DNA of 64,000 nt from Phycisphaerales bacterium (GTDB taxonomy: Bacteria; Planctomycetota; Phycisphaerae; Phycisphaerales; UBA5793). Each line of letters starts with the position of its first letter. Within the stretch, counting starts at the first letter, position 1. Location of the stretch: positions 274,635-338,634 of the forward strand of contig JBICHN010000011.1 in assembly GCA_043101845.1 (NCBI GenBank), in the 5' to 3' direction. Below, in pieces: positions 1 through 64,000 of the stretch. The translations under genes were made by a program, and so were the position numbers. A model generated the notes under the pieces. The model ran no database searches, had not been told where the DNA came from, and saw only the letters and a program-made list of their open reading frames with translations.

Positions 1-173
1 GATCAGGCGATCGAGCGGAGAAGATCCGAACATACCGGTTCAAAGAGAACCTTGTCGTCGACCATCGAGTGGGGCGAAGCTTCAATCTGGCCGATACGCT
101 CGCAGGGCGCCTCGATCCGCTCGTCGACGCGTTGATCGAGGAAGACACCGCGAAGCGGCTCGCCGCGCTCTGA
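1..173 (+). CDS. prfA: Peptide chain release factor 1, C-terminal fragment (gene begins before the window)
   Basis: Frame starting at nt 3 reads SGDRAEKIRTYRFKENLVVDHRVGRSFNLADTLAGRLDPLVDALIEED...*, matching the RF1 C-terminal GDRSEKIRTYNF...DHR...L.G.LD..I.AL signature; TGA at 171-173. Not in the ORF track. Confidence 0.85.
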   Translation, partial: SGDRAEKIRTYRFKENLVVDHRVGRSFNLADTLAGRLDPLVDALIEEDTAKRLAAL

Positions 174-257
174 TGATCGATCGGCCGATGGACCGAATCT
201 GATGACAGGCGCCGGCGCCGGAGGCCGGCTTCGCCCCGCCTGCCGGAGCACGCGCCG

Positions 258-995
258 ATGTCGATCGACTGGACCCCCCGCCCTGAATTCCGCTGGCTCA
301 TCGTCGCCGCCGTGGCAAAGGAGATCGAACCGCTCGTGCGCGACCGCGCGCCCGTCTCGAACGCCGGCGGCTGGCCGCGCTTCGAGCTCGACGATTCGAT
401 CGGCGCCGTCATCTGCGGCGTCGGTCGCGCGAACGCCGCGGGCGCCGTCGCCACGGCGCTCGCCACCGCGTCCAAATCCGACGGCGATCCGTTCGCCCTT
501 GTGCTCAATGTCGGCGTCGCAGGCGCCCTGCCCGGCGGCGGGCTCGCGGTGGGCGATCTCATCGTCGCGACCGAGTCCGTCTTCTTCGAGGAAGGCCTCG
601 ACCTGCCGACCGGCGCCGTCGACATGAACGGCCTCGGCTTCCCCCTCGCCGAGGGCGACTGGATCGACGGCAACCGCATCACGCCCGACGCGTCGCTCGT
701 CGACGCGCTCGTCGCGCGCCTGCCCGGCGGCGTGCGCCGGGACGCGATCGCGACCGTCGCCCGCTGCTCGGGAACCGACCGCGCGGCGCGCGAGGTCGTC
801 AAACAGACCCGCGCCGTGGCCGAAGCGATGGAAGGCGCCGCGTCGTCGCTCATCGCGCGCCGCTTCGGCGTCCACGCCGCCGAGCTTCGCGTCATCAGCA
901 ACACCTGCGGCGACCGCGAACGCCAGTCCTGGGACCTCTCCGCCGCCCTCAAGAAACTCCACGCCATCCTTCCGCCGCTCCTTCACCACGAGTAG
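258..995 (+). CDS. mqnB: Futalosine hydrolase (PNP/MTA-SAH nucleosidase fold, alternative menaquinone pathway)
   Basis: GVGRANAA, NVGVAGA, EEG, TVARCSGT, AEAMEGAA and ELRVISNTCGDRERQSWDL motifs typical of MqnB. Confidence 0.8.
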   Translation: MSIDWTPRPEFRWLIVAAVAKEIEPLVRDRAPVSNAGGWPRFELDDSIGAVICGVGRANAAGAVATALATASKSDGDPFALVLNVGVAGALPGGGLAVGDLIVATESVFFEEGLDLPTGAVDMNGLGFPLAEGDWIDGNRITPDASLVDALVARLPGGVRRDAIATVARCSGTDRAAREVVKQTRAVAEAMEGAASSLIARRFGVHAAELRVISNTCGDRERQSWDLSAALKKLHAILPPLLHHE

Positions 996-997
996 AA

Positions 998-1035
998 CTC
1001 CTCTCCCTCCAAGGGCGAGGCCGGGTGGGGGTGAA
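998..1035 (-). repeat. Single C-rich/G-rich hairpin repeat (CCCCCACCCGGCCTCGCCCTTGGAGGGAGAGG on minus strand)
   Basis: Same architecture as CCCTCCCCTGGCCCCTCCCTCGAGGGAGGGG copies at about 33581, 35664 and 37916; lies between convergent genes. Confidence 0.55.
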
Positions 1036-1112
1036 ACGCGGACGAAGGCGCGCACGCAGAGCGATCCGCTCCATCCACGGATGTACCCAAACACTACTAG
1101 AGAAGAAGTGGT

Positions 1113-2108
1113 TCAACCCGCGGCGCGGGGAAGACGCGGCTCGGCGGAGGCCGCTCGGCGCGAAGAAGTCGCGCCGTTTGAGGAACTCGACGAAGACGAC
1201 GCCCCGCCGCGGCCGCGGTTCTCCTTGAAGAACCGGCTCGGACGGTCATCGCTCAACTGCGCCTGCAGCTTGCGAAGCGCCTCGTACTCGATCTGCCGCA
1301 CGCGCTCGCGCGTGAGCCCGATCTGCTCGCCGATCTCCTTGAGCGTGAGCGGCGGCTGCCCGTCGAGGCCGAACCGCAGACGCAGGACGGTCGCCTCGCG
1401 ATCGTCGATCGCCTCGAGGAGCTTGCGGATCGTGAGCACCTCATCATCATGCAGGATCGCCTCTTCCGGCTGATCGGCCCGGCGATCCGCGAAGAGCTCG
1501 GCGAAGTTCACCGCCTCGCCGTCGTCGCCGAGCGGCGCCTGGTTCGACGCCTGCATCGCGCGCACGGCCCGGCGGATGATCGACACCTTCTTGATCGGAA
1601 GCTTCATGAGTTCCGCGAGCTCCGAGATGGTCGGCGGGCGGCCGAGCTCCATCTCGAGTTCGTACGACGCCTGCTTCCACTTCGCGATGTGCTCGACCAT
1701 GTACGCGGGAATGTTGATCGGCTGACCCGCGTTGATGAGCGCGCGCTTGATCGCCTGCTTGATCCACCACGACGCGTAAGTCGAAAACCGCGCGCCCTGC
1801 GCCGGATCGAATCCTTCCACCGCGCGGATGAGTCCGATGTTGCCTTCTTCAATGAGATCCGTGAGGTGCAGGCCGCGGTTCGTGTAGTTCTTCGCGATCG
1901 ACACGACGAGCCGCAGGTTGGCGCGCACGAGGCGGTCGCGCGCCTCCGGGCAGTTGTCGTTGATGACCTTCCACCCGAGCTGCTTTTCCTCGAGCGGCGA
2001 GAGCAGCGGCGTCTCGTTGATCTGCCTGAGGTACAGCTGGAGCTCCGATTGAAGCCCGCTGTCCGCAGCGCCCTTGCCTTTGGGTTTCGCCAAGAGTTCG
2101 ATTCCCAC
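1113..2108 (-). CDS. RNA polymerase sigma-70 family factor (RpoD/RpoS-like, regions 1.2-4)
   Basis: [62 protein letters not shown]...[10 protein letters not shown]; start uncertain (GTG 2108 or TTG 2093). Confidence 0.92.
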
Positions 2109-2335
2109 CGCGTGCTCGCACGAAACGACACGACGAATTCCAGCCACCCCCCGATAACTTCGGCTCATCCTAGCCGAACAGCGCACGAGCGACCACGGAG
2201 AATCTCCCGTGCGCAGACCCCGCGGGAGTATTCGGCGAGGTCCCGATACCGGTTCGACCAATCATCGAAACACCTTGAGCTTCGCCCGGTTTCCTCGCGA
2301 TGGGCGGCCGAAACTCGCCGATACAATCCTTCGCC

Positions 2336-3079
2336 GTGAAAGATCGCGATCTCAGCGCGTGGCTTCGCGAATGGCCGCTCGAGCCCGGCTCGGTCCAGGC
2401 GCGGGTTATCCACACGCCCGACGGTCGCGAAGTCCTGCAGATGCGGGTCGATCTCGGCGTGCTTCAAATGGAGCGCGAAGGGCGACCGGACGGAACGCGC
2501 CCGGAAAACCACGAATCCTGGGCCGATTTCTACACCGAAACACTCGCCGCCGATGACTCGGATGAAGCCGGATTAACCTCCGACGATCTGCGCCGACTGC
2601 GCGATGAAGCCGTGCAGTATTCGCACCGCTCGATCGCGCTCTTTTCCCTTGACGAATTCGACGAAGTCGTCCGCGATGAAGAGCATATTCTGCGCATCCT
2701 CGATCTCGCCGCCGCGCACGGCGGCGGCGACGACGAAGCGCTCGCGCTCGAACGCCTCCGTCCGAATACGGTCATCATGATCGCCCGCGCCGGCGCCGCG
2801 AAGGCGATCACCCGCGGCGACTCGCGCGCCGCGCTCACCGCCATCAACGCCGGTCTCGACGAACTGCGTCGCGTCTTCCGTGTCTACGGCGTCACCGACG
2901 ATGAATTCGACGATCTGAGCGAAGCGCGCCTGCTCCTCGTCATGCGCGACGCCCTCACGCCGAAACTCCCGGCGAGCCAGCGCCATGAACTCAACGAGCG
3001 CCTCCGCGCGGCGATCGCGGCCGACAACTTCGAACTCGCCGCGATTCTTCGCGATGAGCTGCGCCAGTTGAACGAATAG
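2336..3079 (+). CDS. UvrB/UvrC-motif-containing protein
   Basis: N-terminal LQMRVDLGVLQME..GRPDG.RP block and C-terminal UVR motif LRAAIAADNFELAAILRDEL. Confidence 0.75.
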   Translation: MKDRDLSAWLREWPLEPGSVQARVIHTPDGREVLQMRVDLGVLQMEREGRPDGTRPENHESWADFYTETLAADDSDEAGLTSDDLRRLRDEAVQYSHRSIALFSLDEFDEVVRDEEHILRILDLAAAHGGGDDEALALERLRPNTVIMIARAGAAKAITRGDSRAALTAINAGLDELRRVFRVYGVTDDEFDDLSEARLLLVMRDALTPKLPASQRHELNERLRAAIAADNFELAAILRDELRQLNE

Positions 3080-3100
3080 CAGGATCGATCAGAAGTGAAC

Positions 3101-3505
3101 TCAGGCGGCCCGGCGACGCGGATACGCCACCGCGATCCGATAGCGGGCCTGGCCGTCCGCGTCGACGCCGGCCGGGTCGCAGCGCACGACGGTGCCGATC
3201 GCTCCCCGCGTGCGGAACGGCGCGAGACGGATCTCGACGAATTCGCCGATGTGCAGCGCGTGATCGCTGAGCAGGCCGACGCCGATCGGGCTGATGTCGA
3301 GCAGCCGCATCGACCCGCCGAGCAGCGTGTGGAGCGGATTGCAGCAGAGCACCTGCGCCCAGCCGTCCGTCCGCGCCCGCGGCTCGCGCCGCCGTTCGAA
3401 GCGAATGATCTCGGGCGTGCGCGCCTCGTCGCCTTCGTTCTGCACCGCGTCCGCGGCGGCGCCGACCGGCGTAGTGGCGAGTTTGAGCATGGTTGACGGC
3501 TCCAT
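3101..3505 (-). CDS. PilZ-domain protein (putative c-di-GMP receptor)
   Basis: RxxxR (ERRREPR) followed by DxSxxG (DISPIG). Confidence 0.75.
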   Translation of the reverse strand: MEPSTMLKLATTPVGAAADAVQNEGDEARTPEIIRFERRREPRARTDGWAQVLCCNPLHTLLGGSMRLLDISPIGVGLLSDHALHIGEFVEIRLAPFRTRGAIGTVVRCDPAGVDADGQARYRIAVAYPRRRAA

Positions 3506-3619
3506 CCACCCCCGCGAAATCGGGGTCCGGGTGTCCTATCGGCCCGTCCGATTTCGAAGTTGAGTCCGGAGCGTCCGAAAACCCGCGCTTTCAAATGAAA
3601 CCGCGCGAGTGCGTCGCCG

Positions 3620-4126
3620 TCATTTCAAGGCACGCTTCCCCCGCGCCCGACGCCACTCGTTCACCTGCTCGAGCGCCTCGGGCTCGTGCCGCAGCACCTT
3701 GAGCACCTGCGAGTTCGTCGCCTCGAGTCGAAACGCCGCGTCGGCCACTTCGCCGCGCAGTTCGTAGATGAGATCGAGCAGCTCTGCGAGCGCCGCCGGG
3801 AATTCGTCGTGACGCGGACTCAGGCTGATCTTCCCGTCGCGGATGCGCCGCGCGAGAAACTCCGGCGGCCGGTACTTGAACAGGCCGAGCGGCTCGCGGT
3901 GTTCGATCGCGAGACGCACGCGCAACCGCTTAATCGCGCGGCGGCGATTCACCTCGGCGCTGCGGTCCTCGCCCGCCTGTGCGCTGATGCCCGTCGGCGT
4001 GTGTTCGATGAGGACCTGCGTCTCGACCTTGTTCCGCCGCTGTCCGCCCGGCCCCCGTGAACGCGAGCGCGACCACTCACATTCCTTGAGCAACTCATCG
4101 ATCGGCAGCGCAGCCGGGTGCGGCAA
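3620..4126 (-). CDS. Peptide chain release factor-like (RF-1 domain, GGQ) protein
   Basis: RSRGPGGQRRNKVET.V...HTPTGI....EDRS...NR..A, the peptidyl-tRNA hydrolase domain without a codon-reading domain. Confidence 0.8.
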   Translation of the reverse strand: MPHPAALPIDELLKECEWSRSRSRGPGGQRRNKVETQVLIEHTPTGISAQAGEDRSAEVNRRRAIKRLRVRLAIEHREPLGLFKYRPPEFLARRIRDGKISLSPRHDEFPAALAELLDLIYELRGEVADAAFRLEATNSQVLKVLRHEPEALEQVNEWRRARGKRALK

Positions 4127-4152
4127 GACGGTTCCCTCCCGCGCGGAACGAA

Positions 4153-5223
4153 TCAGAACGACGCCGACGCGGACGCCGTGAGCGACAACTCGTCGAACCG
4201 CCCCGCTTTATAGAAATGAAACGCGAGGCCTGCGATCATCGCCGCGTTGTCGAGGCAGTGCGCCATGGACGGCAGCCGCAGGTCGAGCCCGCGCTCCGAC
4301 GCGAACGCCGTGACCTCCGCCCGCAATCGCGAGTTCGCGCTCACCCCGCCACCGACGATAAGCGTGCGCGGCGCCTCGTCGCGTTCGCTCAACTGTTCGA
4401 ACGCGCGACGCAGCTTGAGCATGATCGCCCCGACCGCGGCGCGCTGGAACGACGCGCAGAGATCATCGATCTCCGCAGCGCTCAGATCCGAATGATCCCG
4501 CTCGTAATAGCTCTCTTTGCCACGCTTCTTCGGCGTGCCGCGCACCGTGTACAGGAGCGCCGTCTTGAGTCCCGAGAATGAGAAATCGAGACTGTCCCGG
4601 TCGAGCGTTGAGATCGGAAGTTCGTGCGCCGTTTCGTCGCCGCGCGCGGCGCGCTCGTCGACGATCGGTCCGCCGGGAAACCCGAGTCCGAGAATCGTCG
4701 CCGCCTTGTCGTACGCCTCGCCGATCGCGTCGTCGATCGTTCGCCCGAGCGCATCGATGTCGATCGGCGAGCGCATGACGAAGAGGTTCGTGTGCCCGCC
4801 CGAGACGACGAGCCCGAGCGCCGGAAACTCCGGCGGCTCCGCGTCGAGCGATCCGGAATGAAGATGCGCGATGACATGATCGACGCCGATGAGCGGTTTG
4901 CCCCACGCCCACGCGAGCGTCTTCGCCGCCGCGACGCCGACGAGCAGCGAACCGATGAGCCCGGGCCGATGACCGACCGCGATCGCGTCGAGATCATCGG
5001 GACCGACCTGCGCATCCTTCATGGCGCGATCGATGACCGGCAGAATCCGTTCGATGTGCGCGCGGCTCGCGATTTCCGGCACGACGCCGCCGTATTCCTC
5101 ATGCAGCTCCGTCTGCGTGGCGATGATGTTCGAAAGCGTCGCGCGACCATTGCGCACGACCGCCGCCGCGGTCTCATCGCAGCTCGATTCGACACCAAGA
5201 ATCGTCACGGGCGGGTCGGACAT
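4153..5223 (-). CDS. tsaD: tRNA N6-adenosine threonylcarbamoyltransferase
   Basis: ILGVESSCDETAAA, GGVVPEIASRAH, H..AH, VSGGHT, TIDDAIGEAYDK, FSFSGLKTA, GGVSANSRLR, DNAAMIA; real start is ATG 5223 inside the long track ORF. Confidence 0.96.
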   Translation of the reverse strand: MSDPPVTILGVESSCDETAAAVVRNGRATLSNIIATQTELHEEYGGVVPEIASRAHIERILPVIDRAMKDAQVGPDDLDAIAVGHRPGLIGSLLVGVAAAKTLAWAWGKPLIGVDHVIAHLHSGSLDAEPPEFPALGLVVSGGHTNLFVMRSPIDIDALGRTIDDAIGEAYDKAATILGLGFPGGPIVDERAARGDETAHELPISTLDRDSLDFSFSGLKTALLYTVRGTPKKRGKESYYERDHSDLSAAEIDDLCASFQRAAVGAIMLKLRRAFEQLSERDEAPRTLIVGGGVSANSRLRAEVTAFASERGLDLRLPSMAHCLDNAAMIAGLAFHFYKAGRFDELSLTASASASF

Positions 5224-5262
5224 GCCGGATCGTACGCCGGCGCCGCGCACGCCGTATGATCG

Positions 5263-7011
5263 ATGCGAATGGAACGGACTCCGCTTCGATTCATCCTGAC
5301 GCCGGTCGTGGCGCTGCTCGCCCTGCTCGCGTTCCCCGCCACGACTTTCGCGGCGGCGCCGGGAGACGCCAGGGATGATGGCGACGACGGTCACGGCGCC
5401 GCGATCGTGTCGCCCGAGCGACTCTACCTTGTCATTCATGCGCGCGGCCTCGAAGACGCAGCGCAAGAATGGGCCGATTACCGCGCCACGCGCGGCTGGA
5501 ACGCCGAAGCGATCGCCGCGACCGACGCCGCCGGACTCCTGCCCCCGCATTGGAACGACGCGCAGCTCATGCGCGAAGGGCTCCGCCAGTACTTCCGCGA
5601 CCGCTTCGGCCAGGCGCAGTTGCGCGGCGTGACCGGCGCCGATTTCGCCGTACTCCTCCTCGGCGATGTCGAAGCGCCCGACGGCTCGCTCGCCATCGCG
5701 ACCTGGCCGAAGCCGAACCTCATCGCGAGCCTGCGCAGCGGCGACCCGATGGACGAGCGCATCGTGGGTGACCACGATTACCAGCGTCTCGATGACGACG
5801 ACGATCGCCCCGACTTTCTCCTCGGCCGCGTCCCCGCGCGGTCGAACGCCGAGGCGATCGCGCTGCTCGAGCGCATCCGCCGGTACGAGAACGACACGCC
5901 GCGCGGCCCGTGGCGCCGGCGCATGAACTTCATCGCAAGTGAACCCGGTTTCGGATTCGTCGACGGCGCGATCGAGCGCGCCGTCGAACTTGTCCTCGAC
6001 ACCTACACGCCGGCCGAGTTCGACCTCTCGATGACCTATGCGAGCAGTCGCTCGCCGTACTGCCCGCCCCCGGCCCGTCTCGCCGCGATCACCGCCGAGC
6101 GCTTCACCGAGGGCGCGCTCCTCGTCGCCTATGTCGGTCACGGCCACGCGCGCATGCTCGATCGACTCATCTGGAATCGACGCGCATTCGAGATATTCGA
6201 CTTCGACGCGTTCGACGCGAACACCGTCGACGGCGCCCGCTTTCCCATTCTCTTCCTGCTCGCGTGTTCGACCGGGGCCTTCGACGATCCGGAGGGCGCG
6301 CCCTCGCTCGCCGAACGCCTCCTCTTCCACGACGCCGGTCCCGTCGCGATCATCGCCGGCAGCCGGCCGACGCATCCCTACGCGAACGGCCTCTACCTCA
6401 AGGACCTGCTCGATCACCTCGCGACGGAGCGCCGCCCGACGATCGGCGCCGTCTACCTCGCTGCGACGCGCGGCCTCGTCGACCTCGACGACGATGATCG
6501 CCTCATGGAATTTCTGAGCGGGCCGATCCTCCGCGCGAACGGCGAATTCGCGACGCCCGCGACCATCCGGGCCGCGCACCTGCGCCTCTACAACCTGCTC
6601 GGCGACCCGGCGCTCGAGATCGCCTATCCCGCGGAGCGACTCGACGATCTTCGGGTCGAGAGCGGGCGGCTCATCGGCCACGCGCCGAATTTCACCGAGG
6701 GTCGCGCGACGATCTCGATCGAAACGGCGCGACGCGACATGCCCCGCGCCTCGGAGATGGATCCGGCCTTCGGCCGCGACGATCCCGAACTCGAACGCAA
6801 GGCCGCGCTCAACTATCCGCTCGCGAACGACAAGGTGCTCCGCCAGACGGTCGTGCCCGTGGTGAACGGCCGCTTTGAAGTGGCGCTCACCGCCGGCGAT
6901 GGGCTCGGCGATCTCGACGCGACGCCGCGCTGGATCAAGGTGTATCTCACCGGGTCCGACGGCGACGCGTTCGGCGCCATTCCGTGGCCCGCCGGGCTCG
7001 ACACGCCGTAA
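5263..7011 (+). CDS. Secreted C25 (gingipain-like) cysteine peptidase
   Basis: Signal peptide; LLLGD, GDHDY..LD..D.PD..LGRVP, YVGHG (His), LACSTG (Cys), YNLLGDP. Confidence 0.82.
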   Translation: MRMERTPLRFILTPVVALLALLAFPATTFAAAPGDARDDGDDGHGAAIVSPERLYLVIHARGLEDAAQEWADYRATRGWNAEAIAATDAAGLLPPHWNDAQLMREGLRQYFRDRFGQAQLRGVTGADFAVLLLGDVEAPDGSLAIATWPKPNLIASLRSGDPMDERIVGDHDYQRLDDDDDRPDFLLGRVPARSNAEAIALLERIRRYENDTPRGPWRRRMNFIASEPGFGFVDGAIERAVELVLDTYTPAEFDLSMTYASSRSPYCPPPARLAAITAERFTEGALLVAYVGHGHARMLDRLIWNRRAFEIFDFDAFDANTVDGARFPILFLLACSTGAFDDPEGAPSLAERLLFHDAGPVAIIAGSRPTHPYANGLYLKDLLDHLATERRPTIGAVYLAATRGLVDLDDDDRLMEFLSGPILRANGEFATPATIRAAHLRLYNLLGDPALEIAYPAERLDDLRVESGRLIGHAPNFTEGRATISIETARRDMPRASEMDPAFGRDDPELERKAALNYPLANDKVLRQTVVPVVNGRFEVALTAGDGLGDLDATPRWIKVYLTGSDGDAFGAIPWPAGLDTP

Positions 7012-7078
7012 GCTGTTCAACCGGAAGCGCGCGGCTCCGATCCCGTCGCCATCCGCTTCGTCGTTCGTTCGTCCGTTC

Positions 7079-8416
7079 ATGCTCAAGTACGCGATCATCA
7101 TTCCGGAAGGCGCCGCCGATCGTCCGCTCGACGATCTTGACGGCCTCACGCCGCTGCAGTCCGCCACGGCGCCGAACACCGATCGCCTCGCCCGCGCCGG
7201 TCGCGTGGGCGCCGCGTCGTTCGTTCCCCAGGGATTCGAGCCCGACGCCGATGTCGTGCTCGCCTCCCTCCTCGGCTACGACCCGACCATCGTTCATCCG
7301 CGTCGCGCCGCGTTCGAATCCGTCGCGGCGGGCGTCGAACTCGGCGCGAACGACTGGGCGCTTGCCGTGTCGCTCGTCACGCTCGACCGCGAAGAGCGCC
7401 TGCTCGATCACACCGCGGGCGGCCTCGGTCTCGCGGAGACCGAAGCGCTCCTTCGCGCCTTGGCCGCGCGCCTCGCCGAGGCGACGCCGCACGAGGCGGC
7501 GGGGCTCGAGTTCATCCCGCTCGCCGGCCATCGCGCGCTGCTCGTCGACCGCTCCGGCCGCGACTGGTCCGGCGTCGAGACCGAGCCGCCGTGGCGCGCC
7601 CTCGGTCAGCCGATCGCGAAGCGAAGACCGCGCGGCGGCGACGAGGGGGCCGCGCTGCTCAACGATCTCATGCGCCTCGGGCGCGAAGTCTTCGCCGGAC
7701 ACGAGGTGAACCGCACGCGCGCCGAACTCGGCGAACGCGAGGCGACCCTCCCCTGGTTCTGGGGTGAGGCGCAGCCCATCACGCTCGACCCGCTCGCCGG
7801 CCGCGTGCGCCACCAGCGCGTCGCGCTGCTGACCGACTCCGATCTCATGCTCGGCCTCGCTCAGGCCGCGGGGATTGAGCACGCGTTCCGCCTGCCCGAG
7901 CCGGGCGGCCCGCTCGAGGTCGATCCGCGGATGATCGGCGACGCGGCGGTCGAGCTGTTGACGAACGACGACGACGCGTTCGACCTCGTCATCGCGCACC
8001 ACTCCGGCCCGGCGCGCGCCGCGCTCGCGAACGACTTCGCCGGCAAGGTCGCCGCGATCGAGGCGATCGATGCGCATGTCGTCAGCCCCGTCGCCGACGC
8101 GCTCGAAGCGCGGGCCGAACGGGGCCGCGGTAGGGAGGGCGCCGCGAATCGCGACGAGGACGCCGATCCCGAGGCTGACCCCGACGCGGGAACCGGTCGC
8201 TGGCGCCTGCTCATCGCGCCGGCGGTCGCGGTCGATACCGACGCGCGGCGGCCGACCTCGGCGCCCGCCCCGTTCCTCATCGCCGGCCACCGCATCGCGA
8301 GCGTCCTCCGCTTCGGCGCGCTCACCGAATCTGAAGCCGACGAGAGCGACCTCCACATCCCGACCGGCCACGACCTCCTCGAATACTTCCTCTTCAGCGG
8401 CGGCGTCGGCCGGTAG
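7079..8416 (+). CDS. ApgM-family cofactor-independent phosphoglycerate mutase homolog, catalytic residues degenerate
   Basis: KYAIIIPEGAADRP..L.G.TPLQ.A..PN.D.LA..G, SLLGYDP, HEVNR.R...G......WFWG; see findings. Confidence 0.75.
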   Translation: MLKYAIIIPEGAADRPLDDLDGLTPLQSATAPNTDRLARAGRVGAASFVPQGFEPDADVVLASLLGYDPTIVHPRRAAFESVAAGVELGANDWALAVSLVTLDREERLLDHTAGGLGLAETEALLRALAARLAEATPHEAAGLEFIPLAGHRALLVDRSGRDWSGVETEPPWRALGQPIAKRRPRGGDEGAALLNDLMRLGREVFAGHEVNRTRAELGEREATLPWFWGEAQPITLDPLAGRVRHQRVALLTDSDLMLGLAQAAGIEHAFRLPEPGGPLEVDPRMIGDAAVELLTNDDDAFDLVIAHHSGPARAALANDFAGKVAAIEAIDAHVVSPVADALEARAERGRGREGAANRDEDADPEADPDAGTGRWRLLIAPAVAVDTDARRPTSAPAPFLIAGHRIASVLRFGALTESEADESDLHIPTGHDLLEYFLFSGGVGR

Positions 8417-8435
8417 GGGCCCGCCGGCGGCGGGG

Positions 8436-9280
8436 GGATCACCACAGAGGCGCAGAGACACAGAGAAGAGGTAGTGAATGGATGAACGAGGTGTTGGAAA
8501 CGACGGAATCGTCCTCAAGCCGGACTGGAGCGCCGACAAGCCCGGCGCCGTCGAGCGGAGGTCCGGTTTCTGCGTCACGGGAATCCGGAATCACCACAGA
8601 GTCACAGAGGCGCAGAGAAGAGGTGGAGAAAGAGTGGGAGAGGTGTTGGAGACGACGGAATCGTCCTCAAGCCGGACTGGAGCGCCGACAAGCCCCGCGC
8701 CGTCGAGCGGAGGTCCGGTTCAGGGCGCACGAACCGGCCCCGGACGATCGAACGCAGATCTGAGATTTCAAATCTCAAATCTCGGATTTCAGATTTCAAA
8801 TTTCAGATTTCCAATCTCGGATTCTCTACGCATTCAAACTTCACCGACCTACCCAGCCCCGTGTGCCACTGCCGTGCCGGCAGTGCGAAACGGCGAACGG
8901 CGCGCGGGACTCCGATCGCCCACCTCGTCACGCCGCTCGTAGGTTCGGCTACTGCCGAACGGTTGGGCGTTCGATCACTCGTCGACGATTCGGTCGCGCG
9001 TTGATCCCGCGTACCCCCAGCCGTCAGGCAGTAGCCTGACCTACCCAACCCCGTGTGCCACTGCCGTTCCGGCAGTGCGAAACGGCGGACGGCGCACGAG
9101 TCAACGATCGCCCACCTCGTCGCTCATGTCCCCGTTCCATTCCCGCACGGCCTGGAAGGCCGTGGCACTCGTAGGTTCGGCTCTTGCCGAACGGTTGGGC
9201 GTTCGATCACTCGTCGACGATTCGGACGCGCGTTGATCCCGCGTACCCCCAACCGTCAGGCGCCAGCCTGACCTACCCGG
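8436..9280. repeat. Composite intergenic repeat mosaic 1: 2x ~152-bp unit, heptamer array, REP-like doublets
   Basis: Units at about 8438-8569 and 8589-8720; (ATYTCAR)n 8757-8822; GTGTGC-foot hairpins 8861, 9053, 9146; GTAG-foot hairpins 8939, 9023, 9171, 9255. Confidence 0.9.
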
Positions 9281-9821
9281 ACGAGCACATCACGGCTGAA
9301 GTCGAAACCTCTATTGATTCCCGTTGGAACGAGCGATTGTTCATCGCGGGCCTCGACGAGGAATTCGGCGCGCATCGAAAAACCCGCGGGCCTCTGTGTG
9401 CGCCGCCCCTTCGTCGACCGCGTTCACGACCCGCGAGGCCGCCTCGCCGCTCGCGAAGACAGTTGCGCCGGCGCGCGCCGAATCGTCCGCACGCGCGCCC
9501 GCAAATTGCGCCATTCGTGGCCAAAATGGGACAAAACGGACCAAAGTGCGCCATTCGGCGCCAAAGTGCGCCAAACGAGCACTTTTCGCGCACCAAACGC
9601 GACGCTCCGTGCGCACGAACGCGCGCCCGTGCGCACAGGATCCCGACCGGAGATGAAGAACCCCCGCGCAGCGCCTCGAATCGACCCTGGCACTCGCGCC
9701 GAAACCGTCCCGCGTTGAAACGCGTGCGCACGAATCTGTCCTCGAGCGCCGTTCCGCCGTGCGCCTCGGTGTGCGGTGGTTGGATGGTCGAAAAAGGGGC
9801 GCCGCTCGCTCGTTCGCGCCC

Positions 9822-10217
9822 TCACTCCCGCTCCGTCTCGCAGTTCCAGCAGACGGCGAAGCTGCCCTCGATCTCCTCGCCGCACGAGGCGCACACCCAC
9901 GGGTCGGGGTCGGGCTGAAAGGCGCGGCCGCACTCGGGGCAGCGGAGCGAGCGGTTTCCGGTGAGGTCGTAGCCGCAGTCCGGACAGCGGCCGGGCGCGA
10001 TCTCGTCGATCAACTCGTCGATGATCGCCCGCGCCTCGTCCTCATCCTCCCGCGCCACGAGAATCGACGCCCGCGCCTGCGGCAGGCCGAAGCCGCCGAG
10101 CACCGTCGCCGCGGCCTCATCCTGAATGACCGACGGAATCTCCGCCGAGGCCAGGATCGAGATGATCAACTGGCCCTCCCACGGCGCCCGACATCGATAT
10201 ACGCGGACGAGCCCCAT
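9822..10217 (-). CDS. DUF2007-like putative signal-transducing protein with two C-terminal zinc ribbons
   Basis: N-terminal L...EIP..IQDE....G pattern; CPDCGYDL...CPECG and WVCASCGEEIEGSFAVCWNC. Confidence 0.7.
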   Translation of the reverse strand: MGLVRVYRCRAPWEGQLIISILASAEIPSVIQDEAAATVLGGFGLPQARASILVAREDEDEARAIIDELIDEIAPGRCPDCGYDLTGNRSLRCPECGRAFQPDPDPWVCASCGEEIEGSFAVCWNCETERE

Positions 10218-10277
10218 CGCGCGACGATCCTCTCTCTCGTAACCCTCACTCTCGCGAGTCGCTCAATTCTCGCGCGC

Positions 10278-11252
10278 TCAGCCGCCGCCGTCCCCGTCCG
10301 CGTCGCCGTCGCCGTCCTCCGCCGCCGCAACATCCGGCAGCGCCGCGACCGGATCGCCCCAGCGCGCGGGCGCCGACTCCACCGGCGTCTCCGCGTCGTA
10401 CGCGATCGGCTCGCCGAGTTCGGCGGCCACCCAGTCCTGAGTTTCCCACTCGACCGGACGCGGGTAGAACTGGCCGCGCTGGAGCACCTTCGCGTCGGGG
10501 AAGCGGGCGATCGCCTCGCCCCAGGTCGCGTGGTACCACGGCGCGCCGGTGAACCGGCGCATCGGCAGGCCGCGCAGCGGCCCCGCGATCGCGCGGCCCA
10601 TCGCCGGCCACCACAGGCTCTCCGTGTCGCGATCCCAGATGAGCAGGGCCGTCATCTCCTCGAGCACGCCGATCTCGACATACGCGAACCCCGCGAAGCC
10701 GAAGGTGAGCGTCCGGTCCTCCGCATAGGAGCGCTCGTACACCGTCAGGATGTTGTTCATGAGGTCGTGATACACGAGCACCGGCGTCTCGCCGACACGA
10801 TCGTTCACCATGCGGTACTCGATGAGCGGCACGGGATAGATCCGCGGCCCGTCGGGCGCGTCGAGCACGAGCGTGAAGTCGCCCTCGTCGAGAATGAGCT
10901 CGCCGTCCTCGTTCATCCACGACGCCGCGTCTTCGATCGTCGTGAACTGCGGCTCCCAGATTCCGAGCCACGCCTCGCGTCCGAAGCCGTACTCGAGCCC
11001 GCCCGCTTCGAGCTCGACCCAGTTCGTGATGTCGAAGTCCATCGCGTCGTCGTCGCCGCCGTGCAGGTAGCGCCGGCCGTCGCGCTCGATCGGGTCGGCC
11101 GTGCCCGGCTCATCGTTCGCCGGGGTCGGCGTCGGAGCGGGCGACGACTTGAAGACGCCGGTGACCATGTCGCGGTAGCGCTGTGAGCCGATCGCGAGCA
11201 CGATGTTGAGAAGCAGGAGCGCGAAGAGCGCGATGACGAGCGCCTTCGACAT
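10278..11252 (-). CDS. DUF3179-like exported protein
   Basis: N-terminal TM; YGFGRE..I.EPQF, YP...MVNDRVG..PV, LLIWDRDTESLW......AIAGPLRG, TW.E...FPD.KVL. Confidence 0.65.
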   Translation of the reverse strand: MSKALVIALFALLLLNIVLAIGSQRYRDMVTGVFKSSPAPTPTPANDEPGTADPIERDGRRYLHGGDDDAMDFDITNWVELEAGGLEYGFGREAWLGIWEPQFTTIEDAASWMNEDGELILDEGDFTLVLDAPDGPRIYPVPLIEYRMVNDRVGETPVLVYHDLMNNILTVYERSYAEDRTLTFGFAGFAYVEIGVLEEMTALLIWDRDTESLWWPAMGRAIAGPLRGLPMRRFTGAPWYHATWGEAIARFPDAKVLQRGQFYPRPVEWETQDWVAAELGEPIAYDAETPVESAPARWGDPVAALPDVAAAEDGDGDADGDGGG

Positions 11253-11407
11253 GGCGCCGCGATGGTGGCGAACACGGCGCGACGGATGAGCAGGCCGGGA
11301 CGACGGACGCATCGAACGAACTCCTTCTTCAGTGTGACGGCTGCGGACAGACTCGCGAATCATTGGCGCCGAACCGGCGCGCCGCCGACCCGATCGTCGA
11401 CGGACGA

Positions 11408-12436
11408 TCAGGGATCGAGGTCGCTGATCTTCTTCGGGCGGAACCACGGCGCCTCGCGCGACTCCTTCTCGATCTCATCGACCACGCCGAGGACCAGGGC
11501 GAACAGCGCCATGCGCACCGGCACGCCGTTCTCCGCCTGACGAAAGACCGCGAGGTTCGGCAGGGCGTTGAGGTCCGCGTCGAGCTCGTTCGCCTCGGGC
11601 CGGCTGTCACGCGGCAGGGGATGCATGATCACGGCGCCCGTTCGCGCCGACCGCTCGAACCGCTCGCGGGTCAGCGAGTAACGCCCGCGGTACTGATCGC
11701 TGTCCTCGGAGTTCTTGAACCGCTCCTGCTGCGTGCGGGTCGAGTAGATGACCTCGGCGTCGGCGATCCCCGCGTCGAGATTGTCGGTCACGCGCACCGT
11801 GTGGCCGCGCTCGCGCGCCCGCTCGATGACCGTGTCGGGCATGCCGAGATCCGGATGCGAGACGAAGGTGAACTCGACCCGGCGGAAGAGTGCGAGGAGT
11901 TTCGTGAGCGAATGCACCGTGCGCCCGTACTTGAGGTCGCCGACCATCGCGATCTTCAAGCCGTCGAGTTCCTTGAGCGAGCGCCCGGTCTCCTTGTGAA
12001 TCGTGTAGAGGTCGAGCAGCGCCTGGGTCGGGTGTTCGCCCGGCCCGTCGCCGCCGTTCAGGACGGGCACATTCGTCGCCTCGGCGAACTCGCTCACGGC
12101 GCCCTTCTTCGGATGGCGGATGACGATGACATCGGCGTAGCCGCTCACGACGCGGCTCATGTCGAGAATCGATTCGCCCTTCGTAAGCGAGGAATCCTGC
12201 ACGCCGGTCGTGTCGCGCACGGCGCCGCCGAGCCGGTTGAACGCGACGCCGAAACTGATCCGCGTGCGCGTGCTCGGCTCGAAGAAGAGGTTGGCGAGCA
12301 CGGCGCCCTCGAGGACGCGCGTGACGCGCCGGCCGCGGGCGAACGGCTCCATCCGCCGGGCCACCTCGATGATCGGATAGAGGTCGCCGCGCTCGAACTG
12401 ATCGACGGAGAGGATGTGCGAACCGGTGAAGTCCAT
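11408..12436 (-). CDS. pyrB: Aspartate carbamoyltransferase catalytic subunit
   Basis: FFEPSTRTRISF, KGESILD, NGGDG..EHPTQALLDL, GDLKYGRTVHS, R.QQERF, MHPLPR, NGVPVRMAL. Confidence 0.96.
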   Translation of the reverse strand: MDFTGSHILSVDQFERGDLYPIIEVARRMEPFARGRRVTRVLEGAVLANLFFEPSTRTRISFGVAFNRLGGAVRDTTGVQDSSLTKGESILDMSRVVSGYADVIVIRHPKKGAVSEFAEATNVPVLNGGDGPGEHPTQALLDLYTIHKETGRSLKELDGLKIAMVGDLKYGRTVHSLTKLLALFRRVEFTFVSHPDLGMPDTVIERARERGHTVRVTDNLDAGIADAEVIYSTRTQQERFKNSEDSDQYRGRYSLTRERFERSARTGAVIMHPLPRDSRPEANELDADLNALPNLAVFRQAENGVPVRMALFALVLGVVDEIEKESREAPWFRPKKISDLDP

Positions 12437-12497
12437 GCGCGTCGCGGATTGTAGCGGAGGAGTGGAAATGGAGAAGTGGACGGCGGGGCGGGGGAGC

Positions 12498-12924
12498 GGA
12501 ATCACCACAGAGTCACAGAGGCGCAGAGGCACAGAGAAGAGGTGGAGAAAGAGTGGCAGAGGTGATGGAAACGAATTCATCGTCCACAAGCCGGACTGGA
12601 GCGCCGACAAGCCCCGCGCCGTCGAGCGGAGGTCCGGTTCGGGGGGTCACGGAGATCCGGAATCACCACAGAGTCACAGAGGCGCAGAGAAGAGCTGGAG
12701 AAAGAGTGGGAGAGGTGTTGGAATCGCCGGAATCGTCCACAAGCCGGACTGGAGCGCCGACACGCCCGCGCCGTCGAGCGGAGGTCCGGTTCAGGCGCAC
12801 GAATCAGCGCACCACGATCAAGTACAGTTCCGGGATCTCAAATCTCAAATCTCAAATCTCAAATCTCAAATCTCAAATCTCAGATCTCAGATTTCAGATC
12901 TCAGCCCCGAAAGCCGTGGCACAC
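12498..12924. repeat. Composite repeat mosaic 2: 2x ~153-bp unit plus 10x heptamer ATCTCAR
   Basis: Hairpins at 12591-12637 and 12744-12789 nearly identical to 8520-8566 and 8672-8718; heptamer array 12835-12904. Confidence 0.9.
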
Positions 12925-13104
12925 ATACAACCGCCGCCCCGCCGGGCCCCGCCTCCGCCTCGATCGCTTCCGATAACCGCCGCGCCATACCGCCTGACGC
13001 TGGAATCGCCCTTCCGCTTCGCCGATACCTTTCCTAGACTGACTGGCCGGCCGCGGCGGACATCCGGCGAACGCCGGCCCGCCCCGCCGCGTACCGAAAC
13101 GAAC

Positions 13105-13638
13105 ATGACCCGACGCGAAACGCACAACCCCGGCTCGTTCTTCGGCGTCGCCCGCACGCTCGCGCTCGTCGCGCTCTGCGCGAACGCGATCGTCGCGTCG
13201 GTCGGCGGCGCCCTGTGCTATCGCGTCACGCTCGCGTCCATCGGCGCCTTCGCGGGCGACTGCGTCCCCGTCTGCTGCGACGACGAGCCGGTCGACGCCG
13301 CCGCGCTCGCATACGACGACGACCATGATGAGGACGACGACGAGAACCGTCCGTTGGTCCTCGACCTGCTTGCTCTGCTCCCTGTCGATGATCTCGGCGG
13401 CGACGGCGACGACTGCTGCTGGTCCCGCAGCGCGGCCGAATCGACGACCACCGCGTTGACGCTCGATCGATCGGGCGCCGCCGCCGATGACGCGTCGATT
13501 ACTCTCGCGCCGGCGCCGATCGGCGCCGCGTCGATCGCGTCCCTCGCCCTGAGCCGCGCCGCGATCCGCGCCGGCCAGAGCGCGCAGCCGCCGCCCGACT
13601 TCGTGGCGTCGCGGCGCTCGACCATCCTGCTCGTCTAG
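13105..13638 (+). CDS. Small membrane/exported Cys- and Asp-rich protein upstream of the metal-efflux operon (CzcI-like position)
   Basis: Hydrophobic N-terminus, CVPVCC and DDCC motifs, acidic DDDHDEDDDE run, C-terminal PPP....RSTILLV seen in small proteins preceding metal transporters. Confidence 0.5.
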   Translation: MTRRETHNPGSFFGVARTLALVALCANAIVASVGGALCYRVTLASIGAFAGDCVPVCCDDEPVDAAALAYDDDHDEDDDENRPLVLDLLALLPVDDLGGDGDDCCWSRSAAESTTTALTLDRSGAAADDASITLAPAPIGAASIASLALSRAAIRAGQSAQPPPDFVASRRSTILLV

Positions 13639-13812
13639 CTCCCCAACCATCTCCGCCGCTTGACGCGTGCGCGCCATCGCCGCCGTTGCGCTTTCCCGAG
13701 TGCCGCTCCGGCCGCGCCTTCGCGTCTTCTCGACTGTTCCGGCCGATGGCCCCGTCGCGGGGAGCGATTTGTGTTTCGAAGACCATCTACAGCGATCTCC
13801 TCTCGAACCGTC

Positions 13813-15231
13813 ATGATGACGATGGCGCTCGCGTCGCTCACCATCGGCGCGAGCTGCGCGCGGAATAACCCCGAAGCGTCGCGCGTGCTCGACGATCTCC
13901 GCGCCCGCGGCCTCATCAGCGACGCCGACTACACCGGCTCCTCGGCGACCGCCGACCCGTCGCCCGCCCGTGACCTCGAAGCCCCGAACGATCCGCGCGT
14001 CGACGCGCTCCCCGCCGACGGCCCGCTCGACCTCGCAGCCCTCTTCGCCGCGGCCGACCGCGCGAACCCGCGCCTCGCCGCCGCCCGCGCCGCGGTCGGC
14101 GAAGCCGGCGGCCGCGCATGGCAGGCGGCGCTCGCGCCGAACCCGACCGTCGAACTCGAAGTCGAGAACGCGCGGCTCAAGGACGGCGGACTCGGCGATG
14201 TTGAAACGACGATCGGCGTCGCCCAGCCGATTCGATCCGCCGACCGTCGCCGCGCCGCCGCCGCGGAAGGCCGCTCGCGCATGACCGCGGAGGAGCATGC
14301 GTTCGACGCGACCCGCCGCGCGATCCACGCCGACATCCTCCGCGCCCTCGTCGAATACGCCTACGCCGACGCCGCGGCCCGCCGGCACGAGAACCTGCTC
14401 GACTTCGCCGGCCGCACGCTCGAACTCGCCGAGGGCCGCTTCGAACGCCGCGCGGCGCCGGAGTCCGATGTCATCCGCGCCCGCGTCGAATCGAACGAAC
14501 TCGAACTTGGCGCCGAGGAGCAGCGCGGCCTCGGCGCCGCGTCGCTCGCGCGTCTCGAAACACTCCTCGGCGGGACGACGATCGATCCGACGCGCCTCGA
14601 CCTCGAGTTCGCGCACGCCCTCGCCGCGTTCACCCCGCCGGCTCTCGACGAGATCAAGCAGGACCTGAGCGACGAGCACCCGGCGCTCCAGGCCGCCCGA
14701 GCGCAGATCGAAGTCGCCGAGGCGACGCTCGAACTCGAACGCGAGCGCCGCGCCGACGACCCGACGATCCGCGCCGGCCTCGGCTACGCGCACGGCGACG
14801 ATGACCTCTTCCTCGAAGCCGGCGTCGGCGTGCCCTGGCCGCTCTACGACCGCAACCAGGGCGCCGTCCTCGCGGCGCGCTTTGCGGTCATCCGCGCCCG
14901 CCGCGAAGCCGACGCGGTCGCGAACGAACTCCTCGGCGACCTCGCCGCGTCGTACGAACTCTGGCGCTCGACCGCGCGGCGGCTCGACGCCTTCGAAGCG
15001 CAGATCCTCGAACCCGCGCTCCGCTCCTACGAGCAGACCCGCGCCGGATACGAAGCGGGCAAGCTCGCGTTCGTCGATTTGCTCGACGCCCAGCGCACGC
15101 TCGCCCGCGCCGAACTCACGCACCTGTCCCTCGAGCGCGCCGTCGCGCTCGCCGTCACCGACATCCTCGCCGCGCTCGGCCCCGGGCGCGCGCTACTCGA
15201 AGAACCACCAGCACCGGGAGAAACACCGTGA
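13813..15231 (+). CDS. czcC: TolC-family outer-membrane efflux lipoprotein (CzcC-like)
   Basis: Lipobox-like GASC; QAALAPNP, VPWPLYDRNQG, YEAGKLAFVDLLDAQRTL; first gene of an RND operon. Confidence 0.85.
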   Translation: MMTMALASLTIGASCARNNPEASRVLDDLRARGLISDADYTGSSATADPSPARDLEAPNDPRVDALPADGPLDLAALFAAADRANPRLAAARAAVGEAGGRAWQAALAPNPTVELEVENARLKDGGLGDVETTIGVAQPIRSADRRRAAAAEGRSRMTAEEHAFDATRRAIHADILRALVEYAYADAAARRHENLLDFAGRTLELAEGRFERRAAPESDVIRARVESNELELGAEEQRGLGAASLARLETLLGGTTIDPTRLDLEFAHALAAFTPPALDEIKQDLSDEHPALQAARAQIEVAEATLELERERRADDPTIRAGLGYAHGDDDLFLEAGVGVPWPLYDRNQGAVLAARFAVIRARREADAVANELLGDLAASYELWRSTARRLDAFEAQILEPALRSYEQTRAGYEAGKLAFVDLLDAQRTLARAELTHLSLERAVALAVTDILAALGPGRALLEEPPAPGETP

Positions 15232-15641
15232 AATCACTTCTTGGCGCCGTCATCGTCTTCGTCCTCCTCGCCGCCGGCATGGTCGTGGGATGGTTCATGC
15301 TCCGCACGACCCCCGCGCCCGCGCCGAACCCGACCGCCCCCGCGACGACCGCCGCGAACACCGGCGAAAATGCGACCGAAGCGCACGGCAGCTTCCCCGC
15401 GATCCCCGCCGGCGCGACGCTCTGCGAACCACACCGCATCCCCGAACTCGTCTGCTCATTCTGTGATTCGTCAAAGGTCGAGGAGTTCGGATTCTGCGCC
15501 GGTCACGAGGTGCCCGAAGCCCACTGCACGCGCTGCCACCCGATCCTCATCGCCGCCTTCAAGGCCGAGGGCGACTGGTGCGCCGAGCACGAACTCCCCG
15601 AATCGCAGTGCACGATCTGCAACCCGTCGCCCGAGGGGTGA
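15228..15641 (+). CDS. Membrane-anchored Cys/His-repeat metal-binding protein
   Basis: N-terminal TM; three C-x2-H-x2-PE-x2-C-x2-C repeats; GTGA overlap with the czcC stop. Confidence 0.75.
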   Translation: MKSLLGAVIVFVLLAAGMVVGWFMLRTTPAPAPNPTAPATTAANTGENATEAHGSFPAIPAGATLCEPHRIPELVCSFCDSSKVEEFGFCAGHEVPEAHCTRCHPILIAAFKAEGDWCAEHELPESQCTICNPSPEG

Positions 15642-15710
15642 TGGATCGACTCGAACCGGCGCGCCGCCCTCTGAGCGCGGCGCGCCGACCTTGCCTCGAC
15701 AGGACCCGTC

Positions 15711-17087
15711 ATGAAAACCTTCGTGACCTACCTCATCATCGGCCTCGTCGCGCTCGCCGCCGGCGTCGCGCTCATCTATTCCGCCGACCGCTTCGGCTGG
15801 ATTCCCGAGCGCTACGCCGACAGGCCACCGGCGGACTCCGACGCGTCGTCAACTGATCCGACCGCGCCGCCGAGCGCGAGCCCAGGCGACAACGACAACG
15901 ACAACGGCGTCATCGTCCGCAACGCCGCCGCCGACGCGTCCGACGCGATCGAAGTGCTCCGCACCGCCCGCGCGCCATCGGCGACCTGCACGAACGCGTT
16001 CTCGACCGTGCGCCTCGCGTCGCCCGAAGTCGCCCGGCGCACCGGCCTCCGCGTCGTCCCGGCGCGGACCGAATCGGTCGAACTCACCGTGAGCGCGAAC
16101 GCGCGGGTCGCCTTCGACGAGAGCCGCTACGCGCACCTCGCCTCGCGCGCCGCCGGCGTCGTCGCCGAAGTCCGCGCCGACCTCGGCGACCGCGTCACCG
16201 CCGGCGCCGTCCTCGCCGTCGTCGACTCCTCCGAACTCGGCGCCGCGAAGGCCGCGTACCTCCAGGCCCGCTCGCTCGTCGAACTTTGGGAACGGAACGC
16301 CGCCCGCGAGCGCGACCTCCTCGAAGGCGGCCTCGGCGTCGAGCGCGATCTCCTCGAAGCGGAGACCGCGCTCGTCGAAAGTCGCGTGCAGGAATCGAAC
16401 GCCGCGCAACGCCTGCGCAACCTCGGCCTGAGCGACGATGACCTCGCCCAGGTCCGCAGCGACGCCGACACCTCCTCACGCCTGCCGCTCGTCGCGCCGT
16501 TCGACGGCGTCGTCGTCGACCGCCACGCCGTGGTCGGCGAGGTCGTCTCGTCGTCCGATCCGCTCTTCAGCGTCGCGGACACGAGTCGCATGTGGGCGAT
16601 GCTCGACATCAATGAGTCCGAAGTGACGCGCCTCGAACCGGGACAGCCCGTCCGCCTCCAGTTCGCGTCGATTCCCGGCCGCGCGTTCGCCGGCGCGCTC
16701 ACCTGGATCAGCCCGCAGGTCGACGCCCAGACCCGCGCGATCCGCGCCCGCGCCGAGTTCGACAACGCCGACGGCGCGCTCCGCGCGAACATGTTCGGCC
16801 GCGCCCGCGTCGAGGTCCGCACGATCGACGACGCGCTGCTCGTGCCCGAAGACGCCGTGCAGTGGGACGGCTGCTGCAACATCGTCTTCGTCCGCCAGAC
16901 CGACACCGTCTACCAGCCCTACCAGGTCACGCTCGGACCCGAAATCAACGGCTGGTTCGTCGTCGAGGACGGGCTCCGACCGGGCGACGAGGTCGTCACG
17001 CGCGGCAGCTTCCTCCTCAAGACCGAAATCCTCAAGGGGAACATCGGCGCCGGCTGCTGTGAAGTCGACCCCGGCGCGAACCGCTGA
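15711..17087 (+). CDS. czcB: RND efflux periplasmic adaptor (CzcB-like)
   Basis: TM anchor, lipoyl/barrel motifs G.V.EV...LGD.V..G..L, APFDGVV, NADGALRANMF, GL.PGDEVVT.GSFLLK. Confidence 0.88.
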   Translation: MKTFVTYLIIGLVALAAGVALIYSADRFGWIPERYADRPPADSDASSTDPTAPPSASPGDNDNDNGVIVRNAAADASDAIEVLRTARAPSATCTNAFSTVRLASPEVARRTGLRVVPARTESVELTVSANARVAFDESRYAHLASRAAGVVAEVRADLGDRVTAGAVLAVVDSSELGAAKAAYLQARSLVELWERNAARERDLLEGGLGVERDLLEAETALVESRVQESNAAQRLRNLGLSDDDLAQVRSDADTSSRLPLVAPFDGVVVDRHAVVGEVVSSSDPLFSVADTSRMWAMLDINESEVTRLEPGQPVRLQFASIPGRAFAGALTWISPQVDAQTRAIRARAEFDNADGALRANMFGRARVEVRTIDDALLVPEDAVQWDGCCNIVFVRQTDTVYQPYQVTLGPEINGWFVVEDGLRPGDEVVTRGSFLLKTEILKGNIGAGCCEVDPGANR

Positions 17088-17124
17088 CGCATGACCAGCC
17101 CGCATCCGACGACACCACACTCCA

Positions 17125-17153
17125 TCTCTTCGTGACTCCGTCTCTCCGTCTCT
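17125..17153. repeat. Octamer-type repeat TCTCTTCGTGACTCCGTCTCTCCGTCTCT inside the czc operon
   Basis: Identical to 25255-25283. Confidence 0.7.
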
Positions 17154-17174
17154 TCCGCTTCCCGGACCCGCCCC

Positions 17175-20288
<3,114 letters not shown>

Positions 20289-20870
20289 ATGAAGAAGTAG
20301 AAGTGACGGATCGGTGAGGGCGAAGGATGCCTCGAGGATTGGCGCCCAACAGCGCCCCCAACTCAACTTAGCCCCGGGTGAATACACCCGGGGAAACGGC
20401 GCCCGTCCGCGCGAACGCCTCGCGGCTCCGGGGGATCGACCCCCTCCACCGCGACCCCGCTCACAGAGCGCGGCTCTACGGAAAGTGAGCGAACAACCAC
20501 CGCCCCGGGGTGGAACAGGCCTCTGTGCCTGTTCGAGGCTCGACGAATCTCCGGATTCAACCCCCGAACAACAACGGACGCCCGAAAGAAAAAACCCCGC
20601 ATGCGAATGCGGGGCCTGCTCACCCGGAGTCACCCCGGCGCAACCCGCAACGCGGCGCGACACCCGTTTGCCGAACCGTGTGCCACTGCCGTGTCGGCAG
20701 TGCGAAGCGGCGGACGGCGCGTGAAACGGCGTGCGCTCACCTCGGCGCCGGCGCCCTCGTCCCATTCGCACGGCCTGGAAGGCCGTGGCACACGAACCGA
20801 CGGCCGACCGTCCGCGTCACCCTCCGCCGCGCACGCGTCACACGCATTCCGGTACACTGACCGAGAGCCG

Positions 20871-21458
20871 ATGCCGTCTCCCCGCGCGAAGAACGACACC
20901 GACAACGAACGCGACGCCACCACGCCGCGCTTCTTCCGCTTCCAGAAACGATCACGCCGGCGCCCCCGTCCCGGCGACCTGTTCGTCATGCGCGAGCGCG
21001 CCGACCCCGGCCGCTACCTGCACGGCCTCGTCGTCCGGACCGACGCGGACATCAGCCGGACCGGCCACGCCGGCAGCCTCATCTACCTCTTCAACCGGCT
21101 CACCGACGAGCCGCGCCCGGTCGACGACCCGATCGCGACGATGCGGCCCGCGAACCTGCTCCTGCCGCCCATCATCACGAATCGACGCCCGTGGACGATG
21201 GGCCTGTTCCGCACAATCGACGATGACAGTTATTCGATCGACGACTTCGAGCTCCTCGACCCCCACATCTTCGACGCCGTCATCCCCACGAGCCGCCGCT
21301 TCGTGAACGAACACGGCGACCCGGTCGACGCCGAAACCGTGACCGCAATGACACGCCACATGACACACCACCACCCCCGCCCCTTCCTCGAAGCCGGCGT
21401 CGTCGGTTACCTCTACATCGACGAACTCGCGGGGGAGGCGCTGGGGTGGGAGAAGTGA
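20871..21458 (+). CDS. Immunity protein Imm26-like
   Basis: R.RPRPGDLF......Y.HG.VV.....LIYLFN.......LLLPPIITNRRPW..GLFRTI resembles the Imm26 pattern. Confidence 0.65.
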   Translation: MPSPRAKNDTDNERDATTPRFFRFQKRSRRRPRPGDLFVMRERADPGRYLHGLVVRTDADISRTGHAGSLIYLFNRLTDEPRPVDDPIATMRPANLLLPPIITNRRPWTMGLFRTIDDDSYSIDDFELLDPHIFDAVIPTSRRFVNEHGDPVDAETVTAMTRHMTHHHPRPFLEAGVVGYLYIDELAGEALGWEK

Positions 21459-21514
21459 CTTGGAAGGCTATCCGAACTCGATCGGCATGATATTTTGGGG
21501 CCTTAGCACAACCG

Positions 21515-21548
21515 AAAACGAAACCGCTGCGGAGTTGTCCGCAGCGGT
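21515..21548 (-). terminator. Rho-independent terminator of the FG-GAP gene
   Basis: 11-bp stem ACCGCTGCGGA/TCCGCAGCGGT (21523-21548) followed on the minus strand by TTCGTTTT, 20 nt after the stop at 21568. Confidence 0.75.
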
Positions 21549-21567
21549 CTCAGTTCAAGGTGATATG

Positions 21568-23571
21568 TTAGAAGACCTCATCTGACAGCACCCAGCTCGT
21601 TCTTCCGGTGTTCTGGGCAGCTTGATACACGACGGTACGACCCTGCCAAGTCCAAGGAATCGCTATGCCAATTTCAGCAGTTCCGTCGTTCATTACCGAA
21701 AACAATGGCGATACTTCATCGTAATTTGACAGTTGAAGACATATACCTGACACCACTGATTGGCCATCGAAACGGCTGAAAATGATGCGTGTATTATTCT
21801 CCCCCGGGTCCGCATTCGCGATCTCGAATAAAGAAACCTTACGAGCGGTGAATTGATCAACGGTAAGTTCAAACGATCTAGGCTGCGTTGGCAATGCGCC
21901 TAGTCCGGGCCAAGGGAAAACATGAGAGGCCCCGTTCAACTCGTCTGAAGCATTCCCATCACAGCGGCACCATTCGTGCGCGGTCGTCAATGGCGCCCCC
22001 GCCAGCAATGCCGGTACTTCGCCGTTGTATTGACTGAACCCGCTCGCAACCGAGTCGCCAAGACCGCCTCCCTCGAAATCTATGCGTAGATCGTCGTCAC
22101 TCTCGAACTGACCAGTTCCACCCCAGATCCATAGAGGCGCCGGATCACTCGACGGGTCGGGTATCGAGTAGACCCAGACACGGCCTTGGTATGAGTTTGG
22201 TGCAGCGAGCGGCCGCAAGGCAGGCGCCCCGACGAGCAGTTCGTCCTTGCCATCGCCGGTAAGATCACCGGCCGCGGCAAGGGAGAATCCAAATTCCGTG
22301 TTCTCCTCTAGCTTGAAGGCGACGCTTGGTCCGTCGAGGACAGTGGTGAGGGTCCATGGATTGGGGCCAGCAGTTTCATAAATATAAACCCTCCCCTCGA
22401 AACCGGTATCGCAACTCCTCGGATCTCCGACGACGATTTCGGGCGCGGAATCTCCCCAGAGATCGACCGCCGCAATGTATGTCCCCCATGCCTCACTAAC
22501 GCCGGCCGGCGCCGGAACCGTCCGCTCATGATGGATCTCGCTCGCCGCAAAATTCACGCTGAACACTTCGATGGATGCCGTTCCGCTCGCACGAAAGACT
22601 CGAAGGAGCACTTCGACTACACCGTCACCGTCGTCGTCATGCGTTTGGACGACTTTACGTGCCCGGATGAAATGGCCTTCTCCAGGCGACCACTCATGGA
22701 ACCGATAGCTCACGCAAGAATCGTAGAACACCCGACCGGGTGCCAAATTCGGAAACCGATTCGGATCGGGATTCGCGAGATTAACCTCATCGTGAAACAC
22801 AAAATCCGATCCGGTAAATTCGCCAAAGAAATGAAGTTTATCGTCGCCCTCCAAAGGAGTTCCGAACGCCTCGACAAGTGCGATGTCGAGGCCGGGAGTG
22901 CCGGGATCAATCATCGCGTCGGCTGCCGCATCCGGCAGGCCGGAATTATCTATACTCTCACAGTTGTTGAAGAATGTGCATGCCGACCAGAGCACTGATA
23001 GATCATGCGTTGATGAGTCGATACTGAGGAGTGACGCGCGCGAACCAGCGCAACCGTCGTCACCAGAACACGCACTCGAGGCCACCAAAAACTCATTAAA
23101 GGAGTCCCCCGTCCATTCCCCGGCGTCGACGACAATCGGGCCGACAATTGAACCGGTGTATCGTGAGTCGCTCACTGCAGCAACAAGGTCGAACCGCGGG
23201 ACCCCGTTCGCTGATTGGAAGACCTCGTAGACGAAGACGAGTCCGCGCTGGCAACCAGGAGTGCCTTCATCGAAGCGTCCTCCTGGATCGCTGACTGCGA
23301 GCAAGTTTGTCCCGAGGCGCGTCAGATAGGCGCCGAAATGATGGCCGCCAGAGACGACCTCCGAATTCGGGAATTCGGCGACTTCCGTCGGGCACGGATA
23401 AAGCAGTACTTCCCCGCAATAGTTCGGGGGGCGCACGCTGTCACATGGGGCGGGGTATGAGTCACAGGGCTTCTGCGAGACGGCGGGCGCTGAGCCCACG
23501 CAGATCGCGATGATCAAGAGAGGGCCGGACCATGAGAGACGCGGCGCGAGCCGGATCCGTTGAGTCTGCAT
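21568..23571 (-). CDS. Secreted FG-GAP / integrin-alpha beta-propeller repeat protein
   Basis: Signal peptide; FG.SLAAAGDLTGDGKDELLVGAP, DLWGDSAPEIVVGDP, GRVYIY repeats; Cys-rich; lower GC than backbone. Confidence 0.75.
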   Translation of the reverse strand: MQTQRIRLAPRLSWSGPLLIIAICVGSAPAVSQKPCDSYPAPCDSVRPPNYCGEVLLYPCPTEVAEFPNSEVVSGGHHFGAYLTRLGTNLLAVSDPGGRFDEGTPGCQRGLVFVYEVFQSANGVPRFDLVAAVSDSRYTGSIVGPIVVDAGEWTGDSFNEFLVASSACSGDDGCAGSRASLLSIDSSTHDLSVLWSACTFFNNCESIDNSGLPDAAADAMIDPGTPGLDIALVEAFGTPLEGDDKLHFFGEFTGSDFVFHDEVNLANPDPNRFPNLAPGRVFYDSCVSYRFHEWSPGEGHFIRARKVVQTHDDDGDGVVEVLLRVFRASGTASIEVFSVNFAASEIHHERTVPAPAGVSEAWGTYIAAVDLWGDSAPEIVVGDPRSCDTGFEGRVYIYETAGPNPWTLTTVLDGPSVAFKLEENTEFGFSLAAAGDLTGDGKDELLVGAPALRPLAAPNSYQGRVWVYSIPDPSSDPAPLWIWGGTGQFESDDDLRIDFEGGGLGDSVASGFSQYNGEVPALLAGAPLTTAHEWCRCDGNASDELNGASHVFPWPGLGALPTQPRSFELTVDQFTARKVSLFEIANADPGENNTRIIFSRFDGQSVVSGICLQLSNYDEVSPLFSVMNDGTAEIGIAIPWTWQGRTVVYQAAQNTGRTSWVLSDEVF

Positions 23572-23770
23572 TGGTAGCCTCCAGATCGCCGGCGTGCGTC
23601 TCGCGGCTCGTCCCGCCCGACGGGCTAGATTCTGTGCAAGCGCGAAGTAGCGCCGCGGCGCATAAGGCGCAAGTTACAGATAGGCATACAAAAAATCAAG
23701 GCAGCCCGCGCCGGGGAAACTACCGGCCGCACCGGTCTCGAGACGAGTCCCGTTTCGGGCGTCAGAATGT

Positions 23771-24640
23771 ATGATTTCGAGCATGCCTCTCTTGTACTAC
23801 TGGCAGCCCGACAACTATCGCCGCGACCTCGACTATGGCGTGGGATTCCATCTGAGTCAGGGCTCGAAGCGACTCCATGAAGTCGACATTGGCGACAGCG
23901 TTTGGGCGTTCACTCGAATGCGGGGCGGCGGCTATGCGCTTGCTGCGCAGTTAGTCATCAAGGCGAAGACTCTGAATCCGCCTGGCTATCGCTATGGGAA
24001 ATACAGGGTCTGGGGCGATCTCGAACGATCACGATACTTCCACATAGATGCTCAAACGGATGTCGAAAGCACGCTGCGAAAGGCGTCGGGCCGAACATCC
24101 GCGAAGATGTTCGCGCAGGCGTTTCAGGGCCACGCCGCGGTCGTTCACATCGATCTGGCCTCGCATCAGGCGCTCTCGGAACTCGGTGCGGACCTGCCGC
24201 ATGAACCTCGCGCCCGGATCCTTCCCGAGGAGAAACTGGAGGCCGAACTCCTTTTCGGTAATGAAGCGACCGTAAGGCGTTTCATTGACGCGGAAGACTC
24301 GGGCCTCGCCGACGATCGCCGGGCGTATCTCTACAGCGAGGCGCCAAGTCGGAACCGGCGGCTGGTGCGTGAGTTGTACGATCTCTACGACAACCGATGC
24401 CAACTCTGCGAGTGGGATCCCCTCGACCTGTATAGCCGGCCGCTCTGCGAGGCGCATCACCTCGTATGGTTGAGCCGCGGCGGTGAGGACGATCTCTCGA
24501 ATATGGTGCTGATCTGTCCGAATCATCACCGCGCGATTCACCGGTGTGATGCGCCGTTTGATTTTCTCGACTTGAGCTTTCGGTTCTCGGAATCGTTGCG
24601 TGAGTCGTTGCAGCTCAATAGACATTTGGTTGGTTGTTGA
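23771..24640 (+). CDS. HNH endonuclease with uncharacterised N-terminal domain
   Basis: CQLC...EAHHLVWLSRGGEDDLSNMVLICPNHHRAIH; start may be ATG 23783. Confidence 0.85.
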   Translation: MISSMPLLYYWQPDNYRRDLDYGVGFHLSQGSKRLHEVDIGDSVWAFTRMRGGGYALAAQLVIKAKTLNPPGYRYGKYRVWGDLERSRYFHIDAQTDVESTLRKASGRTSAKMFAQAFQGHAAVVHIDLASHQALSELGADLPHEPRARILPEEKLEAELLFGNEATVRRFIDAEDSGLADDRRAYLYSEAPSRNRRLVRELYDLYDNRCQLCEWDPLDLYSRPLCEAHHLVWLSRGGEDDLSNMVLICPNHHRAIHRCDAPFDFLDLSFRFSESLRESLQLNRHLVGC

Positions 24641-24801
24641 TCGCCGTGACAGAGAGCCGTGGTCGGCTCGGCGTGTCCGGCAAGGCCGACCCCGACCGCT
24701 GCCTCGAAGCCCTCACCTTCGTCCCCGACCACGGCTGCGGCCGCGTCCTGCTCCAGGGCCTCAACCTCACGCGATGCGCGAAGAGCGAGGTCGTCGTACT
24801 C

Positions 24802-24830
24802 GAGTGAGTGAGTGAGTGAGTGAGTGAGTG
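24802..24830. repeat. Microsatellite (GAGT)7G
   Basis: Perfect tetranucleotide run. Confidence 0.9.
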
Positions 24831-24874
24831 GCGAATCGGTCCGTGGAACAACGGGCGTCGCGCGATACGCATGG

Positions 24875-25285
24875 ATAGAGCCGCGTGCCGCGCACGGCGT
24901 CGAGGCGGAGTCCCTTCCTCGTAGAGCCGCGTGCTGTGCACGGGGTCGAGGCGGTGTCCCCCCAACGGGGGCGGAGCCTCGAAGTCCCGGCGCCCGTCGC
25001 GCAATCGATTCGCGGCGCCGGGGGCGCGACCCCCGGCGCCGCGACCCCGCTCACAGAGCGCGGCTCTACGCTCTCGTAAACGCAGCGCCGCTCGCCTCCG
25101 CGCGTGAAACGGGCTCACAGAGCCCGGCTCGCGCCGTCGCCGCGCCCTTCGTCTCTCCGTGACTACGTCTCTCCGTCTCCCCTCGCAGCGCCATCCGCCT
25201 CCGCGCGTGAAACGGGTTCACAGAGCCCGGCTCGCGCCCTCGCCGCGCCCTTCGTCTCTTCGTGACTCCGTCTCTCCGTCTCTCG
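24875..25285. repeat. Composite repeat mosaic 4
   Basis: RTAGAGCCGCG modules at about 24875, 24921 and (minus) 25040-25070; tandem ~103-bp duplication 25081-25180 / 25184-25283 containing a CGGGCTC-ACA-GAGCCCG hairpin and an octamer tail. Confidence 0.85.
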
Positions 25286-25301
25286 ATTTCTCTCTTCCCA
25301 C

Positions 25302-25329
25302 TTGACTTTTCGCCGTTGCAACATATATT
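25302..25329 (+). promoter_or_regulatory. Putative sigma-70 promoter of marR overlapped by a candidate operator
   Basis: TTGACT-16nt-TATATT; GTTGCAACATATAT at 25315-25328 recurs inverted at 25906-25919. Confidence 0.6.
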
Positions 25330-25368
25330 TCTTTCTGGACGCCTCCTCGTTCAAGGCGGAGTGAACCC

Positions 25369-25836
25369 ATGCCCGACCTCGGGCGCGAAATCGGGAAGAA
25401 GGGGAAGTTCGCGTCGCTCGAGCAGGAGACGGCGTTGAACCTTCAGCGGGCCGCGGACCGGCTCGAGGCGCCCTTTGACGCCCTCTTCCAGGAGCACGGC
25501 CTCTCGAGCGCCCAGTACAACGCGCTGCGGATCATCCGCGGCGCCGGGCCCCTTGGCACGCCGATCCAGCGCATCGGGGAGCACATGATCACGCGGCAGC
25601 CGGACATGACGAGGCTCGTCGATCGCCTTGAAAAGGCAGGGTTTGTGGAGCGCAAGCGCTGCGACGAGGACCGCCGGGTCATCTACGCGACGCTCACGAA
25701 AGACGGAAAGGAGATCCTCCGGAAACTCGATAAACCAGTCCTCGAAATTCACCAGAAGCAGTTCGCCCACATGAAGAAGGAGCAGGTCGAGATGTTGAAC
25801 GCGTTGCTCTACCTCGCCCGCCAGGCGCCGGACTGA
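25369..25836 (+). CDS. MarR-family transcriptional regulator
   Basis: GLSSAQYNALRIIRGA, MITRQPDMTRLVDRLEKAGFVERKRC.EDRRV....LT..G. Confidence 0.92.
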   Translation: MPDLGREIGKKGKFASLEQETALNLQRAADRLEAPFDALFQEHGLSSAQYNALRIIRGAGPLGTPIQRIGEHMITRQPDMTRLVDRLEKAGFVERKRCDEDRRVIYATLTKDGKEILRKLDKPVLEIHQKQFAHMKKEQVEMLNALLYLARQAPD

Positions 25837-25896
25837 CCCGGCGACTTCGGCGGACCGCCCCGAGGCCGCGGGATGTGGACGCCCGTCGGCTTTTTC

Positions 25897-25925
25897 TTGA
25901 GCCTGATATATGTTACAACAACAAT
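25897..25925 (+). promoter_or_regulatory. Putative promoter/operator of doxX-pirin
   Basis: TTGAGC-17nt-AACAAT with ATATATGTTACAAC in the spacer. Confidence 0.5.
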
Positions 25926-25945
25926 CGTTTAGCGGAGTAAAAATC

Positions 25946-26458
25946 ATGGATCGCGACCACCTCGAACACGCCGGCGCCCAGGCCGGTCTCCTCGTTGCCC
26001 GCGTCCTGCCCGGCGTCGTCTTCGTCTTCCACGGATCCCAGAAGCTCTTCGGCGCCTTCGACGGGCCCGGCCTCGCCGGCTTCGCGGGCTACCTCGACGC
26101 GCTCGGCGTCCCGGCGCCCGCGCTCAACGCGGCCGTCGCGGCGTCGGTCGAACTCGTCGGCGGGCTCGCGCTCCTCACCGGCGTGGGACAGCGGATCGTC
26201 GCGGCGCCGCTCGCGTTCACGATGCTCGTCGCCGCGTTCCTCGCGCACGGCGGGGCGTTCGACGCGGGGAAGGGCGGCATGGAGTACCCGCTCACCCTCG
26301 CGTTCGTCGTGATCGGCCTCGGGCTCACCGGGCCGGGCCGGCTCACGCTCGCGACCCTCGCGCGGCGGCTCCGGCGCGGCGCCGCGGCCGGGCGCGACGG
26401 CGGGCTCGCGTCGAGTTTCACCGCCGCCACCACCACCACCACCACCACCGCTCGATGA
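25946..26458 (+). CDS. DoxX-family membrane protein
   Basis: R...G.VF..HG.QKLFG.F.GPG, ELVGG..L..G, GGMEYPL, GPGR.TL. Confidence 0.9.
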   Translation: MDRDHLEHAGAQAGLLVARVLPGVVFVFHGSQKLFGAFDGPGLAGFAGYLDALGVPAPALNAAVAASVELVGGLALLTGVGQRIVAAPLAFTMLVAAFLAHGGAFDAGKGGMEYPLTLAFVVIGLGLTGPGRLTLATLARRLRRGAAAGRDGGLASSFTAATTTTTTTAR

Positions 26459-26520
26459 ATCGAACGAATCGGCTTCGCCTTCGAGAGCGAACCTTATAGA
26501 GATACGAGAGGACGCACACC

Positions 26521-27243
26521 ATGCTTCGCATACGACGCGCCGCCGACCGCGGCCACCTCGACCACGGCTGGCTCGACACCTGGCACACCTTTTCGTTCGG
26601 CGACTACCGCGACCCGGCGCACACCCGCTTCCGCACGCTCCGCGTGATCAACGATGATCGCGTGGCGCCCGGGCGCGGCTTCGGGATGCACCCGCACCGC
26701 GACATGGAGATTCTGACTTATGTCCTCGACGGCGCCGTGGCGCACGAGGACAGCGGCGGGAACCGCGGTGTGATCGAGCGCGACGGCGTGCAGGTCATGT
26801 CCGCCGGGCGCGGCGTCGAGCACAGCGAGTTCAACGCGTCGCGCGTCGAGCCCGTGCATCTCCTGCAGATCTGGATCTTCCCCGAGGAGAAGGGGCTCGA
26901 GCCCGGCTACGCCGAGCGCGTGTTCCCGGCCGACGAGAAGCGCGGCCGCCTCCGCGCGATCGCGTCGCGCGACGGGCGCGAGGACTCGCTCATCATTCAT
27001 CAGGACGCCGCGGTGTACGCGACGATTCTCGATGATCCGGACCAGACCGTCGAGCACACGCTCGCGCCGGGGCGCGGCGCCTGGGTGCAGGTGGCGCGCG
27101 GCTCGGTCATCGTGAACGGCGAACGACTCGAGACGGGCGACGGCGCCGCGATCGAGGATGAGGAGGTCGTCACGCTCCGCGCAGCGGCCGATTCCAACGC
27201 CACGGACGAGCCGGCGGAAGCGCTGCTCTTTGATCTCGGCTGA
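26521..27243 (+). CDS. Pirin-family protein (YhhW-like)
   Basis: RGH.DHGWLD.WHTFSF..Y.DP, LRVINDD, GFGMHPHRDMEI.TYV, MSAG.GV.HSE.N, LLQIWI. Confidence 0.93.
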   Translation: MLRIRRAADRGHLDHGWLDTWHTFSFGDYRDPAHTRFRTLRVINDDRVAPGRGFGMHPHRDMEILTYVLDGAVAHEDSGGNRGVIERDGVQVMSAGRGVEHSEFNASRVEPVHLLQIWIFPEEKGLEPGYAERVFPADEKRGRLRAIASRDGREDSLIIHQDAAVYATILDDPDQTVEHTLAPGRGAWVQVARGSVIVNGERLETGDGAAIEDEEVVTLRAAADSNATDEPAEALLFDLG

Positions 27244-27267
27244 TCCATCGCCGCGACCACTAGACTC

Positions 27268-27395
27268 GGACAGAGAGACACAGAGGCGCGGAGGGGGAAG
27301 CGAGCGATTTGAGATTGGAGATCTGAGATTTTAGATTGGGGGACTCACGCGCGATGACGCGAGGGCGCGAGCCGGGCTCTGCGAGCCCGTTTCAC
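27268..27395. repeat. Composite repeat mosaic 5
   Basis: GACACAGAGGCGC module, GATTTGA-type heptamers 27306-27338, inverted copy of the 25104 hairpin at 27364-27395. Confidence 0.75.
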
Positions 27396-27641
27396 CTCCG
27401 GACCTCACGCAGGGTCCGCCCGCCGCGTCGCACGATCTCTCGCAACGCGACTGGGCGCCAGAATACGGACGACACGATTCGCACGAGACCAGCCCAAGAA
27501 CTCACACTGGACACGCACGACACCAGACGCACGAACTCACACTCGACGCGAATAGACGCACACACACACCCATGCACGCACGACCGACCGACGGACCGCC
27601 CGATCAGGCGTCACGGTCACCTACGACAGGAGTTGTTCCCA

Positions 27642-28250
27642 ATGAAGACGCAAGGCGCCGATCCCGTTTCGAACCCGCGCACGCCGGCGGTTGATATTGA
27701 TCCGATGTTTACCGACCGCTGGTCGCCGCGCGCGTACGACGCGGAGCATGAGGTGACCGAGGATGAGATCGCGTCGGTCATGGAGGCGGCGCGGTGGTCG
27801 CCTTCGTCGTACAACGAGCAGCCGTGGGTCTTCGTGTATGCGCGGTCGAAGGAGGACCATGCGCGGTTCCTCGAGCTGCTCGTCGAGGGGAACCGGAAGT
27901 GGGCCGACCAGGCGCCGGTGCTCATCTTCGCGCTTGCGAAGCGCACCTTTGACAAGAATGGCAAGCCGAATCGGCATTATGCGTTCGACACCGGCGCCGC
28001 GTGGATGGCGATGTCGCTGCAGGCCCGCAAGCTCGGCCTCTACACGCACGGCATGGCCGGGTTCCACGAGGACAAGGCGTACGAAGCGCTCGGCGTCGAT
28101 CGCGAGAAGTACGAGGTCATGGCCGCAATCGCGCTCGGGCGGCGGGCCGACGCGTCGACGCTCGATGACGAGGGGATGCGGAAGGGTGAGAAGCCGAACG
28201 ATCGCAAGCCGCTCGAGAAGGTGGCGTACGAGGGGCGATTCTCCGCCTAG
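27642..28250 (+). CDS. Nitroreductase family protein
   Basis: RWSPRAY, EAARWSPSSYNEQPW.F, FDTGAAW..M.LQA..LGL..HGMAGF. Confidence 0.92.
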   Translation: MKTQGADPVSNPRTPAVDIDPMFTDRWSPRAYDAEHEVTEDEIASVMEAARWSPSSYNEQPWVFVYARSKEDHARFLELLVEGNRKWADQAPVLIFALAKRTFDKNGKPNRHYAFDTGAAWMAMSLQARKLGLYTHGMAGFHEDKAYEALGVDREKYEVMAAIALGRRADASTLDDEGMRKGEKPNDRKPLEKVAYEGRFSA

Positions 28251-28259
28251 CGTACCGGC

Positions 28260-29558
28260 ATGAATCGAACCGCGACGACCGCGACGACCGCGAGGAGACT
28301 GATGAGCGCGCTCCGATTCGGCGCGACGCGCGCGTTCATCGTGATCATCGCGATGACGGTGTTCTTCGGGGCCGCATGGGCGACGGATGTACAGGACGCT
28401 GACGCGCCGCAGCCCGAATCGCAGCCGCAGCCCGAACCCGATCCTGAGACCCAGCCCGAGCCCGAACCCGCACCGGCGGAGCGCGCGACGGAGCCCGGCG
28501 CCACCGCGCCGGCCGACACCTCGCCCGCCAACACACCCGCCCCCGTCGTTCCACTCCCCACGCCGAAGCCGGCGCGGGTCGATCATGTGTTCATCATCAG
28601 CGTCGACGGGTTGCGGAGCGATGCGCTCCTCGCGCCCGGCACGCGCCTGCCGAACTTCGCGCGGCTGTCGCGGCGGGGCGCCTACACGCTCAACGCGCGG
28701 ACCGATCCCGACTCGACCGTCACGCTGCCGAACCATGTCGGCATGATCACCGGCCGCCTCATGCGCGGCCGGTCGGGGCACGGCTGGACGGGCAACGCCG
28801 ATCCGCCCGCCGGGGCCACGCTCCACGACGGTCATGACGAGCCGATCATGAGCGTGTTCGAGGTCGCACGCTCGTTCGGCGTCGCGACCGCGGCGTTCAC
28901 GTCGAAGACGAAGTTCTCGCTCTTCGAGGTCTCGCACGAGGGGCTCGACGCGTACGCGTACGCGGCCGAGGCGCCGGCGATCACCGATCACGCGCTCCGC
29001 GCGCTCGCCGCGGCGGAGCGTTCGCTCATCTTCGTGCACTACCGCGACCCGGACAGCGCCGGGCACGCGTCGGGGTGGGATCTCTCGCCCGGCTCGGCGT
29101 ACATGGAGTCGATCGCGCGGGTCGATCTCGAGCTCGGCCGGCTGCTCGACGCGATCGAGACGGACGACCGCCGACGCGGCCGCGTCGCGATGATCATCAC
29201 GAGCGATCACGGCGGCGGCTCGCCGCACCGTTCGCACACGCACGAGTCGATGTGGGTGAACTACATCATTCCGTTTCTCGTGTGGGTCGACGGCGCCGAC
29301 CGCGCCGGCGAGTTGTACCTCTTGAACGCGTCAACGCGCGCCGACCCGGGCCTTCGCCGCCCGGGCGTGTCGCCGACGATGGAAGGCGACCCGTTACCGC
29401 CGATCCGCAACTCCGACGCCGCAAACCTCGCGCTCGACCTCCTCGGCCTGCCGGCGGTTCCGGGTTCAGTGGTGAATGGCGGGCAGGAGTTGGGGGTGTT
29501 TGAGTCTGGTTCTGGTTCCGGCGATGGTGACGTGCGGGGTGCCGGCGGCGGTGGGTGA
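28260..29558 (+). CDS. Exported alkaline-phosphatase-superfamily protein (NPP/phosphodiesterase type)
   Basis: ISVDGLRSDA, TLPNH..MITG (Thr nucleophile), PDSAGH, TSDHGG; Pro/Glu-rich linker after the signal. Confidence 0.85.
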   Translation: MNRTATTATTARRLMSALRFGATRAFIVIIAMTVFFGAAWATDVQDADAPQPESQPQPEPDPETQPEPEPAPAERATEPGATAPADTSPANTPAPVVPLPTPKPARVDHVFIISVDGLRSDALLAPGTRLPNFARLSRRGAYTLNARTDPDSTVTLPNHVGMITGRLMRGRSGHGWTGNADPPAGATLHDGHDEPIMSVFEVARSFGVATAAFTSKTKFSLFEVSHEGLDAYAYAAEAPAITDHALRALAAAERSLIFVHYRDPDSAGHASGWDLSPGSAYMESIARVDLELGRLLDAIETDDRRRGRVAMIITSDHGGGSPHRSHTHESMWVNYIIPFLVWVDGADRAGELYLLNASTRADPGLRRPGVSPTMEGDPLPPIRNSDAANLALDLLGLPAVPGSVVNGGQELGVFESGSGSGDGDVRGAGGGG

Positions 29559-30027
29559 CTTGCCTTGGGTACTACGCAAGTCGGGGCTCTGGACCGTCGG
29601 GAGTTTCGTCAGACGAATCTCCTGGCCGCGAGAAGGCGGCATGATCGACCCCTGTTCACTCCCGGGAGAATCCCCGGCGCGGATTTTTCAAAGTTGTTCC
29701 AGCTCCGTTGCTTGACGCGTTATACTCGGCGTCTATCGATACGACGGTCGAATGGACCGAGGGCGCGTTTCACTCATCGGTGATCATCTCACAGACGGTC
29801 CCGGATTCCCGGACTCGATTCACGAAAGGCCGCGATGGCTGAAGGCACGAGCACGAAGGCGGTGGGCGGTCAGGGCGGCGGGTCGCCCGATCTAAAATGG
29901 AAGATACACGGCAACGACGACTACAACGCCGTCGACATCGCGCACAAGGCGAATCGCGTTGGGTTTGAGATTCAGTTGTCTCTACAAAGATGAGCGACTC
30001 GAACGCCGTGAAGGTATCAAACAAGGC

Positions 30028-30855
30028 ATGAGTAAACGAACCGAGACTCGCAGCGATCGCGTTATACCCTTCCTGAAGTGGGCGGGGGGCAAGCGTTGGC
30101 TCGTTGCAAAGTCGCCGGAATTGTTCGACATCCCCTTCACGCGGTACGTCGAACCGTTTCTCGGGAGCGGCGCGGTATTCTTCCACTTGGCCCCCAAGCG
30201 CTCAGTACTCACTGATCGAAACTCCGAGCTTATCACCACGTACTCCGCGATCCGAGATGACTGGCGGGCCGTGTGGACACGATTGCGCAGACACCACCGG
30301 CACCATTCGAAAGACTACTACTACCAGCTACGATCGTCGACACCTCGCTCTCCGGCGGGCATCGCTGCGAGACTAATCTACTTGAACCGTACCTGCTGGA
30401 ATGGGTTGTACCGTGTCAATCTAAGCGGCGCGTTCAACGTACCAATCGGGACGAAGACCGACGCCATCTACGAAACCGATTGTTTTGAAAGCGTTTCGCA
30501 AATGCTGAAGTCGGCGAGCCTCAAGTCGTGCGACTTTTCAAAGACATTGGACAACACCGGCGACGGCGATTTTGTCTTCGTCGATCCGCCCTACACAGTG
30601 CGGCACGACAACAACGGTTTCATCAAATATAACGATTCGTTGTTCTCTTGGGAAGACCAGGAGCGACTGCGAGACGCAGTTGTTGACAGTCGTGCTCGCG
30701 GCGCCCGCGTTCTCGTCACTAACGCAAGCCATCCTTCGATCGAGAAACTCTACCGTGGTATCGGCCAGCACGTCCGATTGAGTCGGTCGAGCGTGATCGC
30801 TGGTGCATCAGAGTTCCGTGGACCATGTCATGAAATGGCGATCAAATGCTTCTGA
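30028..30855 (+). CDS. Dam-family (D12 class) N6-adenine DNA methyltransferase
   Basis: FLKWAGGKRWL, EPFLGSGAV, YLNRTCWNGLYRVN..G.FNVP.G, DPPY. Confidence 0.93.
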   Translation: MSKRTETRSDRVIPFLKWAGGKRWLVAKSPELFDIPFTRYVEPFLGSGAVFFHLAPKRSVLTDRNSELITTYSAIRDDWRAVWTRLRRHHRHHSKDYYYQLRSSTPRSPAGIAARLIYLNRTCWNGLYRVNLSGAFNVPIGTKTDAIYETDCFESVSQMLKSASLKSCDFSKTLDNTGDGDFVFVDPPYTVRHDNNGFIKYNDSLFSWEDQERLRDAVVDSRARGARVLVTNASHPSIEKLYRGIGQHVRLSRSSVIAGASEFRGPCHEMAIKCF

Positions 30856-31460
30856 AGATTTGCAAGGTTCTTCCGTTCGTTAACACGTTCGCCCACTATA
30901 ACAGGCATCGGCACAAAGACGCTCTAAAGAAGTTCCTCTTTCTTTGGTCCATTTCCGTCATTCCGATCGTGTCGGCATCGATCGTCGTCGCGATGGCGCC
31001 GAATGGCGGGTTCCCTGCGGCCGTTTGGGAGGCTATCCGTACTGGGTTCTTTGCGACCGATCAATTCATTTACGCAGTCGCCTTCCTTCCGCCGGTCTTG
31101 TACTTGTTGTTCGAGAAGTATGAACTTCGCGGCCATTTCATCGCGCTCAACAAACGCAAGAAGAACGAGAACCTCGAGATTCCTGGATATTTCCTGATCT
31201 ATTTGTTGACCGTTCTCGTCTTGATTTTCACAGCGTTTGTGTACGGAGTCACCAAAGCGAATCCATATTCTGTTTCGGCGACCTTTCTTGCGGTGTCGGG
31301 CGGGGTCGTGTACGCCTTTGCAATGTTCTGTTGGTACTTGTCCCTGCTTGAGTCGGTGTCACCTGATCCCTTCGGGTTTTTGGATGAGAATCGAGCAAGG
31401 GAAGCTGAAATGAGTGAAGACTTCGGGAAGCGGATCCGGAGCCGGGAGAGGCAGCAATGA
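30846..31460 (+). CDS. Hypothetical membrane protein with ~4 TM helices
   Basis: Four hydrophobic segments and a charged helical C-tail; overlaps the Dam stop and the DGQHR start. Confidence 0.75.
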   Translation: MLLKICKVLPFVNTFAHYNRHRHKDALKKFLFLWSISVIPIVSASIVVAMAPNGGFPAAVWEAIRTGFFATDQFIYAVAFLPPVLYLLFEKYELRGHFIALNKRKKNENLEIPGYFLIYLLTVLVLIFTAFVYGVTKANPYSVSATFLAVSGGVVYAFAMFCWYLSLLESVSPDPFGFLDENRAREAEMSEDFGKRIRSRERQQ

Positions 31461-32668
31461 ACAATCCAAAAGAACTGAAGCTGACGGTTCTCCCTGTCGA
31501 GCAGAAGATTGGGACGTTCTACGTCGCCTCGATATCCGCAAGAGACCTCGTCGAAATCTCATACTCTGACGTTCGGAGACTTACAGAGGACCAGCGCGAC
31601 CTTGAGCGATACCTCGGAATCCAGCGACCGGTCAATCCGCGGCGAATCAAGGAGATCAGAAAGTACCTGACGGCGAGTGACGCGACATTTCCAACAGCGG
31701 TAATCGTAGCTGTCGACGAGCGCTGCGCGGTACTTGGTGAGACGGAACGTGACGGTCCAACTGAACTGATACTGCGACCATACGACCCGGAAGAAGACAC
31801 CGACGATCAAGCGATTCCATACGGGAAGATTGCTCGGGTGATTGACGGCCAACACCGACTCGCAGCGTTTCTTGGCGAAGACGACAACTACACATTCGAT
31901 TTTGCAGACGAGAGTTTCGAGATTAACCTTGCAATATTTATTGGCGCGGACGTGTCTGAGCAGGCGAATATTTTTGCTACAGTCAATCTGGCGCAAACAA
32001 AGGTTAACAAAAGCCTAGTTTACGACCTTACCGATCTGGCGAAGGCTAGGAGCCCGCACAAGACCTGTCATGACGTAGCGGTGGTGTTGGATAGCGAATC
32101 AGCTAGTCCATTCTATGAGCGCATCAAGAGGCTTGGGACTCGAACACCTGGCCGTGGCTACGAACCGCTTACGCAGGCAGCGTTCGTGGAGTCCCTCATC
32201 CCTTTTATCTCGTCCGATCCGATGCAAGACCGCAACTTGCTTCTCGATGGCGAAAGGCTTCCACGTGCTGACGATGCCTTATTGGAGAAGCGGCCGTTTC
32301 GGAATCTATTTATTGAGAAGAAGGACCTCGACATCGCGGAGATCCTCTTTAACTACTTCGACGCAGTCCGAGCACGATGGCCAGAGTCTTGGAACGCACC
32401 AAAAGATGCCCGCAATCTGCTGCCTCGATCAAACGCGTTTAAGGCTTTTATGAAGTTCTTACGTTTAGATGTTTATCCCTCGCTGGTCGGGACTCAGTTC
32501 GGAAGTGTACCCACAAAGGGCGACTTCGATCCCTATTTCGACAGAATCGACGTGACCGACAGAGACTTCACCACAAAGAACTTTACCGCTGGAAGCAGCG
32601 GGGAGTCCACGTTCCTTAAGATGTTGAGAGGCCAGATTACGCTTGCGGATATGGTTGAGGACGATTAG
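31457..32668 (+). CDS. DGQHR-domain (DndB/ParB-like) protein
   Basis: GIQR...RR.KEI..YL, FPTAVI, VIDGQHRL, F.TVN..QT.V.KSL.YDL; ATGA coupling. Confidence 0.9.
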   Translation: MNNPKELKLTVLPVEQKIGTFYVASISARDLVEISYSDVRRLTEDQRDLERYLGIQRPVNPRRIKEIRKYLTASDATFPTAVIVAVDERCAVLGETERDGPTELILRPYDPEEDTDDQAIPYGKIARVIDGQHRLAAFLGEDDNYTFDFADESFEINLAIFIGADVSEQANIFATVNLAQTKVNKSLVYDLTDLAKARSPHKTCHDVAVVLDSESASPFYERIKRLGTRTPGRGYEPLTQAAFVESLIPFISSDPMQDRNLLLDGERLPRADDALLEKRPFRNLFIEKKDLDIAEILFNYFDAVRARWPESWNAPKDARNLLPRSNAFKAFMKFLRLDVYPSLVGTQFGSVPTKGDFDPYFDRIDVTDRDFTTKNFTAGSSGESTFLKMLRGQITLADMVEDD

Positions 32669-32898
32669 GGTGCACTTGCTGAGCGACGAGTCATGCCATC
32701 GTCGTCCCGTGTTCTGCTCGCTCGATGGTGATCGTCACAGCCTAATAACAGCCTATCCCAAGCGCCGAGCACTTCGTCTCATCGTAAGCGCCTGCATTTG
32801 CATCCGTACAGGCGGACCCGACACCACCACGCCCGCTCTTGCTCCTCTTACAGTGAATTAGTATCGGCGGTCGCTGAAGCCGGGTACCGCGTATATGG

Positions 32899-33387
32899 CT
32901 CAACGATCCGATCCGCGTGACGGAGCGGAAGAACATCGTCCAGAGCCGCAAGTTCCGTGAGGCGCTCGAAGACGCGATGCTGCGGTATACGAACAAGGCG
33001 ATCTCGACGGCGGAAGTGATTTCGCGACTGCTCGAACTGGCGCAGCATCTGCGCGACGCGAAGAAGCATGGCGAGGAGCTCGGGCTGAGTGAAGAGGAGA
33101 CCGCGTTCTATGACGCGCTCGCCGAGAACGGTTCGGCGAAGGAGATCATGAAGTCGGACACCCTGCGGCTCATGGCGCGGGAACTCGCCGAGACGGTGAA
33201 GCGGTTGCCGAAGCTCGACTGGACGCAACGAGAATCGGTGCGGGCCGATCTGCGCCGGCAGGTGCGGCGGTTACTCGCACGGTACGGCTATCCGCCTGAC
33301 CTTTTCACCCCGAAGGACGCGACGCTGCTTGTGCTCAAGCAGGCAGAGCGCGGGGCGGAGAACGTGGTGGTGGGTGAGGAGGGTTGA
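32899..33387 (+). pseudogene. hsdR: 5'-truncated type I R-M restriction subunit (HsdR) C-terminal DUF3387 remnant
   Basis: LNDPIRV..RKNIVQSRKF.E.LE....RY.NKAI.TAEVI..L.ELA...GEELGLSEEE.AFYDAL..N.SA...DWT.RESVRA.LR..V.RLL..YGYPPD; no nuclease or helicase part upstream. Confidence 0.82.
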
Positions 33388-33390
33388 GGA

Positions 33391-33615
33391 AGGCATGGAG
33401 GCACGAAGGCACGAAGGGACTGAGGGACTGAGGGACGGAGGGACGGAGGGACGGAGGGGTGAGCGAGGCGGGGATTTGAGATTTGAGATCTCTGATTTGA
33501 GAGGGCGCAATCGGCGCGATTGGGGGCGTTTTGTGCGCGCCGCGTTTATGGACGGGGGCCGTTTGAACTTCCGGCGGATCACCCTCCCCTGGCCCCTCCC
33601 TCGAGGAAGGGGGAT
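33391..33615. repeat. Composite repeat mosaic 6
   Basis: Octamer array (GRAGGSAC)n 33391-33459, GATTTGA heptamers about 33473-33501, CCCTCCCC hairpin 33569-33613. Confidence 0.85.
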
Positions 33616-33645
33616 TCGGAGCGTAACGCGGAGTGTGGGAAGCGC

Positions 33646-35478
33646 TCAGCCGTCGGTGGATGACGGTTCGGGTTGCGGCGATTCGAGTTGTTCGAGCCAG
33701 GAATGCATTTGAGCCGCCATGTGGGGGGAGTCGATCTGTTCGTAGAGGTCGTGCGCCCGGCGCCAGTAGGCTCTCGCCTCGTCGGTTCGCTCACGCCGTA
33801 TGGCGACTTCGCCGAGATTCGCGCAGTTCGATGCGACACCGGAGAGTCGGCCGAGCTGTTCGTCAATCTCGAGCGATTGCAAGAACATCTCTTCGGCGCC
33901 GTCCAGGTCCTCGCGGGCGAGCCGTATGTTCCCGAGGCTCGAATAGGTCGAGCCGATTGCGGGTGTGTTCTTCATCTCACGATGCGTGTCGAGGGCCCGC
34001 TGCGCCATTTCTTCGGCGCCTTCAAGATCATTAAGCCAGCGACGCGTGCGACTGATGTCGCTGTGGCCGCGGGCGACGCCGGCGAGGTAGCCGATGGCTT
34101 CGCTGCGTTCGACGACCTCGAAATACATGCGCTCCGCCGCCTCGTATTCTTTCCTTTCCTTCAGACTGTCACCGAGCAGGCCGTACGCGGCGATGACGCC
34201 GCGCTTGCGGTCGGCGGCTTCGCTGTGCTCGAGCGCCTCGCGACCAAACTGCTCGGCGAGCGTGAAGTCGCCGCGGCGAAGGGCCAGCCGTCCCAGATTC
34301 GTATGGGCGGCGCCCTGCCCGCCCCGGTGGTCGAGCTCTTCGTAGATCGTGAGAGCTTCCCGGTAGAGCGCTTCAGCGGCTCCGGTTTCGCCACGCGACA
34401 CGGCGATGGTTCCAAGATTGTTCGTCGCGGCGGCGTAGCGGTCGGAGTCCGATTCGGTGAGCTCGCGGACGCGAACGAACGATTCCTCGGCTCGGTCAAT
34501 CTGTCCGTGGATGAGTTGAATGTTTCCCAGGTTGTTGAGGGCGTCGACATTGTCCGGGTCGAGAGCCAGGATGTCGCCAAGGGCCGATTCGGCTTCTTCG
34601 AGACGCCCCAATATGAATACATTGAAGGCATGCTGCCGCGCGAGACTGATTGCAGTTGTCTCGTATTCATTGTGGAGCGCACTCATGTTCAAATCGAGTT
34701 CGCGACGCTTTATGGCGAAGAATTCGGCGGAGTCTTCAGGTCCGAAACTGGAGAGCGGTGCGATGGCCGCCAACTCGCCGTTCTCGGCGGCGCGGACCAG
34801 ACTGGCGAGGACTTCTGGCAGCGTCCCCGCGAACGAGTCGCCAGCGTTCGAGCGTTCCGTGAGACGATCGAATTCTTCTCCGACTTCGCTGCGAAACGCG
34901 ACTATCTCCGCGTAGTTCCGATCGAGCGCCTGACGAATCGGCTCGAGCGAGTGAGCGAGTCCGTCCTCGATGAGCGTCCTGTCGGCGGCGTTGACGAAGC
35001 AGTCGCCGCATATGCCGATCATCCATGCGGCGACTCCGACGCCAACCACTCGTGCGTAACTCCCTTCACGGGTCCACTGCCGACTGAGATAGGCGATGAA
35101 CGCCGCGATGGTGACCGCCGCGGCGACCATGGACCATCCGAGGGCGTCCGTGCGAAAGATGAGCACGCATAGACTCGCCAGCGCCCCGGCCCCGAGCGAT
35201 GCGGCGCCGACAATCCTTCGTGAGGTCGGCTGATCATCGGCGGAGAACTTGCCGGCTTCGGACTGCACGCGTCGGGCCGACCAACCGATCCACGGCGCCA
35301 AGGTGCGCCAGAACGCGAACAGGGAGAGCGAAACCGCTGAGATTAGAATGCCGAACGCGCTGAGACCGAGGATGAAGCCGACGATAAGACCTGCGGTGAA
35401 GAGGGCGACCGCCAAGAGCAATGGAACGAGCACACTGCTCCGGCGAACGGTTGAGGTACCACGATTACGAATGGACAT
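33646..35478 (-). CDS. Membrane-anchored tetratricopeptide repeat protein
   Basis: Several N-terminal TM segments; many ...NNLG......G....A...Y..AL TPR units. Confidence 0.85.
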   Translation of the reverse strand: MSIRNRGTSTVRRSSVLVPLLLAVALFTAGLIVGFILGLSAFGILISAVSLSLFAFWRTLAPWIGWSARRVQSEAGKFSADDQPTSRRIVGAASLGAGALASLCVLIFRTDALGWSMVAAAVTIAAFIAYLSRQWTREGSYARVVGVGVAAWMIGICGDCFVNAADRTLIEDGLAHSLEPIRQALDRNYAEIVAFRSEVGEEFDRLTERSNAGDSFAGTLPEVLASLVRAAENGELAAIAPLSSFGPEDSAEFFAIKRRELDLNMSALHNEYETTAISLARQHAFNVFILGRLEEAESALGDILALDPDNVDALNNLGNIQLIHGQIDRAEESFVRVRELTESDSDRYAAATNNLGTIAVSRGETGAAEALYREALTIYEELDHRGGQGAAHTNLGRLALRRGDFTLAEQFGREALEHSEAADRKRGVIAAYGLLGDSLKERKEYEAAERMYFEVVERSEAIGYLAGVARGHSDISRTRRWLNDLEGAEEMAQRALDTHREMKNTPAIGSTYSSLGNIRLAREDLDGAEEMFLQSLEIDEQLGRLSGVASNCANLGEVAIRRERTDEARAYWRRAHDLYEQIDSPHMAAQMHSWLEQLESPQPEPSSTDG

Positions 35479-35511
35479 GCGAGAAACCTACCTCCGGTCA
35501 TTCTAGCTCTA

Positions 35512-36085
35512 CTGGCGCCGGTGGACTTCGGGCGAGCAGGCCCCGCATTCGCATGCGGGGTTTTTTCGGAGATTCGCGGGCTCGTCTCCGGCGGGCGTGG
35601 ATGTGTGTTGGGGTTTCGCGCGCTGCGTTGCGGGATGCGGGGCGTTTGGATTTCCGGCGGATCACCCTCCCCTGGCCCCTCCCTCGAGGGAGGGGGGTTG
35701 GGAGGAGTGGCACGAAGGCACGGGGGCACCGAGGGGGAGAGGGAGCGGAGATTTCAGATCTGAGATTTGAAATTTGAGAGGGCGGAATGGGCGCTGGGCG
35801 CCTTCGGGCGGGCAGGCCCCGCGTTGGTATGCGGCGTTTTTTTCGTGTGGGTGGGAAGGCACGGGGGCACGGGGGCACGGAGGGGCGGAGGCACGGAGGG
35901 AGGAGAGGCGGATTTGTGATTTGAGATTTGAGATTTGAGAGGGCGCAATGGGCGCCGGTGGACTTCGGGCGAGCAGGCCCCGCATTGGTATGCGGGGTTT
36001 TTTCTTTGGTGGGGATTGGTCGCGCAAGGGGCACTGGTGGACTCCCGGCGAGCAGGCCCCGCATTCGCATGCGGGGTTTTTTCGT
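35512..36085. repeat. Composite repeat mosaic 7 with four terminator-like hairpins
   Basis: GCGAGCAGGCCCCGCATT(C/G)(G/C)(C/T)ATGCGGGG-T6 at about 35532, 35808 (degenerate), 35969 and 36048, interleaved with octamer, heptamer and CCCTCCCC modules. Confidence 0.9.
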
Positions 36086-36107
36086 TGGTGAGTCTGGTGT
36101 TGTCCGC

Positions 36108-37697
36108 TCAGCCGTAGAACGGGAGGACGATCGTGTACATCACGAGCATGATGAGGGCGACGCCGATGAGGTTCAGGATCAGGCCGGCGCGGCACATCTG
36201 GGCGATGGTGAGTTCGCCGGAGGCGAAGACGATCGCATTGGGCGGGGTTGCGACGGGCATCATGAAGGCGCAGCTCGCGGCGAGGGCGACGGGGACGGTG
36301 AGCGTGAGCGGGCCGTAGTCGAGGCCGACCGAGACGGCGCCGAGGATCGGGAGGAAGGTCGCGGTCGTCGCGGTGTTGCTCGTGAGTTCGGTGAGAAACA
36401 CGATCATGAGCGTGACGAGGAGCACGAGGAGCGGCGCCGGGAGTGACTCGGCGCCGGCGACCGCGTTCGCGATCCACGCGGCGACGCCGGTGTGGTCGAT
36501 CGCGGTCGCGAGCGCGAGCCCGCCGCCGAAGAGGATGAGCACGCCCCAGGGAAGGCGGGTGGCCTGTTCCCAGGAGAGGACGAATACGCCTCGCTTCCAG
36601 TCGACGGGAAGGGCGAAGAGGACGACCGCGGCGAGGATCGCGATGCCCGCGTCGGAGAGGCCGGCGAGGGGCGCGAGTTCGCTCGGGAGTTCGAGTCGCG
36701 CGAGCCACGGGCGGAGCATCCAGAGGAACGCGGTCGTGAAGAAGACGGTCATGACCATGATCTCGGGTTTCGAGATCGGTCCGAGCGCGCGGAGCTGATC
36801 GCGGATGAGCGCGCGGCCGCCGGGGATCGCGTCGAGGCGCACGCGGAACGCGACGCGCGTGAGGACGAACCAGGCGATCGGGAGAAAGAGGACGACGAGG
36901 GGAACGCCGATGGGCATCCAGCTCGCGAAGGAGAGTTCGACGCCGAGCGTTTCGCCGAGGTATTGCGCGAGGAAGGTGTTCGGCGGGGTTCCGATGAGCG
37001 TGCCGACGCCGCCGATCGACGCGGCGTAGGCGACGCCGAGGAGGAGCGCGATCGCGAAGGGGAAGGGTTGTCCTTCGGGCGGGAGGTGCGGCGAGTTCGA
37101 GGCGCGGAGTTCTTCGCGCACGAGTTCGATGACGCTCAGGGCGATGGGGAGCATCATGACGGCGGTCGCGGTGTTCGAGACCCACATGCTCAGGATGGCG
37201 CTCGCGATCATGAAGCCGGCGATGAGTCGGAGGGGTTGCACGCCGACGATGAGGATCGTGCGGAGGGCGATGCGTCGGTGGAGTCCCCAGCGTTCCATGG
37301 CGAGGGCGAGCATGAAGCCGCCCATGAAGAGGAAGATGAGGTCGTCGGCGTAGCGCGAGGCGACGGTGTCGATGCCGACCTCGCCGCGCGTGAGAAGAGG
37401 GATGAGCGCGAGGGGGAGGAGGGCGGTCGCGGGAATCGGGATCGCTTCGGTGATCCAGAGGATCGCCATGAGGGTTCCGACGGCGGCGACGACGCGTGCG
37501 GCGTGGGTGAGGCCGGCTTCGTCATTCGCGGCTGCGAGGAGTTCGCTTGTCGTTTCGTCGAGGCGCGGGGCGTCGGGGAGGATGAAGTAGACGAGGAGGG
37601 CGGCGAGGGGGGCGAGGAGGAGGCCGAGGCGGCGCGCGAGGGGGGTGGCGGGGGGTTTTGGTATTTCGGTTCGGGGTGTGGGGGGCGGGTCGGACAT
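36108..37697 (-). CDS. DASS/SLC13 family sodium:dicarboxylate (or sulfate) symporter
   Basis: WITEAIP, LSMWVSNTAT..MMLP, GTLIGTPPN, LTELTSNTAT, AFMMPVATPPNA. Confidence 0.93.
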   Translation of the reverse strand: MSDPPPTPRTEIPKPPATPLARRLGLLLAPLAALLVYFILPDAPRLDETTSELLAAANDEAGLTHAARVVAAVGTLMAILWITEAIPIPATALLPLALIPLLTRGEVGIDTVASRYADDLIFLFMGGFMLALAMERWGLHRRIALRTILIVGVQPLRLIAGFMIASAILSMWVSNTATAVMMLPIALSVIELVREELRASNSPHLPPEGQPFPFAIALLLGVAYAASIGGVGTLIGTPPNTFLAQYLGETLGVELSFASWMPIGVPLVVLFLPIAWFVLTRVAFRVRLDAIPGGRALIRDQLRALGPISKPEIMVMTVFFTTAFLWMLRPWLARLELPSELAPLAGLSDAGIAILAAVVLFALPVDWKRGVFVLSWEQATRLPWGVLILFGGGLALATAIDHTGVAAWIANAVAGAESLPAPLLVLLVTLMIVFLTELTSNTATTATFLPILGAVSVGLDYGPLTLTVPVALAASCAFMMPVATPPNAIVFASGELTIAQMCRAGLILNLIGVALIMLVMYTIVLPFYG

Positions 37698-37710
37698 GGG
37701 GTTTCTATGA

Positions 37711-37950
37711 AGGCACGGAGGCACGGTGGCACGGAGGCACGAAGGCACGGGGGCACGAAGGGGCGGAGGGGGGCGGAGGGGAGAAGGGGAGATTTGAAAT
37801 TCGGGATTTGAAATTTGAGAATCGGACGGAACTGGGGGAGCGGAGATTTGAGATTTGGGACGAGGGTTTGTTGCGCCGCGTTGCGGGCGCCGGCCACTTT
37901 CTACTTTGGCGGTTCACCCTCCCCCGGCCCCTCCCTCGGAGGGAGGGGAG
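37711..37950. repeat. Composite repeat mosaic 8
   Basis: (GGCACGRR)n octamers 37711-37760, GATTTGA heptamers 37790-37858, CCCTCCCC hairpin about 37915-37950. Confidence 0.8.
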
Positions 37951-37986
37951 TTGGGAGCGGAGAGGGACGGGGAGAACGCGGTTCGA

Positions 37987-40095
37987 TTATTCGACGAGGT
38001 CGATGGGGTCGGGGTGGTCGGGGCGGCGTTTGGGCTCGAATCCCATTGAGGTTCCGAGTCGTTCGCGGGCTTCGAGGTCGCGGAGATCGCGTTCGCGGTC
38101 GCGTTCGCGTTGGTGTTCATCGTCGTCGGGTTCTTCGTGGTCATGCGCGCGGTCGACTTCGCGGCGGAGGGCGGCGGCCTGGTCGTCGGGTCCGGCGGCG
38201 AGGCGCGCGTGGCGTCGGGCGGTGAGGCGCGCGGCGATGAAGAAGCCGATCGCGATGACGAGGTACGCGGCGGTGAAGCTCCACGCCGGGTAGCGCGTCG
38301 CGGTGTCGGGGAGCGCGCGGCCAGGGATCGGGAGAAGGTAGTAGATCGTGTTGCCGTCGATCGCGAAGGCGTGGATGACGCCGAGCGCGCTCAGCGCGGC
38401 GCCGCCGAGCGCCCACCACGCGGCGACGGCCCATTTGCGTTCGATGATCCACGCGATGAGGGCGGCCCAGATCATGGCGATGAGAAGCAGGCCGCGCTCG
38501 AGTCGGATGAAGCCGAGGATGGAGTAGCCGCCCCACGCGGAGACGATCGGATCGCGCGCGTCGAGTTGTTCCTGGAGCGTGGTGAGGCGCGGGGCGGGCG
38601 GAATGGTGTCGGCGACGGCGGCTTCGTCGAGCGCGGGTGATTCTTCGGGCACGGTTGGTTCGTCGGGCGCGGCGCCAGGCGCGTCGTTGATTGCATCTTC
38701 GAGCGCGGGTGATTCGTCGGGCGAATCGAGGGTCGGATCCGTCGTCGAATCGGTTTCGACGATGGGTGTGTTGTTCGCGAGCGCGTTCGGGTCGTCGTCG
38801 ACGAGGCGCAGGGAGGAGTAAGGCGCCATGGCGATCATGACGATGAGTCCGGCGATGGCGGGGATGAGCCCGATGGCGACGGCGCCGCCGTGCTCGGGCG
38901 GTGAGGCGTTGAAGGCCTGGGCGGTCATGATGGCGCCGATCCAGAGGAGGATCGCGGCGCCGGCGGCGATGGGGATGACCCCTTCGAGGGTGAGCGCGAG
39001 GCCGGTGAGGCAGATCGCGGCGATCGCGAACGCGTTGAGCAGGCTGTACGCCCATCCGGCGCCGAGCGCCTTCCAGCCGGGGTGGCCGATGTAGATCGTC
39101 GTCGGGAAGCAGCTGCCGAGGAAGCCGCCGGCGATCGAGCCGATGCCGTTCACCATGAGCGAGGGCGCCGGGTCGTATTCATCGCCGGATGCGGCGGCGC
39201 TCTCGAGGTTCTGGAGCGAGCCGACGAGGTTGAAGAGGCCCATGGGAATGATGACGCCGAGCCAGGCGATCCACTCGCCGCTCGTGAACGCGCCGACGAT
39301 GAGCGGCCAGACGACGCGCGGGTCGGGCCAGTAGAAACCGGCGTGGTCGACGCTGTCGCGCACCGCGGAGGGCGCGCGGAGGTTGCGCCCGTCGTCGAGC
39401 GTCCAGCCGAGTCCGGGCAGGTCGTGCGCGTAGGTGAGGACCCAGGCGAGCGCGGCGCCGACGAGGATCGCGACGAGTCCGGCGGGGAGACCGAGCGGCA
39501 TGCGCGCCCGGCCGTAGTAGCCGGCGAAGAGGATCGCGAGAGGGATGAAGCCGATGAGCGGGTCGGCGGTGATGCGGACGACGAAGTCCATGGCGATGAA
39601 GGTGATCGCGATGCCGGCGAGGGCGGAGAGGAGCGCGGCGCGCGGCGTGACGGCGCGGATCCATCGCGCGAAGAAGGCGCCGAAGAACTCGATGAAGCCG
39701 CTGCCGATGCAGGCGATCATGCCGGCGGCGTAGGCGGCGTCCCACGAGCCGGTCTGCGCTTTGACGGGAATCATGATGAAGAAGAGGTAGGCGAAGACGC
39801 TCGGCGTGTTGATGCCGTAGGGGAGCGCGGTGGCGCGGCGTTCGTCGCGGCGCGAGGCCCACCAGGCCTGGAGGGCGTAGTAGAGGTTGCCGAGGATGAC
39901 ACTCACGCCGACGGCGGGGATGATCTGTCCGAGGAGGGTGGCGCCGTCGTCGTCGATGAGCGCGCCGACGAGGGCGACGATGACGAGGAGCTGGACGAGG
40001 TTGTCGACGAGGAGGCCGAAGGCGCCGTCGATGTCGCCGCCGAGTTTGCGTCCGAAGGAGGCGTGGTGGTCGATGCCGACGGGGGTCGTCGCCAT
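37987..40095 (-). CDS. NCS2-like (xanthine/uracil-type) permease
   Basis: GDIDGAFGL..DNL.Q, TALPYGINTPS, PRAALLS.LAG, NLESAAA.GD.Y, FPTTIYIGHPGWK..GA. Confidence 0.82.
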   Translation of the reverse strand: MATTPVGIDHHASFGRKLGGDIDGAFGLLVDNLVQLLVIVALVGALIDDDGATLLGQIIPAVGVSVILGNLYYALQAWWASRRDERRATALPYGINTPSVFAYLFFIMIPVKAQTGSWDAAYAAGMIACIGSGFIEFFGAFFARWIRAVTPRAALLSALAGIAITFIAMDFVVRITADPLIGFIPLAILFAGYYGRARMPLGLPAGLVAILVGAALAWVLTYAHDLPGLGWTLDDGRNLRAPSAVRDSVDHAGFYWPDPRVVWPLIVGAFTSGEWIAWLGVIIPMGLFNLVGSLQNLESAAASGDEYDPAPSLMVNGIGSIAGGFLGSCFPTTIYIGHPGWKALGAGWAYSLLNAFAIAAICLTGLALTLEGVIPIAAGAAILLWIGAIMTAQAFNASPPEHGGAVAIGLIPAIAGLIVMIAMAPYSSLRLVDDDPNALANNTPIVETDSTTDPTLDSPDESPALEDAINDAPGAAPDEPTVPEESPALDEAAVADTIPPAPRLTTLQEQLDARDPIVSAWGGYSILGFIRLERGLLLIAMIWAALIAWIIERKWAVAAWWALGGAALSALGVIHAFAIDGNTIYYLLPIPGRALPDTATRYPAWSFTAAYLVIAIGFFIAARLTARRHARLAAGPDDQAAALRREVDRAHDHEEPDDDEHQRERDRERDLRDLEARERLGTSMGFEPKRRPDHPDPIDLVE

Positions 40096-40276
40096 GGGTG
40101 CGGTGCTCCAGTGGTGTTCGTTCGCGTGTTCGAGTGAGCGAGCAAGCGCGCGAGCGTGAGGGAGGCGCGGCGGGCGGGCCGCGCGTCGGGATTCATCGAC
40201 CGCCGTCGAGTCGGGCGTCATCGTACCGCGCGTCGCGTTTCGCCGCACGGGGAGACGCGGCGTAGGATCGCGGACG

Positions 40277-40732
40277 ATGGCGAAGAAACGGGCGAGACCG
40301 CTGGCGCTGGGGGTGATTCGTCGCGAGCGCGATGGCGCGATGCTCGTGTCGCGCGGTCACGACGAGGCGACGGGCGAGGAGTTCTTTCGTCCGCTCGGCG
40401 GGGCGGTCGAGTTTCAGGAGTCGAGCGCCGAGGCGCTCCGCCGTGAGTTTCTCGAGGAGATCGACGCGACGCTCGACGGAGTTCGACTGCTCGGCGTGCT
40501 CGAGAACATCTTCACCTACCACGGCAAGCCGAAGCACGAGATCGTGTTCGTGTACGAGGCGCGGTTCGCGGACCGCCGGTTGTACGAGCGCGAGTCGTTC
40601 GAGGTGATCGAGGGCGGCGGGCCCTGGCGGACGGCGGTGTGGCGGCCGGTCGACTCGTTCGAGGCGGAGGGCGCGGCGGCGCTCTATCCGCAGGGGCTGC
40701 GCGAGTTGTTGCGGCGGTCGGCGTCGCGTTGA
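40277..40732 (+). CDS. NUDIX hydrolase
   Basis: Nudix box GGAVEFQESSAEALRREFLEEI. Confidence 0.88.
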   Translation: MAKKRARPLALGVIRRERDGAMLVSRGHDEATGEEFFRPLGGAVEFQESSAEALRREFLEEIDATLDGVRLLGVLENIFTYHGKPKHEIVFVYEARFADRRLYERESFEVIEGGGPWRTAVWRPVDSFEAEGAAALYPQGLRELLRRSASR

Positions 40733-40771
40733 ACGCGCGCGGGGCCGCGGCGGCGCTACGCTTGGGACGCC

Positions 40772-41401
40772 ATGCGCATCATCGCCGGTCAATACAAGAG
40801 TCGTCGCATTCTGCCGCCGCCCGACGCGAAGACGCGTCCGATCACCGATCGGGTGAAGGAGGCGCTCTTCAATCATCTGCGCGGGCGGACGGAGGGGGCG
40901 CATGTCGTCGATCTGTTCAGCGGGACGGGGAGCGTGGGGCTCGAGGCGCTCAGTCGTGGCGCCGCGCGCGTGCTCTTCGTCGAGAAGAGTCGTCCGGCGT
41001 CGAACCTGCTCAAGCGGAACATCGAGTCGCTCGGCGCCGGGGATGAGTGCGCCGTGTATGTGGGTGATGCGCTCGGGCCGGCGTGGCTCGCGCGGGCGCC
41101 GCGGCCGATCGATCTCGTGTTCTGCGATCCGCCGTATGAGTTGATGACGAACCCGCGGACGGCGAAGCTCGTGCTCGAAACGCTCGGCCGGCTCGCAGCG
41201 GCGGATGAGGTGTTGCGCGAGGATGCGATGCTCGTGTTGCGCACGCCGTGGCCGGTGCGGGCGTGGGTGTCGAAGGCGGAGCTCGAAGCGGGCGCGAAGC
41301 CGTCGCCCGAAGTCGACCTGAGTCACCCGGCGCTCGAGGGCCCGGAGACGCGGGTGTACAACCAGATGGCGTTGAACTTCTATCAGCCGGCGGCGCGGTA
41401 G
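40772..41401 (+). CDS. rsmD: 16S rRNA m2G966 methyltransferase
   Basis: MRIIAG, TRP.TDRVKEALFN, DLFSGTGS.GLEALSRGA, DPPY. Confidence 0.9.
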   Translation: MRIIAGQYKSRRILPPPDAKTRPITDRVKEALFNHLRGRTEGAHVVDLFSGTGSVGLEALSRGAARVLFVEKSRPASNLLKRNIESLGAGDECAVYVGDALGPAWLARAPRPIDLVFCDPPYELMTNPRTAKLVLETLGRLAAADEVLREDAMLVLRTPWPVRAWVSKAELEAGAKPSPEVDLSHPALEGPETRVYNQMALNFYQPAAR

Positions 41402-41410
41402 GTCGGGCTT

Positions 41411-42052
41411 CCCGGGTGGCTGTGGCTGAGGTTCGGGGAAGCCACAGGTGGGACGGTGGTCGGGGCGGAAGATTTGAAATCTGAGATTTGAGATTTGAGA
41501 TCGACGCGATAGGTCAGGCTGTTGCCTGACGGTTGGGCGCATGGTTGCACGCGCGCGGTCCGATCAACACGAACGCCGCTCGACTGCGAACGCACAACCG
41601 TTCGGCAAGAGCCGAACCTACGAACCCCAACCCTGTGTGTTACTGCCTTCCGGGCCGTGGAAATGAAACGGGAGTGTGTGTGACGACGGAAGCGCTCGCG
41701 AACTCGCGCGCCGTTCGCCGCTCCGCACTGCCGGCACGGCAGTGGCACACCGGGTCAGTCTTCGTCACGGACTCGCTCGTTCCATTGGCTGTGGGTTCCG
41801 CTGCGCTTCAACCACAGCCACCCGCTCGTAGTTCGCGCACCCCAGGGTGGCTGTGGATGAGGTTCGGGGAAGCCACAGGTCGGACGGCGCTCGAAGAAGG
41901 AGATCTAAAATCTGAGATCTGAAATTTGAGATTCATCGGGTAGGTCAGGCTATTGCCTGACGGTTGGCCGCCCGATCTCGCCCGGAACGACCGATCAATA
42001 CCAACCCCGCCCGACCACGAACGCCCAATCCTTCGGCAAGAGCCGAACCTAC
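41411..42052. repeat. Composite repeat mosaic 9
   Basis: GGGTGGCTGTGG hairpins 41414, 41787 (minus), 41845; heptamers 41471-41500 and 41901-41932; GTAG doublets 41509/41600 and 41940/42031; GTGTGC doublet 41635/41726. Confidence 0.9.
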
Positions 42053-42101
42053 CGAGCCCTTCCGTTCGGTGTGAGCCGAAACTACAGACCGCCCCGCCCG
42101 G

Positions 42102-43076
42102 TCACGCCGTCATGAAGTGCACGCTGAAGAGCTTCTGCGGGTCGGTCCAGGTTGCGCCCGGCGTCCAGCCGGCGTCGCGGGCGAGGGCGTGGAACTCGTC
42201 GATCGTGTACTTGTACGAGCATTCGGTGCGGATGTATTCATCCGTTTCGAACGCGATGGCGTCGCCGTTGAGGCGCACGGTCTGGTCGCGTTCGCTCACG
42301 AGGCGCATTTCGACGCGGCCCTCGTCCTCGTTGTAGACCGCGCGATGCTCGAACGCGTCGAGGTCGAAGTTGGCGCCGAGCTCGCGGTTGATGTGGCGCA
42401 GGATGTTCAGGTTGAACTCGCGCGTGACGCCGTCGGGGTCGTCGTACGCGCGTTCGAGCACGGCGGGGTCCTTCTTGAGGTCGACGCCGATGAGCAGGCC
42501 GCCGCCGGACCCGGCGACGCGCGCCGCCCGGGCGAGGAACTGCTGCGCTTCGTCACGATGGAAATTCCCAATCGTCGATCCGGGGAAGAAGACGACGCGC
42601 CGTTCGGGTTGCGGATCGTCGATCGGCGGAATCTCGATCTTCTGCGTGTAGTCGCCGCAGATCGGGATGACGCGGAGGTTCGGAAAGACCTCGGCGAGTT
42701 CGCGCACGCTCGCGTCGAGATGCTCGCGAGAGATCTCGATCGGAACGAGCGCGGCCGGATCGTCGAGATGCTCGAGCAGGAAGCGGGTCTTCATGCCGCT
42801 CCCGCTGCCGTATTCGATAAGCGCGCAGCGTCGTCCGCAGCGTTCGACGATGGCGTCGATGTTCGCGCGGAAGATCGACATCTCGGTGCGCGTCGGGTAG
42901 TACGCTTCGACTTCGCAGATCCGGTCGAAGAGCTCTGAGCCGCGCTGGTCGTAGAGGTATTTGCAGGGGAGCAGCTTCGGATCTTCCCGCAGCCCGTCGA
43001 TGATTTCGGACATGAATCGGTCGCGGTCGGGTTGCAGGTCAATCGTTTCGGGGGCGTCGTTCTCGGGCGATGTCAT
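42102..43076 (-). CDS. egtD: L-histidine N-alpha-methyltransferase
   Basis: [17 protein letters not shown]....[47 protein letters not shown]; overlaps the egtB stop. Confidence 0.95.
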
Positions 43077-44380
43077 TGAAGCCTCGCGAGCCGGATGCCG
43101 GTGAACTGCCAGCGGGCGTGCGGCGGGAAGAAGTTTCGGTAGGTGGGACGAATGTGCGTGCGCGAGGTCGCGCACGAGCCGCCGCGCAGGACGAACTGGT
43201 TGCACATGAACTTGCCGTTGTATTCGCCGAGCGCGCCGGGTTGCGGCGCGTAGCCGGGATAGGCGGTGTACTGGCTGCCCGTCCATTCCCAGGCGTCGCC
43301 GAACATCTGGCGGAAGGTCGATTTCGAATCGCCGCGATCGGGGGCGGGGTGGAAGCGCTCGCTCTCGACGAAGTGACCTTCATCGATCGACGCGCCGGTC
43401 GACGCGACTTCCCACTCGAACTCGGTCGGCAGTCGATGTCCCGCCCACCGGGCATACGCGTCGGCTTCGAAGAGACTGACATGTGTGACGGGCTCGAGCG
43501 GATCGACCGGCCGCAGACCCGAAAGCGTGAACTGCATCCATTCGCCGTCGACCTCGCTCCAATAGAGCGGCGCGCGCCAGCCCTGTTCCTTCACGGTCGC
43601 CCAGCCTTCGCTGAGCCAGTGGTCCGGTCGCTCGTACCCGCCATCGTTCATGAAATCGAGGAACTCGCCGGCGGTGACGAGGCGCGTCGCGATCGAGAAG
43701 CGTTCGAGGAAGACGCGATGGCGCGGCGATTCATTGTCGTAGGAGAACCCGTCGCCCGCATGGCCGATCTCGTGCATGCCGGGTTCGAACTCGACCCAGG
43801 TCTGCGAGGTCGGCGAGGCGCTCTTCGGCGAATCATGCTCCGAGCGGCGCCGAAGGTACACCGGGCGCAGCGGATTGATCGAGAGCATGTGCTTGAGATC
43901 GGTGAGCATGAGCTCCTGATGCTGCTGCTCATGGTGCAGACCGATCTCGATGATCGGGTCGAAGTTGAGTCGCTGCGCCTCATCGGCGTTCGCGATGAAC
44001 TCCAACAGGCGTTCGTCGATCGCGCGGCGGTACTCGAATACTTCGTCGACCGTCGGGCGCGAGAGGAGGCCGCGCTGCGGCCGCGGAAACTGCTCGCCGA
44101 CCGCGTTGTAGTAGGAATTGAAGAGGTACTCGAAGGCGTCGTTCGGCGACTTGAAGTTCGCGTCCGCCTGTTTGAGCACGAAGGTTTCGAAGAACCAGGT
44201 CGTATGCGCGAGGTGCCACTTCGTCGGGCTCGCGTCGGGCATGGACTGCACGACGAGGTCTTCGGTGTGGAGCGGCTCGGCGATCTTCATCGAGAAGTCG
44301 CGAACCTGCTTCACGCGTGCGCCGAGCGCTGCGACCGGCGGTGCGCCGGCGGGCGCAGTCGAATGGTCGACGGGTGTCAT
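43073..44380 (-). CDS. egtB: Ergothioneine biosynthesis sulfoxide synthase
   Basis: [40 protein letters not shown]-sulfatase domain, [13 protein letters not shown]. Confidence 0.95.
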
Positions 44381-44593
44381 GGCCTCTCCTTCGCTGGAGC
44401 GGCGAGCGTGGCCCCCCGGAACGGTCCCATCTGACGCGCTCGCGCTTTCCCCCGCAGCGACACATGGCGGTCGATTCGAATCCGTATGACGACTCGGCTC
44501 CGATTCGTCGCCGGTAAGTTCCCCGAAGACTATACGGGACCTTTTCGAAGAGGCCACGCGATTCGTCGGACGGGCGCGAGGATGAGCGGTTCT

Positions 44594-46372
44594 TCAGGCG
44601 GTGAGCACGCGATCGAGCGCGTCGCGCAGCGGTCTGAGATGTTCCCCGAACCGTTCAGCGCGTCCGACGGATGAACGGTACACGGGGCGCCGCACCTGAT
44701 CGAGACTCGCCGTCGCGACGATGCGCTTCGATTCGTAGAAGCGCAGGCATGCGTCGTCCCATTCGAGTCCGATGAAGTCGACGAGTTCGCGCGACATCGA
44801 CTCCTGTTCGTCGACCATGCGCTCGTACGGCGCCTCAAAGAGCGGCAGGTCGATGACTTCGCGCCAGTGCGCCATGAGGCGACGGTACTGGCCGTACGCG
44901 AAGGCGAGGTCTTCGAGATCGCTCTTGTAACTGTGGTGGAGCGGAAGCTGCGTCGTGTAGCAGGAGAGACAGGTGTCGATCGGATCGCGCGAGCAGTGGA
45001 TCACGCGGGCCTTCGGAAAGAGAAGGTTGATGAGGCCGAGGTGCGAGAAGTTGTGGGGCATCTTGTCGGTAATGCGCGTCGCGTCGGGATCGAGCGCGCG
45101 GAGTCGTTCGAGCCGCTCGCGCGCGAGGTCGTTCATCTGCTTTGGCGTGATCGCGTCGAGGAGCGCGGGGTACGGTCGGTCGGCGCCGAGGCGTTCGGGA
45201 AGGGTGATGACGAGGTTCGTGATGTCGGACAATTCACCGGCGCCGTAGACCTGCGGATGTGACGCGAGAATCTGCTCGACGAGGCTCGTGCCCGAGCGCG
45301 GCATGCCGACGATGAAGACGGGGAGCTCCGATTCGACATCGCTGCGCGGGTAGGACGCGACGCGGTCGGGACTGAACGCGTCGATGACTTCGTCGATGAG
45401 CCCGGCGTAGGCGTCGCGATCGAAAGTCTTCGGCGCGAGGTCGTTCGCGTTGCGGTACGCGTTGAAGGCGCGATCGGCGTCGTCCGCGGCCTCGTGCAGA
45501 GCGCCGAGATTGAAGTAGAGCATCGCCTTGTCGCGCGGCTCGATCGTCGTCGCGCGCAACGCGCGGCGGACGGCGTCAATCGCGGGGTCGAGTTTTTTCG
45601 CCCGGCGACTTACGCGGGCGAACGCGGCGGCGAGCGTGGGGTTCGGCGCCGCGTTCCGGGCGGGATTTTCGAGCAGGGCGTACGCCGCATCGGTCTCGCC
45701 GCGCGATTCGAGGATCTCGGCGCGGCCGGCGAGCACTTCGGGAATGTTCGGATCCGCCGCGGCGACCCGGTCGTACTCGAGGATCGCTTCCTCATGCCGC
45801 CCCTTGATGCGCAGCGCGGTCGCAAGGTTCGTCCGCAGGTCGAGATCGTCGGGGGCGTACTCAAGCGCCGTGCGGTATTCGTCGATCGCGTCGTCCATCA
45901 TGCCGTGGTCAAACAGGGCGTCGGCGAGCTTCGCGTGCGTGTCGGGACGGTCGGGCGCGACTTCGAGCGCCTGGCGATAGGCGTTGATCGCGCGTTCCGG
46001 GTTGAAGCGCTGGAGGTAGATATCGCCGAGCGCGACGAAGAGTGACGGGTCCTTCGGGTTCGCGCTGAGCGCCGTCTTCATCGCATTGAGCGCTTCGCGC
46101 GGCCGGCCGGCGCCGAGCAGGAAGCGGACGAGCGCGATATGGAGGTCAACGCGCTGCGGTCGCACGCGGGTCGCCTTCACGAGCGTGGCGATCGCTTCAT
46201 CGATGCGGCCGGTGCGGGCGAGAACATCGGCGAGGCCGGCGGTCGCGTCGGCGTGGTTCGCGCGGCGTTTGAGCGTCTGTCGATAGTGCCGCTCGGCGGC
46301 GCGGAGGTCGCCGGCGCGGTGCGCCTGCGCCGCCTGTTCGAGATTCCGATCGATCTTCGCCGCCATGCCCAT
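44594..46372 (-). CDS. TPR-containing sulfotransferase family protein
   Basis: N-terminal TPRs; FIVGMPRSGTSLVEQIL.SH, DKMP.NF, RDP.D.CLS, TAS..QVRRP.Y.SS. Confidence 0.9.
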   Translation of the reverse strand: MGMAAKIDRNLEQAAQAHRAGDLRAAERHYRQTLKRRANHADATAGLADVLARTGRIDEAIATLVKATRVRPQRVDLHIALVRFLLGAGRPREALNAMKTALSANPKDPSLFVALGDIYLQRFNPERAINAYRQALEVAPDRPDTHAKLADALFDHGMMDDAIDEYRTALEYAPDDLDLRTNLATALRIKGRHEEAILEYDRVAAADPNIPEVLAGRAEILESRGETDAAYALLENPARNAAPNPTLAAAFARVSRRAKKLDPAIDAVRRALRATTIEPRDKAMLYFNLGALHEAADDADRAFNAYRNANDLAPKTFDRDAYAGLIDEVIDAFSPDRVASYPRSDVESELPVFIVGMPRSGTSLVEQILASHPQVYGAGELSDITNLVITLPERLGADRPYPALLDAITPKQMNDLARERLERLRALDPDATRITDKMPHNFSHLGLINLLFPKARVIHCSRDPIDTCLSCYTTQLPLHHSYKSDLEDLAFAYGQYRRLMAHWREVIDLPLFEAPYERMVDEQESMSRELVDFIGLEWDDACLRFYESKRIVATASLDQVRRPVYRSSVGRAERFGEHLRPLRDALDRVLTA

Positions 46373-46429
46373 CCTTCGCGCTTCGCCGTCGTCGCCTGTC
46401 GCCGCCGGTCGGCATGGTAGGAGGGACGG

Positions 46430-47761
46430 TCACGCGGCGGGGGCGGGGGCGAGGTCGGCCGAGAGGCGCTCCACTTCGCGCGTGATGCCGTCCGCTTCGA
46501 GAGTGAGCGACTTCTGCAGTTCGCGGTGGAGCGCGAAGCGGAGAAAGGTGCGCACGCGGCGCCAGACTTCGGTGACGCGGTCGCCGAACGCCACGGCGAA
46601 CCAGCCGCTGAGCGGGAGCGTGACGGTGTACGCGAGCGCGAGAGGCCAGGAGAGCAGCAACCACGCGGCGGCGACCTGCAGCGCGTAGCAGATCGGGAAC
46701 ACGAAGAGCCCGGGATAGACCGTCCACGACGCCCACTGGTCCTTCGCCTGCGCGCGGCGCCGGGCGATGGCGCGGACGACGAGGTACGCCGGGAGATGGT
46801 TCAACCATCCCCAGAGATAAATCGGCGAACCGATGAGGAGAACCGGGAGTTGCCTCGCAGTGAACGAGATCGCGCGGCCGAGGGTAATCGGCACGAAGAC
46901 CTCGCCCGGCAGGACGCCGAGTCGGCGCAGTTTCGAGCGGTAGGCGCGGATGGCGCGGCCGAGGGCGGAGAGTTCTTCGCCCCGCGCTTCGCGGAGGCGC
47001 TCATAGCCGTCGCGGAGTGTCTGCGTGAGCGCGAGGCGCTCGGCGTACGACTCGTGCGGCGTGGCGCGCTGAAGCACCTCGGCCGCCCAGGTCAGGGCGA
47101 ACACCTGGCGACGGCGTTCGGCGTTCAAAGTGAGCGCTTCCACGCGCCGCTCAATCTCAGTGGTGAATTCGCGCGCCTTCGACTCGGGATGGGCGTCGAG
47201 CCACGCCTCGACATCGATCGGCTCGCCGAAGCGGACGACGACCGATGAGCGCCACTGGTCCTTCTCTTCGAACGCGAGACCGACGGGGACGACCTGCAGG
47301 CGTCCCGGGTTGCCGTCGCGCCGGACATAGTCGACCGCGATCGACGCGGCGCCGTGCTTGAACGGACGCAGCCGCGCGTCGGTGTGGCTCTGCCCTTCGG
47401 GAAAGATGCACAGCGCAGCGCCCTCGGCGAGGCGCTCGCGACATACGGCGAGCGTCGCGCGATTGCCCATCGTCTTCACACCCTCCCCCTTGTCCTGCGC
47501 GCGGTGGAAGGTGACGACATGCAGAGCGCGCATGAACGGACGGAGGATCGTCATATTCGCAAAGGTGCTCTTCGCGGTGATCGTCACCGGGCGATCAAGG
47601 TGGATGAGCACGACGAGCGGATCGACCATCGCGTTCGGATGGTTCGGCACGAGCATGAGGGGCCCCGAGGGTGGCACATGTTCGACGCCTTCGACCTCGA
47701 TGCGGCGGAAGAAGACGAGGAGCGCCGCGCGCCAGAGCAGTCTCGCGATGCGGTAGATCAT
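46430..47761 (-). CDS. Lysophospholipid/glycerol acyltransferase family protein
   Basis: NHPNAMVDP (HxxxxD), IFPEG, C-terminal TM pair. Confidence 0.85.
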   Translation of the reverse strand: MIYRIARLLWRAALLVFFRRIEVEGVEHVPPSGPLMLVPNHPNAMVDPLVVLIHLDRPVTITAKSTFANMTILRPFMRALHVVTFHRAQDKGEGVKTMGNRATLAVCRERLAEGAALCIFPEGQSHTDARLRPFKHGAASIAVDYVRRDGNPGRLQVVPVGLAFEEKDQWRSSVVVRFGEPIDVEAWLDAHPESKAREFTTEIERRVEALTLNAERRRQVFALTWAAEVLQRATPHESYAERLALTQTLRDGYERLREARGEELSALGRAIRAYRSKLRRLGVLPGEVFVPITLGRAISFTARQLPVLLIGSPIYLWGWLNHLPAYLVVRAIARRRAQAKDQWASWTVYPGLFVFPICYALQVAAAWLLLSWPLALAYTVTLPLSGWFAVAFGDRVTEVWRRVRTFLRFALHRELQKSLTLEADGITREVERLSADLAPAPAA

Positions 47762-47940
47762 GGGAGGTCGCCTTCGATCAACCCGTTCGGTGATCTTCCT
47801 ATCGGCGGAATCGGCCTCAGCGTACATCACTCGGCCCGCCGCGGGCGGGTTCTCCCCGTTTCTCCCGCTTTTTCATGGGAAGGGCGCCTTCCGTTTCCGC
47901 TCTCAGAAAGGGTGGCGGTTCTCAACAGAGGAGTGATGTC

Positions 47941-49524
47941 ATGTCTGGACCACGAAGTCGGATCATGGTGGTTGGATTCGTGCTCGCCAGCGCCGCGACG
48001 GCGTCCACCGGAGCCCAGATTTGCGAATGGGCGACCTACGGGCCGGGGTGTGACGGGCTCTGGACGCAGTCGGCGATCGGTATTGGCGCGACGCACACCC
48101 AGGCGGAAGGACTCTTCGTCAAGACGCTCGCTGGCACGGCGATCGAGGCGCTCTACGCGCCGATCGCGTCCAGCGTTCCCGACGCGGCGATCCGCGGCCA
48201 CACGAACGCGTCGCCGGGAGGATCGTCTTCCGAGTACTACGGCATCGCCGGGTCGTACTCCGGCCTGAAGGGCGCGGGGGTCTACGGACGCGTCACCGCC
48301 GATTCGGCAAGCGTCGCCGGCGTTCTCGGTCTGAGTGAAGCGCAGCAGGAACACGGCGCCGGGGTGCGCGGAATCGGTCGGGGTCGCGTTGGGCGGGGCG
48401 TCGAGGGACATGCCCCCTCGATGTCCGGCCATACGATCGGGGTCTTCGGGCGTGTCGCGTCATCGAACAACCTGGCCATCGGCGTCTACGGCCAAGGCGG
48501 TGGACGCGGTGTGTATGGGGTCAGCGGGGCTCGTGAATCGGCCGGAATCGGCGTCGCAGGTCGAACCTACGGAGAGAACGGTCGCGGCGTCTACGGAGAG
48601 TCACTGGCCAACTCCGGAAACTCGGTGGGTGTCTTCGGCGGCGCCACAAGCCCCACTGGATTTGGCGTGTACGGGACGAGTCCCGGCCACGCTATTTTCG
48701 GCTACTCCTCGTCGGGCTCGAGTGCAGAGAGTTCCGGGGTCTTCGGTCTCAACGACTCTGCGTCGGGGCACTCGCCGGGTGTGCGCGGCGAGTCGGCGAG
48801 CAATACCGGTCGCGGCGTTCTGGGAATCGCCAGCGCGGTCGGTGGCTCAGGTGTCGGCGTATACGGCGAAACGATGAGTGTGCGCGGCTCGGGTGTCCAT
48901 GGGGTTGGTCCCGGGACGGGCGTGCTCGGGTACTCGACATCGACCACCGGAGGCGCCGGGATCCTCGGTATGAATGAGCAGGCACGCGGGCTTTCCTATG
49001 GCGTGCGCGGAGTTGTCGGCAGTCCGGAAGGATTCGCCGGCCACTTCGAAGGTCGCGGTCACTTCTCCGCCGCCGTCGGGATCGGCACGGAGAGCCCGGG
49101 ATACCTTCTTCATGTCAACGGCGACGCGGGAAAGCCCGGCGGCGGATCGTGGTCGAATGCGTCCGATCTCCGCCTGAAGACGAACATCGAACCCCTCGCG
49201 AATTCGCTCGACCGACTCCTCGCCCTGCGCGGTGTGTCCTTCGAATACCGCGATCCTGAACGGATCAATGAACTCGAGGGCGAGCGGATCGGCATGATCG
49301 CCCAGGAAGTCGAAGCGGTCTTTCCCGACTGGGTGGACGAGGGCGCCGATGGATTCAAGCGCGTGACCTACCGCGGATTCGAAGCGATCATCGTCGAAGC
49401 GATGCGTGAGATGCGCGCCGAATCGCTCGGTCGTCTCGCCACGCTCGAGGCGGAGAACCAGGCGTTGCGCGAACGCCTCGCGCGTCTCGAAAGTCTGGTC
49501 GAGCGGCTTGCGAGTGATGAATAG
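47941..49524 (+). CDS. Secreted Gly-rich repeat fibre protein with C-terminal S74 intramolecular chaperone
   Basis: AGAGGAG RBS; signal peptide; many GV(Y/F)G repeats; SDLRLKTNI...L.GV.F.Y...IG.IAQEV..VFP..V plus coiled coil. Confidence 0.82.
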   Translation: MSGPRSRIMVVGFVLASAATASTGAQICEWATYGPGCDGLWTQSAIGIGATHTQAEGLFVKTLAGTAIEALYAPIASSVPDAAIRGHTNASPGGSSSEYYGIAGSYSGLKGAGVYGRVTADSASVAGVLGLSEAQQEHGAGVRGIGRGRVGRGVEGHAPSMSGHTIGVFGRVASSNNLAIGVYGQGGGRGVYGVSGARESAGIGVAGRTYGENGRGVYGESLANSGNSVGVFGGATSPTGFGVYGTSPGHAIFGYSSSGSSAESSGVFGLNDSASGHSPGVRGESASNTGRGVLGIASAVGGSGVGVYGETMSVRGSGVHGVGPGTGVLGYSTSTTGGAGILGMNEQARGLSYGVRGVVGSPEGFAGHFEGRGHFSAAVGIGTESPGYLLHVNGDAGKPGGGSWSNASDLRLKTNIEPLANSLDRLLALRGVSFEYRDPERINELEGERIGMIAQEVEAVFPDWVDEGADGFKRVTYRGFEAIIVEAMREMRAESLGRLATLEAENQALRERLARLESLVERLASDE

Positions 49525-49551
49525 AGCGTTGAAGGTCCGGCGCGCGACGGG

Positions 49552-51228
49552 TTACCGCCGCGCGTCGTAGACCTGGCGGCCGTCGACATACACGGCGGCG
49601 GGTCGAATCGATTCCCATTGGGGCTCGGCGTCGAAGGGCGATTCGAGGAGAATGACGAAATCGGCGCGGTAGCCGGGCGCGACGCGTCCGATTTCGTCTT
49701 CCGCGAAGACGCCGTAGGCGCCGCTCGTCGTGTAGCCGCGCAGGGCCTCGCCGACCGTGATGTTCTCCTGGGTCTGCCAGTCGTCGCCCGCGAGCGTGCG
49801 GCCGGTCACCGCGGCCTCGACGCCGAGGAACGGGTGAAGCGTCACGACGGGCCAGTCGGAGCCGAACGCGACCACGGCGCCGGCGTCGAGGAGCGACTTG
49901 AAGGCGTAGCTCGACCGCGCGCGATCCGGGCCGATGTACGCCTCGGCGTAGCGGCCGTCGTCGGCCTTGTGGTAGGGCTGCATCGACGCGATGACGCCGA
50001 GGTCGCCGAAGCGCTGGATGTCTTCGGGGAGAAGGTGCTGCGCATGTTCGCTGCGACAGCGGGCGGCGCGGAGGTCTTCGTACTTTCGTTCGAGCGTGTT
50101 GAGCAGGTAGTGGTTCGCCTTGTCGCCGATCGCGTGCGTGATCGTCTGGTAGCCCGAGGCTGCGGCGGCTTCGACATTGCGCTCGAAGGCGCCGTTTTCG
50201 ACGCCTTCGCGGAACAGGCCGCGCCAGTTGGGGCGCTCGGGATCATTCCCGAGGAAGGGTTCGCGCATCATCGCGGTGCGCGAGCCGAGGCTGCCGTCGA
50301 GGTACGCCTTGAAGCCGCGCACTTCGACGAAGCCGGGGCGCCCGGCGAAGCGATCGGCGAGCGTCGTCGCGAGGTCCCAGCGGCCGGTCGTCGGATAGAG
50401 GAAGAAGCGGAGGCGCGGCTCGTCCGACGACGCGGCGAGACGCTCGTACGCCTCGAGATCGCTGACGCCGGGAATGTCGCCGACCGCGGTGATGCCGTGC
50501 GCGAGCGCGTGGTCGATCGCCGCGTGGAGCGCCTCGACCTTTTCGTCGACGCTCGTCGGCGGAATGTGCTGGGAGACGAGCGACATGGCGCTTTCGCGGA
50601 GAATGCCGGTCGGCTCGCCGGTTTCCGGATCGCGATCGATCACGCCGCCGACGGGGTCGGGCGGGCCGTCCTTCGTGATGCCCGCGCGGCGCAGGGCCGC
50701 GGTGTTCGCAAGCGCCGAATGGCCATCCATGCGCGAGAGGAAGAGCGGGCGATCGCCCGTAACCGGGTCGACCCATTCGCGCGTGGGCGACTCGGGCTGA
50801 TCCCAGCTTTCGACCGACCAGCGTCCGCCGAGGAGCCAGCGCCCCTCGGGCAGGCGCGTGTTCCATTCGCGGACGCGGTTGATGAAGTCGTCCTTCGAAG
50901 TCGCGTCGCGCAACTGGATCTGCGCGAGGCCGAGCCCGCCGCCGAGCATGTGGATGTGCGAATCGATGAGGCCGGGCACGACGACGCGACCCTGCGCGTC
51001 GACGCGGTGGGTGTCAGGACCGATGAATGATTCGTCGCGCTCGCCGACATGGACGAAGGCGCCGTCGTCGACGGCGGCGAACGCGGCGAATCCGGCGCGC
51101 CCGTCGGACCAGATGCGCGCGTTTTCGATAACGAGGTCGGCGGGTTCGACCGCGGCGGAGATGGGCGGCGCAGAGAGCGCCGACGCGAAGATCGTGACGG
51201 CGAGACGGCGGAGAATGGAGTGCGTCAT
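49552..51228 (-). CDS. YtcJ-like amidohydrolase (exported copy)
   Basis: Signal peptide; PGLIDSHIH, DG.LGSRTA, HAIGD.AN, R.EHAQ, QPYH, FGSDWPV, G.RADFV. Confidence 0.9.
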   Translation of the reverse strand: MTHSILRRLAVTIFASALSAPPISAAVEPADLVIENARIWSDGRAGFAAFAAVDDGAFVHVGERDESFIGPDTHRVDAQGRVVVPGLIDSHIHMLGGGLGLAQIQLRDATSKDDFINRVREWNTRLPEGRWLLGGRWSVESWDQPESPTREWVDPVTGDRPLFLSRMDGHSALANTAALRRAGITKDGPPDPVGGVIDRDPETGEPTGILRESAMSLVSQHIPPTSVDEKVEALHAAIDHALAHGITAVGDIPGVSDLEAYERLAASSDEPRLRFFLYPTTGRWDLATTLADRFAGRPGFVEVRGFKAYLDGSLGSRTAMMREPFLGNDPERPNWRGLFREGVENGAFERNVEAAAASGYQTITHAIGDKANHYLLNTLERKYEDLRAARCRSEHAQHLLPEDIQRFGDLGVIASMQPYHKADDGRYAEAYIGPDRARSSYAFKSLLDAGAVVAFGSDWPVVTLHPFLGVEAAVTGRTLAGDDWQTQENITVGEALRGYTTSGAYGVFAEDEIGRVAPGYRADFVILLESPFDAEPQWESIRPAAVYVDGRQVYDARR

Positions 51229-51259
51229 GCGCTCAAGGTCGCCTCGCCGAGCCGAATTG

Positions 51260-52891
51260 TCAACCGCGACGCGCGACTTCCGCGGCGTCGTACACGCGTC
51301 GGCCGTCGACGAAGGTCGCGACGGGGGCCATCGAAGACCAGTCCGGGTCGGCGTCGAAGGGCGATTCGTTCATGATGAGGAAGTCGGCGCGATAGCCGGG
51401 CGCGATGCGGCCGAGGTCGTCCTCGCGGAAGAGGGCGTAGGCGCCGCTCGTCGTGTAGGCGGTGAGCGCTTCGGCCACGCTCAGGTTCTGCGCGGTGTTC
51501 CAGGCGCCGCCATCGATCGTGCGGCCGGTCACGGCGTTCTCGATTCCGAGCCACGGGTTCATCGTGACGACGGGCCAGTCGGATCCGAAGGCGACCGTCG
51601 CGCCGGCGTTGAGGAGCGAGCGCCACGCATAGCCGAGCCGGCCGCGCTCGACGCCGAGCGCCTTGTCGATGACGCTCGCGTCGTACCGCTGGTGGAGCGG
51701 CTGCATCGACGCGATGACGCCGAGGCGCGCGAAGCGCTCGAGGTCGTCCTCGAGGAGATGCTGGCAATGCTCGGCGCGACAACGCGCGTGCTTCGCCTGG
51801 CCGGCGAAGACTTCCTCGTACCAGTTGAGCAGGAGGTGGTTCGCCTCATCGCCGATCGCGTGGGCCATCGGCTGCAACCCGGCGTCGCGCGCGATGATCG
51901 CGTTACGCCGGAAGCGACCGCCGGCGATCCCCTCCATGAACAGACCGCGCGGTTGCTTCGGCGATCCGTCGCGAAACGGTTCGCGCATGTACGCGGTACG
52001 CGAGCCGAGCGTGCCGTCGAGGAAGTCCTTGAGGCCGGCGATCTCGACGAAGTCGCGGCGGCCGCGGAAGGCGCGGACTTCGGGCAACGCGTCGGCCCAG
52101 TTCGTCGCGACGGGGTAGAGGAAGAAGCGCGTATCGATCGGGCGCCCGTCGTCGGCGGCGAGCGCGGCGTACGCGTCGAGTTCGCCGGGGAAGGGAATGT
52201 CGCCAACGGTCGTCACGCCGAAGCGCGCCGCCTCGTTCATCGCGCGGCGGAGCGCTGCGACCTGGTCGTCGATCGTCGGCGCCGGCATGACGGCGCGGAC
52301 GAGGTCGACCGCGCGTTCGCGGAGCACTCCGGTCGGCTCGTTCGTGTCGGGGTCGCGCTCGATGCGCCCGCCCTCCGGGTCGCCGGGACCTTCGCGGGTG
52401 ATTCCGGCGCGGCGGAGGGCGGCCGAGTTCACGAACCCGGTGTGCCAGTCCATCTGCGTGAGCAGCGCCGGCCGGTCGCCGGTGACGCCATCGATCCATT
52501 CCCGGCGCGGCGGGGCGGGATCGGCCCAGTGGTCGGTCGTCCAGCCGAAGCCGCGGAGCCACTCGTCGCCGGGCGTGTCGTTCGCGTGGGCTTCGACGAT
52601 GCGGACGAAATCTTCACGGTTCGCGGCGGGCGTGAGGTCGGCCCAGCCGAGCGTCGTCCCGCCGCCGAGCATGTGGATGTGGGCGTCGATGATTCCGGGG
52701 AGGACGGCGCGGCCGTCGGCGTCGATCGTCTCGGCGCCGTCGAGGTCGAAGTCCGGCGCGGCGTCGCGCGGTCCGACATACACGAACCGCCCGTCGCGCA
52801 CGACGGCGCACTCGGCGAACTCGCCCTCGCCCATGCCGGGCGACCAGATGCGGGCGTTCTCAATGATGATCCGACTTGTTCTCTCGTTCAT
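51260..52891 (-). CDS. YtcJ-like amidohydrolase (no signal peptide)
   Basis: Same motif set as the downstream paralog; start 52891 or 52912. Confidence 0.9.
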   Translation of the reverse strand: MNERTSRIIIENARIWSPGMGEGEFAECAVVRDGRFVYVGPRDAAPDFDLDGAETIDADGRAVLPGIIDAHIHMLGGGTTLGWADLTPAANREDFVRIVEAHANDTPGDEWLRGFGWTTDHWADPAPPRREWIDGVTGDRPALLTQMDWHTGFVNSAALRRAGITREGPGDPEGGRIERDPDTNEPTGVLRERAVDLVRAVMPAPTIDDQVAALRRAMNEAARFGVTTVGDIPFPGELDAYAALAADDGRPIDTRFFLYPVATNWADALPEVRAFRGRRDFVEIAGLKDFLDGTLGSRTAYMREPFRDGSPKQPRGLFMEGIAGGRFRRNAIIARDAGLQPMAHAIGDEANHLLLNWYEEVFAGQAKHARCRAEHCQHLLEDDLERFARLGVIASMQPLHQRYDASVIDKALGVERGRLGYAWRSLLNAGATVAFGSDWPVVTMNPWLGIENAVTGRTIDGGAWNTAQNLSVAEALTAYTTSGAYALFREDDLGRIAPGYRADFLIMNESPFDADPDWSSMAPVATFVDGRRVYDAAEVARRG

Positions 52892-53447
52892 CGACGGCAC
52901 GGCGGACCTCATCCCATATCTCGTTTACGCCGATACGCGCAGACCACACCTCAATGTATCGCATGTCAAGGTCATCCCGCCGAAGGCGCAGGATGCTCGC
53001 AATATCCCGAAGGTGTTTCTCCGATCCGCCTTCTTTATAGAACTCAAGTTTCTTCAGTATGACATCTTCAGGCGAAGCGAACATGGCGCTCACGCCGTCC
53101 GGTGACTCGAAGCGGATTCGCCGGTTGAAGCGAGTCTGTTCAAACGCGTCGGGCTTTCGAACGATGAAATCGACTTTCATGCCGGACGCCGCGTGAATCA
53201 CATTGAACATCGTTCGCGATCGGACCGCGTCACGGACCATGGACTCGCTCATATAGAAATCGTCTTCGGGAAACCCGCATACGAGTGCGTCAATGTGTTG
53301 ACTCGAGAGGTCGACGACAATGTCAACATCGTTCGTGAATCGCGGCTCGCCGAATGCGGATGAGGCGATGGAGCCCGTAATCATGTATGGGATTTGAAGC
53401 CGCTCGAGGAGTTGGACGACGAAGTCGAGAATCTCAGACGGCGCCAT
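52860..53447 (-). CDS. Nucleotidyltransferase (MenT/AbiEii-like putative toxin)
   Basis: GS.ASS.FGEPR.T.D.D, SPEDVIL.KL, SEKH.RDI. Confidence 0.78.
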   Translation of the reverse strand: MAPSEILDFVVQLLERLQIPYMITGSIASSAFGEPRFTNDVDIVVDLSSQHIDALVCGFPEDDFYMSESMVRDAVRSRTMFNVIHAASGMKVDFIVRKPDAFEQTRFNRRIRFESPDGVSAMFASPEDVILKKLEFYKEGGSEKHLRDIASILRLRRDDLDMRYIEVWSARIGVNEIWDEVRRAVDERENKSDHH

Positions 53448-53652
53448 TCGAGATTCTCCGCGCCGTCTCTCTCGCAACCTGTTCGTCGCTCCAGTCGGGA
53501 TGGTCCCGCTTCACCGATGAGCGGATCAGGCGCTGGGCGAATCGCCAGAGATTGTCGACGATGGCGAGACGCTCAGCGGGGGATTTCCCGCGCAGAACTT
53601 CGATCACCGCATCGTCCACCATCTCGATGCATGGCCGCTTGCGTCTCATCAT
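53434..53652 (-). CDS. Small helical protein, Rv0078B/MenA1-like putative antitoxin
   Basis: LR.KSPAERL......W......RS.V..DHPDWSDEQV..E.ARR; overlaps the NTase start. Confidence 0.65.
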   Translation of the reverse strand: MMRRKRPCIEMVDDAVIEVLRGKSPAERLAIVDNLWRFAQRLIRSSVKRDHPDWSDEQVARETARRISNGAV

Positions 53653-53662
53653 GATGATGATA

Positions 53663-55060
53663 TCAGAACTCCGCCTGCCGCGGCGCGCGGGGGAACGGGA
53701 TGACATCGCGGATGTTCTGCATGCCGGTGATGAAGAGCATGAGCCGTTCGAAGCCGAGGCCGAAGCCGGCGTGCGGGACCGTGCCGTAGCGGCGGAGGTC
53801 GCGGTACCACCAGTAGGGCGCGGGGTCGAGGTTCATCTCCTCGATGCGCCGGTCGAGCACCTCGAGGCGCTCCTCGCGCTGCGAGCCGCCGATGATCTCG
53901 CCGATGCGCGGCACGAGCATGTCCATCGCCGCGACGGTCTTTCCGTCCTCGTTCTCGCGCATGTAGAACGCCTTCACCTTCTTCGGGTAGTCGGTGACGG
54001 TCACCGGCTTCTTGAAGACCTCTTCGGTGAGGTAGCGCTCGTGCTCGGCCTGGAGGTTGAGACCCCACTCGACCGGATACTCGAAGCTCTTCTTCGACTT
54101 CGCGAGCCGCTCGACGGCTTCGGTGTAGGTGATGCGCTCGAAGTCCGCGTTCGCCACGCGCTCGATCGCGTCGATGACGCCCTTCTCGATGCGCTCGTTG
54201 AAGAACGCCATGTCGTCGGGGCGCTCGTCGAGCGCGGCGCGACAGAGATAGCGGATGAAGGCTTCCGCGAGATCGATGTTGTCGCCGAGGTCGGCGAAGG
54301 CGATCTCGGGTTCGATCATCCAGAACTCGGCGAGGTGGCGCGAAGTGTTCGAGTCTTCGGCGCGGAAGGTCGGGCCGAAGGTGTAGACATTCGAGAGCGC
54401 GCAGCAGTACGACTCGACGGGCAACTGGCCCGACACGGTGAGGTACGCTTCGCGGCCGAAGAAGTCTTCGTTGAAGTCGATGGCGCCGTCGGGCGTGCGC
54501 GGCAGGTTCACGAGGTCGAGCGTGCTCACGCGGAAGAGTTCGCCGGCGCCTTCGGTGTCCGACGCGGTGATGATCGGCGTGTGGACATAGAGGAAGCGCC
54601 GCTCATCGAAGAAGCGGTGCACCGCCATGGCGAGCGTGTGACGCATGCGCGCCACGGCGCCGAAGGTGTTCGTGCGCGTCCGGAGGTGCGCGACCGTGCG
54701 CAGGTACTCGAAGGTGTGGCGCTTCGGCGAGACGGGATAGGTGTCCGGGTCGTCGACATCGCCGAGCAGTTCGATCGACTCGAGCTGCACCTCGACGCGC
54801 TGGCCCTTGCCCTGGCTCTCGACGAGTTCGCCGACCGCGGTCACGCTCGATCCGGTGGTGAGGCGCAGGACGGTGTCCTCGTAGTTCTCGAGGGCGGCGG
54901 GCGCGACGAGTTGAAGGTTGTCGAAGGTCGTGCCGTCGTTGAGATGGATGAAACTCAGGCCGGCCTTGCTGTCGCGCCGCGTGCGCACCCAGCCCTGCAC
55001 CTTGATGCGGTCTCCAACGGCGCCCTTCTCGAGAGCGTCCACGATGAGCGTGCGGTCCAT
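53663..55060 (-). CDS. asnS: Asparagine--tRNA ligase
   Basis: [70 protein letters not shown]. Confidence 0.97.
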
Positions 55061-55351
55061 GACGGCGATCTTCCCTTCCACCCGGGCGGGCCGGGCGTCG
55101 CATTTCGCGGCGGACGAACGGGGGAGTATCGCGCGCGAGGGTCACAGGGCAAGCGCGGAGGTGGAGGCCGGCGGCGACCGTTCCGTGCTATGAACGAATC
55201 GAACCAAAGTCACGAATCGTCTGCACTGGCGAGAAGTCTCGGCGATACGCGTCTAGAACAGCCAATTGCGATCAACATCTACAACATCACGCCGAAACCG
55301 ATCGGCGCTATAGGCCATAACTCGCTCATCACCAGACACTTCGCACTCCTC

Positions 55352-56995
55352 TCATATTGAGACCCCCCTCTCTAGCTGTGCGATGAACTCACTGCGGGAC
55401 GCCCCGATCGAACTGAGTCCAACATCTGCAAGCCGGTCAACGATCCCGATCCAATCTCGAACGGCATCCGTAGAATCGTGCAGCAAGTAATCTGGAAGAT
55501 TACGCATATCAAATGCAGCCGACGTGGACCGGTAGTCATAGACCATCGACTCGGTGACCAGAAAGTCGCGTGACAATGCATTCAAGTATCGTTCATGCCA
55601 TGAAAGGCGATCCCAAGCCTCAACCGTGCTCAAATGGGCAGCCAGTTGAGGATGCTCCTCGAACCATTTTTCAATATCAGAACGGGATAACGAACGGACT
55701 TTTCGATCGAGATCGTCGTCGAATACGACAATAAGCGTCATATGCGATTTAGGATGTTCCCCGTCAAAATACCAGTCGAGGTGCTCTTTCACGAATGTTT
55801 CTACTGATAGTTTCCGGCGCCGCAAAATATATGTACGTTTGAACTCCAATTCACTAATGCGCGCGTTGACAGTGCGATACCAAGCGCGGTACGGTGGGTC
55901 GCGTTCGATCTCTGACAGCCCGCCTTTGAGGTCTGACTTGTCGACGGCGACAATAAATTTTGCCGCTCTCTGGATCTTCTCGAGAGCATTGGCAAAAGCG
56001 AGGAGCCCCTTCGTCCCTGGTTTGTCTTCCGATGTGTCCCACCAAGATTCAGTGGGAACCACAAGTGCCTGCGATGATCGCCAATGTGTCTCAAAGCTCT
56101 TGAAGATTTTGTCGACCCGATTGGAACCGTCGCCGAGTGCGATCTCGAAATAGCTGCTCCCATTATCATAATACCGCTGTATAAGCCCACATCGCGCAAT
56201 TAATCGGGTATCGTCATCGCAAACTATATCCATAATAAGAATATCACCGGCCTTGCGATCATCGAGATCGACACCGTCCAATCGGGCACGCCGTAGATCG
56301 ATTCCGATCTTCGGCTGTTCGATCCACGGCGCGATATCCTGGGCCATTAACTCATTTTCGTCGCTAACCAAGAGCAGGCGGCGCACATCAAGCAGTTGCG
56401 ACGCAATTCCCTCCTCCTGAATTCGAATGTATCGTTGCGCGTCGGGGCTTCCCCACCAGAAGGCTTCCGAACGACCTCGTGGAATCGCATGTACAGTCGA
56501 GATACGGATCCGTTCACCGTCGCTAAGGGTGCGCAGAGCGGCGCTGATTAGGTCTATCGCCACATGCACAGCATCAATCGCGGGGAGGTGATAAGCGGCA
56601 TCAGCGATCTGAATGCTGCGTATGACATGCTCGAGTCTGAGAGACTCCGCCGCGGCGTCGAGAATGAGACGGTGCATCCGTGGAATATCCGATGTTTGGC
56701 GGGATAGCGGATCGTTGTAGAACCCCGCAAGCAAATCGGCCGCTCGTAGTGAATACGTGCTGTGGTCGGAGCGACTAGACCGGAGGTGAAAAATTAGGAA
56801 GATTATGAGGGCAATAATCGTGATTAGCCCAAAAGTGAGGAGCAGCGGGATTGCTGACTCTGGAGTAGGGCTCGAAACTAAAACGATGCTGAGCGCAAAG
56901 AGATTCAATAGCCCCACAACAAGAAGTGCGACGAGTGTAGTGCGGCTATCCTGCAGCAAAGCGGTAAGGCGCTCCAGAAGCGGCTGAAAATTCAT
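55352..56995 (-). CDS. Hypothetical protein: 2 N-terminal TM helices plus a probable internally duplicated alpha/beta domain
   Basis: Long ORF in a low-GC islet; WW.S...RY......I.....VRR...GI......DILI.D recurs loosely in the second half (...WY......F.R.YI......DFLV). Confidence 0.65.
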   Translation of the reverse strand: MNFQPLLERLTALLQDSRTTLVALLVVGLLNLFALSIVLVSSPTPESAIPLLLTFGLITIIALIIFLIFHLRSSRSDHSTYSLRAADLLAGFYNDPLSRQTSDIPRMHRLILDAAAESLRLEHVIRSIQIADAAYHLPAIDAVHVAIDLISAALRTLSDGERIRISTVHAIPRGRSEAFWWGSPDAQRYIRIQEEGIASQLLDVRRLLLVSDENELMAQDIAPWIEQPKIGIDLRRARLDGVDLDDRKAGDILIMDIVCDDDTRLIARCGLIQRYYDNGSSYFEIALGDGSNRVDKIFKSFETHWRSSQALVVPTESWWDTSEDKPGTKGLLAFANALEKIQRAAKFIVAVDKSDLKGGLSEIERDPPYRAWYRTVNARISELEFKRTYILRRRKLSVETFVKEHLDWYFDGEHPKSHMTLIVVFDDDLDRKVRSLSRSDIEKWFEEHPQLAAHLSTVEAWDRLSWHERYLNALSRDFLVTESMVYDYRSTSAAFDMRNLPDYLLHDSTDAVRDWIGIVDRLADVGLSSIGASRSEFIAQLERGVSI

Positions 56996-57017
56996 TAGTG
57001 TGGGCTCCGGCGATCAG

Positions 57018-57956
57018 TTACGCGTGGTGCCTAGCTATGATGTAGCCGAGTGTTGCTCCCGTCTGCGGCATAGCGGTAAGTACCCGCAATTCGATCCCGC
57101 TTTCACGGAACGCTTCGATGTACCAAGAGTGGTCAACAAAGGACTCGAGACCGTATGGAATCTCTTTCGCTGTGCGGCGACGAACGCGTACTAGTTCATC
57201 TAGATACCTTAGATGATCGTCGTGTGTGCGATATTCGTCGACGAGAATAAGGAATCCGTCGTCACGGAGAGCACTTCTTAGAAGGCGAAGGGCAGACAGT
57301 TTACCCTGCAGACTCAAATGGTGCATGACGAACGAGCAGATGATTATATGCTGCGGCGCACGTAAGCGACGAGTGAGTTGTGCATCCTCCGATGCGATGT
57401 CATGGTCGCGATAACGGGCCTGTCGTACTAAGTCGAGAATTCGCGAGAAGTCATTGGCGAAGCGCTTTATCAAGCTCTCGGGGCAGGCGTCTATGGATAG
57501 TTCGCGAGTTACCCATTTCATCTGCTCAGAGGCGTCAAGAAGCGTGAGTTCAATCGCCGGGGTGGGGCCAGAAGAAATGCCAGTAACTCGCAGTAATGCC
57601 TGTAGTGCTGGCCATGACGAAACTGCGCCGGCTCCGGCGCCAAAGTCAGCGATCCGTATTATCCGTTCGTTTCGCATGTGCTTCAGGCGGGACCGAAAGA
57701 GCTCCTCAAGTGCGGTTATTTGCCAATCGAGAGCGGCGCACATGTGCGGAGTGGCAGCAACCTGATTCAGATAGTCGGCTGCGACATGGTCGAAGTGGGC
57801 TTGTGAACTATGAAGATAAAGACTGTGGTCAAATAGAGCAGATAGTTCGAAGAAGCGGCGATCCCTCATTAGCTCGAGTATTGGCTCTAGGGGGCGGCCC
57901 CGTCTGAGCATTACGGCGATTTCGCCAATGGTTCTGTTATCTCGGAAGTGGGGCAT
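57018..57956 (-). CDS. Class I SAM-dependent methyltransferase (small-molecule type)
   Basis: GGAGG RBS; IADFGAGAG, LLDAS..M, SFVMHHL, L..DG.LILVD. Confidence 0.82.
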   Translation of the reverse strand: MPHFRDNRTIGEIAVMLRRGRPLEPILELMRDRRFFELSALFDHSLYLHSSQAHFDHVAADYLNQVAATPHMCAALDWQITALEELFRSRLKHMRNERIIRIADFGAGAGAVSSWPALQALLRVTGISSGPTPAIELTLLDASEQMKWVTRELSIDACPESLIKRFANDFSRILDLVRQARYRDHDIASEDAQLTRRLRAPQHIIICSFVMHHLSLQGKLSALRLLRSALRDDGFLILVDEYRTHDDHLRYLDELVRVRRRTAKEIPYGLESFVDHSWYIEAFRESGIELRVLTAMPQTGATLGYIIARHHA

Positions 57957-58316
57957 GTTGTGGCACCTCCGACGAGTAAAGCGGATCAAATGGGAAGGCG
58001 CAGTGCTAGGCGCGCCCGTCAACGGAGCCCGGAAGCGGCACTATGAGTAAATAGGGCATATCGGATCTGGTTATCGTGCGTAGTAGGGAGAGCTAGGAGG
58101 ATGACCGAAATCGGTTTGCCTGCGGAATGGGGGTGAGTGGCTGACACGCCCCCTTTACATCTCTGTCGCGGCGAGCCCTCGACCGAAACCGCCACGGCGC
58201 CAACGCTCGTCCGGAAGTGGCATGACGGTTCCTTTGACTCAAGAAACCGGGAACCGTCTCGAGTCTATCAGACTTACCGCTAGCTGCAAGTGCAAAGTTG
58301 CGGTCAGGTCTAGTCT

Positions 58317-59900
58317 TCACTCCTGAATCCGGACCGTGCGGTAGGTGGATTTGAAGGAGTCGCGGCCGCCGGGGCCTCGTCGGACGGCGGCCTGGACGGT
58401 GATGTCGATGAGCGGCGCCGTGGGCGGGACGGTGACGATGACTTCCGCGTAGCCCGACGCGAACGCCCGCGCTTCGCCGAGAATTCGAATCGGCGTCGCG
58501 AGATCGAGCGAGATCATGCCGAACTGGTGGAGCCCGACCGTCGGCGCCACGCCGTCGATCGAATAGAAGAAGTGCACGGTCTCGTTCGGGTTCACGCGGA
58601 GGACGGAGAAGGTCGCGTTCTGTCCGCGTACGAGCGGCGTGTGGTTCAGGCGCATCGGCGGATAGGGCGTCGTGTTGCGATAGATGGAGACGCCGTGATC
58701 GGCGCCGGCGATGAGGTCGGGTCGCCCATCGAGGTTCACATCGGCGATGTCGAGTGAGCGCGCGTTCCAGATGGCGGGCGTGACGACGGCGCTCGTGGCG
58801 AAGCCGCCGTTCCCGTCGTTCGTGAGCGTCTTCACCGAGGCGCCGCTCAGCGCGACGAGATCGATGTCGCCGTCGAGGTCCATGTCGCGGGCGAGGAGTC
58901 CTTCGCCGTCGAGCCCATGGTCGACGAGCGAGACCATCGTGAAGCGCCCTTCGCCGTTGTTGCGCCAGACGGCGAGGCCCTCGTGCATCGGCTCGACATA
59001 GTCGCCGCCCGTCGGCGCCGCGAGAACGACGAGGTCGACATCGCCATCGTTGTCGAAGTCGCCGGTGACGAGGTCGTCGGGCAGGACATTGTTGTCCGGA
59101 GTCGCGTACGGCAATTCGAAGCGGCCGACGCGGGAGAATTGGCCGGCGCCGTCGTTCATGTAGACGCGCAACCAGCATTCGTTGATCTTGTAGTAGACCG
59201 TGTAGGTGTAGTTCGTCGTACGGCGATCGGCGTCGATGTCGAGCACGGCGAGGTCGAGGTCGCCATCGCCGTCGAAGTCGCCCGCGGCGACGCCGGTTCC
59301 CATGTTGAAGTCGAGCGGCTCGCGGTCGACGATGCGCACGAGGCCGGCGCGCCGGTCGTAGACGACGAGCTGCGCGCCCTGGGGCCGCCGGCGCTCGACC
59401 ATGGCGAACTCGTCCTGGCCGTCGCGATCGAAGTCGCCGATCGCGACGCTGTCGGGCGCCGCGGTGAGGGTGAGGTGCTCGACCGAGAAGCCGAAGCCGA
59501 ACCCGGTGGGGATGACGAAGGTCGCGGCGCTGATCGCGCGGTCGCCGAAGAGGAGTTCGCGCCGGTGGTCGCCGTCGAGGTCGAGGGCGCCGAGGAAGAT
59601 CGGCTCGGCGGTCGAGTGGCCGCTGTTGAAGACGCGGTCGAAGCGGCGTCCGTTGTCCGCGTTCTCGAAGATGTTCGTCCCGGTTCCGCCCATGATGAGC
59701 AGGAGGTCGGGCGCCGAGTCGTCGTTGAAGCCGGCTGCGGTGACGGCGTCGGCGTCGGAGACGGTCGGGAGAAAGGTCGGCGTGTCGAAGGAGATCTGCC
59801 CGGTCGCCGAGCCGGCGGCGAGCGATCCGAGGCCGAGCGCGGCGAGGGGGTTGACGGTCGTTCGAGTCGAGGCGCGGTGGCGGCGGCGTGGAGCGGCCAT
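58317..59900 (-). CDS. Secreted FG-GAP/VCBS-repeat protein
   Basis: Signal peptide; repeated GDFD.DGD.DL and N.G.G.F motifs; shared C-terminal domain. Confidence 0.85.
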   Translation of the reverse strand: MAAPRRRHRASTRTTVNPLAALGLGSLAAGSATGQISFDTPTFLPTVSDADAVTAAGFNDDSAPDLLLIMGGTGTNIFENADNGRRFDRVFNSGHSTAEPIFLGALDLDGDHRRELLFGDRAISAATFVIPTGFGFGFSVEHLTLTAAPDSVAIGDFDRDGQDEFAMVERRRPQGAQLVVYDRRAGLVRIVDREPLDFNMGTGVAAGDFDGDGDLDLAVLDIDADRRTTNYTYTVYYKINECWLRVYMNDGAGQFSRVGRFELPYATPDNNVLPDDLVTGDFDNDGDVDLVVLAAPTGGDYVEPMHEGLAVWRNNGEGRFTMVSLVDHGLDGEGLLARDMDLDGDIDLVALSGASVKTLTNDGNGGFATSAVVTPAIWNARSLDIADVNLDGRPDLIAGADHGVSIYRNTTPYPPMRLNHTPLVRGQNATFSVLRVNPNETVHFFYSIDGVAPTVGLHQFGMISLDLATPIRILGEARAFASGYAEVIVTVPPTAPLIDITVQAAVRRGPGGRDSFKSTYRTVRIQE

Positions 59901-59948
59901 GGTGTGGGAGTCCGGTGACAGAAGGGACAAAGGGGGAGAGTGAAACGG

Positions 59949-61565
59949 TCAGGGCGCGACGGGCGCCGTGATGAATGGAGTCTTGACCGAGTCGCGGCCG
60001 CGCGCCCCGCGGCGAACGATCGCCTGCGTGGTGAGCGCGTCAGCCGGAAAGTTCGAATCGATGACGCCGGAGATCGTCGCGACGCCGGCGGGGTTCGCGA
60101 GGCGCGACGCGACCTGCGTCGGTTCGAGCAGGTCGAGCGTGAGTCCGCCGAGGGGCGCGACGCCCGCGGTCAGTCCGTAGCCGACGGTCGAGGCGAGAAG
60201 AAACACGCGCTCGCCGGGCTCGACGCCGCTCACGGTAAAGGTCGCCGGCTCGCCGCGCTCGAGCGCGGTCTGCGCGAGGACGGGGCCGTCGAAGCGGGAG
60301 ATGTTGCGGAGGATGGAGATGCCGTCTTGACCGGAGGTGACGAGATCAGCGAATCCGTCGTCGGTGAGGTCGACCGCATGGACCGGCTCACCGGTAAAGA
60401 ATGCAAAGCGACTCACATTCGTGGGAAACGGAAGTGGTGGAAGTTGATTGCGAATGGCGCGGTTCGACCAGACATACACACCGCGGTCACTCGACATGGC
60501 AGCGCAATCGATTCGACCATCGAGGTCGAAGTCGCCGAGGTCGAGGTTCGCGCCTTGACCATGACCGTACAAGAGGATGTGGGTCTGGGTGAACTCGACG
60601 CCGGAGTCGCACTGGAGGAGGGCGATCTCCGTCGGGTACTCGTCGCCATCCATCTGTGAGCCGCCGACGAAGGCGTCGAGATCGCCGTCTCCATCGACAT
60701 CACCGAATCTCACCTCCGTGGGGTAGATGTTCCACCCACGATTCCAATCGATCTCGACCACGGAAGCGTTCGTGAAGACGCCTCCGCCTTCGTTCTCGAC
60801 GGAGACGAGATTGCTCCAGTACAGGTTCCACCATCGGTAGTAGTACCCGTAGAAGATCGACGCCGCGATGTCCTTATCGCCATCACCGTCAATGTCTCCG
60901 ATGGCAAGGTGACCTGAACTGCTGTCGCCATCGAAGTAGATTTCTTCGTTCCGGAAGTTCAGGTCGCCCTCGTTGAACGCCGCGACGACGGCGCCCTCAG
61001 AGGTGTACGCGAAGTCGAGGTCGCCGTCGTCGTCGAGATCGCCGACGGCGAGGCCGCCCACGGTTTCCGGGCCGGGGAGCGTGTGCCGGGCGCCCGACGA
61101 ACCGTCGCCGTGATTGAGGAAGAATTCGAAGCTCGTCTCCCGATACGAAATCGAGTCGAGCCAGAGCAGGTCGAGGTCGTCGTCGCCGTCGAAGTCGCCG
61201 GCGGCCATGAGACTCGAGGTCCAGCGTTCGGAGATGATCTCGCGGTAGATCTCGGTGAATTCGAGGTCGCCGTCGTTGCGGTAGATGACGAGTTCGGTGA
61301 TTGGATAGTCGCGGACCTGTACTGCGATGTCGTGCCGCGCGTCGCCGGTGAAGTCGCCGACAACCGAAACTCGCGATGAGTCTCCGGCGCCGAGGATGAC
61401 GGGCCAGTCGAAGTCGATCGTCTGGGCGATCGCGGGCGTGCCGAGGGCGAACGACACGATCGCGGTCGACGCCGAAGCGCCGGCGGACCGGGCGGCGGCC
61501 GCGGTCGCCGCATGTGCGCGGCGACGCGGCGCCCTCGAAGCGGGCTGGTTCGAACGCGATGGCAT
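59949..61565 (-). CDS. Secreted FG-GAP/VCBS-repeat protein (tandem paralog)
   Basis: Repeated GD(F/L/I/V)DGDGDLD motifs; C-terminal domain alignable with the neighbour. Confidence 0.85.
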   Translation of the reverse strand: MPSRSNQPASRAPRRRAHAATAAAARSAGASASTAIVSFALGTPAIAQTIDFDWPVILGAGDSSRVSVVGDFTGDARHDIAVQVRDYPITELVIYRNDGDLEFTEIYREIISERWTSSLMAAGDFDGDDDLDLLWLDSISYRETSFEFFLNHGDGSSGARHTLPGPETVGGLAVGDLDDDGDLDFAYTSEGAVVAAFNEGDLNFRNEEIYFDGDSSSGHLAIGDIDGDGDKDIAASIFYGYYYRWWNLYWSNLVSVENEGGGVFTNASVVEIDWNRGWNIYPTEVRFGDVDGDGDLDAFVGGSQMDGDEYPTEIALLQCDSGVEFTQTHILLYGHGQGANLDLGDFDLDGRIDCAAMSSDRGVYVWSNRAIRNQLPPLPFPTNVSRFAFFTGEPVHAVDLTDDGFADLVTSGQDGISILRNISRFDGPVLAQTALERGEPATFTVSGVEPGERVFLLASTVGYGLTAGVAPLGGLTLDLLEPTQVASRLANPAGVATISGVIDSNFPADALTTQAIVRRGARGRDSVKTPFITAPVAP

Positions 61566-61727
61566 CTTTCGTCAACCCCGCATGACGCGATGGGACGACT
61601 CGTCCCGCGTCGACAACAAAGCGATCCCGAGTGTACCTCACCGCAGGACCTTCGCAACGATGAATCGGGAAATGCCGCGGTGATTCGCCGGCCGAAAGCG
61701 GATCGCAAATCGACGACTTTGTTATCG

Positions 61728-63026
61728 CTACCGCAGCCGCTCGAGCGGGTCCTGGTCGGGGCGGGGCGGGTCGAATTCGAAGGAGGGTCGCGAGAGGTAG
61801 ATCGGCGGGCGGAGCGCCACGCCGAGGACGATGCCGACCATGAGGAAGTTCGCGATGAGGCTCGACCCGCCGTAGCTCACGAAGGGAAGCGTCATCCCGG
61901 TGATCGGAAAGAGGCCGAGCGTCATGCCGATGTTCACGAGCACCTGCGCCGCGACCACGGCGCCGAAGCCGACGCAGACGAGGCGGCCGAATGGGTTGCG
62001 GCTCACCGCGGCGACGGCGACGAAGCCCATGAGGTAGACAAGATAGAGCCCGATCATGATCGCCCCGCCGAGGAACCCCCAGCGGTTCACGACCACGGCG
62101 AAGATCATGTCGTTGTGGTCTTCGGGGAGTTTGTTGTACTTCACGATGACGCGGCTGCGCTCGGCGCCGAGCCCGGTGAAGCCGCCGGCGCCGATGAGCG
62201 TCGCGGCCTTGTGCGACTGGTAGTTGATCGTGTCCTGCTGGCGCGTGTCGCCGCGCACCTGGTTTACGAGCCCCTGAATGCGCTCGACCTGGTGTTCCTT
62301 GAGGATCGGGTACGCGGGCGTGGGCGGTTGCGCCGCGACGAGGCAGAACGCGGCGATGCCGACGGCCGCGGCGGCGCCGAGCCCGGCGATCGTGAAGAGG
62401 TGAAGCAGCCGCGCCCCGGCGCCGAGGAGCATCGCGAAGAGCACCGCGGGAAAGAGCATCGCCGTGCCGAGGTCGGGCTCGACAACGATGAGCCCCATCG
62501 GGACGAACATGATGCCGAACGGCCAGAGCAGTCCGACGAGCGTGCGATAGTTCTTCCGCAGGCGCAGGTAACTCGCGAGCGCGAGGACGAAGGCGATCTT
62601 CGCGAGTTCGCTAGGCTGAAGATCGAAGAGCACGAGGTTGATCCACCGCCGCGCGCCGTTCCGGGGACGGACGATTTCGGTCGGCACGAACGGAATGAGC
62701 ACGAAGATGAGCAGGGCGATGACGCCGATCGCGATCGGATAGCTCAGGTAGCGCCAGGTCCGCGCTTTCGGGATGGCCATGAGCAGGCAGGCGACGACGC
62801 CGGCGCCGAGGAAGACGAGCTGGCGCACCCAGAGCCCGCCGGTTTCGGGATCTTCGGTGATGTGGATCGCCGCGACGCCGAGCAGGCCGAGCGCAATCGC
62901 CGCGAGGACGGAGAACCACGCCGCGTTCCACCAGAGGATGCGCGGCACGACGCTCGGCGGCGCCGTCTCGTTCAGCGTGCGCCGCGAGGTGTGATGCGTC
63001 TCCGACCAGGAGGGCGCCGTGGTCAT
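61728..63026 (-). CDS. rodA: Rod shape-determining SEDS protein
   Basis: NGARRWI.L....QPSE.AK, EPDLGT, GAGGFTG, LPE.HNDMIF, GLFPITGMTLPFVSYGGSS; immediately downstream of a PBP. Confidence 0.9.
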   Translation of the reverse strand: MTTAPSWSETHHTSRRTLNETAPPSVVPRILWWNAAWFSVLAAIALGLLGVAAIHITEDPETGGLWVRQLVFLGAGVVACLLMAIPKARTWRYLSYPIAIGVIALLIFVLIPFVPTEIVRPRNGARRWINLVLFDLQPSELAKIAFVLALASYLRLRKNYRTLVGLLWPFGIMFVPMGLIVVEPDLGTAMLFPAVLFAMLLGAGARLLHLFTIAGLGAAAAVGIAAFCLVAAQPPTPAYPILKEHQVERIQGLVNQVRGDTRQQDTINYQSHKAATLIGAGGFTGLGAERSRVIVKYNKLPEDHNDMIFAVVVNRWGFLGGAIMIGLYLVYLMGFVAVAAVSRNPFGRLVCVGFGAVVAAQVLVNIGMTLGLFPITGMTLPFVSYGGSSLIANFLMVGIVLGVALRPPIYLSRPSFEFDPPRPDQDPLERLR

Positions 63027-64000
63027 GGCAGGTAGCCCTCCTGCCGCAGGGCGAAGGCGATCTGGTTCGCGATCGGCGCCGCGGCGCGGCTTCCCGAGCC
63101 GCCCCATTCGACGAGCACGGCGATCGCGAACTCGGGCCGCGCCGAGCGGCCTTCACCCGGGTCATGTCCGACGAGGCCGACGAACCACGAGTGCGCGCCG
63201 ATGCCGCCTTCGCGCTCGAGGATCTTTGCGCGCCGGTTCTCGAGGACGGGCGCGCCGTCAGGGTTGAACGCGAGAATCTTCCGCGGCCAGTTCTGCTGGG
63301 CCGTGCCGGTCTTGCCCCAGAATCGCGCGCCTTCGAGGTTGAAGATCGGCTCGTAATTCGGATTGTCCGGGTCGCCGGCGATGTCGATGCGTCGCGCGCC
63401 GCCGTAGGACTGGTTGTTCACGACTTCGTCGAGACCCATCATCGCGGCGTGGACGGCGAGGTCGTCGAGGCCGAGGTCGGCGCGGTAGCGCTCGCGTTCA
63501 TCGCCCGGCGTCGGACGGACGAGGGTGGGGTCGAGGAAGTAGCCGCCGCGCGCGAGCGCCGCGTAGGCGTTCGCGGCATGAAGCGGCGTCCAGCCGACGG
63601 GCCCCTGGCCGATGCCGAGCATGAGCTGTTCGCCACCGTCGATCATCGCCGCGTCCTGCACGACGCCGCTGTTCATCCACACGCCGATGTCGAGCGCGCG
63701 CCCGGCGCCCCAGCGCCCGTACCAGTCGTGCTGCGCCTCGGGTCCGAGGAGACGGCCGAGCGAGTAGAAGTAGATGTTGCACGAGCGGGCGACCGCGGCG
63801 ACCGCGTCGAGCGGGCCGTGCACCGCGTAGGTCGGCGGGCGATAGACCCAGCAGCGGTAGATGTCGTTGCGTCCGGGGAAGAAGTGCCCCTGGCAGTCGA
63901 CGGTCGCGTTGATCGACCAGTCGTGATCGGTCACCGCGGCGCAGAGCATGAGCGGCTTCACGATCGAGCCGGGGGGATAGGGCTTCTCGATCGCCTTGTG
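63023..64000 (-). CDS. mrdA: Penicillin-binding protein 2 transpeptidase domain (partial; begins beyond the window)
   Basis: YPPGSIVKP (SxxK), SCN, GIGQG, KTGTAQ, HSWFVG, GGSGS..AAP. Confidence 0.88.
   Translation of the reverse strand, partial: HKAIEKPYPPGSIVKPLMLCAAVTDHDWSINATVDCQGHFFPGRNDIYRCWVYRPPTYAVHGPLDAVAAVARSCNIYFYSLGRLLGPEAQHDWYGRWGAGRALDIGVWMNSGVVQDAAMIDGGEQLMLGIGQGPVGWTPLHAANAYAALARGGYFLDPTLVRPTPGDERERYRADLGLDDLAVHAAMMGLDEVVNNQSYGGARRIDIAGDPDNPNYEPIFNLEGARFWGKTGTAQQNWPRKILAFNPDGAPVLENRRAKILEREGGIGAHSWFVGLVGHDPGEGRSARPEFAIAVLVEWGGSGSRAAAPIANQIAFALRQEGYLP

Follow-up and report, generated by a model that had tools for sequence, protein, structure and literature searches.

Repeat patches in the window

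The window, that is, the whole stretch of 64,000 nucleotides that was analysed, contains nine patches of short repeat modules (Table 1), all of which are intergenic according to a Pfam gene map; the q7 run of patch 3 overlaps the final acrB codons. Patch 1 lies between a phosphoglycerate-mutase-like gene (6875-8416, + strand) and the next called gene, and patch 2 lies upstream of a minus-strand carbamoyltransferase gene. When the window sequence was read, the nine motif classes named in the original prediction all proved to be real multi-copy families present where it had placed them. Four more classes (S, P, K, and E) and an octamer run at 17 kb had been missed. Heptamer (h7) and octamer (o8) runs were annotated in the window, and the array words are GATTTGA-like, CACAGAG-like, or octamers with an ACGGAG core. 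A blastn comparison of the nine patches with the genome gave 1343 matches and a cover of up to ca. 139-fold; the copy cover was at most 66 for patch 1, at most 132 for patch 2, and 53 for the octamer run at 17 kb. Genome-wide annotation yielded 552 modules in 149 patches, with 20-100 extragenic copies per family.

Table 1. Modules and patches of the window (window positions) and repeats beside HUH genes (contig:positions)
Feature	Position	Strand	Content or setting
R1	8937-9055, 9169-9278, 41503-41623, 41938-42052		GTAGGT hairpin doublets
V	8864-8929, 9052-9172, 20681-20800, 41635-41747		GTGTGCCAC elements
W	41410-41452, 41777-41823, 41842-41883		GGGTGGCTGTGG hairpins
R2	20397-20481, 24920-25071		GTAGAGCCGCG
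A	25104-25135, 25207-25238, 27364-27395		GCGAGCCGGGCTC hairpins
T	20579-20630 and four copies within 35525-36084		CCCCGCAT..ATGCGGGG-T run
C	33569-33619, 35648-35702, 37908-37955		CCCTCCCC hairpin
q7	six places in the window		ACCACAGAG.CACAGAG runs
S	8516-8568, 8668-8727, 12587-12641, 12740-12792		
P, K, E	20366-20569		
Patch 1	8436..9284		two (q7 run + S hairpin) units, heptamer run, then V, R1, V, R1
Patch 2	12490..12910		two (q7 run + S hairpin) units, then long heptamer run 12838-12903
o8 run	17112..17163	-	HlyD-AcrB intercistronic spacer
Patch 3	20244..20800		q7, P hairpin, half R2, K, E, T, solitary V element
Patch 4	24866..25298		R2 half, full R2 doublet 24920-25071, then two (A hairpin + octamer run) units
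Patch 5	27260..27395		q7 run, heptamer run, A hairpin; between pirin and nitroreductase genes
Patch 6	33394..33619	+	octamer run, heptamer run, C hairpin; convergent gene gap
Patch 7	35525..36084	+	T, C, two (o8 + h7 + T) units, extra T
Patch 8	37709..37955	+	octamer run, heptamer runs, C hairpin; immediately upstream of symporter gene start
Patch 9 (composite super-element I)	41410..42052		W+, h7+, R1+, V-, W-, W+, h7+, R1+
HUH gene with R1	C11:257960-258526		R1 on both sides
HUH gene with R2	C11:266165-266719		two R2 copies per side; 7.9 kb upstream of the window
HUH gene with V	C11:49244-49792		three V copies per side
HUH gene with K	C7:17896-18477		K on both sides
HUH frame with S	C4:132439-133197		161-bp S doublets, 97.5% identical, on both sides
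HUH frame with P	C4:299095-299802		inverted P arrays on both sides
HUH gene with T	C4:281267-281764		T doublets on both sides
HUH frame with E	C4:113767-114651		E immediately after the stop codon

The long hairpins folded better than shuffled sequences, with z values of -3.0 for R1, -4.0 for V, -6.7 for R2 (folding energy, -63.8 kcal/mol), and -4.75 for the W doublet; the folding of S, A, and the K+E stretch was no better than that of shuffles (z = +0.3, -1.8, and -1.15, respectively). The stem foot is GTAG in R1 and R2 and GTGG in K and W, and a GT[AG]G foot is absent from five classes (S, P, E, V, and A).

RAYT-like genes elsewhere in the genome

The window carries repeats without an HUH enzyme gene. 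As had been noted, no transposase was seen there: none of the ten HUH hits of the genome fell inside the window, nor was any present among 45 ORFs, which were scanned as far as 52.9 kb. These ten hits are single-copy RAYT-like HUH-tyrosine genes, two of which lie upstream of the window, at distances of 8 and 16 kb. Three genes were recovered from the genome with PF01797 and ten with a profile built from the flanked ORFs; a search with alignment A2 recovered the same ten places. Both histidines of the HxH motif and the tyrosine were invariant in all ten. Two genes exceeded the 80-bit cut-off of NF047646, the model for REP-associated tyrosine transposases (173.1 and 85.5 bits), and seven of the ten fell under it (79.7, 46.2, 43.4, 24, 22.7, and 16.5 bits, and no match); the sole match of the R2-flanked gene was the IS200 model (19.6 bits). 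Among solved structures, the A2 profile matched E. coli TnpA-REP (4ER8) best (E = 9.9e-13), followed by the ISDra2, IS200, and IS608 transposases. The P-flanked gene, which is the most divergent, joined the profile at E = 0.006 only; its model (pLDDT 73.7), for which the nine remaining genes were aligned, had only Y1 transposases, including 4ER8, among the best 25 chains.

Eight of the ten genes adjoin one high-copy family each (R1, R2, V, K, S, P, T, and E), seven of them being flanked to the left and right and one on a single side. The suggestion that the repeats are REP/BIME/REPIN-like families with cognate enzyme genes was, thus, borne out. The K hairpin of patch 3 (20508-20535) is the repeat that flanks C7:17896-18477. 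No high-copy family was found around C11:20823-21440 and C7:105601-106257, and none of the ten genes is flanked by W, A, C, or the tandem arrays. Since W and K have a GGGTGG head in common, the gene associated with K may also serve W. Within the order, 43 of 61 genomes carry RAYT-like genes, at up to 17 places per genome. Four genes of relatives were fetched: those of G031 and G040 are flanked by inverted hairpin repeats of their own, that of G007 by direct repeats only, and that of G004 by no repeats.

We consider it probable (roughly 0.78) that many non-autonomous, hairpin-forming REP/REPIN-type families, each served by its own single-copy RAYT-like HUH-Tyr (Y1) gene elsewhere in the genome (a REPtron), form BIME-like clusters in these patches, with short arrays of 7- and 8-base words interleaved. 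By analogy with E. coli TnpA-REP and the IS200/IS605 transposases, the Y1 enzymes would cleave and religate their cognate hairpins in single-stranded form at replication forks, leaving strand-polarised copies. Composites, for example W-h7-R1-V-W and o8-A-S-K-(R2)-E, might then have spread through duplication, whether tandem or segmental, through insertion preferentially beside existing elements, or through both.

Module order, distribution, and competing explanations

The order of the modules is far from random. The 403 neighbouring pairs fell into 97 adjacency types, compared with 207 on average, and never fewer than 187, in 1000 shuffles, and 51 gene gaps held at least three classes, compared with a mean of 12.3 under a uniform null and 32.3 under a length-weighted null (maximum, 43 in 1000); module copies are not independent events, so these shuffle tests overstate significance. 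The expectation that neighbours recur and that modules are not independent is in agreement with these counts. Spacings were tight between R1 and V (10-14 nt), E and K (20-22 nt), and W- and W+ (17-25 nt), and those involving arrays were 17-31 nt from W to h7, 4-19 nt from h7 to R1, and up to 36 nt from A to o8. With spacers fixed in this way, the mosaics are largely composite super-elements.

A few long composites may, alternatively, have formed once and spread only by host recombination (tandem or segmental duplication and gene conversion), with no ongoing RAYT movement or mutual targeting and with the HUH genes as domesticated relics. This account is possible, if tentative. The 650-bp block of patch 9, together with its spacers, aligns without a break to ten other genomic places at 76-83% identity over ca. 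290-660 bases; units are tandemly iterated inside single gaps, spacer sequences are partly conserved, and the median within-family pairwise identity (0.81-0.93) is unlike that of a recent burst. In addition, R1 and V distances among composite copies are correlated (Mantel r = 0.50; 67 of 2000 permutations reached this r). The other four neighbour pairs, however, showed no correlated divergence (r = -0.04 to 0.08), with low power for short modules, and every class is also found alone or beside other neighbours. The distance from A to S (37-51 nt) is held even where the spacer sequence differs, the flanked HUH genes are still intact with their catalytic residues, and the orientation of K/E agrees with the repeat-masked local GC skew in 36 patches and disagrees in six, a polarity that fits single-strand transposition. 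The fixed grammar may reflect families that target each other, as was proposed earlier, or block duplication.

At two sites, the predicted presence/absence variation between orthologous loci was seen. The o8 run is absent from the HlyD-AcrB spacer of three same-family genomes (G009, G007, and G008; alignment A3), and at 41.4-42.1 kb a contig of run X2, collinear on both sides, has 8250 other letters in place of 720 bases. The latter swap, in a related organism, is one concrete case that would suit a landing pad. The contigs of runs X1, X2, and X3 break at patch 8.

Inverted arrays bracket small genes outside the window: o8 around the PF05635 gene C11:918504, h7 around the PF05635 gene C11:361777, and q7 around the sole PF13366 gene of the genome, C4:228268. 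Three of the four such genes genome-wide are, thus, bracketed, which fits the four-helix-bundle and GxxExxY candidates proposed earlier; for the DUF559 candidate, the only PF04480 match in the genome was below the cut-off (18.3 versus 20.6 bits). The arrays, perhaps with their neighbours, could on this basis be solo arms of a second selfish system of IVS-like cassettes, in which inverted arrays around a small four-helix-bundle or GxxExxY gene form an RNA stem, and two of the three cassettes lie in 50-kb bins otherwise nearly free of modules. We regard this reading as doubtful, because the window holds no such gene, the mosaic arrays are mostly single-oriented at fixed distances from REP modules, and the sample comprises four genes only, one of which (PF05635, C11:96264) has inverted arrays on one side only. 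Two more inverted q7 pairs have arms 210 and 274 nt apart, which leaves too little room for a gene of this kind, and have E modules between them. Landing pads that collect accessory genes had also been proposed; six of ten low-GC islands in the repeat-rich compartment lie at most 500 bp from a patch, compared with 4.56 expected, and 25% of shuffles reach six, so that the excess is not significant. An undescribed gene-acquisition system, a reading that is weakly supported, goes too far, since one REP family per RAYT, several families per genome, and BIME clusters are already described (PMC6006769 and PMC3733652).

Of the 552 modules, 529 lie within a high-GC3 compartment, which includes dnaA and makes up 20.6% of the genome. 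According to our own crude GC3-based gene calls, modules are enriched in convergent gaps (145 of 460 placed modules; background, 100 of 546) and depleted from divergent gaps (45 of 460; background, 98 of 546). Such a distribution would suit repeats kept mainly for host function, as terminators, stabilisers of mRNA 3' ends, or nucleoid-protein sites, with clustering due to selection at the 3' ends of transcription units and not to mobility; T modules resemble terminators (a hairpin and a T-run), and roles of this kind are proposed for REPs (PMC3733652). This explanation is unlikely, since all four T copies of patch 7 run opposite to the genes on either side, most classes show no clear preference of orientation between tandem genes (same/opposite: o8, 11/16; S, 16/16; W, 15/16), ca. 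four fifths of the genome is without modules, and three relatives lack the o8 run in the HlyD-AcrB spacer. An assembly artefact or a chimeric bin of two organisms, one repeat-rich and GC-rich, is barely credible: the assembly has 11 contigs, several of which end in repeats, and repeat-rich DNA has a GC content of 66-68% versus 63%, but C11, C2, and C4 each hold both compartments, GC3 shifts gradually across the borders, over ca. 200 kb (C11, 0.86 to 0.77; C2, 0.77 to 0.86), completeness is 96% with 1.14% contamination, run X1 contigs cover the stretch with zero differences, and a collinear relative is present in run X2 of another study, where the summed depth at repeat bins is 7-26x higher.

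Comparison with known systems

Intergenic arrays of the heptamer TAACTGA are described for Beggiatoaceae, Cyanobacteria, and Bacteroidetes (PMC4679880). The arrays in this genome are likewise lineage-specific short runs of a 7-base word in many gene gaps. The cyanobacterial STRR are comparable short tandem heptamer repeats. In contrast to TAACTGA arrays, the arrays in this genome consist of other words, keep a fixed distance to REP hairpins, and bracket small genes as inverted pairs. Intervening sequences of 23S rRNA with ORFs encode S23p/four-helix-bundle proteins (PMC4990558). The cassettes resemble them in having inverted arms, here of the array types seen in the mosaics, around a small gene (PF05635 or PF13366), but lie outside rRNA, and the window arrays are without such a gene.

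E. coli BIMEs are intergenic clusters in which REP units, in defined orientations, are combined with further short motifs, the units often being tandemly reiterated (PMC3733652). The window clusters share the intergenic location, the set orientations, and the tandem reiteration of units. Whereas E. coli BIMEs are built from subtypes of a single REP family, a cluster here mixes hairpins of several RAYT systems with 7-/8-mer arrays.

The closest likeness is to the REPtrons (REP/REPIN and RAYT) of Proteobacteria such as E. coli, Pseudomonas, and Stenotrophomonas, with a single-copy HUH-Tyr gene flanked by its own hairpin family, GTAG/GTGG feet (here in R1, R2, K, and W), inverted doublets forming long hairpins, 20-100 extragenic copies per family, and several systems per genome. 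Work on these systems includes PMC3116915 and PMC3337134. According to PMC6006769, every tnpA-REP is paired with a REP family of its own and several may coexist in one genome, and GTAG REPs are recorded from the PVC superphylum (PMC3733652). Unlike the proteobacterial REPtrons, those described here reside in a member of the Phycisphaerae (Planctomycetota), with ten HUH genes, seven of them under the NCBIfam RAYT cut-off, a constant order and spacing of modules from different systems, five classes that lack the GT[AG]G foot, and all systems confined to about one fifth of the genome. This confinement to a compartment, the tracking of GC skew by K/E orientation, and the bracketing of small IVS-type genes by the 7-/8-mer array types are new.

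Repeat families in the window and in the genome

The genome around the window comprises 4.12 Mb in 11 contigs with a GC content of ca. 64%. A whole-genome self-comparison, run at E = 5 to catch short repeats that E = 1e-4 misses, showed that 68,203 of 4,123,359 bases (1.65%) have at least five other copies and that the multi-copy bases of the window are concentrated at 8,433-42,067. The nine patches of the window, which are intergenic clusters of repeat modules, gave 1343 blastn matches to the genome with a cover of up to ca. 139-fold, and a greedy clustering produced a list of 60 seed families that included many non-coding ones. In total, 552 modules in 14 classes were annotated genome-wide, 44 of them inside the window. 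The hairpin-type classes were P (96 copies), S (70), W (49), E (41), A (40), R1 (37), V (31), R2 (29), T (26), K (22), and C (6), and the tandem runs were octamers (o8, 58) and heptamers (h7, 46). The single copy of the CACAGAG-type heptamer (q7) in the initial annotation is an under-count; a looser pattern found 22 arrays, six of them in the window.

Upon reading all patches, each motif named in the original prediction was located where it had been placed, and every patch lay between genes on a gene map from a Pfam scan (45 ORFs), as had been claimed. The classes that it named were real, and S, P, K, and E were omitted from its list, as was an octamer run in the spacer between the HlyD and AcrB genes (17112-17163). 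The acrB frame (17175-20288) continues for ca. 21 codons after its Pfam match stops at residue 1016 of 1037, and its tail and stop codon are supplied by a q7 module at 20244-20288. A spurious 154-aa ORF was seen within patch 1 (8436..9284); the repeats described here break assemblies and inflate ORF calls. In addition, a GAGT tetramer run (gagtgagtgagt...) lies at 24803-24830, right behind an HNH endonuclease gene and ahead of patch 4.

Long imperfect hairpins were found in R1 (z = -3.0), V (z = -4.0), R2 (z = -6.7), and the W doublet (z = -4.75), and the folds of S, A, and a stretch of K plus E had no stand-out stability. The hairpin foot 5' GT[AG]G was present as GTAG in R1 and R2 and as GTGG in K and W, and no such foot was observed in S, P, E, A, or V. 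Tandem S arrays with a period of ca. 94 bp occur at C11:58589-58853, C11:46530-46793, and C2:907155-907301 (C2, C4, C5, C7, and C11 being contigs of the genome); their outer stem is kept, and the inner hairpin varies between copies in a seemingly compensatory manner. The possibility that the P hairpins form a CRISPR array was rejected since the stretches between hairpins are themselves repeated and the stems vary among copies; the inverted orientation of the P arrays flanking a transposase gene also opposes it. Rfam 15 gave no match at gathering score in the whole window, and the sole match at a loose threshold in 8300-42200 was mir-150 at chance level (E = 0.052). No tRNAs were found in the window, and a look-up of RNA data sets for window 36108-43286 listed none.

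RAYT-like genes and small-gene cassettes

A search of the genome with Pfam Y1_Tnp returned three genes for HUH-tyrosine (Y1) transposases. The first HUH gene matched NF047646, the REP-associated tyrosine transposase, at 173.1 bits (cut-off, 80); an R1-like hairpin lies upstream of it, and a full R1 doublet begins within its stop codon. Pairs of same-class copies enclosing 350-4000 bp were then listed, and this revealed ORFs with HxH and Y motifs that are enclosed by V copies or by S copies. When a profile of the flanked ORFs was compared with 32,048 stop-to-stop frames, ten HUH genes were obtained in total, and a search with the profile alignment of HUH proteins (A2) recovered the ten identical places in this genome. 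Both histidines of HxH and the catalytic tyrosine are invariant in all ten. Two of the ten score above the NF047646 cut-off (173.1 and 85.5 bits), one reaches 79.7 bits, five range from 16.5 to 46.2 bits, and two have no match. The other genes share 12-25% identity with the first one, and no near-duplicates appeared in the profile searches, indicating that they are single-copy. Among solved structures, the best match of the A2 family profile was 4ER8, E. coli TnpA-REP (E = 9.9e-13). The most divergent member, flanked by P arrays, entered the profile at E = 0.006; its model, for which the ten-gene alignment was used, had a pLDDT of 73.7, and the matching chains listed to rank 25 were exclusively Y1 transposases.

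One dispersed high-copy family flanks seven of the ten HUH genes on both sides and one on a single side; of the remaining two, one has local low-copy repeats alone and the other has no flanking repeats. The window itself contains no HUH gene; two are found upstream of it, at distances of 16.1 and 7.9 kb. No HUH gene flanked by W, A, C, or the tandem arrays was found. The W head, GGGTGG, is common to K, which suggests that W and K may share an enzyme. One RAYT gene is adjoined by a pseudopilin gene, which we take to be of the DUF1559 type and which agrees with the placement of the genome in Phycisphaerae, Planctomycetota. As judged from sequence, this is a real and rich repeat system of the REP/BIME type, which many RAYT-like genes would serve.

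The original prediction had also put forward four-helix-bundle, GxxExxY, and DUF559 genes as candidate partners of the repeats. DUF559 had a single match in the genome, below the cut-off. The first two candidates fared better: the genome holds three PF05635 (four-helix-bundle, 23S IVS protein) genes and one PF13366 (GxxExxY) gene, and inverted repeat arms bracket three of these four. Every array type found in the mosaics thus doubles as the arms of a small-gene cassette. The window contains arrays and none of the four genes.

Transposase genes, small genes, low-GC islands, and repeat-rich bins
Feature	Location	Flanking repeats or content
First HUH gene	C11:257960-258526	R1 on both sides
HUH gene	C11:266165-266719	R2, two copies per side
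HUH gene	C11:49244-49792	V, three copies per side
HUH gene (second gene from Y1_Tnp search)	C7:17896-18477	K hairpin on both sides
HUH gene (stop-to-stop frame)	C4:132439-133197	S doublets, 161 bp, 97.5% identical, both sides
HUH gene (stop-to-stop frame)	C4:299095-299802	Inverted P arrays, both sides
HUH gene	C4:281267-281764	T doublets, both sides
HUH gene (stop-to-stop frame)	C4:113767-114651	E, one side, behind stop codon
HUH gene	C7:105601-106257	Just local low-copy 32-nt repeats
HUH gene	C11:20823-21440	No flanking repeats
PF05635 gene	C11:918504	Bracketed by inverted o8 arrays
PF05635 gene	C11:361777 (C11:361633-362066)	h7 array upstream; inverse array inside the gene's own 3' part
PF13366 gene	C4:228268 (C4:228217-228740)	Inverted q7 (CACAGAG-type) arrays; 50-kb bin otherwise without annotated modules
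Fourth small gene (PF05635)		Inverted GA-rich arrays, one side only
Low-GC island	Window 21.5-24.6 kb	FG-GAP and HNH genes; adjoins patches
Low-GC island	Window 29.9-33.4 kb	Dam methylase and DndB-like genes (29959-32668), probably truncated type I restriction gene; adjoins patches
Repeat-rich bins	C11:0-100 and 250-400 kb	
Repeat-rich bins	C2:850-950 kb	
Repeat-rich bins	C4:0-200 and 250-300 kb	
Repeat-rich bins	C7, all	
Repeat-rich bin	C5, first 50 kb	

Order, spacing, and chromosomal confinement of the modules

Genome-wide, modules no more than 120 bp apart formed 149 patches, 84 of which contain two to six classes. The modules proved to be distributed neither independently nor randomly: the 403 adjacent pairs fell into 97 strand-symmetric types, whereas the mean was 207 and the minimum 187 when identity and orientation were shuffled 1000 times, and the top eight types accounted for 167 pairs (49 expected). 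Two strings recur, namely W+ h7+ R1+ V- W-, which is tandemly iterated, for example, in patch 9 (41410..42052), and o8+ A- S+ K+ (R2+) E+. Spacing was tight for R1-V (10-14 nt), E-K (20-22 nt), and W- to W+ (17-25 nt); it was 30-44 nt for K-S and 37-51 nt for A-S in 11 of 12 cases, and the spacer sequences are partially conserved. These clusters of REP units with non-random order and orientation and fixed spacing are thus of the BIME type. Since the entire block of patch 9 aligns with ten other places in the genome at 76-83% identity and spacing is tight, many of the "modules" are segments of composite super-elements. Block duplication was weighed against targeted insertion by Mantel tests of neighbour divergence across composite copies in five pairs, which have low power; R1 and V correlated at r = 0.50, a value reached in 67 of 2000 permutations, and the four other pairs gave r of -0.04 to 0.08. 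At least three classes occur together in 51 gene gaps of the repeat-rich compartment, as compared to 12.3 expected under a uniform null and 32.3 (maximum of 43 in 1000) under a null weighted by non-repeat length. Occupied gaps numbered 115 of 428 (161-220 expected), and since duplication-related copies are non-independent, these clustering and order tests show structure and not mechanism.

Seventeen 50-kb bins, which together span 849 kb (20.6% of the genome), contain 529 of the 552 modules, and the unbiased self-blast cover followed the same pattern. The ten HUH genes, like the better of two DnaA matches (C4:151816, 227 bits), all map in or between these bins. A second DnaA-domain gene (C11:761012-761491, 168 bits, in a 623-aa frame) is located far from that better match. 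GC3 was 0.85 for compartment genes and 0.79 elsewhere (Mann-Whitney p = 3e-134), declining gradually over ca. 200 kb at the borders. This gradient, together with contigs common to both compartments, argues against a chimeric bin.

Of the 460 modules that had a nearby called gene on each side, 45 were in divergent gaps (background, 98/546) and 145 were in convergent gaps (background, 100/546). Orientation relative to the flanking genes was approximately even in most classes. The orientation of K and E matched the local GC skew, computed with repeats masked, in 36 patches and ran against it in six (binomial p = 2.8e-6), and S had the opposite bias (eight with the skew, 28 against). IS200/IS605 elements behave in a single-strand, replication-coupled manner, and the K/E polarity is, by analogy, what such Y1 transposition would give; what PMC6006769 describes also underlies this analogy. 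The polarity may point to a link of REP spread with replication and local recombination. Gene direction explains little of the local skew since coding strands had almost no skew (-0.018 and 0.003) and skew correlated with strand bias at -0.34 in the rich bins.

The standard deviation of local skew in 20-kb bins was 0.055 in the compartment and 0.023 outside, and the multiple flips between 50-kb bins may be traces of inversions. In the window, the skew turns from negative to positive at ca. 28-30 kb and reaches +0.29 at 36-38 kb. This sign change is not called a replication origin because dnaA is on another contig and flips recur within the compartment.

These observations can be brought together under a tentative hypothesis, to which we give a probability of roughly one in five: the mosaics would be a record of co-resident selfish systems that target one another. 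At least eight REPtron systems, each a HUH gene with its own flanking REP family, and the IVS-like array cassettes would insert at fixed offsets beside each other's hairpins in one recombination-active, dnaA-containing, high-GC3 compartment, in which the patches would be preferred breakpoints for inversion and kilobase-scale gene replacement. If true, Phycisphaerae chromosomes would have a self-organised zone of plasticity in this compartment.

Site variation among relatives and comparison with known systems

None of the comparison genomes is of the same genus, and genes of the same family are ca. 70% identical. RAYT-like genes were found in 43 of the 61 genomes of the order searched, at up to 17 places per genome. 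Four HUH genes from other genomes were inspected for flanking repeats: in G031 and in G040, the gene has inverted hairpin repeats of its own on its flanks, whereas that of G007 has direct repeats only and that of G004 has none.

Presence/absence variation at orthologous loci was seen at two sites. The HlyD-AcrB spacer is 87 nt long with its octamer run in the source genome, and the run is missing in G009 and G007, whose spacers are much shorter, and in G008. At patch 9, an 18,877-letter contig from X2, a sequencing run of another study that includes a related organism, matches the window collinearly to either side (ca. 91% identity) and carries 8250 other letters in place of the 720 of the source genome. 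The summed depth of X2 contigs was 7-26x higher at the repeat bins, which shows that its organism also carries these families in many copies. In the related X2 contig, a 753-aa gene of unknown function (37987-40248) has three short, hypervariable segments (38087-38203, 38597-38793, and 40082-40190), each exchanged for other letters of similar length; the rest of the gene is ca. 91-95% identical. The site downstream of an RsmD-like gene in G008 and G007, both of the same family, has a short gap with no mosaic, but it was rejected as an empty site because the next gene differs. A metagenome scan with the RsmD-like protein kept 80 loci with best segment identities of 36-57%; it thus yielded no close relatives and no empty-site comparison.

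The patches had been proposed to act as landing pads that collect accessory genes. Ten of the 24 low-GC islands of the genome lie in the repeat-rich 20.6%, and the closeness of islands to patches inside the compartment was not significant (six of ten within 500 bp, 4.56 expected, with 25% of shuffles reaching six). The proposal thus rests on the replacement in X2, and it is not established. At the edge of one island in the window, ORF 32917-33387 matches a type I restriction HindI-like subunit domain only C-terminally (profile positions 185-328 of 329) and is probably a truncated restriction gene.

Several features have precedents in the literature. According to PMC6006769, every tnpA-REP gene is paired with a REP family of its own, several can occur in one genome, and the flanked gene is a "REPtron". 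PMC3733652 reports GTAG REPs in the PVC superphylum, Planctomycetes included, as well as clusters of REPs as BIMEs and inverted repeats of a non-GTAG type around RAYT genes, and PMC4679880 reports intergenic heptamer arrays in other phyla. Among the papers listed on RAYT in Planctomycetes and on multiple REPIN/RAYT families, no description of this repertoire, grammar, or confinement was apparent. Three aspects merit further study: the fixed grammar that spans families, the restriction of the repeats to part of the chromosome, and the association of the arrays with IVS-type cassettes. The fixed order and spacing across systems, the confinement to high GC3, and the K/E polarity raise questions that are directly testable with close-relative genomes. 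To our knowledge, REP/RAYT biology has been worked out nearly entirely in Proteobacteria, whose genomes typically have one to a few such systems. In contrast, the single Planctomycetota genome described here has ten RAYT-like genes, eight of them with identifiable cognate repeats, which constitute a natural panel of enzyme-hairpin pairs on which DNA recognition by Y1 enzymes can be tested.

Follow-up and report, generated by a model that had tools for sequence, protein, structure and literature searches.

The locus lies in a 64,000-nt stretch of DNA (hereafter the window, in which all coordinates are given) from a Phycisphaerales bacterium (GCA_043101845.1, contig JBICHN010000011.1, 274,635-338,634). 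By ORF calls, three overlapping, co-oriented genes on the + strand, together 2.6 kb, make up the whole of a cassette that spans window positions 30028-32668. The features of the cassette and its immediate surroundings are the following:

29560-30027, + strand: presumed promoter region, non-coding, 5′ of the cassette; the low-GC islet begins here (GC profile)
30028-30855, + strand: gene 1, a Dam-family, D12-class, DpnM-like N6-adenine DNA methyltransferase (MTase) of 275 aa; ATG start, with a longer TTG start at 29959
30846-31460, + strand: gene 2, a small inner-membrane protein of 204 aa with no named family (ORF, AF2 model, hydropathy)
31457-32668, + strand: gene 3, a DGQHR protein of 403 aa, full-length DndB-type (ORF, TIGR03187, PF14072)
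32917-33387, + strand: hsdR relic (type I restriction), the C-terminal 156 aa (PF11867, E 3.4e-55)

Gene 1 overlaps gene 2 by 10 nt, and genes 2 and 3 are joined by an ATGA stop/start overlap. A sequence-only reading of this stretch had described just such an arrangement, three co-oriented, overlapping genes in a lower-GC islet with a broken hsdR downstream, and each of these points is borne out. The GC profile gives 0.52-0.55 for the cassette and 0.65-0.72 for its flanks, and the hsdR relic matches the T1RH-like_C model (PF11867; 329 positions) from position 185 to 328 only. The relic is the genome's only match to that family and is a neighbour, lying outside the cassette. The presumed promoter region contains three GATC sites. 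No convincing sigma-70 match was found on its + strand, and the sequence 5′ of the cassette in the window showed neither a conserved palindrome nor an operator. Scanning the cassette for promoters, terminators, and repeats gave nothing above chance.

It had also been stated that nuclease and dnd genes are absent from the window. Neither dndC nor dndD has a match anywhere in the source genome (96% complete), in agreement with this statement for these two genes. The part concerning nucleases needs correction: At 23771-24640, 5.4 kb upstream of the cassette and separated from it by unrelated genes, lies a gene for an HNH protein whose type IV-like matches are weak, and the window is thus not free of nuclease genes. 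In a synteny comparison, the nearest genomes belong to another genus, the flanking phosphodiesterase is 57% identical, and the comparison revealed no empty site.

Gene 1 matches the Pfam D12 MTase model PF02086 (E 7.6e-41; 140.9 bits, cut-off 22) and the PADLOC model MTase_II (2.1e-98), and with 213.2 bits against a cut-off of 114.85 it belongs to the NCBIfam Dam family TIGR00571. Among solved chains, DpnM (2dpm_A, E 9.5e-50) comes closest, matched over the full length. Against the E. coli Dam equivalog NF008152 the score is 109.6 bits, below the cut-off of 441, and the protein is closer to DpnM. Its translation contains FVDPPYT and EPFLGSGAV, which we take to be the catalytic DPPY motif and a SAM-binding FxGxG-type motif, respectively; the intact Dam-family enzyme with a DPPY motif that had been read from the letters is therefore present. 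The genome has no other D12 MTase. Judging by similarity only, GATC is the likely target site.

Gene 2 has no match in Pfam, NCBIfam, or PADLOC. Its earlier description as a membrane protein with four transmembrane (TM) helices agrees with the AF2 model (pLDDT 86.5), which has membrane-length helices at 20-49, 72-100, 115-138, and 145-170 and an additional C-terminal helix at 175-203; hydropathy gives three strong segments. About four TM helices are therefore plausible, with both termini predicted in the cytoplasm. The family comprises 818 representative clusters at E<=1e-3, of which the best 150 listed are stand-alone proteins of 113-257 aa. Foldseek of the AF2 model against the PDB returned nothing at E<=0.001, and an Atlas search returned only clusters annotated as 'hypothetical protein'. 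By PADLOC, Atlas, and Foldseek against the PDB there is no similarity to known effectors, and the protein could be a mere anchor.

Gene 3 was confirmed as a DGQHR protein by its score against the DGQHR domain model TIGR03187 (211.8 bits, cut-off 58.85) and matches PF14072 with an E-value of 2e-13. The QR, DGQHR, and FxxxN motifs by which such proteins are defined (PMC4619093) are found at Q56-R57, D130-R134 (DGQHR), and F173-N177 (FATVN), and all three are invariant in an alignment of 32 homologues that contains >100 invariant positions. More than 3000 homologues at E<=1e-3 were obtained among 8000 candidates scored, and the best 120 listed have lengths of 390-408 aa. Structural comparison of residues ~16-183 gave VIA Z scores of 6.7 for PadC, 5.3 for sulfiredoxin, 5.0 for KorB, 4.2 for SspE (6jiv_A), 3.5 for Osa, and 3.1 for DndI (9jfl_A), all of them in the range (Z <8) where, as the tool warns, a match can mean merely a common arrangement. 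For the C-terminal half, the sole matches are to further DGQHR/DndB models. The weak fold matches suggest a predicted nucleotide-binding domain of the ParB/Srx fold at the N terminus, and the profile matches a DndB-type helical C-terminal half.

For the gene 3 model, Foldseek against the PDB had no match at E<=0.001 (Noc, E 0.12), and a profile search against solved chains returned a chance-level match only. Pfam, NCBIfam, PADLOC, structural comparison, and profiles of the C-terminal half reveal no recognisable nuclease or other effector domain in the protein. The idea that the C-terminal half is a HEPN domain (Makarova 2013; a HEPN survey was also consulted) was rejected for gene 3, which has no conserved Rx4-6H among the invariant columns of that half and no HEPN match.

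The related loci were retrieved via the DGQHR protein. The triad does recur and is a conserved, horizontally mobile unit, but its fixed core is smaller: The invariant part is the pair formed by the membrane protein and the DGQHR protein. Among the 58 cluster representatives with at least 650 nt of upstream sequence, a membrane-protein gene or its remnant lies directly 5′ of the DGQHR gene in all 58, as an intact small multi-TM ORF in 54 and in frameshifted or truncated form in the other four (L019, L024, L073, and L091). The same neighbour is found in 12 out of 12 loci of a viral collection and in all eight plasmid loci examined. Spacing is narrow, the DGQHR start lying -14 to +10 nt from the TM stop in 57/57 loci, with a 4-nt overlap in 26. 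Distant DGQHR proteins beside dndC/dndD on plasmids likewise have a 4-TM protein upstream; an HMM built from eight membrane proteins missed these plasmid partners, and a wider HMM gave weak scores (<=17.6 bits).

The third gene varies. Of the 48 representatives whose upstream sequence reaches at least 1500 nt, 36 have the same Dam-type methylase directly upstream of the pair, and a DNA MTase of any class, in any arrangement, is present in 44 of these 48 metagenome and genome loci. Eleven of the 12 viral-collection loci carry a Dam gene, four times upstream and seven times convergent and immediately downstream. The pair stands without a recognised adjacent MTase in three metagenome loci (L060, L065, and L067) and on a B. 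thuringiensis plasmid. Close relatives of the DGQHR protein are accompanied by MT-A70, long D12, or N6_N4 methylases instead, and DGQHR proteins of 72-76% identity are found variously beside a Dam, an MT-A70, or a long D12 methylase or lack a recognised MTase (starred tree branches). The methylase partner of the pair is therefore exchangeable. Such swapping among close relatives is more readily reconciled with a reader of m6A, the product that these enzymes have in common, than with a cofactor specific to one methylase protein.

The absence of a restriction nuclease from the cassette, also claimed from the sequence, holds for loci of the Dam type: No conventional type II nuclease was recognised in 106 flanking ORFs of 32 loci or in 10 flanking ORFs of L001-L005, 36 Dam-type loci overall. 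It does not hold for all relatives, since a BglII-family nuclease is present as well in three metagenome loci with swapped methylases and on two plasmids.

The full DndB/DpdB-type architecture of gene 3 raises the question of whether the pair controls the methylase. Under such a scheme the DGQHR protein would set the timing or amount of methylase action, either as a DndB-like, NTP-modulated DNA-binding repressor or as a DpdB-like ATPase helper, and the membrane protein would sequester and release it; the cassette would be a regulated orphan methylase, lacking an effector and used for epigenetic control or for protection of a mobile element. The dndBCDE genes are repressed by DndB (PMC4507180), and DpdB is a ParB-like ATPase required for base insertion (PMC12839542). 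Both act on the modification side, and control of the methylase is therefore a serious rival to a role in defence. Moreover, the distant relatives with a 4-TM partner beside dndC/dndD are in the place expected of dndB, and an operator-binding regulator could survive exchange of the methylase gene. The family scores nevertheless fall far under their cut-offs (16.5 bits against 328 for DndB, TIGR03233; 67.7 against 300 for DpdB, NF041060), and no operator was seen in the upstream region in the window. It would also be hard to explain why a regulator pair is conserved like an enzyme (median identity of 53% for the DGQHR/membrane pair and 54% for the methylase) and co-travels with it across phyla. 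We know of no obligatory membrane partner of DndB or DpdB, and to our knowledge Dam methylases need no ATPase helper. On balance we consider control of the methylase the main rival, possible but unlikely.

Exchange of methylase classes would be explained, too, by a signal that does not depend on sequence. The methylase might mark the host genome, and degradation of that genome by a phage would release m6A nucleotides that lead the membrane protein to damage the membrane, with the DGQHR protein binding or turning over nucleotides as a sensor or safeguard. Type II Metis consists of a 3-TM effector and a nucleotide phosphatase and is Dam-dependent, and putative type III Metis operons come with a methylase of their own (bioRxiv 10.1101/2025.11.05.686725). 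Nucleotides are bound by the ParB/Srx fold, and a DndB-like protein binds both ATP and GTP (bioRxiv 10.1101/2025.10.10.680097). We regard this course of events as improbable for the cassette, for which no homology with Metis was found: Pfam detects neither PF00149 (MisA) nor PF13419 (MisB) in its three proteins, and the membrane protein matches nothing in Pfam or PADLOC. A protein of 403 aa with so many invariant positions seems more than a nucleotide sink, and the characterised DGQHR/DUF262 relatives described in PMC4507180, PMC12839542, and PMC11662687 act on DNA, not on free nucleotides.

Relatives of the cassette are found in many bacteria, on plasmids and prophage-like contigs, and on 12 contigs of the viral collection. 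Among the matches listed, DGQHR homologues with 59-73% identity come from Pseudomonas, Leptospira, Planctomycetes, and others. Within the source phylum, one of 400 other sampled genomes gave a match, a weak one, and the copy in the window is horizontally acquired. Flanking genes include integrases, transposases, plasmid and phage genes, toxin-antitoxin genes, and Mrr, and the neighbours on mobile elements include ArdA, RepA, and terminase/portal genes. One could take from this setting that the element benefits and not the host, the methylase either shielding the element's DNA from host restriction or serving as the antidote to a poison formed by the membrane and DGQHR proteins. Fusions of a ParB fold with a DNA methylase are enriched in prophages (10.1101/2025.10.10.680097), and the frameshifted membrane genes in 4/58 loci would fit a toxic component, sequencing errors being possible as well. 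Many copies, however, are flanked by chromosomal housekeeping genes and not by defence genes in the flanking-ORF listing, and addiction and defence are not mutually exclusive. A purely selfish or anti-restriction role seems to us very improbable.

The reading we favour, tentatively and at rather less than even confidence, is that the cassette is a self-contained, mobile, methylation-linked defence or conflict module that reads m6A in the manner of SspE and DndI, with the membrane partner in place of their nuclease domain. In DndI and SspE, the ParB-like domain is a modification-sensing NTPase, and the host mark sets both hydrolysis and effector activity (PMC11662687; further PMC8092258 and PMC9646914). 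By analogy, the DpnM-like methylase would write N6-methyladenine on resident DNA, and reading of the mark and the ensuing action would fall to the translationally coupled 4-TM and DGQHR pair. The membrane partner may bind the DGQHR protein and hold it, with its putative NTP, at the inner membrane, where DNA would be engaged. Sensing would follow DndI and SspE, the cassette's own modification setting NTP hydrolysis and effector activity, and the m6A mark rather than a particular sequence would separate resident DNA from unmarked incoming DNA. With no fused HNH domain, the response, including any effect on phages, would presumably run through the membrane partner, which would keep DNA out, damage the membrane, or recruit a nuclease.

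The invariance of the pair, its linkage to a methylase, the swapping of that partner, the absence of a type II nuclease, the kinship of the ParB/Srx fold to DndI and SspE, and the mobility of the unit all argue for this defence role. Several observations count against it: The DGQHR protein has no effector domain and has DndB/DpdB architecture, the membrane protein resembles no known effector, with Z no higher than 6.7 the structural matches are weak, and there are loci with no recognised MTase and copies with housekeeping flanks. A broader form of the defence reading, which we think doubtful, would make the 4-TM and DGQHR pair a general plug-in reader and effector for chemically different marks, namely, m6A, written by three or more classes of methylase, and the phosphorothioate of DndC/D, the latter via a sister family. 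Defence would then be nuclease-free and membrane-based and would respond to the state of the mark, whether carried by DNA as it comes in at the membrane or by modified nucleotides from degraded host DNA.

Immunity based on DNA modification is known with nucleases, as in restriction-modification, Dnd, Ssp, and Dpd, and in large complexes such as BREX and DISARM. The present cassette, with three genes in 2.6 kb, is much smaller and combines a common methylase with two proteins without a recognisable nuclease. Should it defend, it would represent a new route from methyl mark to protection, and a function beyond phosphorothioation and deazaguanine systems would be assigned to the DndB-type half of the ParB/Srx superfamily. 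Should it instead control the methylase, it would be the first case of an orphan Dam under membrane-tethered control. In either case it would account for many methylases currently annotated as orphans, and the numbers given above for both families of the pair (DGQHR homologues and membrane-family clusters at E<=1e-3) indicate that it is widespread.

PADLOC-DB 2.0.0 contains no complete system that matches the cassette: Gene 1 hits MTase_II only, gene 2 nothing, and gene 3 weakly DpdB/DndB. Likewise, we found no name for a system of methylase, membrane protein, and DGQHR protein in the searched literature or family libraries. Restriction-modification of the DpnII type resembles the cassette in its DpnM-like methylase, its compact, mobile build, and the co-oriented or convergent placement of the methylase; variable orientation of M around a fixed second unit is a general feature of restriction-modification cassettes. 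The second unit here, in contrast, has no recognised nuclease fold. The type II arrangement of a restriction endonuclease beside the methylase is not seen, as neither gene 2 nor gene 3 belongs to a recognised nuclease family, and the BglII-family nuclease, where present, is extra to the pair.

Metis II and III (membrane effector MisC, phosphatase MisB) share with the cassette a small membrane protein, a nucleotide-handling protein, and a link to an adenine methylase, but no domains, and the resemblance is one of logic only. Osa is a ParB/Srx ATPase/DNase that acts at the T4SS. Noc binds membranes in a CTP-dependent manner (bioRxiv 10.1101/2025.10.10.680097). Both have a ParB fold and act in connection with the inner membrane, as proposed here for the DGQHR protein, with weak fold matches to it; they bind the membrane themselves or via a secretion machine and have no methylase partner.

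DndB and DpdB are similar to gene 3 in their two-part architecture and DGQHR motif, and they too are linked to an enzyme that modifies DNA. The cassette differs from both in that the partner is a methylase and the membrane protein is obligatory, and its scores against their models are far below the cut-offs. Gene 3 aligns along nearly the whole of TIGR04172 ('DNA phosphorothioation-associated DGQHR protein 1', a computational family), over positions 3-379 of 381, with 174.9 bits, below the cut-off of 450. On three plasmids, members of that family have a 4-TM protein of 176-185 aa directly 5′; they are 27-30% identical to gene 3, stand beside dndC/dndD/FtsK-like genes and not beside a methylase, and their membrane partner has no detectable homology to gene 2 (hhalign probability 1%).

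SspE and DndI, finally, resemble the cassette in that a ParB/Srx-superfamily nucleotide-binding domain, predicted in the case of gene 3, is encoded beside a DNA-modification module, with weak structural similarity. Their mark is a phosphorothioate, whereas that of the cassette would be m6A, and they combine DUF262 with a DUF1524/HNH nickase, for which gene 3 shows no Pfam match to an HNH/DUF1524 domain of the SspE/DndI/GmrSD type. In the cassette, the constant partner is instead a separate 4-TM protein, and the C-terminal half of the DGQHR protein is of the helical DndB type.

The cassette comprises three co-oriented genes, the first two overlapping by 10 nt and the last two sharing an ATGA stop/start, and in the GC profile of the window it has a GC content of 0.52-0.55, versus 0.65-0.72 in both flanks.

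Features of the cassette and its neighbourhood (window coordinates)
20601-21458, + strand: Imm26-like immunity-protein match (E = 5.4e-5)
21568-23571, - strand: 667-aa FG-GAP repeat protein
23771-24640, + strand: HNH protein, 289 aa, with the domain at its C-terminus (PF01844, E = 1.2e-6)
30028-30855, + strand: gene 1, D12-class adenine methylase (ORF, profile matches)
30846-31460, + strand: gene 2, membrane protein, 204 aa (ORF, AF2 model)
31457-32668, + strand: gene 3, DGQHR-domain protein, 403 aa (ORF, TIGR03187)
32917-33387, downstream of the cassette: type I HsdR relic, last 156 aa (profile positions 185-328 of 329)

Gene 1 matches PF02086 (E = 7.6e-41), PADLOC MTase_II (2.1e-98), and the Dam family TIGR00571 (213 bits, cut-off 114.85), and the catalytic DPPY motif is intact in its translation. 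Among solved structures, gene 1 is closest to DpnM, which methylates GATC in the DpnII system (E = 9.5e-50, full length), with E. coli Dam next (E = 3.5e-24); the DpnM alignment speaks for the ATG at 30028 as start codon. No other D12 methylase is present in its own genome (4.12 Mb, 96% complete). Counts against base composition give no sign of GATC avoidance in the window (592 sites observed, 203 expected, approximately three times commoner) or in the cassette (21 observed, 10 expected).

Gene 2 has no match in Pfam, NCBIfam, or PADLOC. Its AF2 model (pLDDT 86.5) has four membrane-length helices (residues 20-49, 72-100, 115-138, and 145-170) after two short N-terminal helices, with a charged C-terminal helix at 175-203; neither a solved fold nor a named cluster is similar to it. 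Both termini are predicted to be cytoplasmic, as the N-terminus is basic and so is the loop joining helices 2 and 3.

Gene 3 scores 212 bits against TIGR03187 (DGQHR; cut-off 58.85) and far below the cut-offs of the DndB (16.5 against 328) and DpdB (67.7 against 300) families; for the phosphorothioate (PT)-associated DGQHR protein 1 it reaches 175 against 450, yet aligns over the whole model. In the AF2 model (pLDDT 78.8), roughly residues 16-183 form an N-terminal domain with a ParB/Srx-like fold, matching PadC (Z 6.7, rmsd 3.3, 98 residues aligned), sulfiredoxin (Z 5.3), pNOB8 ParB-N (5.1), KorB (5.0), and SspE (4.2), all of them at Z ≤ 6.7 and under the value of 8 below which the comparison tool warns that a match is weak taken alone. 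For the helical C-terminal half, the only resemblance is to the corresponding half of other DGQHR/DndB proteins. This full DndB/DpdB architecture speaks for a module that controls the methylase in the manner of DndB, a repressor (PMC4507180), or DpdB, an ATPase helper (PMC12839542); we consider such a role rather unlikely, and it leaves the obligatory membrane partner and the high conservation unexplained.

The sequence-only reading had described three overlapping genes in a lower-GC islet, encoding an intact Dam-family methylase, a multi-TM protein of no named family, and a DGQHR protein, with a broken hsdR behind them, and all of this is borne out. Its statement that the window lacks restriction nuclease and dnd genes stands for dndC and dndD, which have no match even in the whole genome (96% complete), and has to be qualified for the HNH protein 5.4 kb upstream of the cassette. 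This protein may be a nuclease that depends on DNA modification; it is weakly similar to the PADLOC type IV methyl-directed REase (5e-6) and, at 25.6 bits against 180, to the NCBIfam PT-DNA-binding restriction endonuclease. The Imm26-like match and the FG-GAP protein lie in a second stretch of lowered GC (0.55-0.61, about 21000-24500). The HsdR C-terminal domain has no other copy in the genome. Related GC-rich repeat motifs (GGCACGAAGG..., GGGACGGAGGG..., GATTTGAGATT...) at 29826-29860 and 33390-33500 bracket the cassette and the relic. Judging by the ORF translations, motifs like these seem to recur between genes near 35400-36000 and 37650-37900; a repeat of intergenic DNA throughout the genome is the probable explanation.

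Scanning one genome per species yielded five loci in beta- and alpha-proteobacteria and Magnetococcales, with DGQHR proteins 49%-62% identical to that of the window. One was dropped because it begins inside the DGQHR gene; the four with upstream DNA all keep the order methylase, membrane protein, DGQHR. Together with 80 metagenome loci (the best of 345 confirmed), these 84 loci form 70 clusters at 95% DGQHR identity. An intact small multi-TM ORF ends beside the DGQHR start in 54 of the 58 representatives with at least 650 nt upstream, and the family HMM matches 53 of these 54, 28 of its 36 rows having been taken from the same loci. In the other four (L019, L024, L073, and L091) the membrane gene is frameshifted or truncated. 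A possible DGQHR start lies -14 to +10 nt from the membrane gene stop in 57 out of 57 loci, with overlaps of 4 nt in 26 and 1 nt in 7, where choosing the start nearest to the stop favours overlaps. Median identity to the window's proteins over 33 loci is 54% for the methylase, 53% for DGQHR, and 27% for the membrane protein, the last detectable by tblastn in only 17.

A Dam-type methylase lies directly upstream of the membrane gene in 36 of the 48 representatives with at least 1500 nt upstream, and a DNA methylase gene somewhere in the locus in 44. The triad that the sequence-only reading proposed to search for in other neighbourhoods is a conserved one. The other 12 of the 48 are heterogeneous: Dam with a broken membrane gene (L019, L024); Dam followed by an extra 757-aa DGQHR-domain gene (L059); a BglII-family nuclease with an MT-A70 methylase (L039, L056) or a long D12 methylase (L062); a long D12 methylase downstream on the other strand (L068); an N6_N4 methylase (L079); no recognised methylase (L060, L065, L067); and a rearranged contig (L091). 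This contig matches L092 at 99.8% identity over 1558 nt that take in the DGQHR gene and the last part of the membrane gene; the two then diverge at short repeats (~150 nt, 85%-87% identical), which suggests recombination or mis-assembly at the cassette's edge. In three triad loci a second, large DGQHR-domain protein (757-830 aa) adjoins the Dam gene, at L059:1590-3863, L064:603-3095, and L076:730-3078, with ~230 N-terminal and ~250 C-terminal residues of no recognised family. PADLOC candidate PDC-M34B is weakly matched by the C-terminus of the L059 protein and by a 309-aa ORF upstream of the pair in L065.

In a viral collection, the membrane gene is upstream of DGQHR in 12 out of 12 loci, and Dam is present in 11: four times upstream and seven times convergent, immediately downstream (L115 ends at a contig edge). 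A DGQHR tree was computed from 55 rows, comprising the window and 54 loci with judgeable methylase context; partial and short loci and duplicates did not enter it. Methylase context switches several times across it. L039 (MT-A70 and BglII nuclease) is sister to a Dam locus, L047 (support 100/97, 72% identity), and one starred clade, at 74%-76% identity, unites L060 (no methylase), L068 (long D12 downstream), L056 (MT-A70), and L062 (long D12). Six convergent viral loci form one clade, the seventh (L117) having been left out. The membrane protein and DGQHR genes behave as a single unit, and the methylase as a second one that can be exchanged. Restriction-modification cassettes have this layout, convergent form included. 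Exchanges between unrelated methylase classes fit a reader of their common product, N6-methyladenine, better than a helper docking on the methylase.

Plasmids gave 29 matching records, of which eight were examined in detail. A Roseateles plasmid carries the triad; Acinetobacter pTR3_1 a BglII-family nuclease, an HTH protein, an adenine methylase, the membrane protein, and DGQHR; R. rhizogenes pRiA4 the pair beside a BglII/BstYI-family nuclease and an MT-A70 methylase; a B. thuringiensis plasmid the pair alone; and an L. plantarum plasmid a different protein (273 aa, two predicted TM segments) upstream of DGQHR. R. phaseoli, Ruegeria, and Aureimonas plasmids encode a 176-185 aa 4-TM protein with PT-associated DGQHR protein 1, adjoining dndC, a small protein, dndD, and an FtsK-like gene, or PT restriction genes. 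Their membrane partners form their own family with no detectable homology to that of the window; judged by sequence, the likeness is a parallel of architecture only.

No type II nuclease family was found among 106 of 122 listed flanking ORFs, these 106 coming from 32 Dam-type metagenome loci, or among 10 flanking ORFs of the genome loci L001-L005, which account for the other 16 listed. As a raw tally, with no enrichment claimed, the flanks mix housekeeping genes, genes of mobile elements (resolvase, transposase, integrase, RepA, ParA-like, CagX, ArdA; terminase and portal in L029), and a few defence or toxin genes (Mrr in L076, an AAA_15/AAA_21 ATPase in L053, HipA in L077). L029 and L107 have near-identical triads beside phage terminase, portal, and P22 antirepressor-like genes, and this variant is carried in a prophage-like element. 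In the window's own phylum only one of 400 other sampled genomes gave a match, a weak one (E = 5.9e-23); proteins 59%-73% identical occur, among the matches listed, in Pseudomonas, Vreelandella, Microbulbifer, Leptospira, Hylemonella, and Planctomycetes. This scarcity, the scattered relatives, and the low GC together show that the cassette was horizontally acquired. That its role is a selfish one, as an addiction or anti-restriction module serving mobile elements, we regard as very improbable.

The sequence-only reading did not recognise the combination as a named system, and this agrees with our searches. PADLOC-DB 2.0.0 gives no full-system match, has no model for gene 2, and yields only domain-level DpdB/DndB matches for gene 3. 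No description of the unit was found in the open full-text literature, subscription journals, preprint supplements, and REBASE lying beyond that scope, and no mention of the triad was found in the accessible parts of five comparative papers (PMC3632139, PMC10853773, PMC12839542, PMC3710099, PMC4619093).

We tentatively favour a mark-reading module, given the partner swapping and the DndI/SspE, DndB-like, and ParB/Srx precedents. The methylase would mark resident DNA; the DGQHR protein, presumably NTP-binding and held at the membrane by its partner, would tell marked from unmarked DNA; and the response would pass through the membrane partner. That the DGQHR protein is itself a nuclease, in a plain restriction-modification system, falls within the remaining probability and is not separable from mark-reading on present evidence. 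The logic of Metis, which senses m6dAMP freed from degraded host DNA (bioRxiv 10.1101/2025.11.05.686725), also fits a membrane effector and a nucleotide-handling protein with their own methylase, but no domain is in common and we think it improbable here.

In favour of mark-reading, both ATP and GTP are bound by a DndB-like protein, and in prophages ParB folds frequently occur as fusions with DNA methylases (bioRxiv 10.1101/2025.10.10.680097); DNA nicking under nucleotide control is possible for ParB/Srx enzymes (PMC12839542). On this reading the cassette would be a form of modification-based discrimination with a ParB/Srx-family reader. The nearest characterised precedents for the proposed mark-reading are DndI and SspE. 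Both use a ParB-like DUF262 domain as an NTPase whose activity depends on the phosphorothioate mark of the host itself, detected via a hydrophobic patch; DndI harms cells without the mark, and SspE requires the mark to act (PMC11662687; PMC9646914; PMC8092258).
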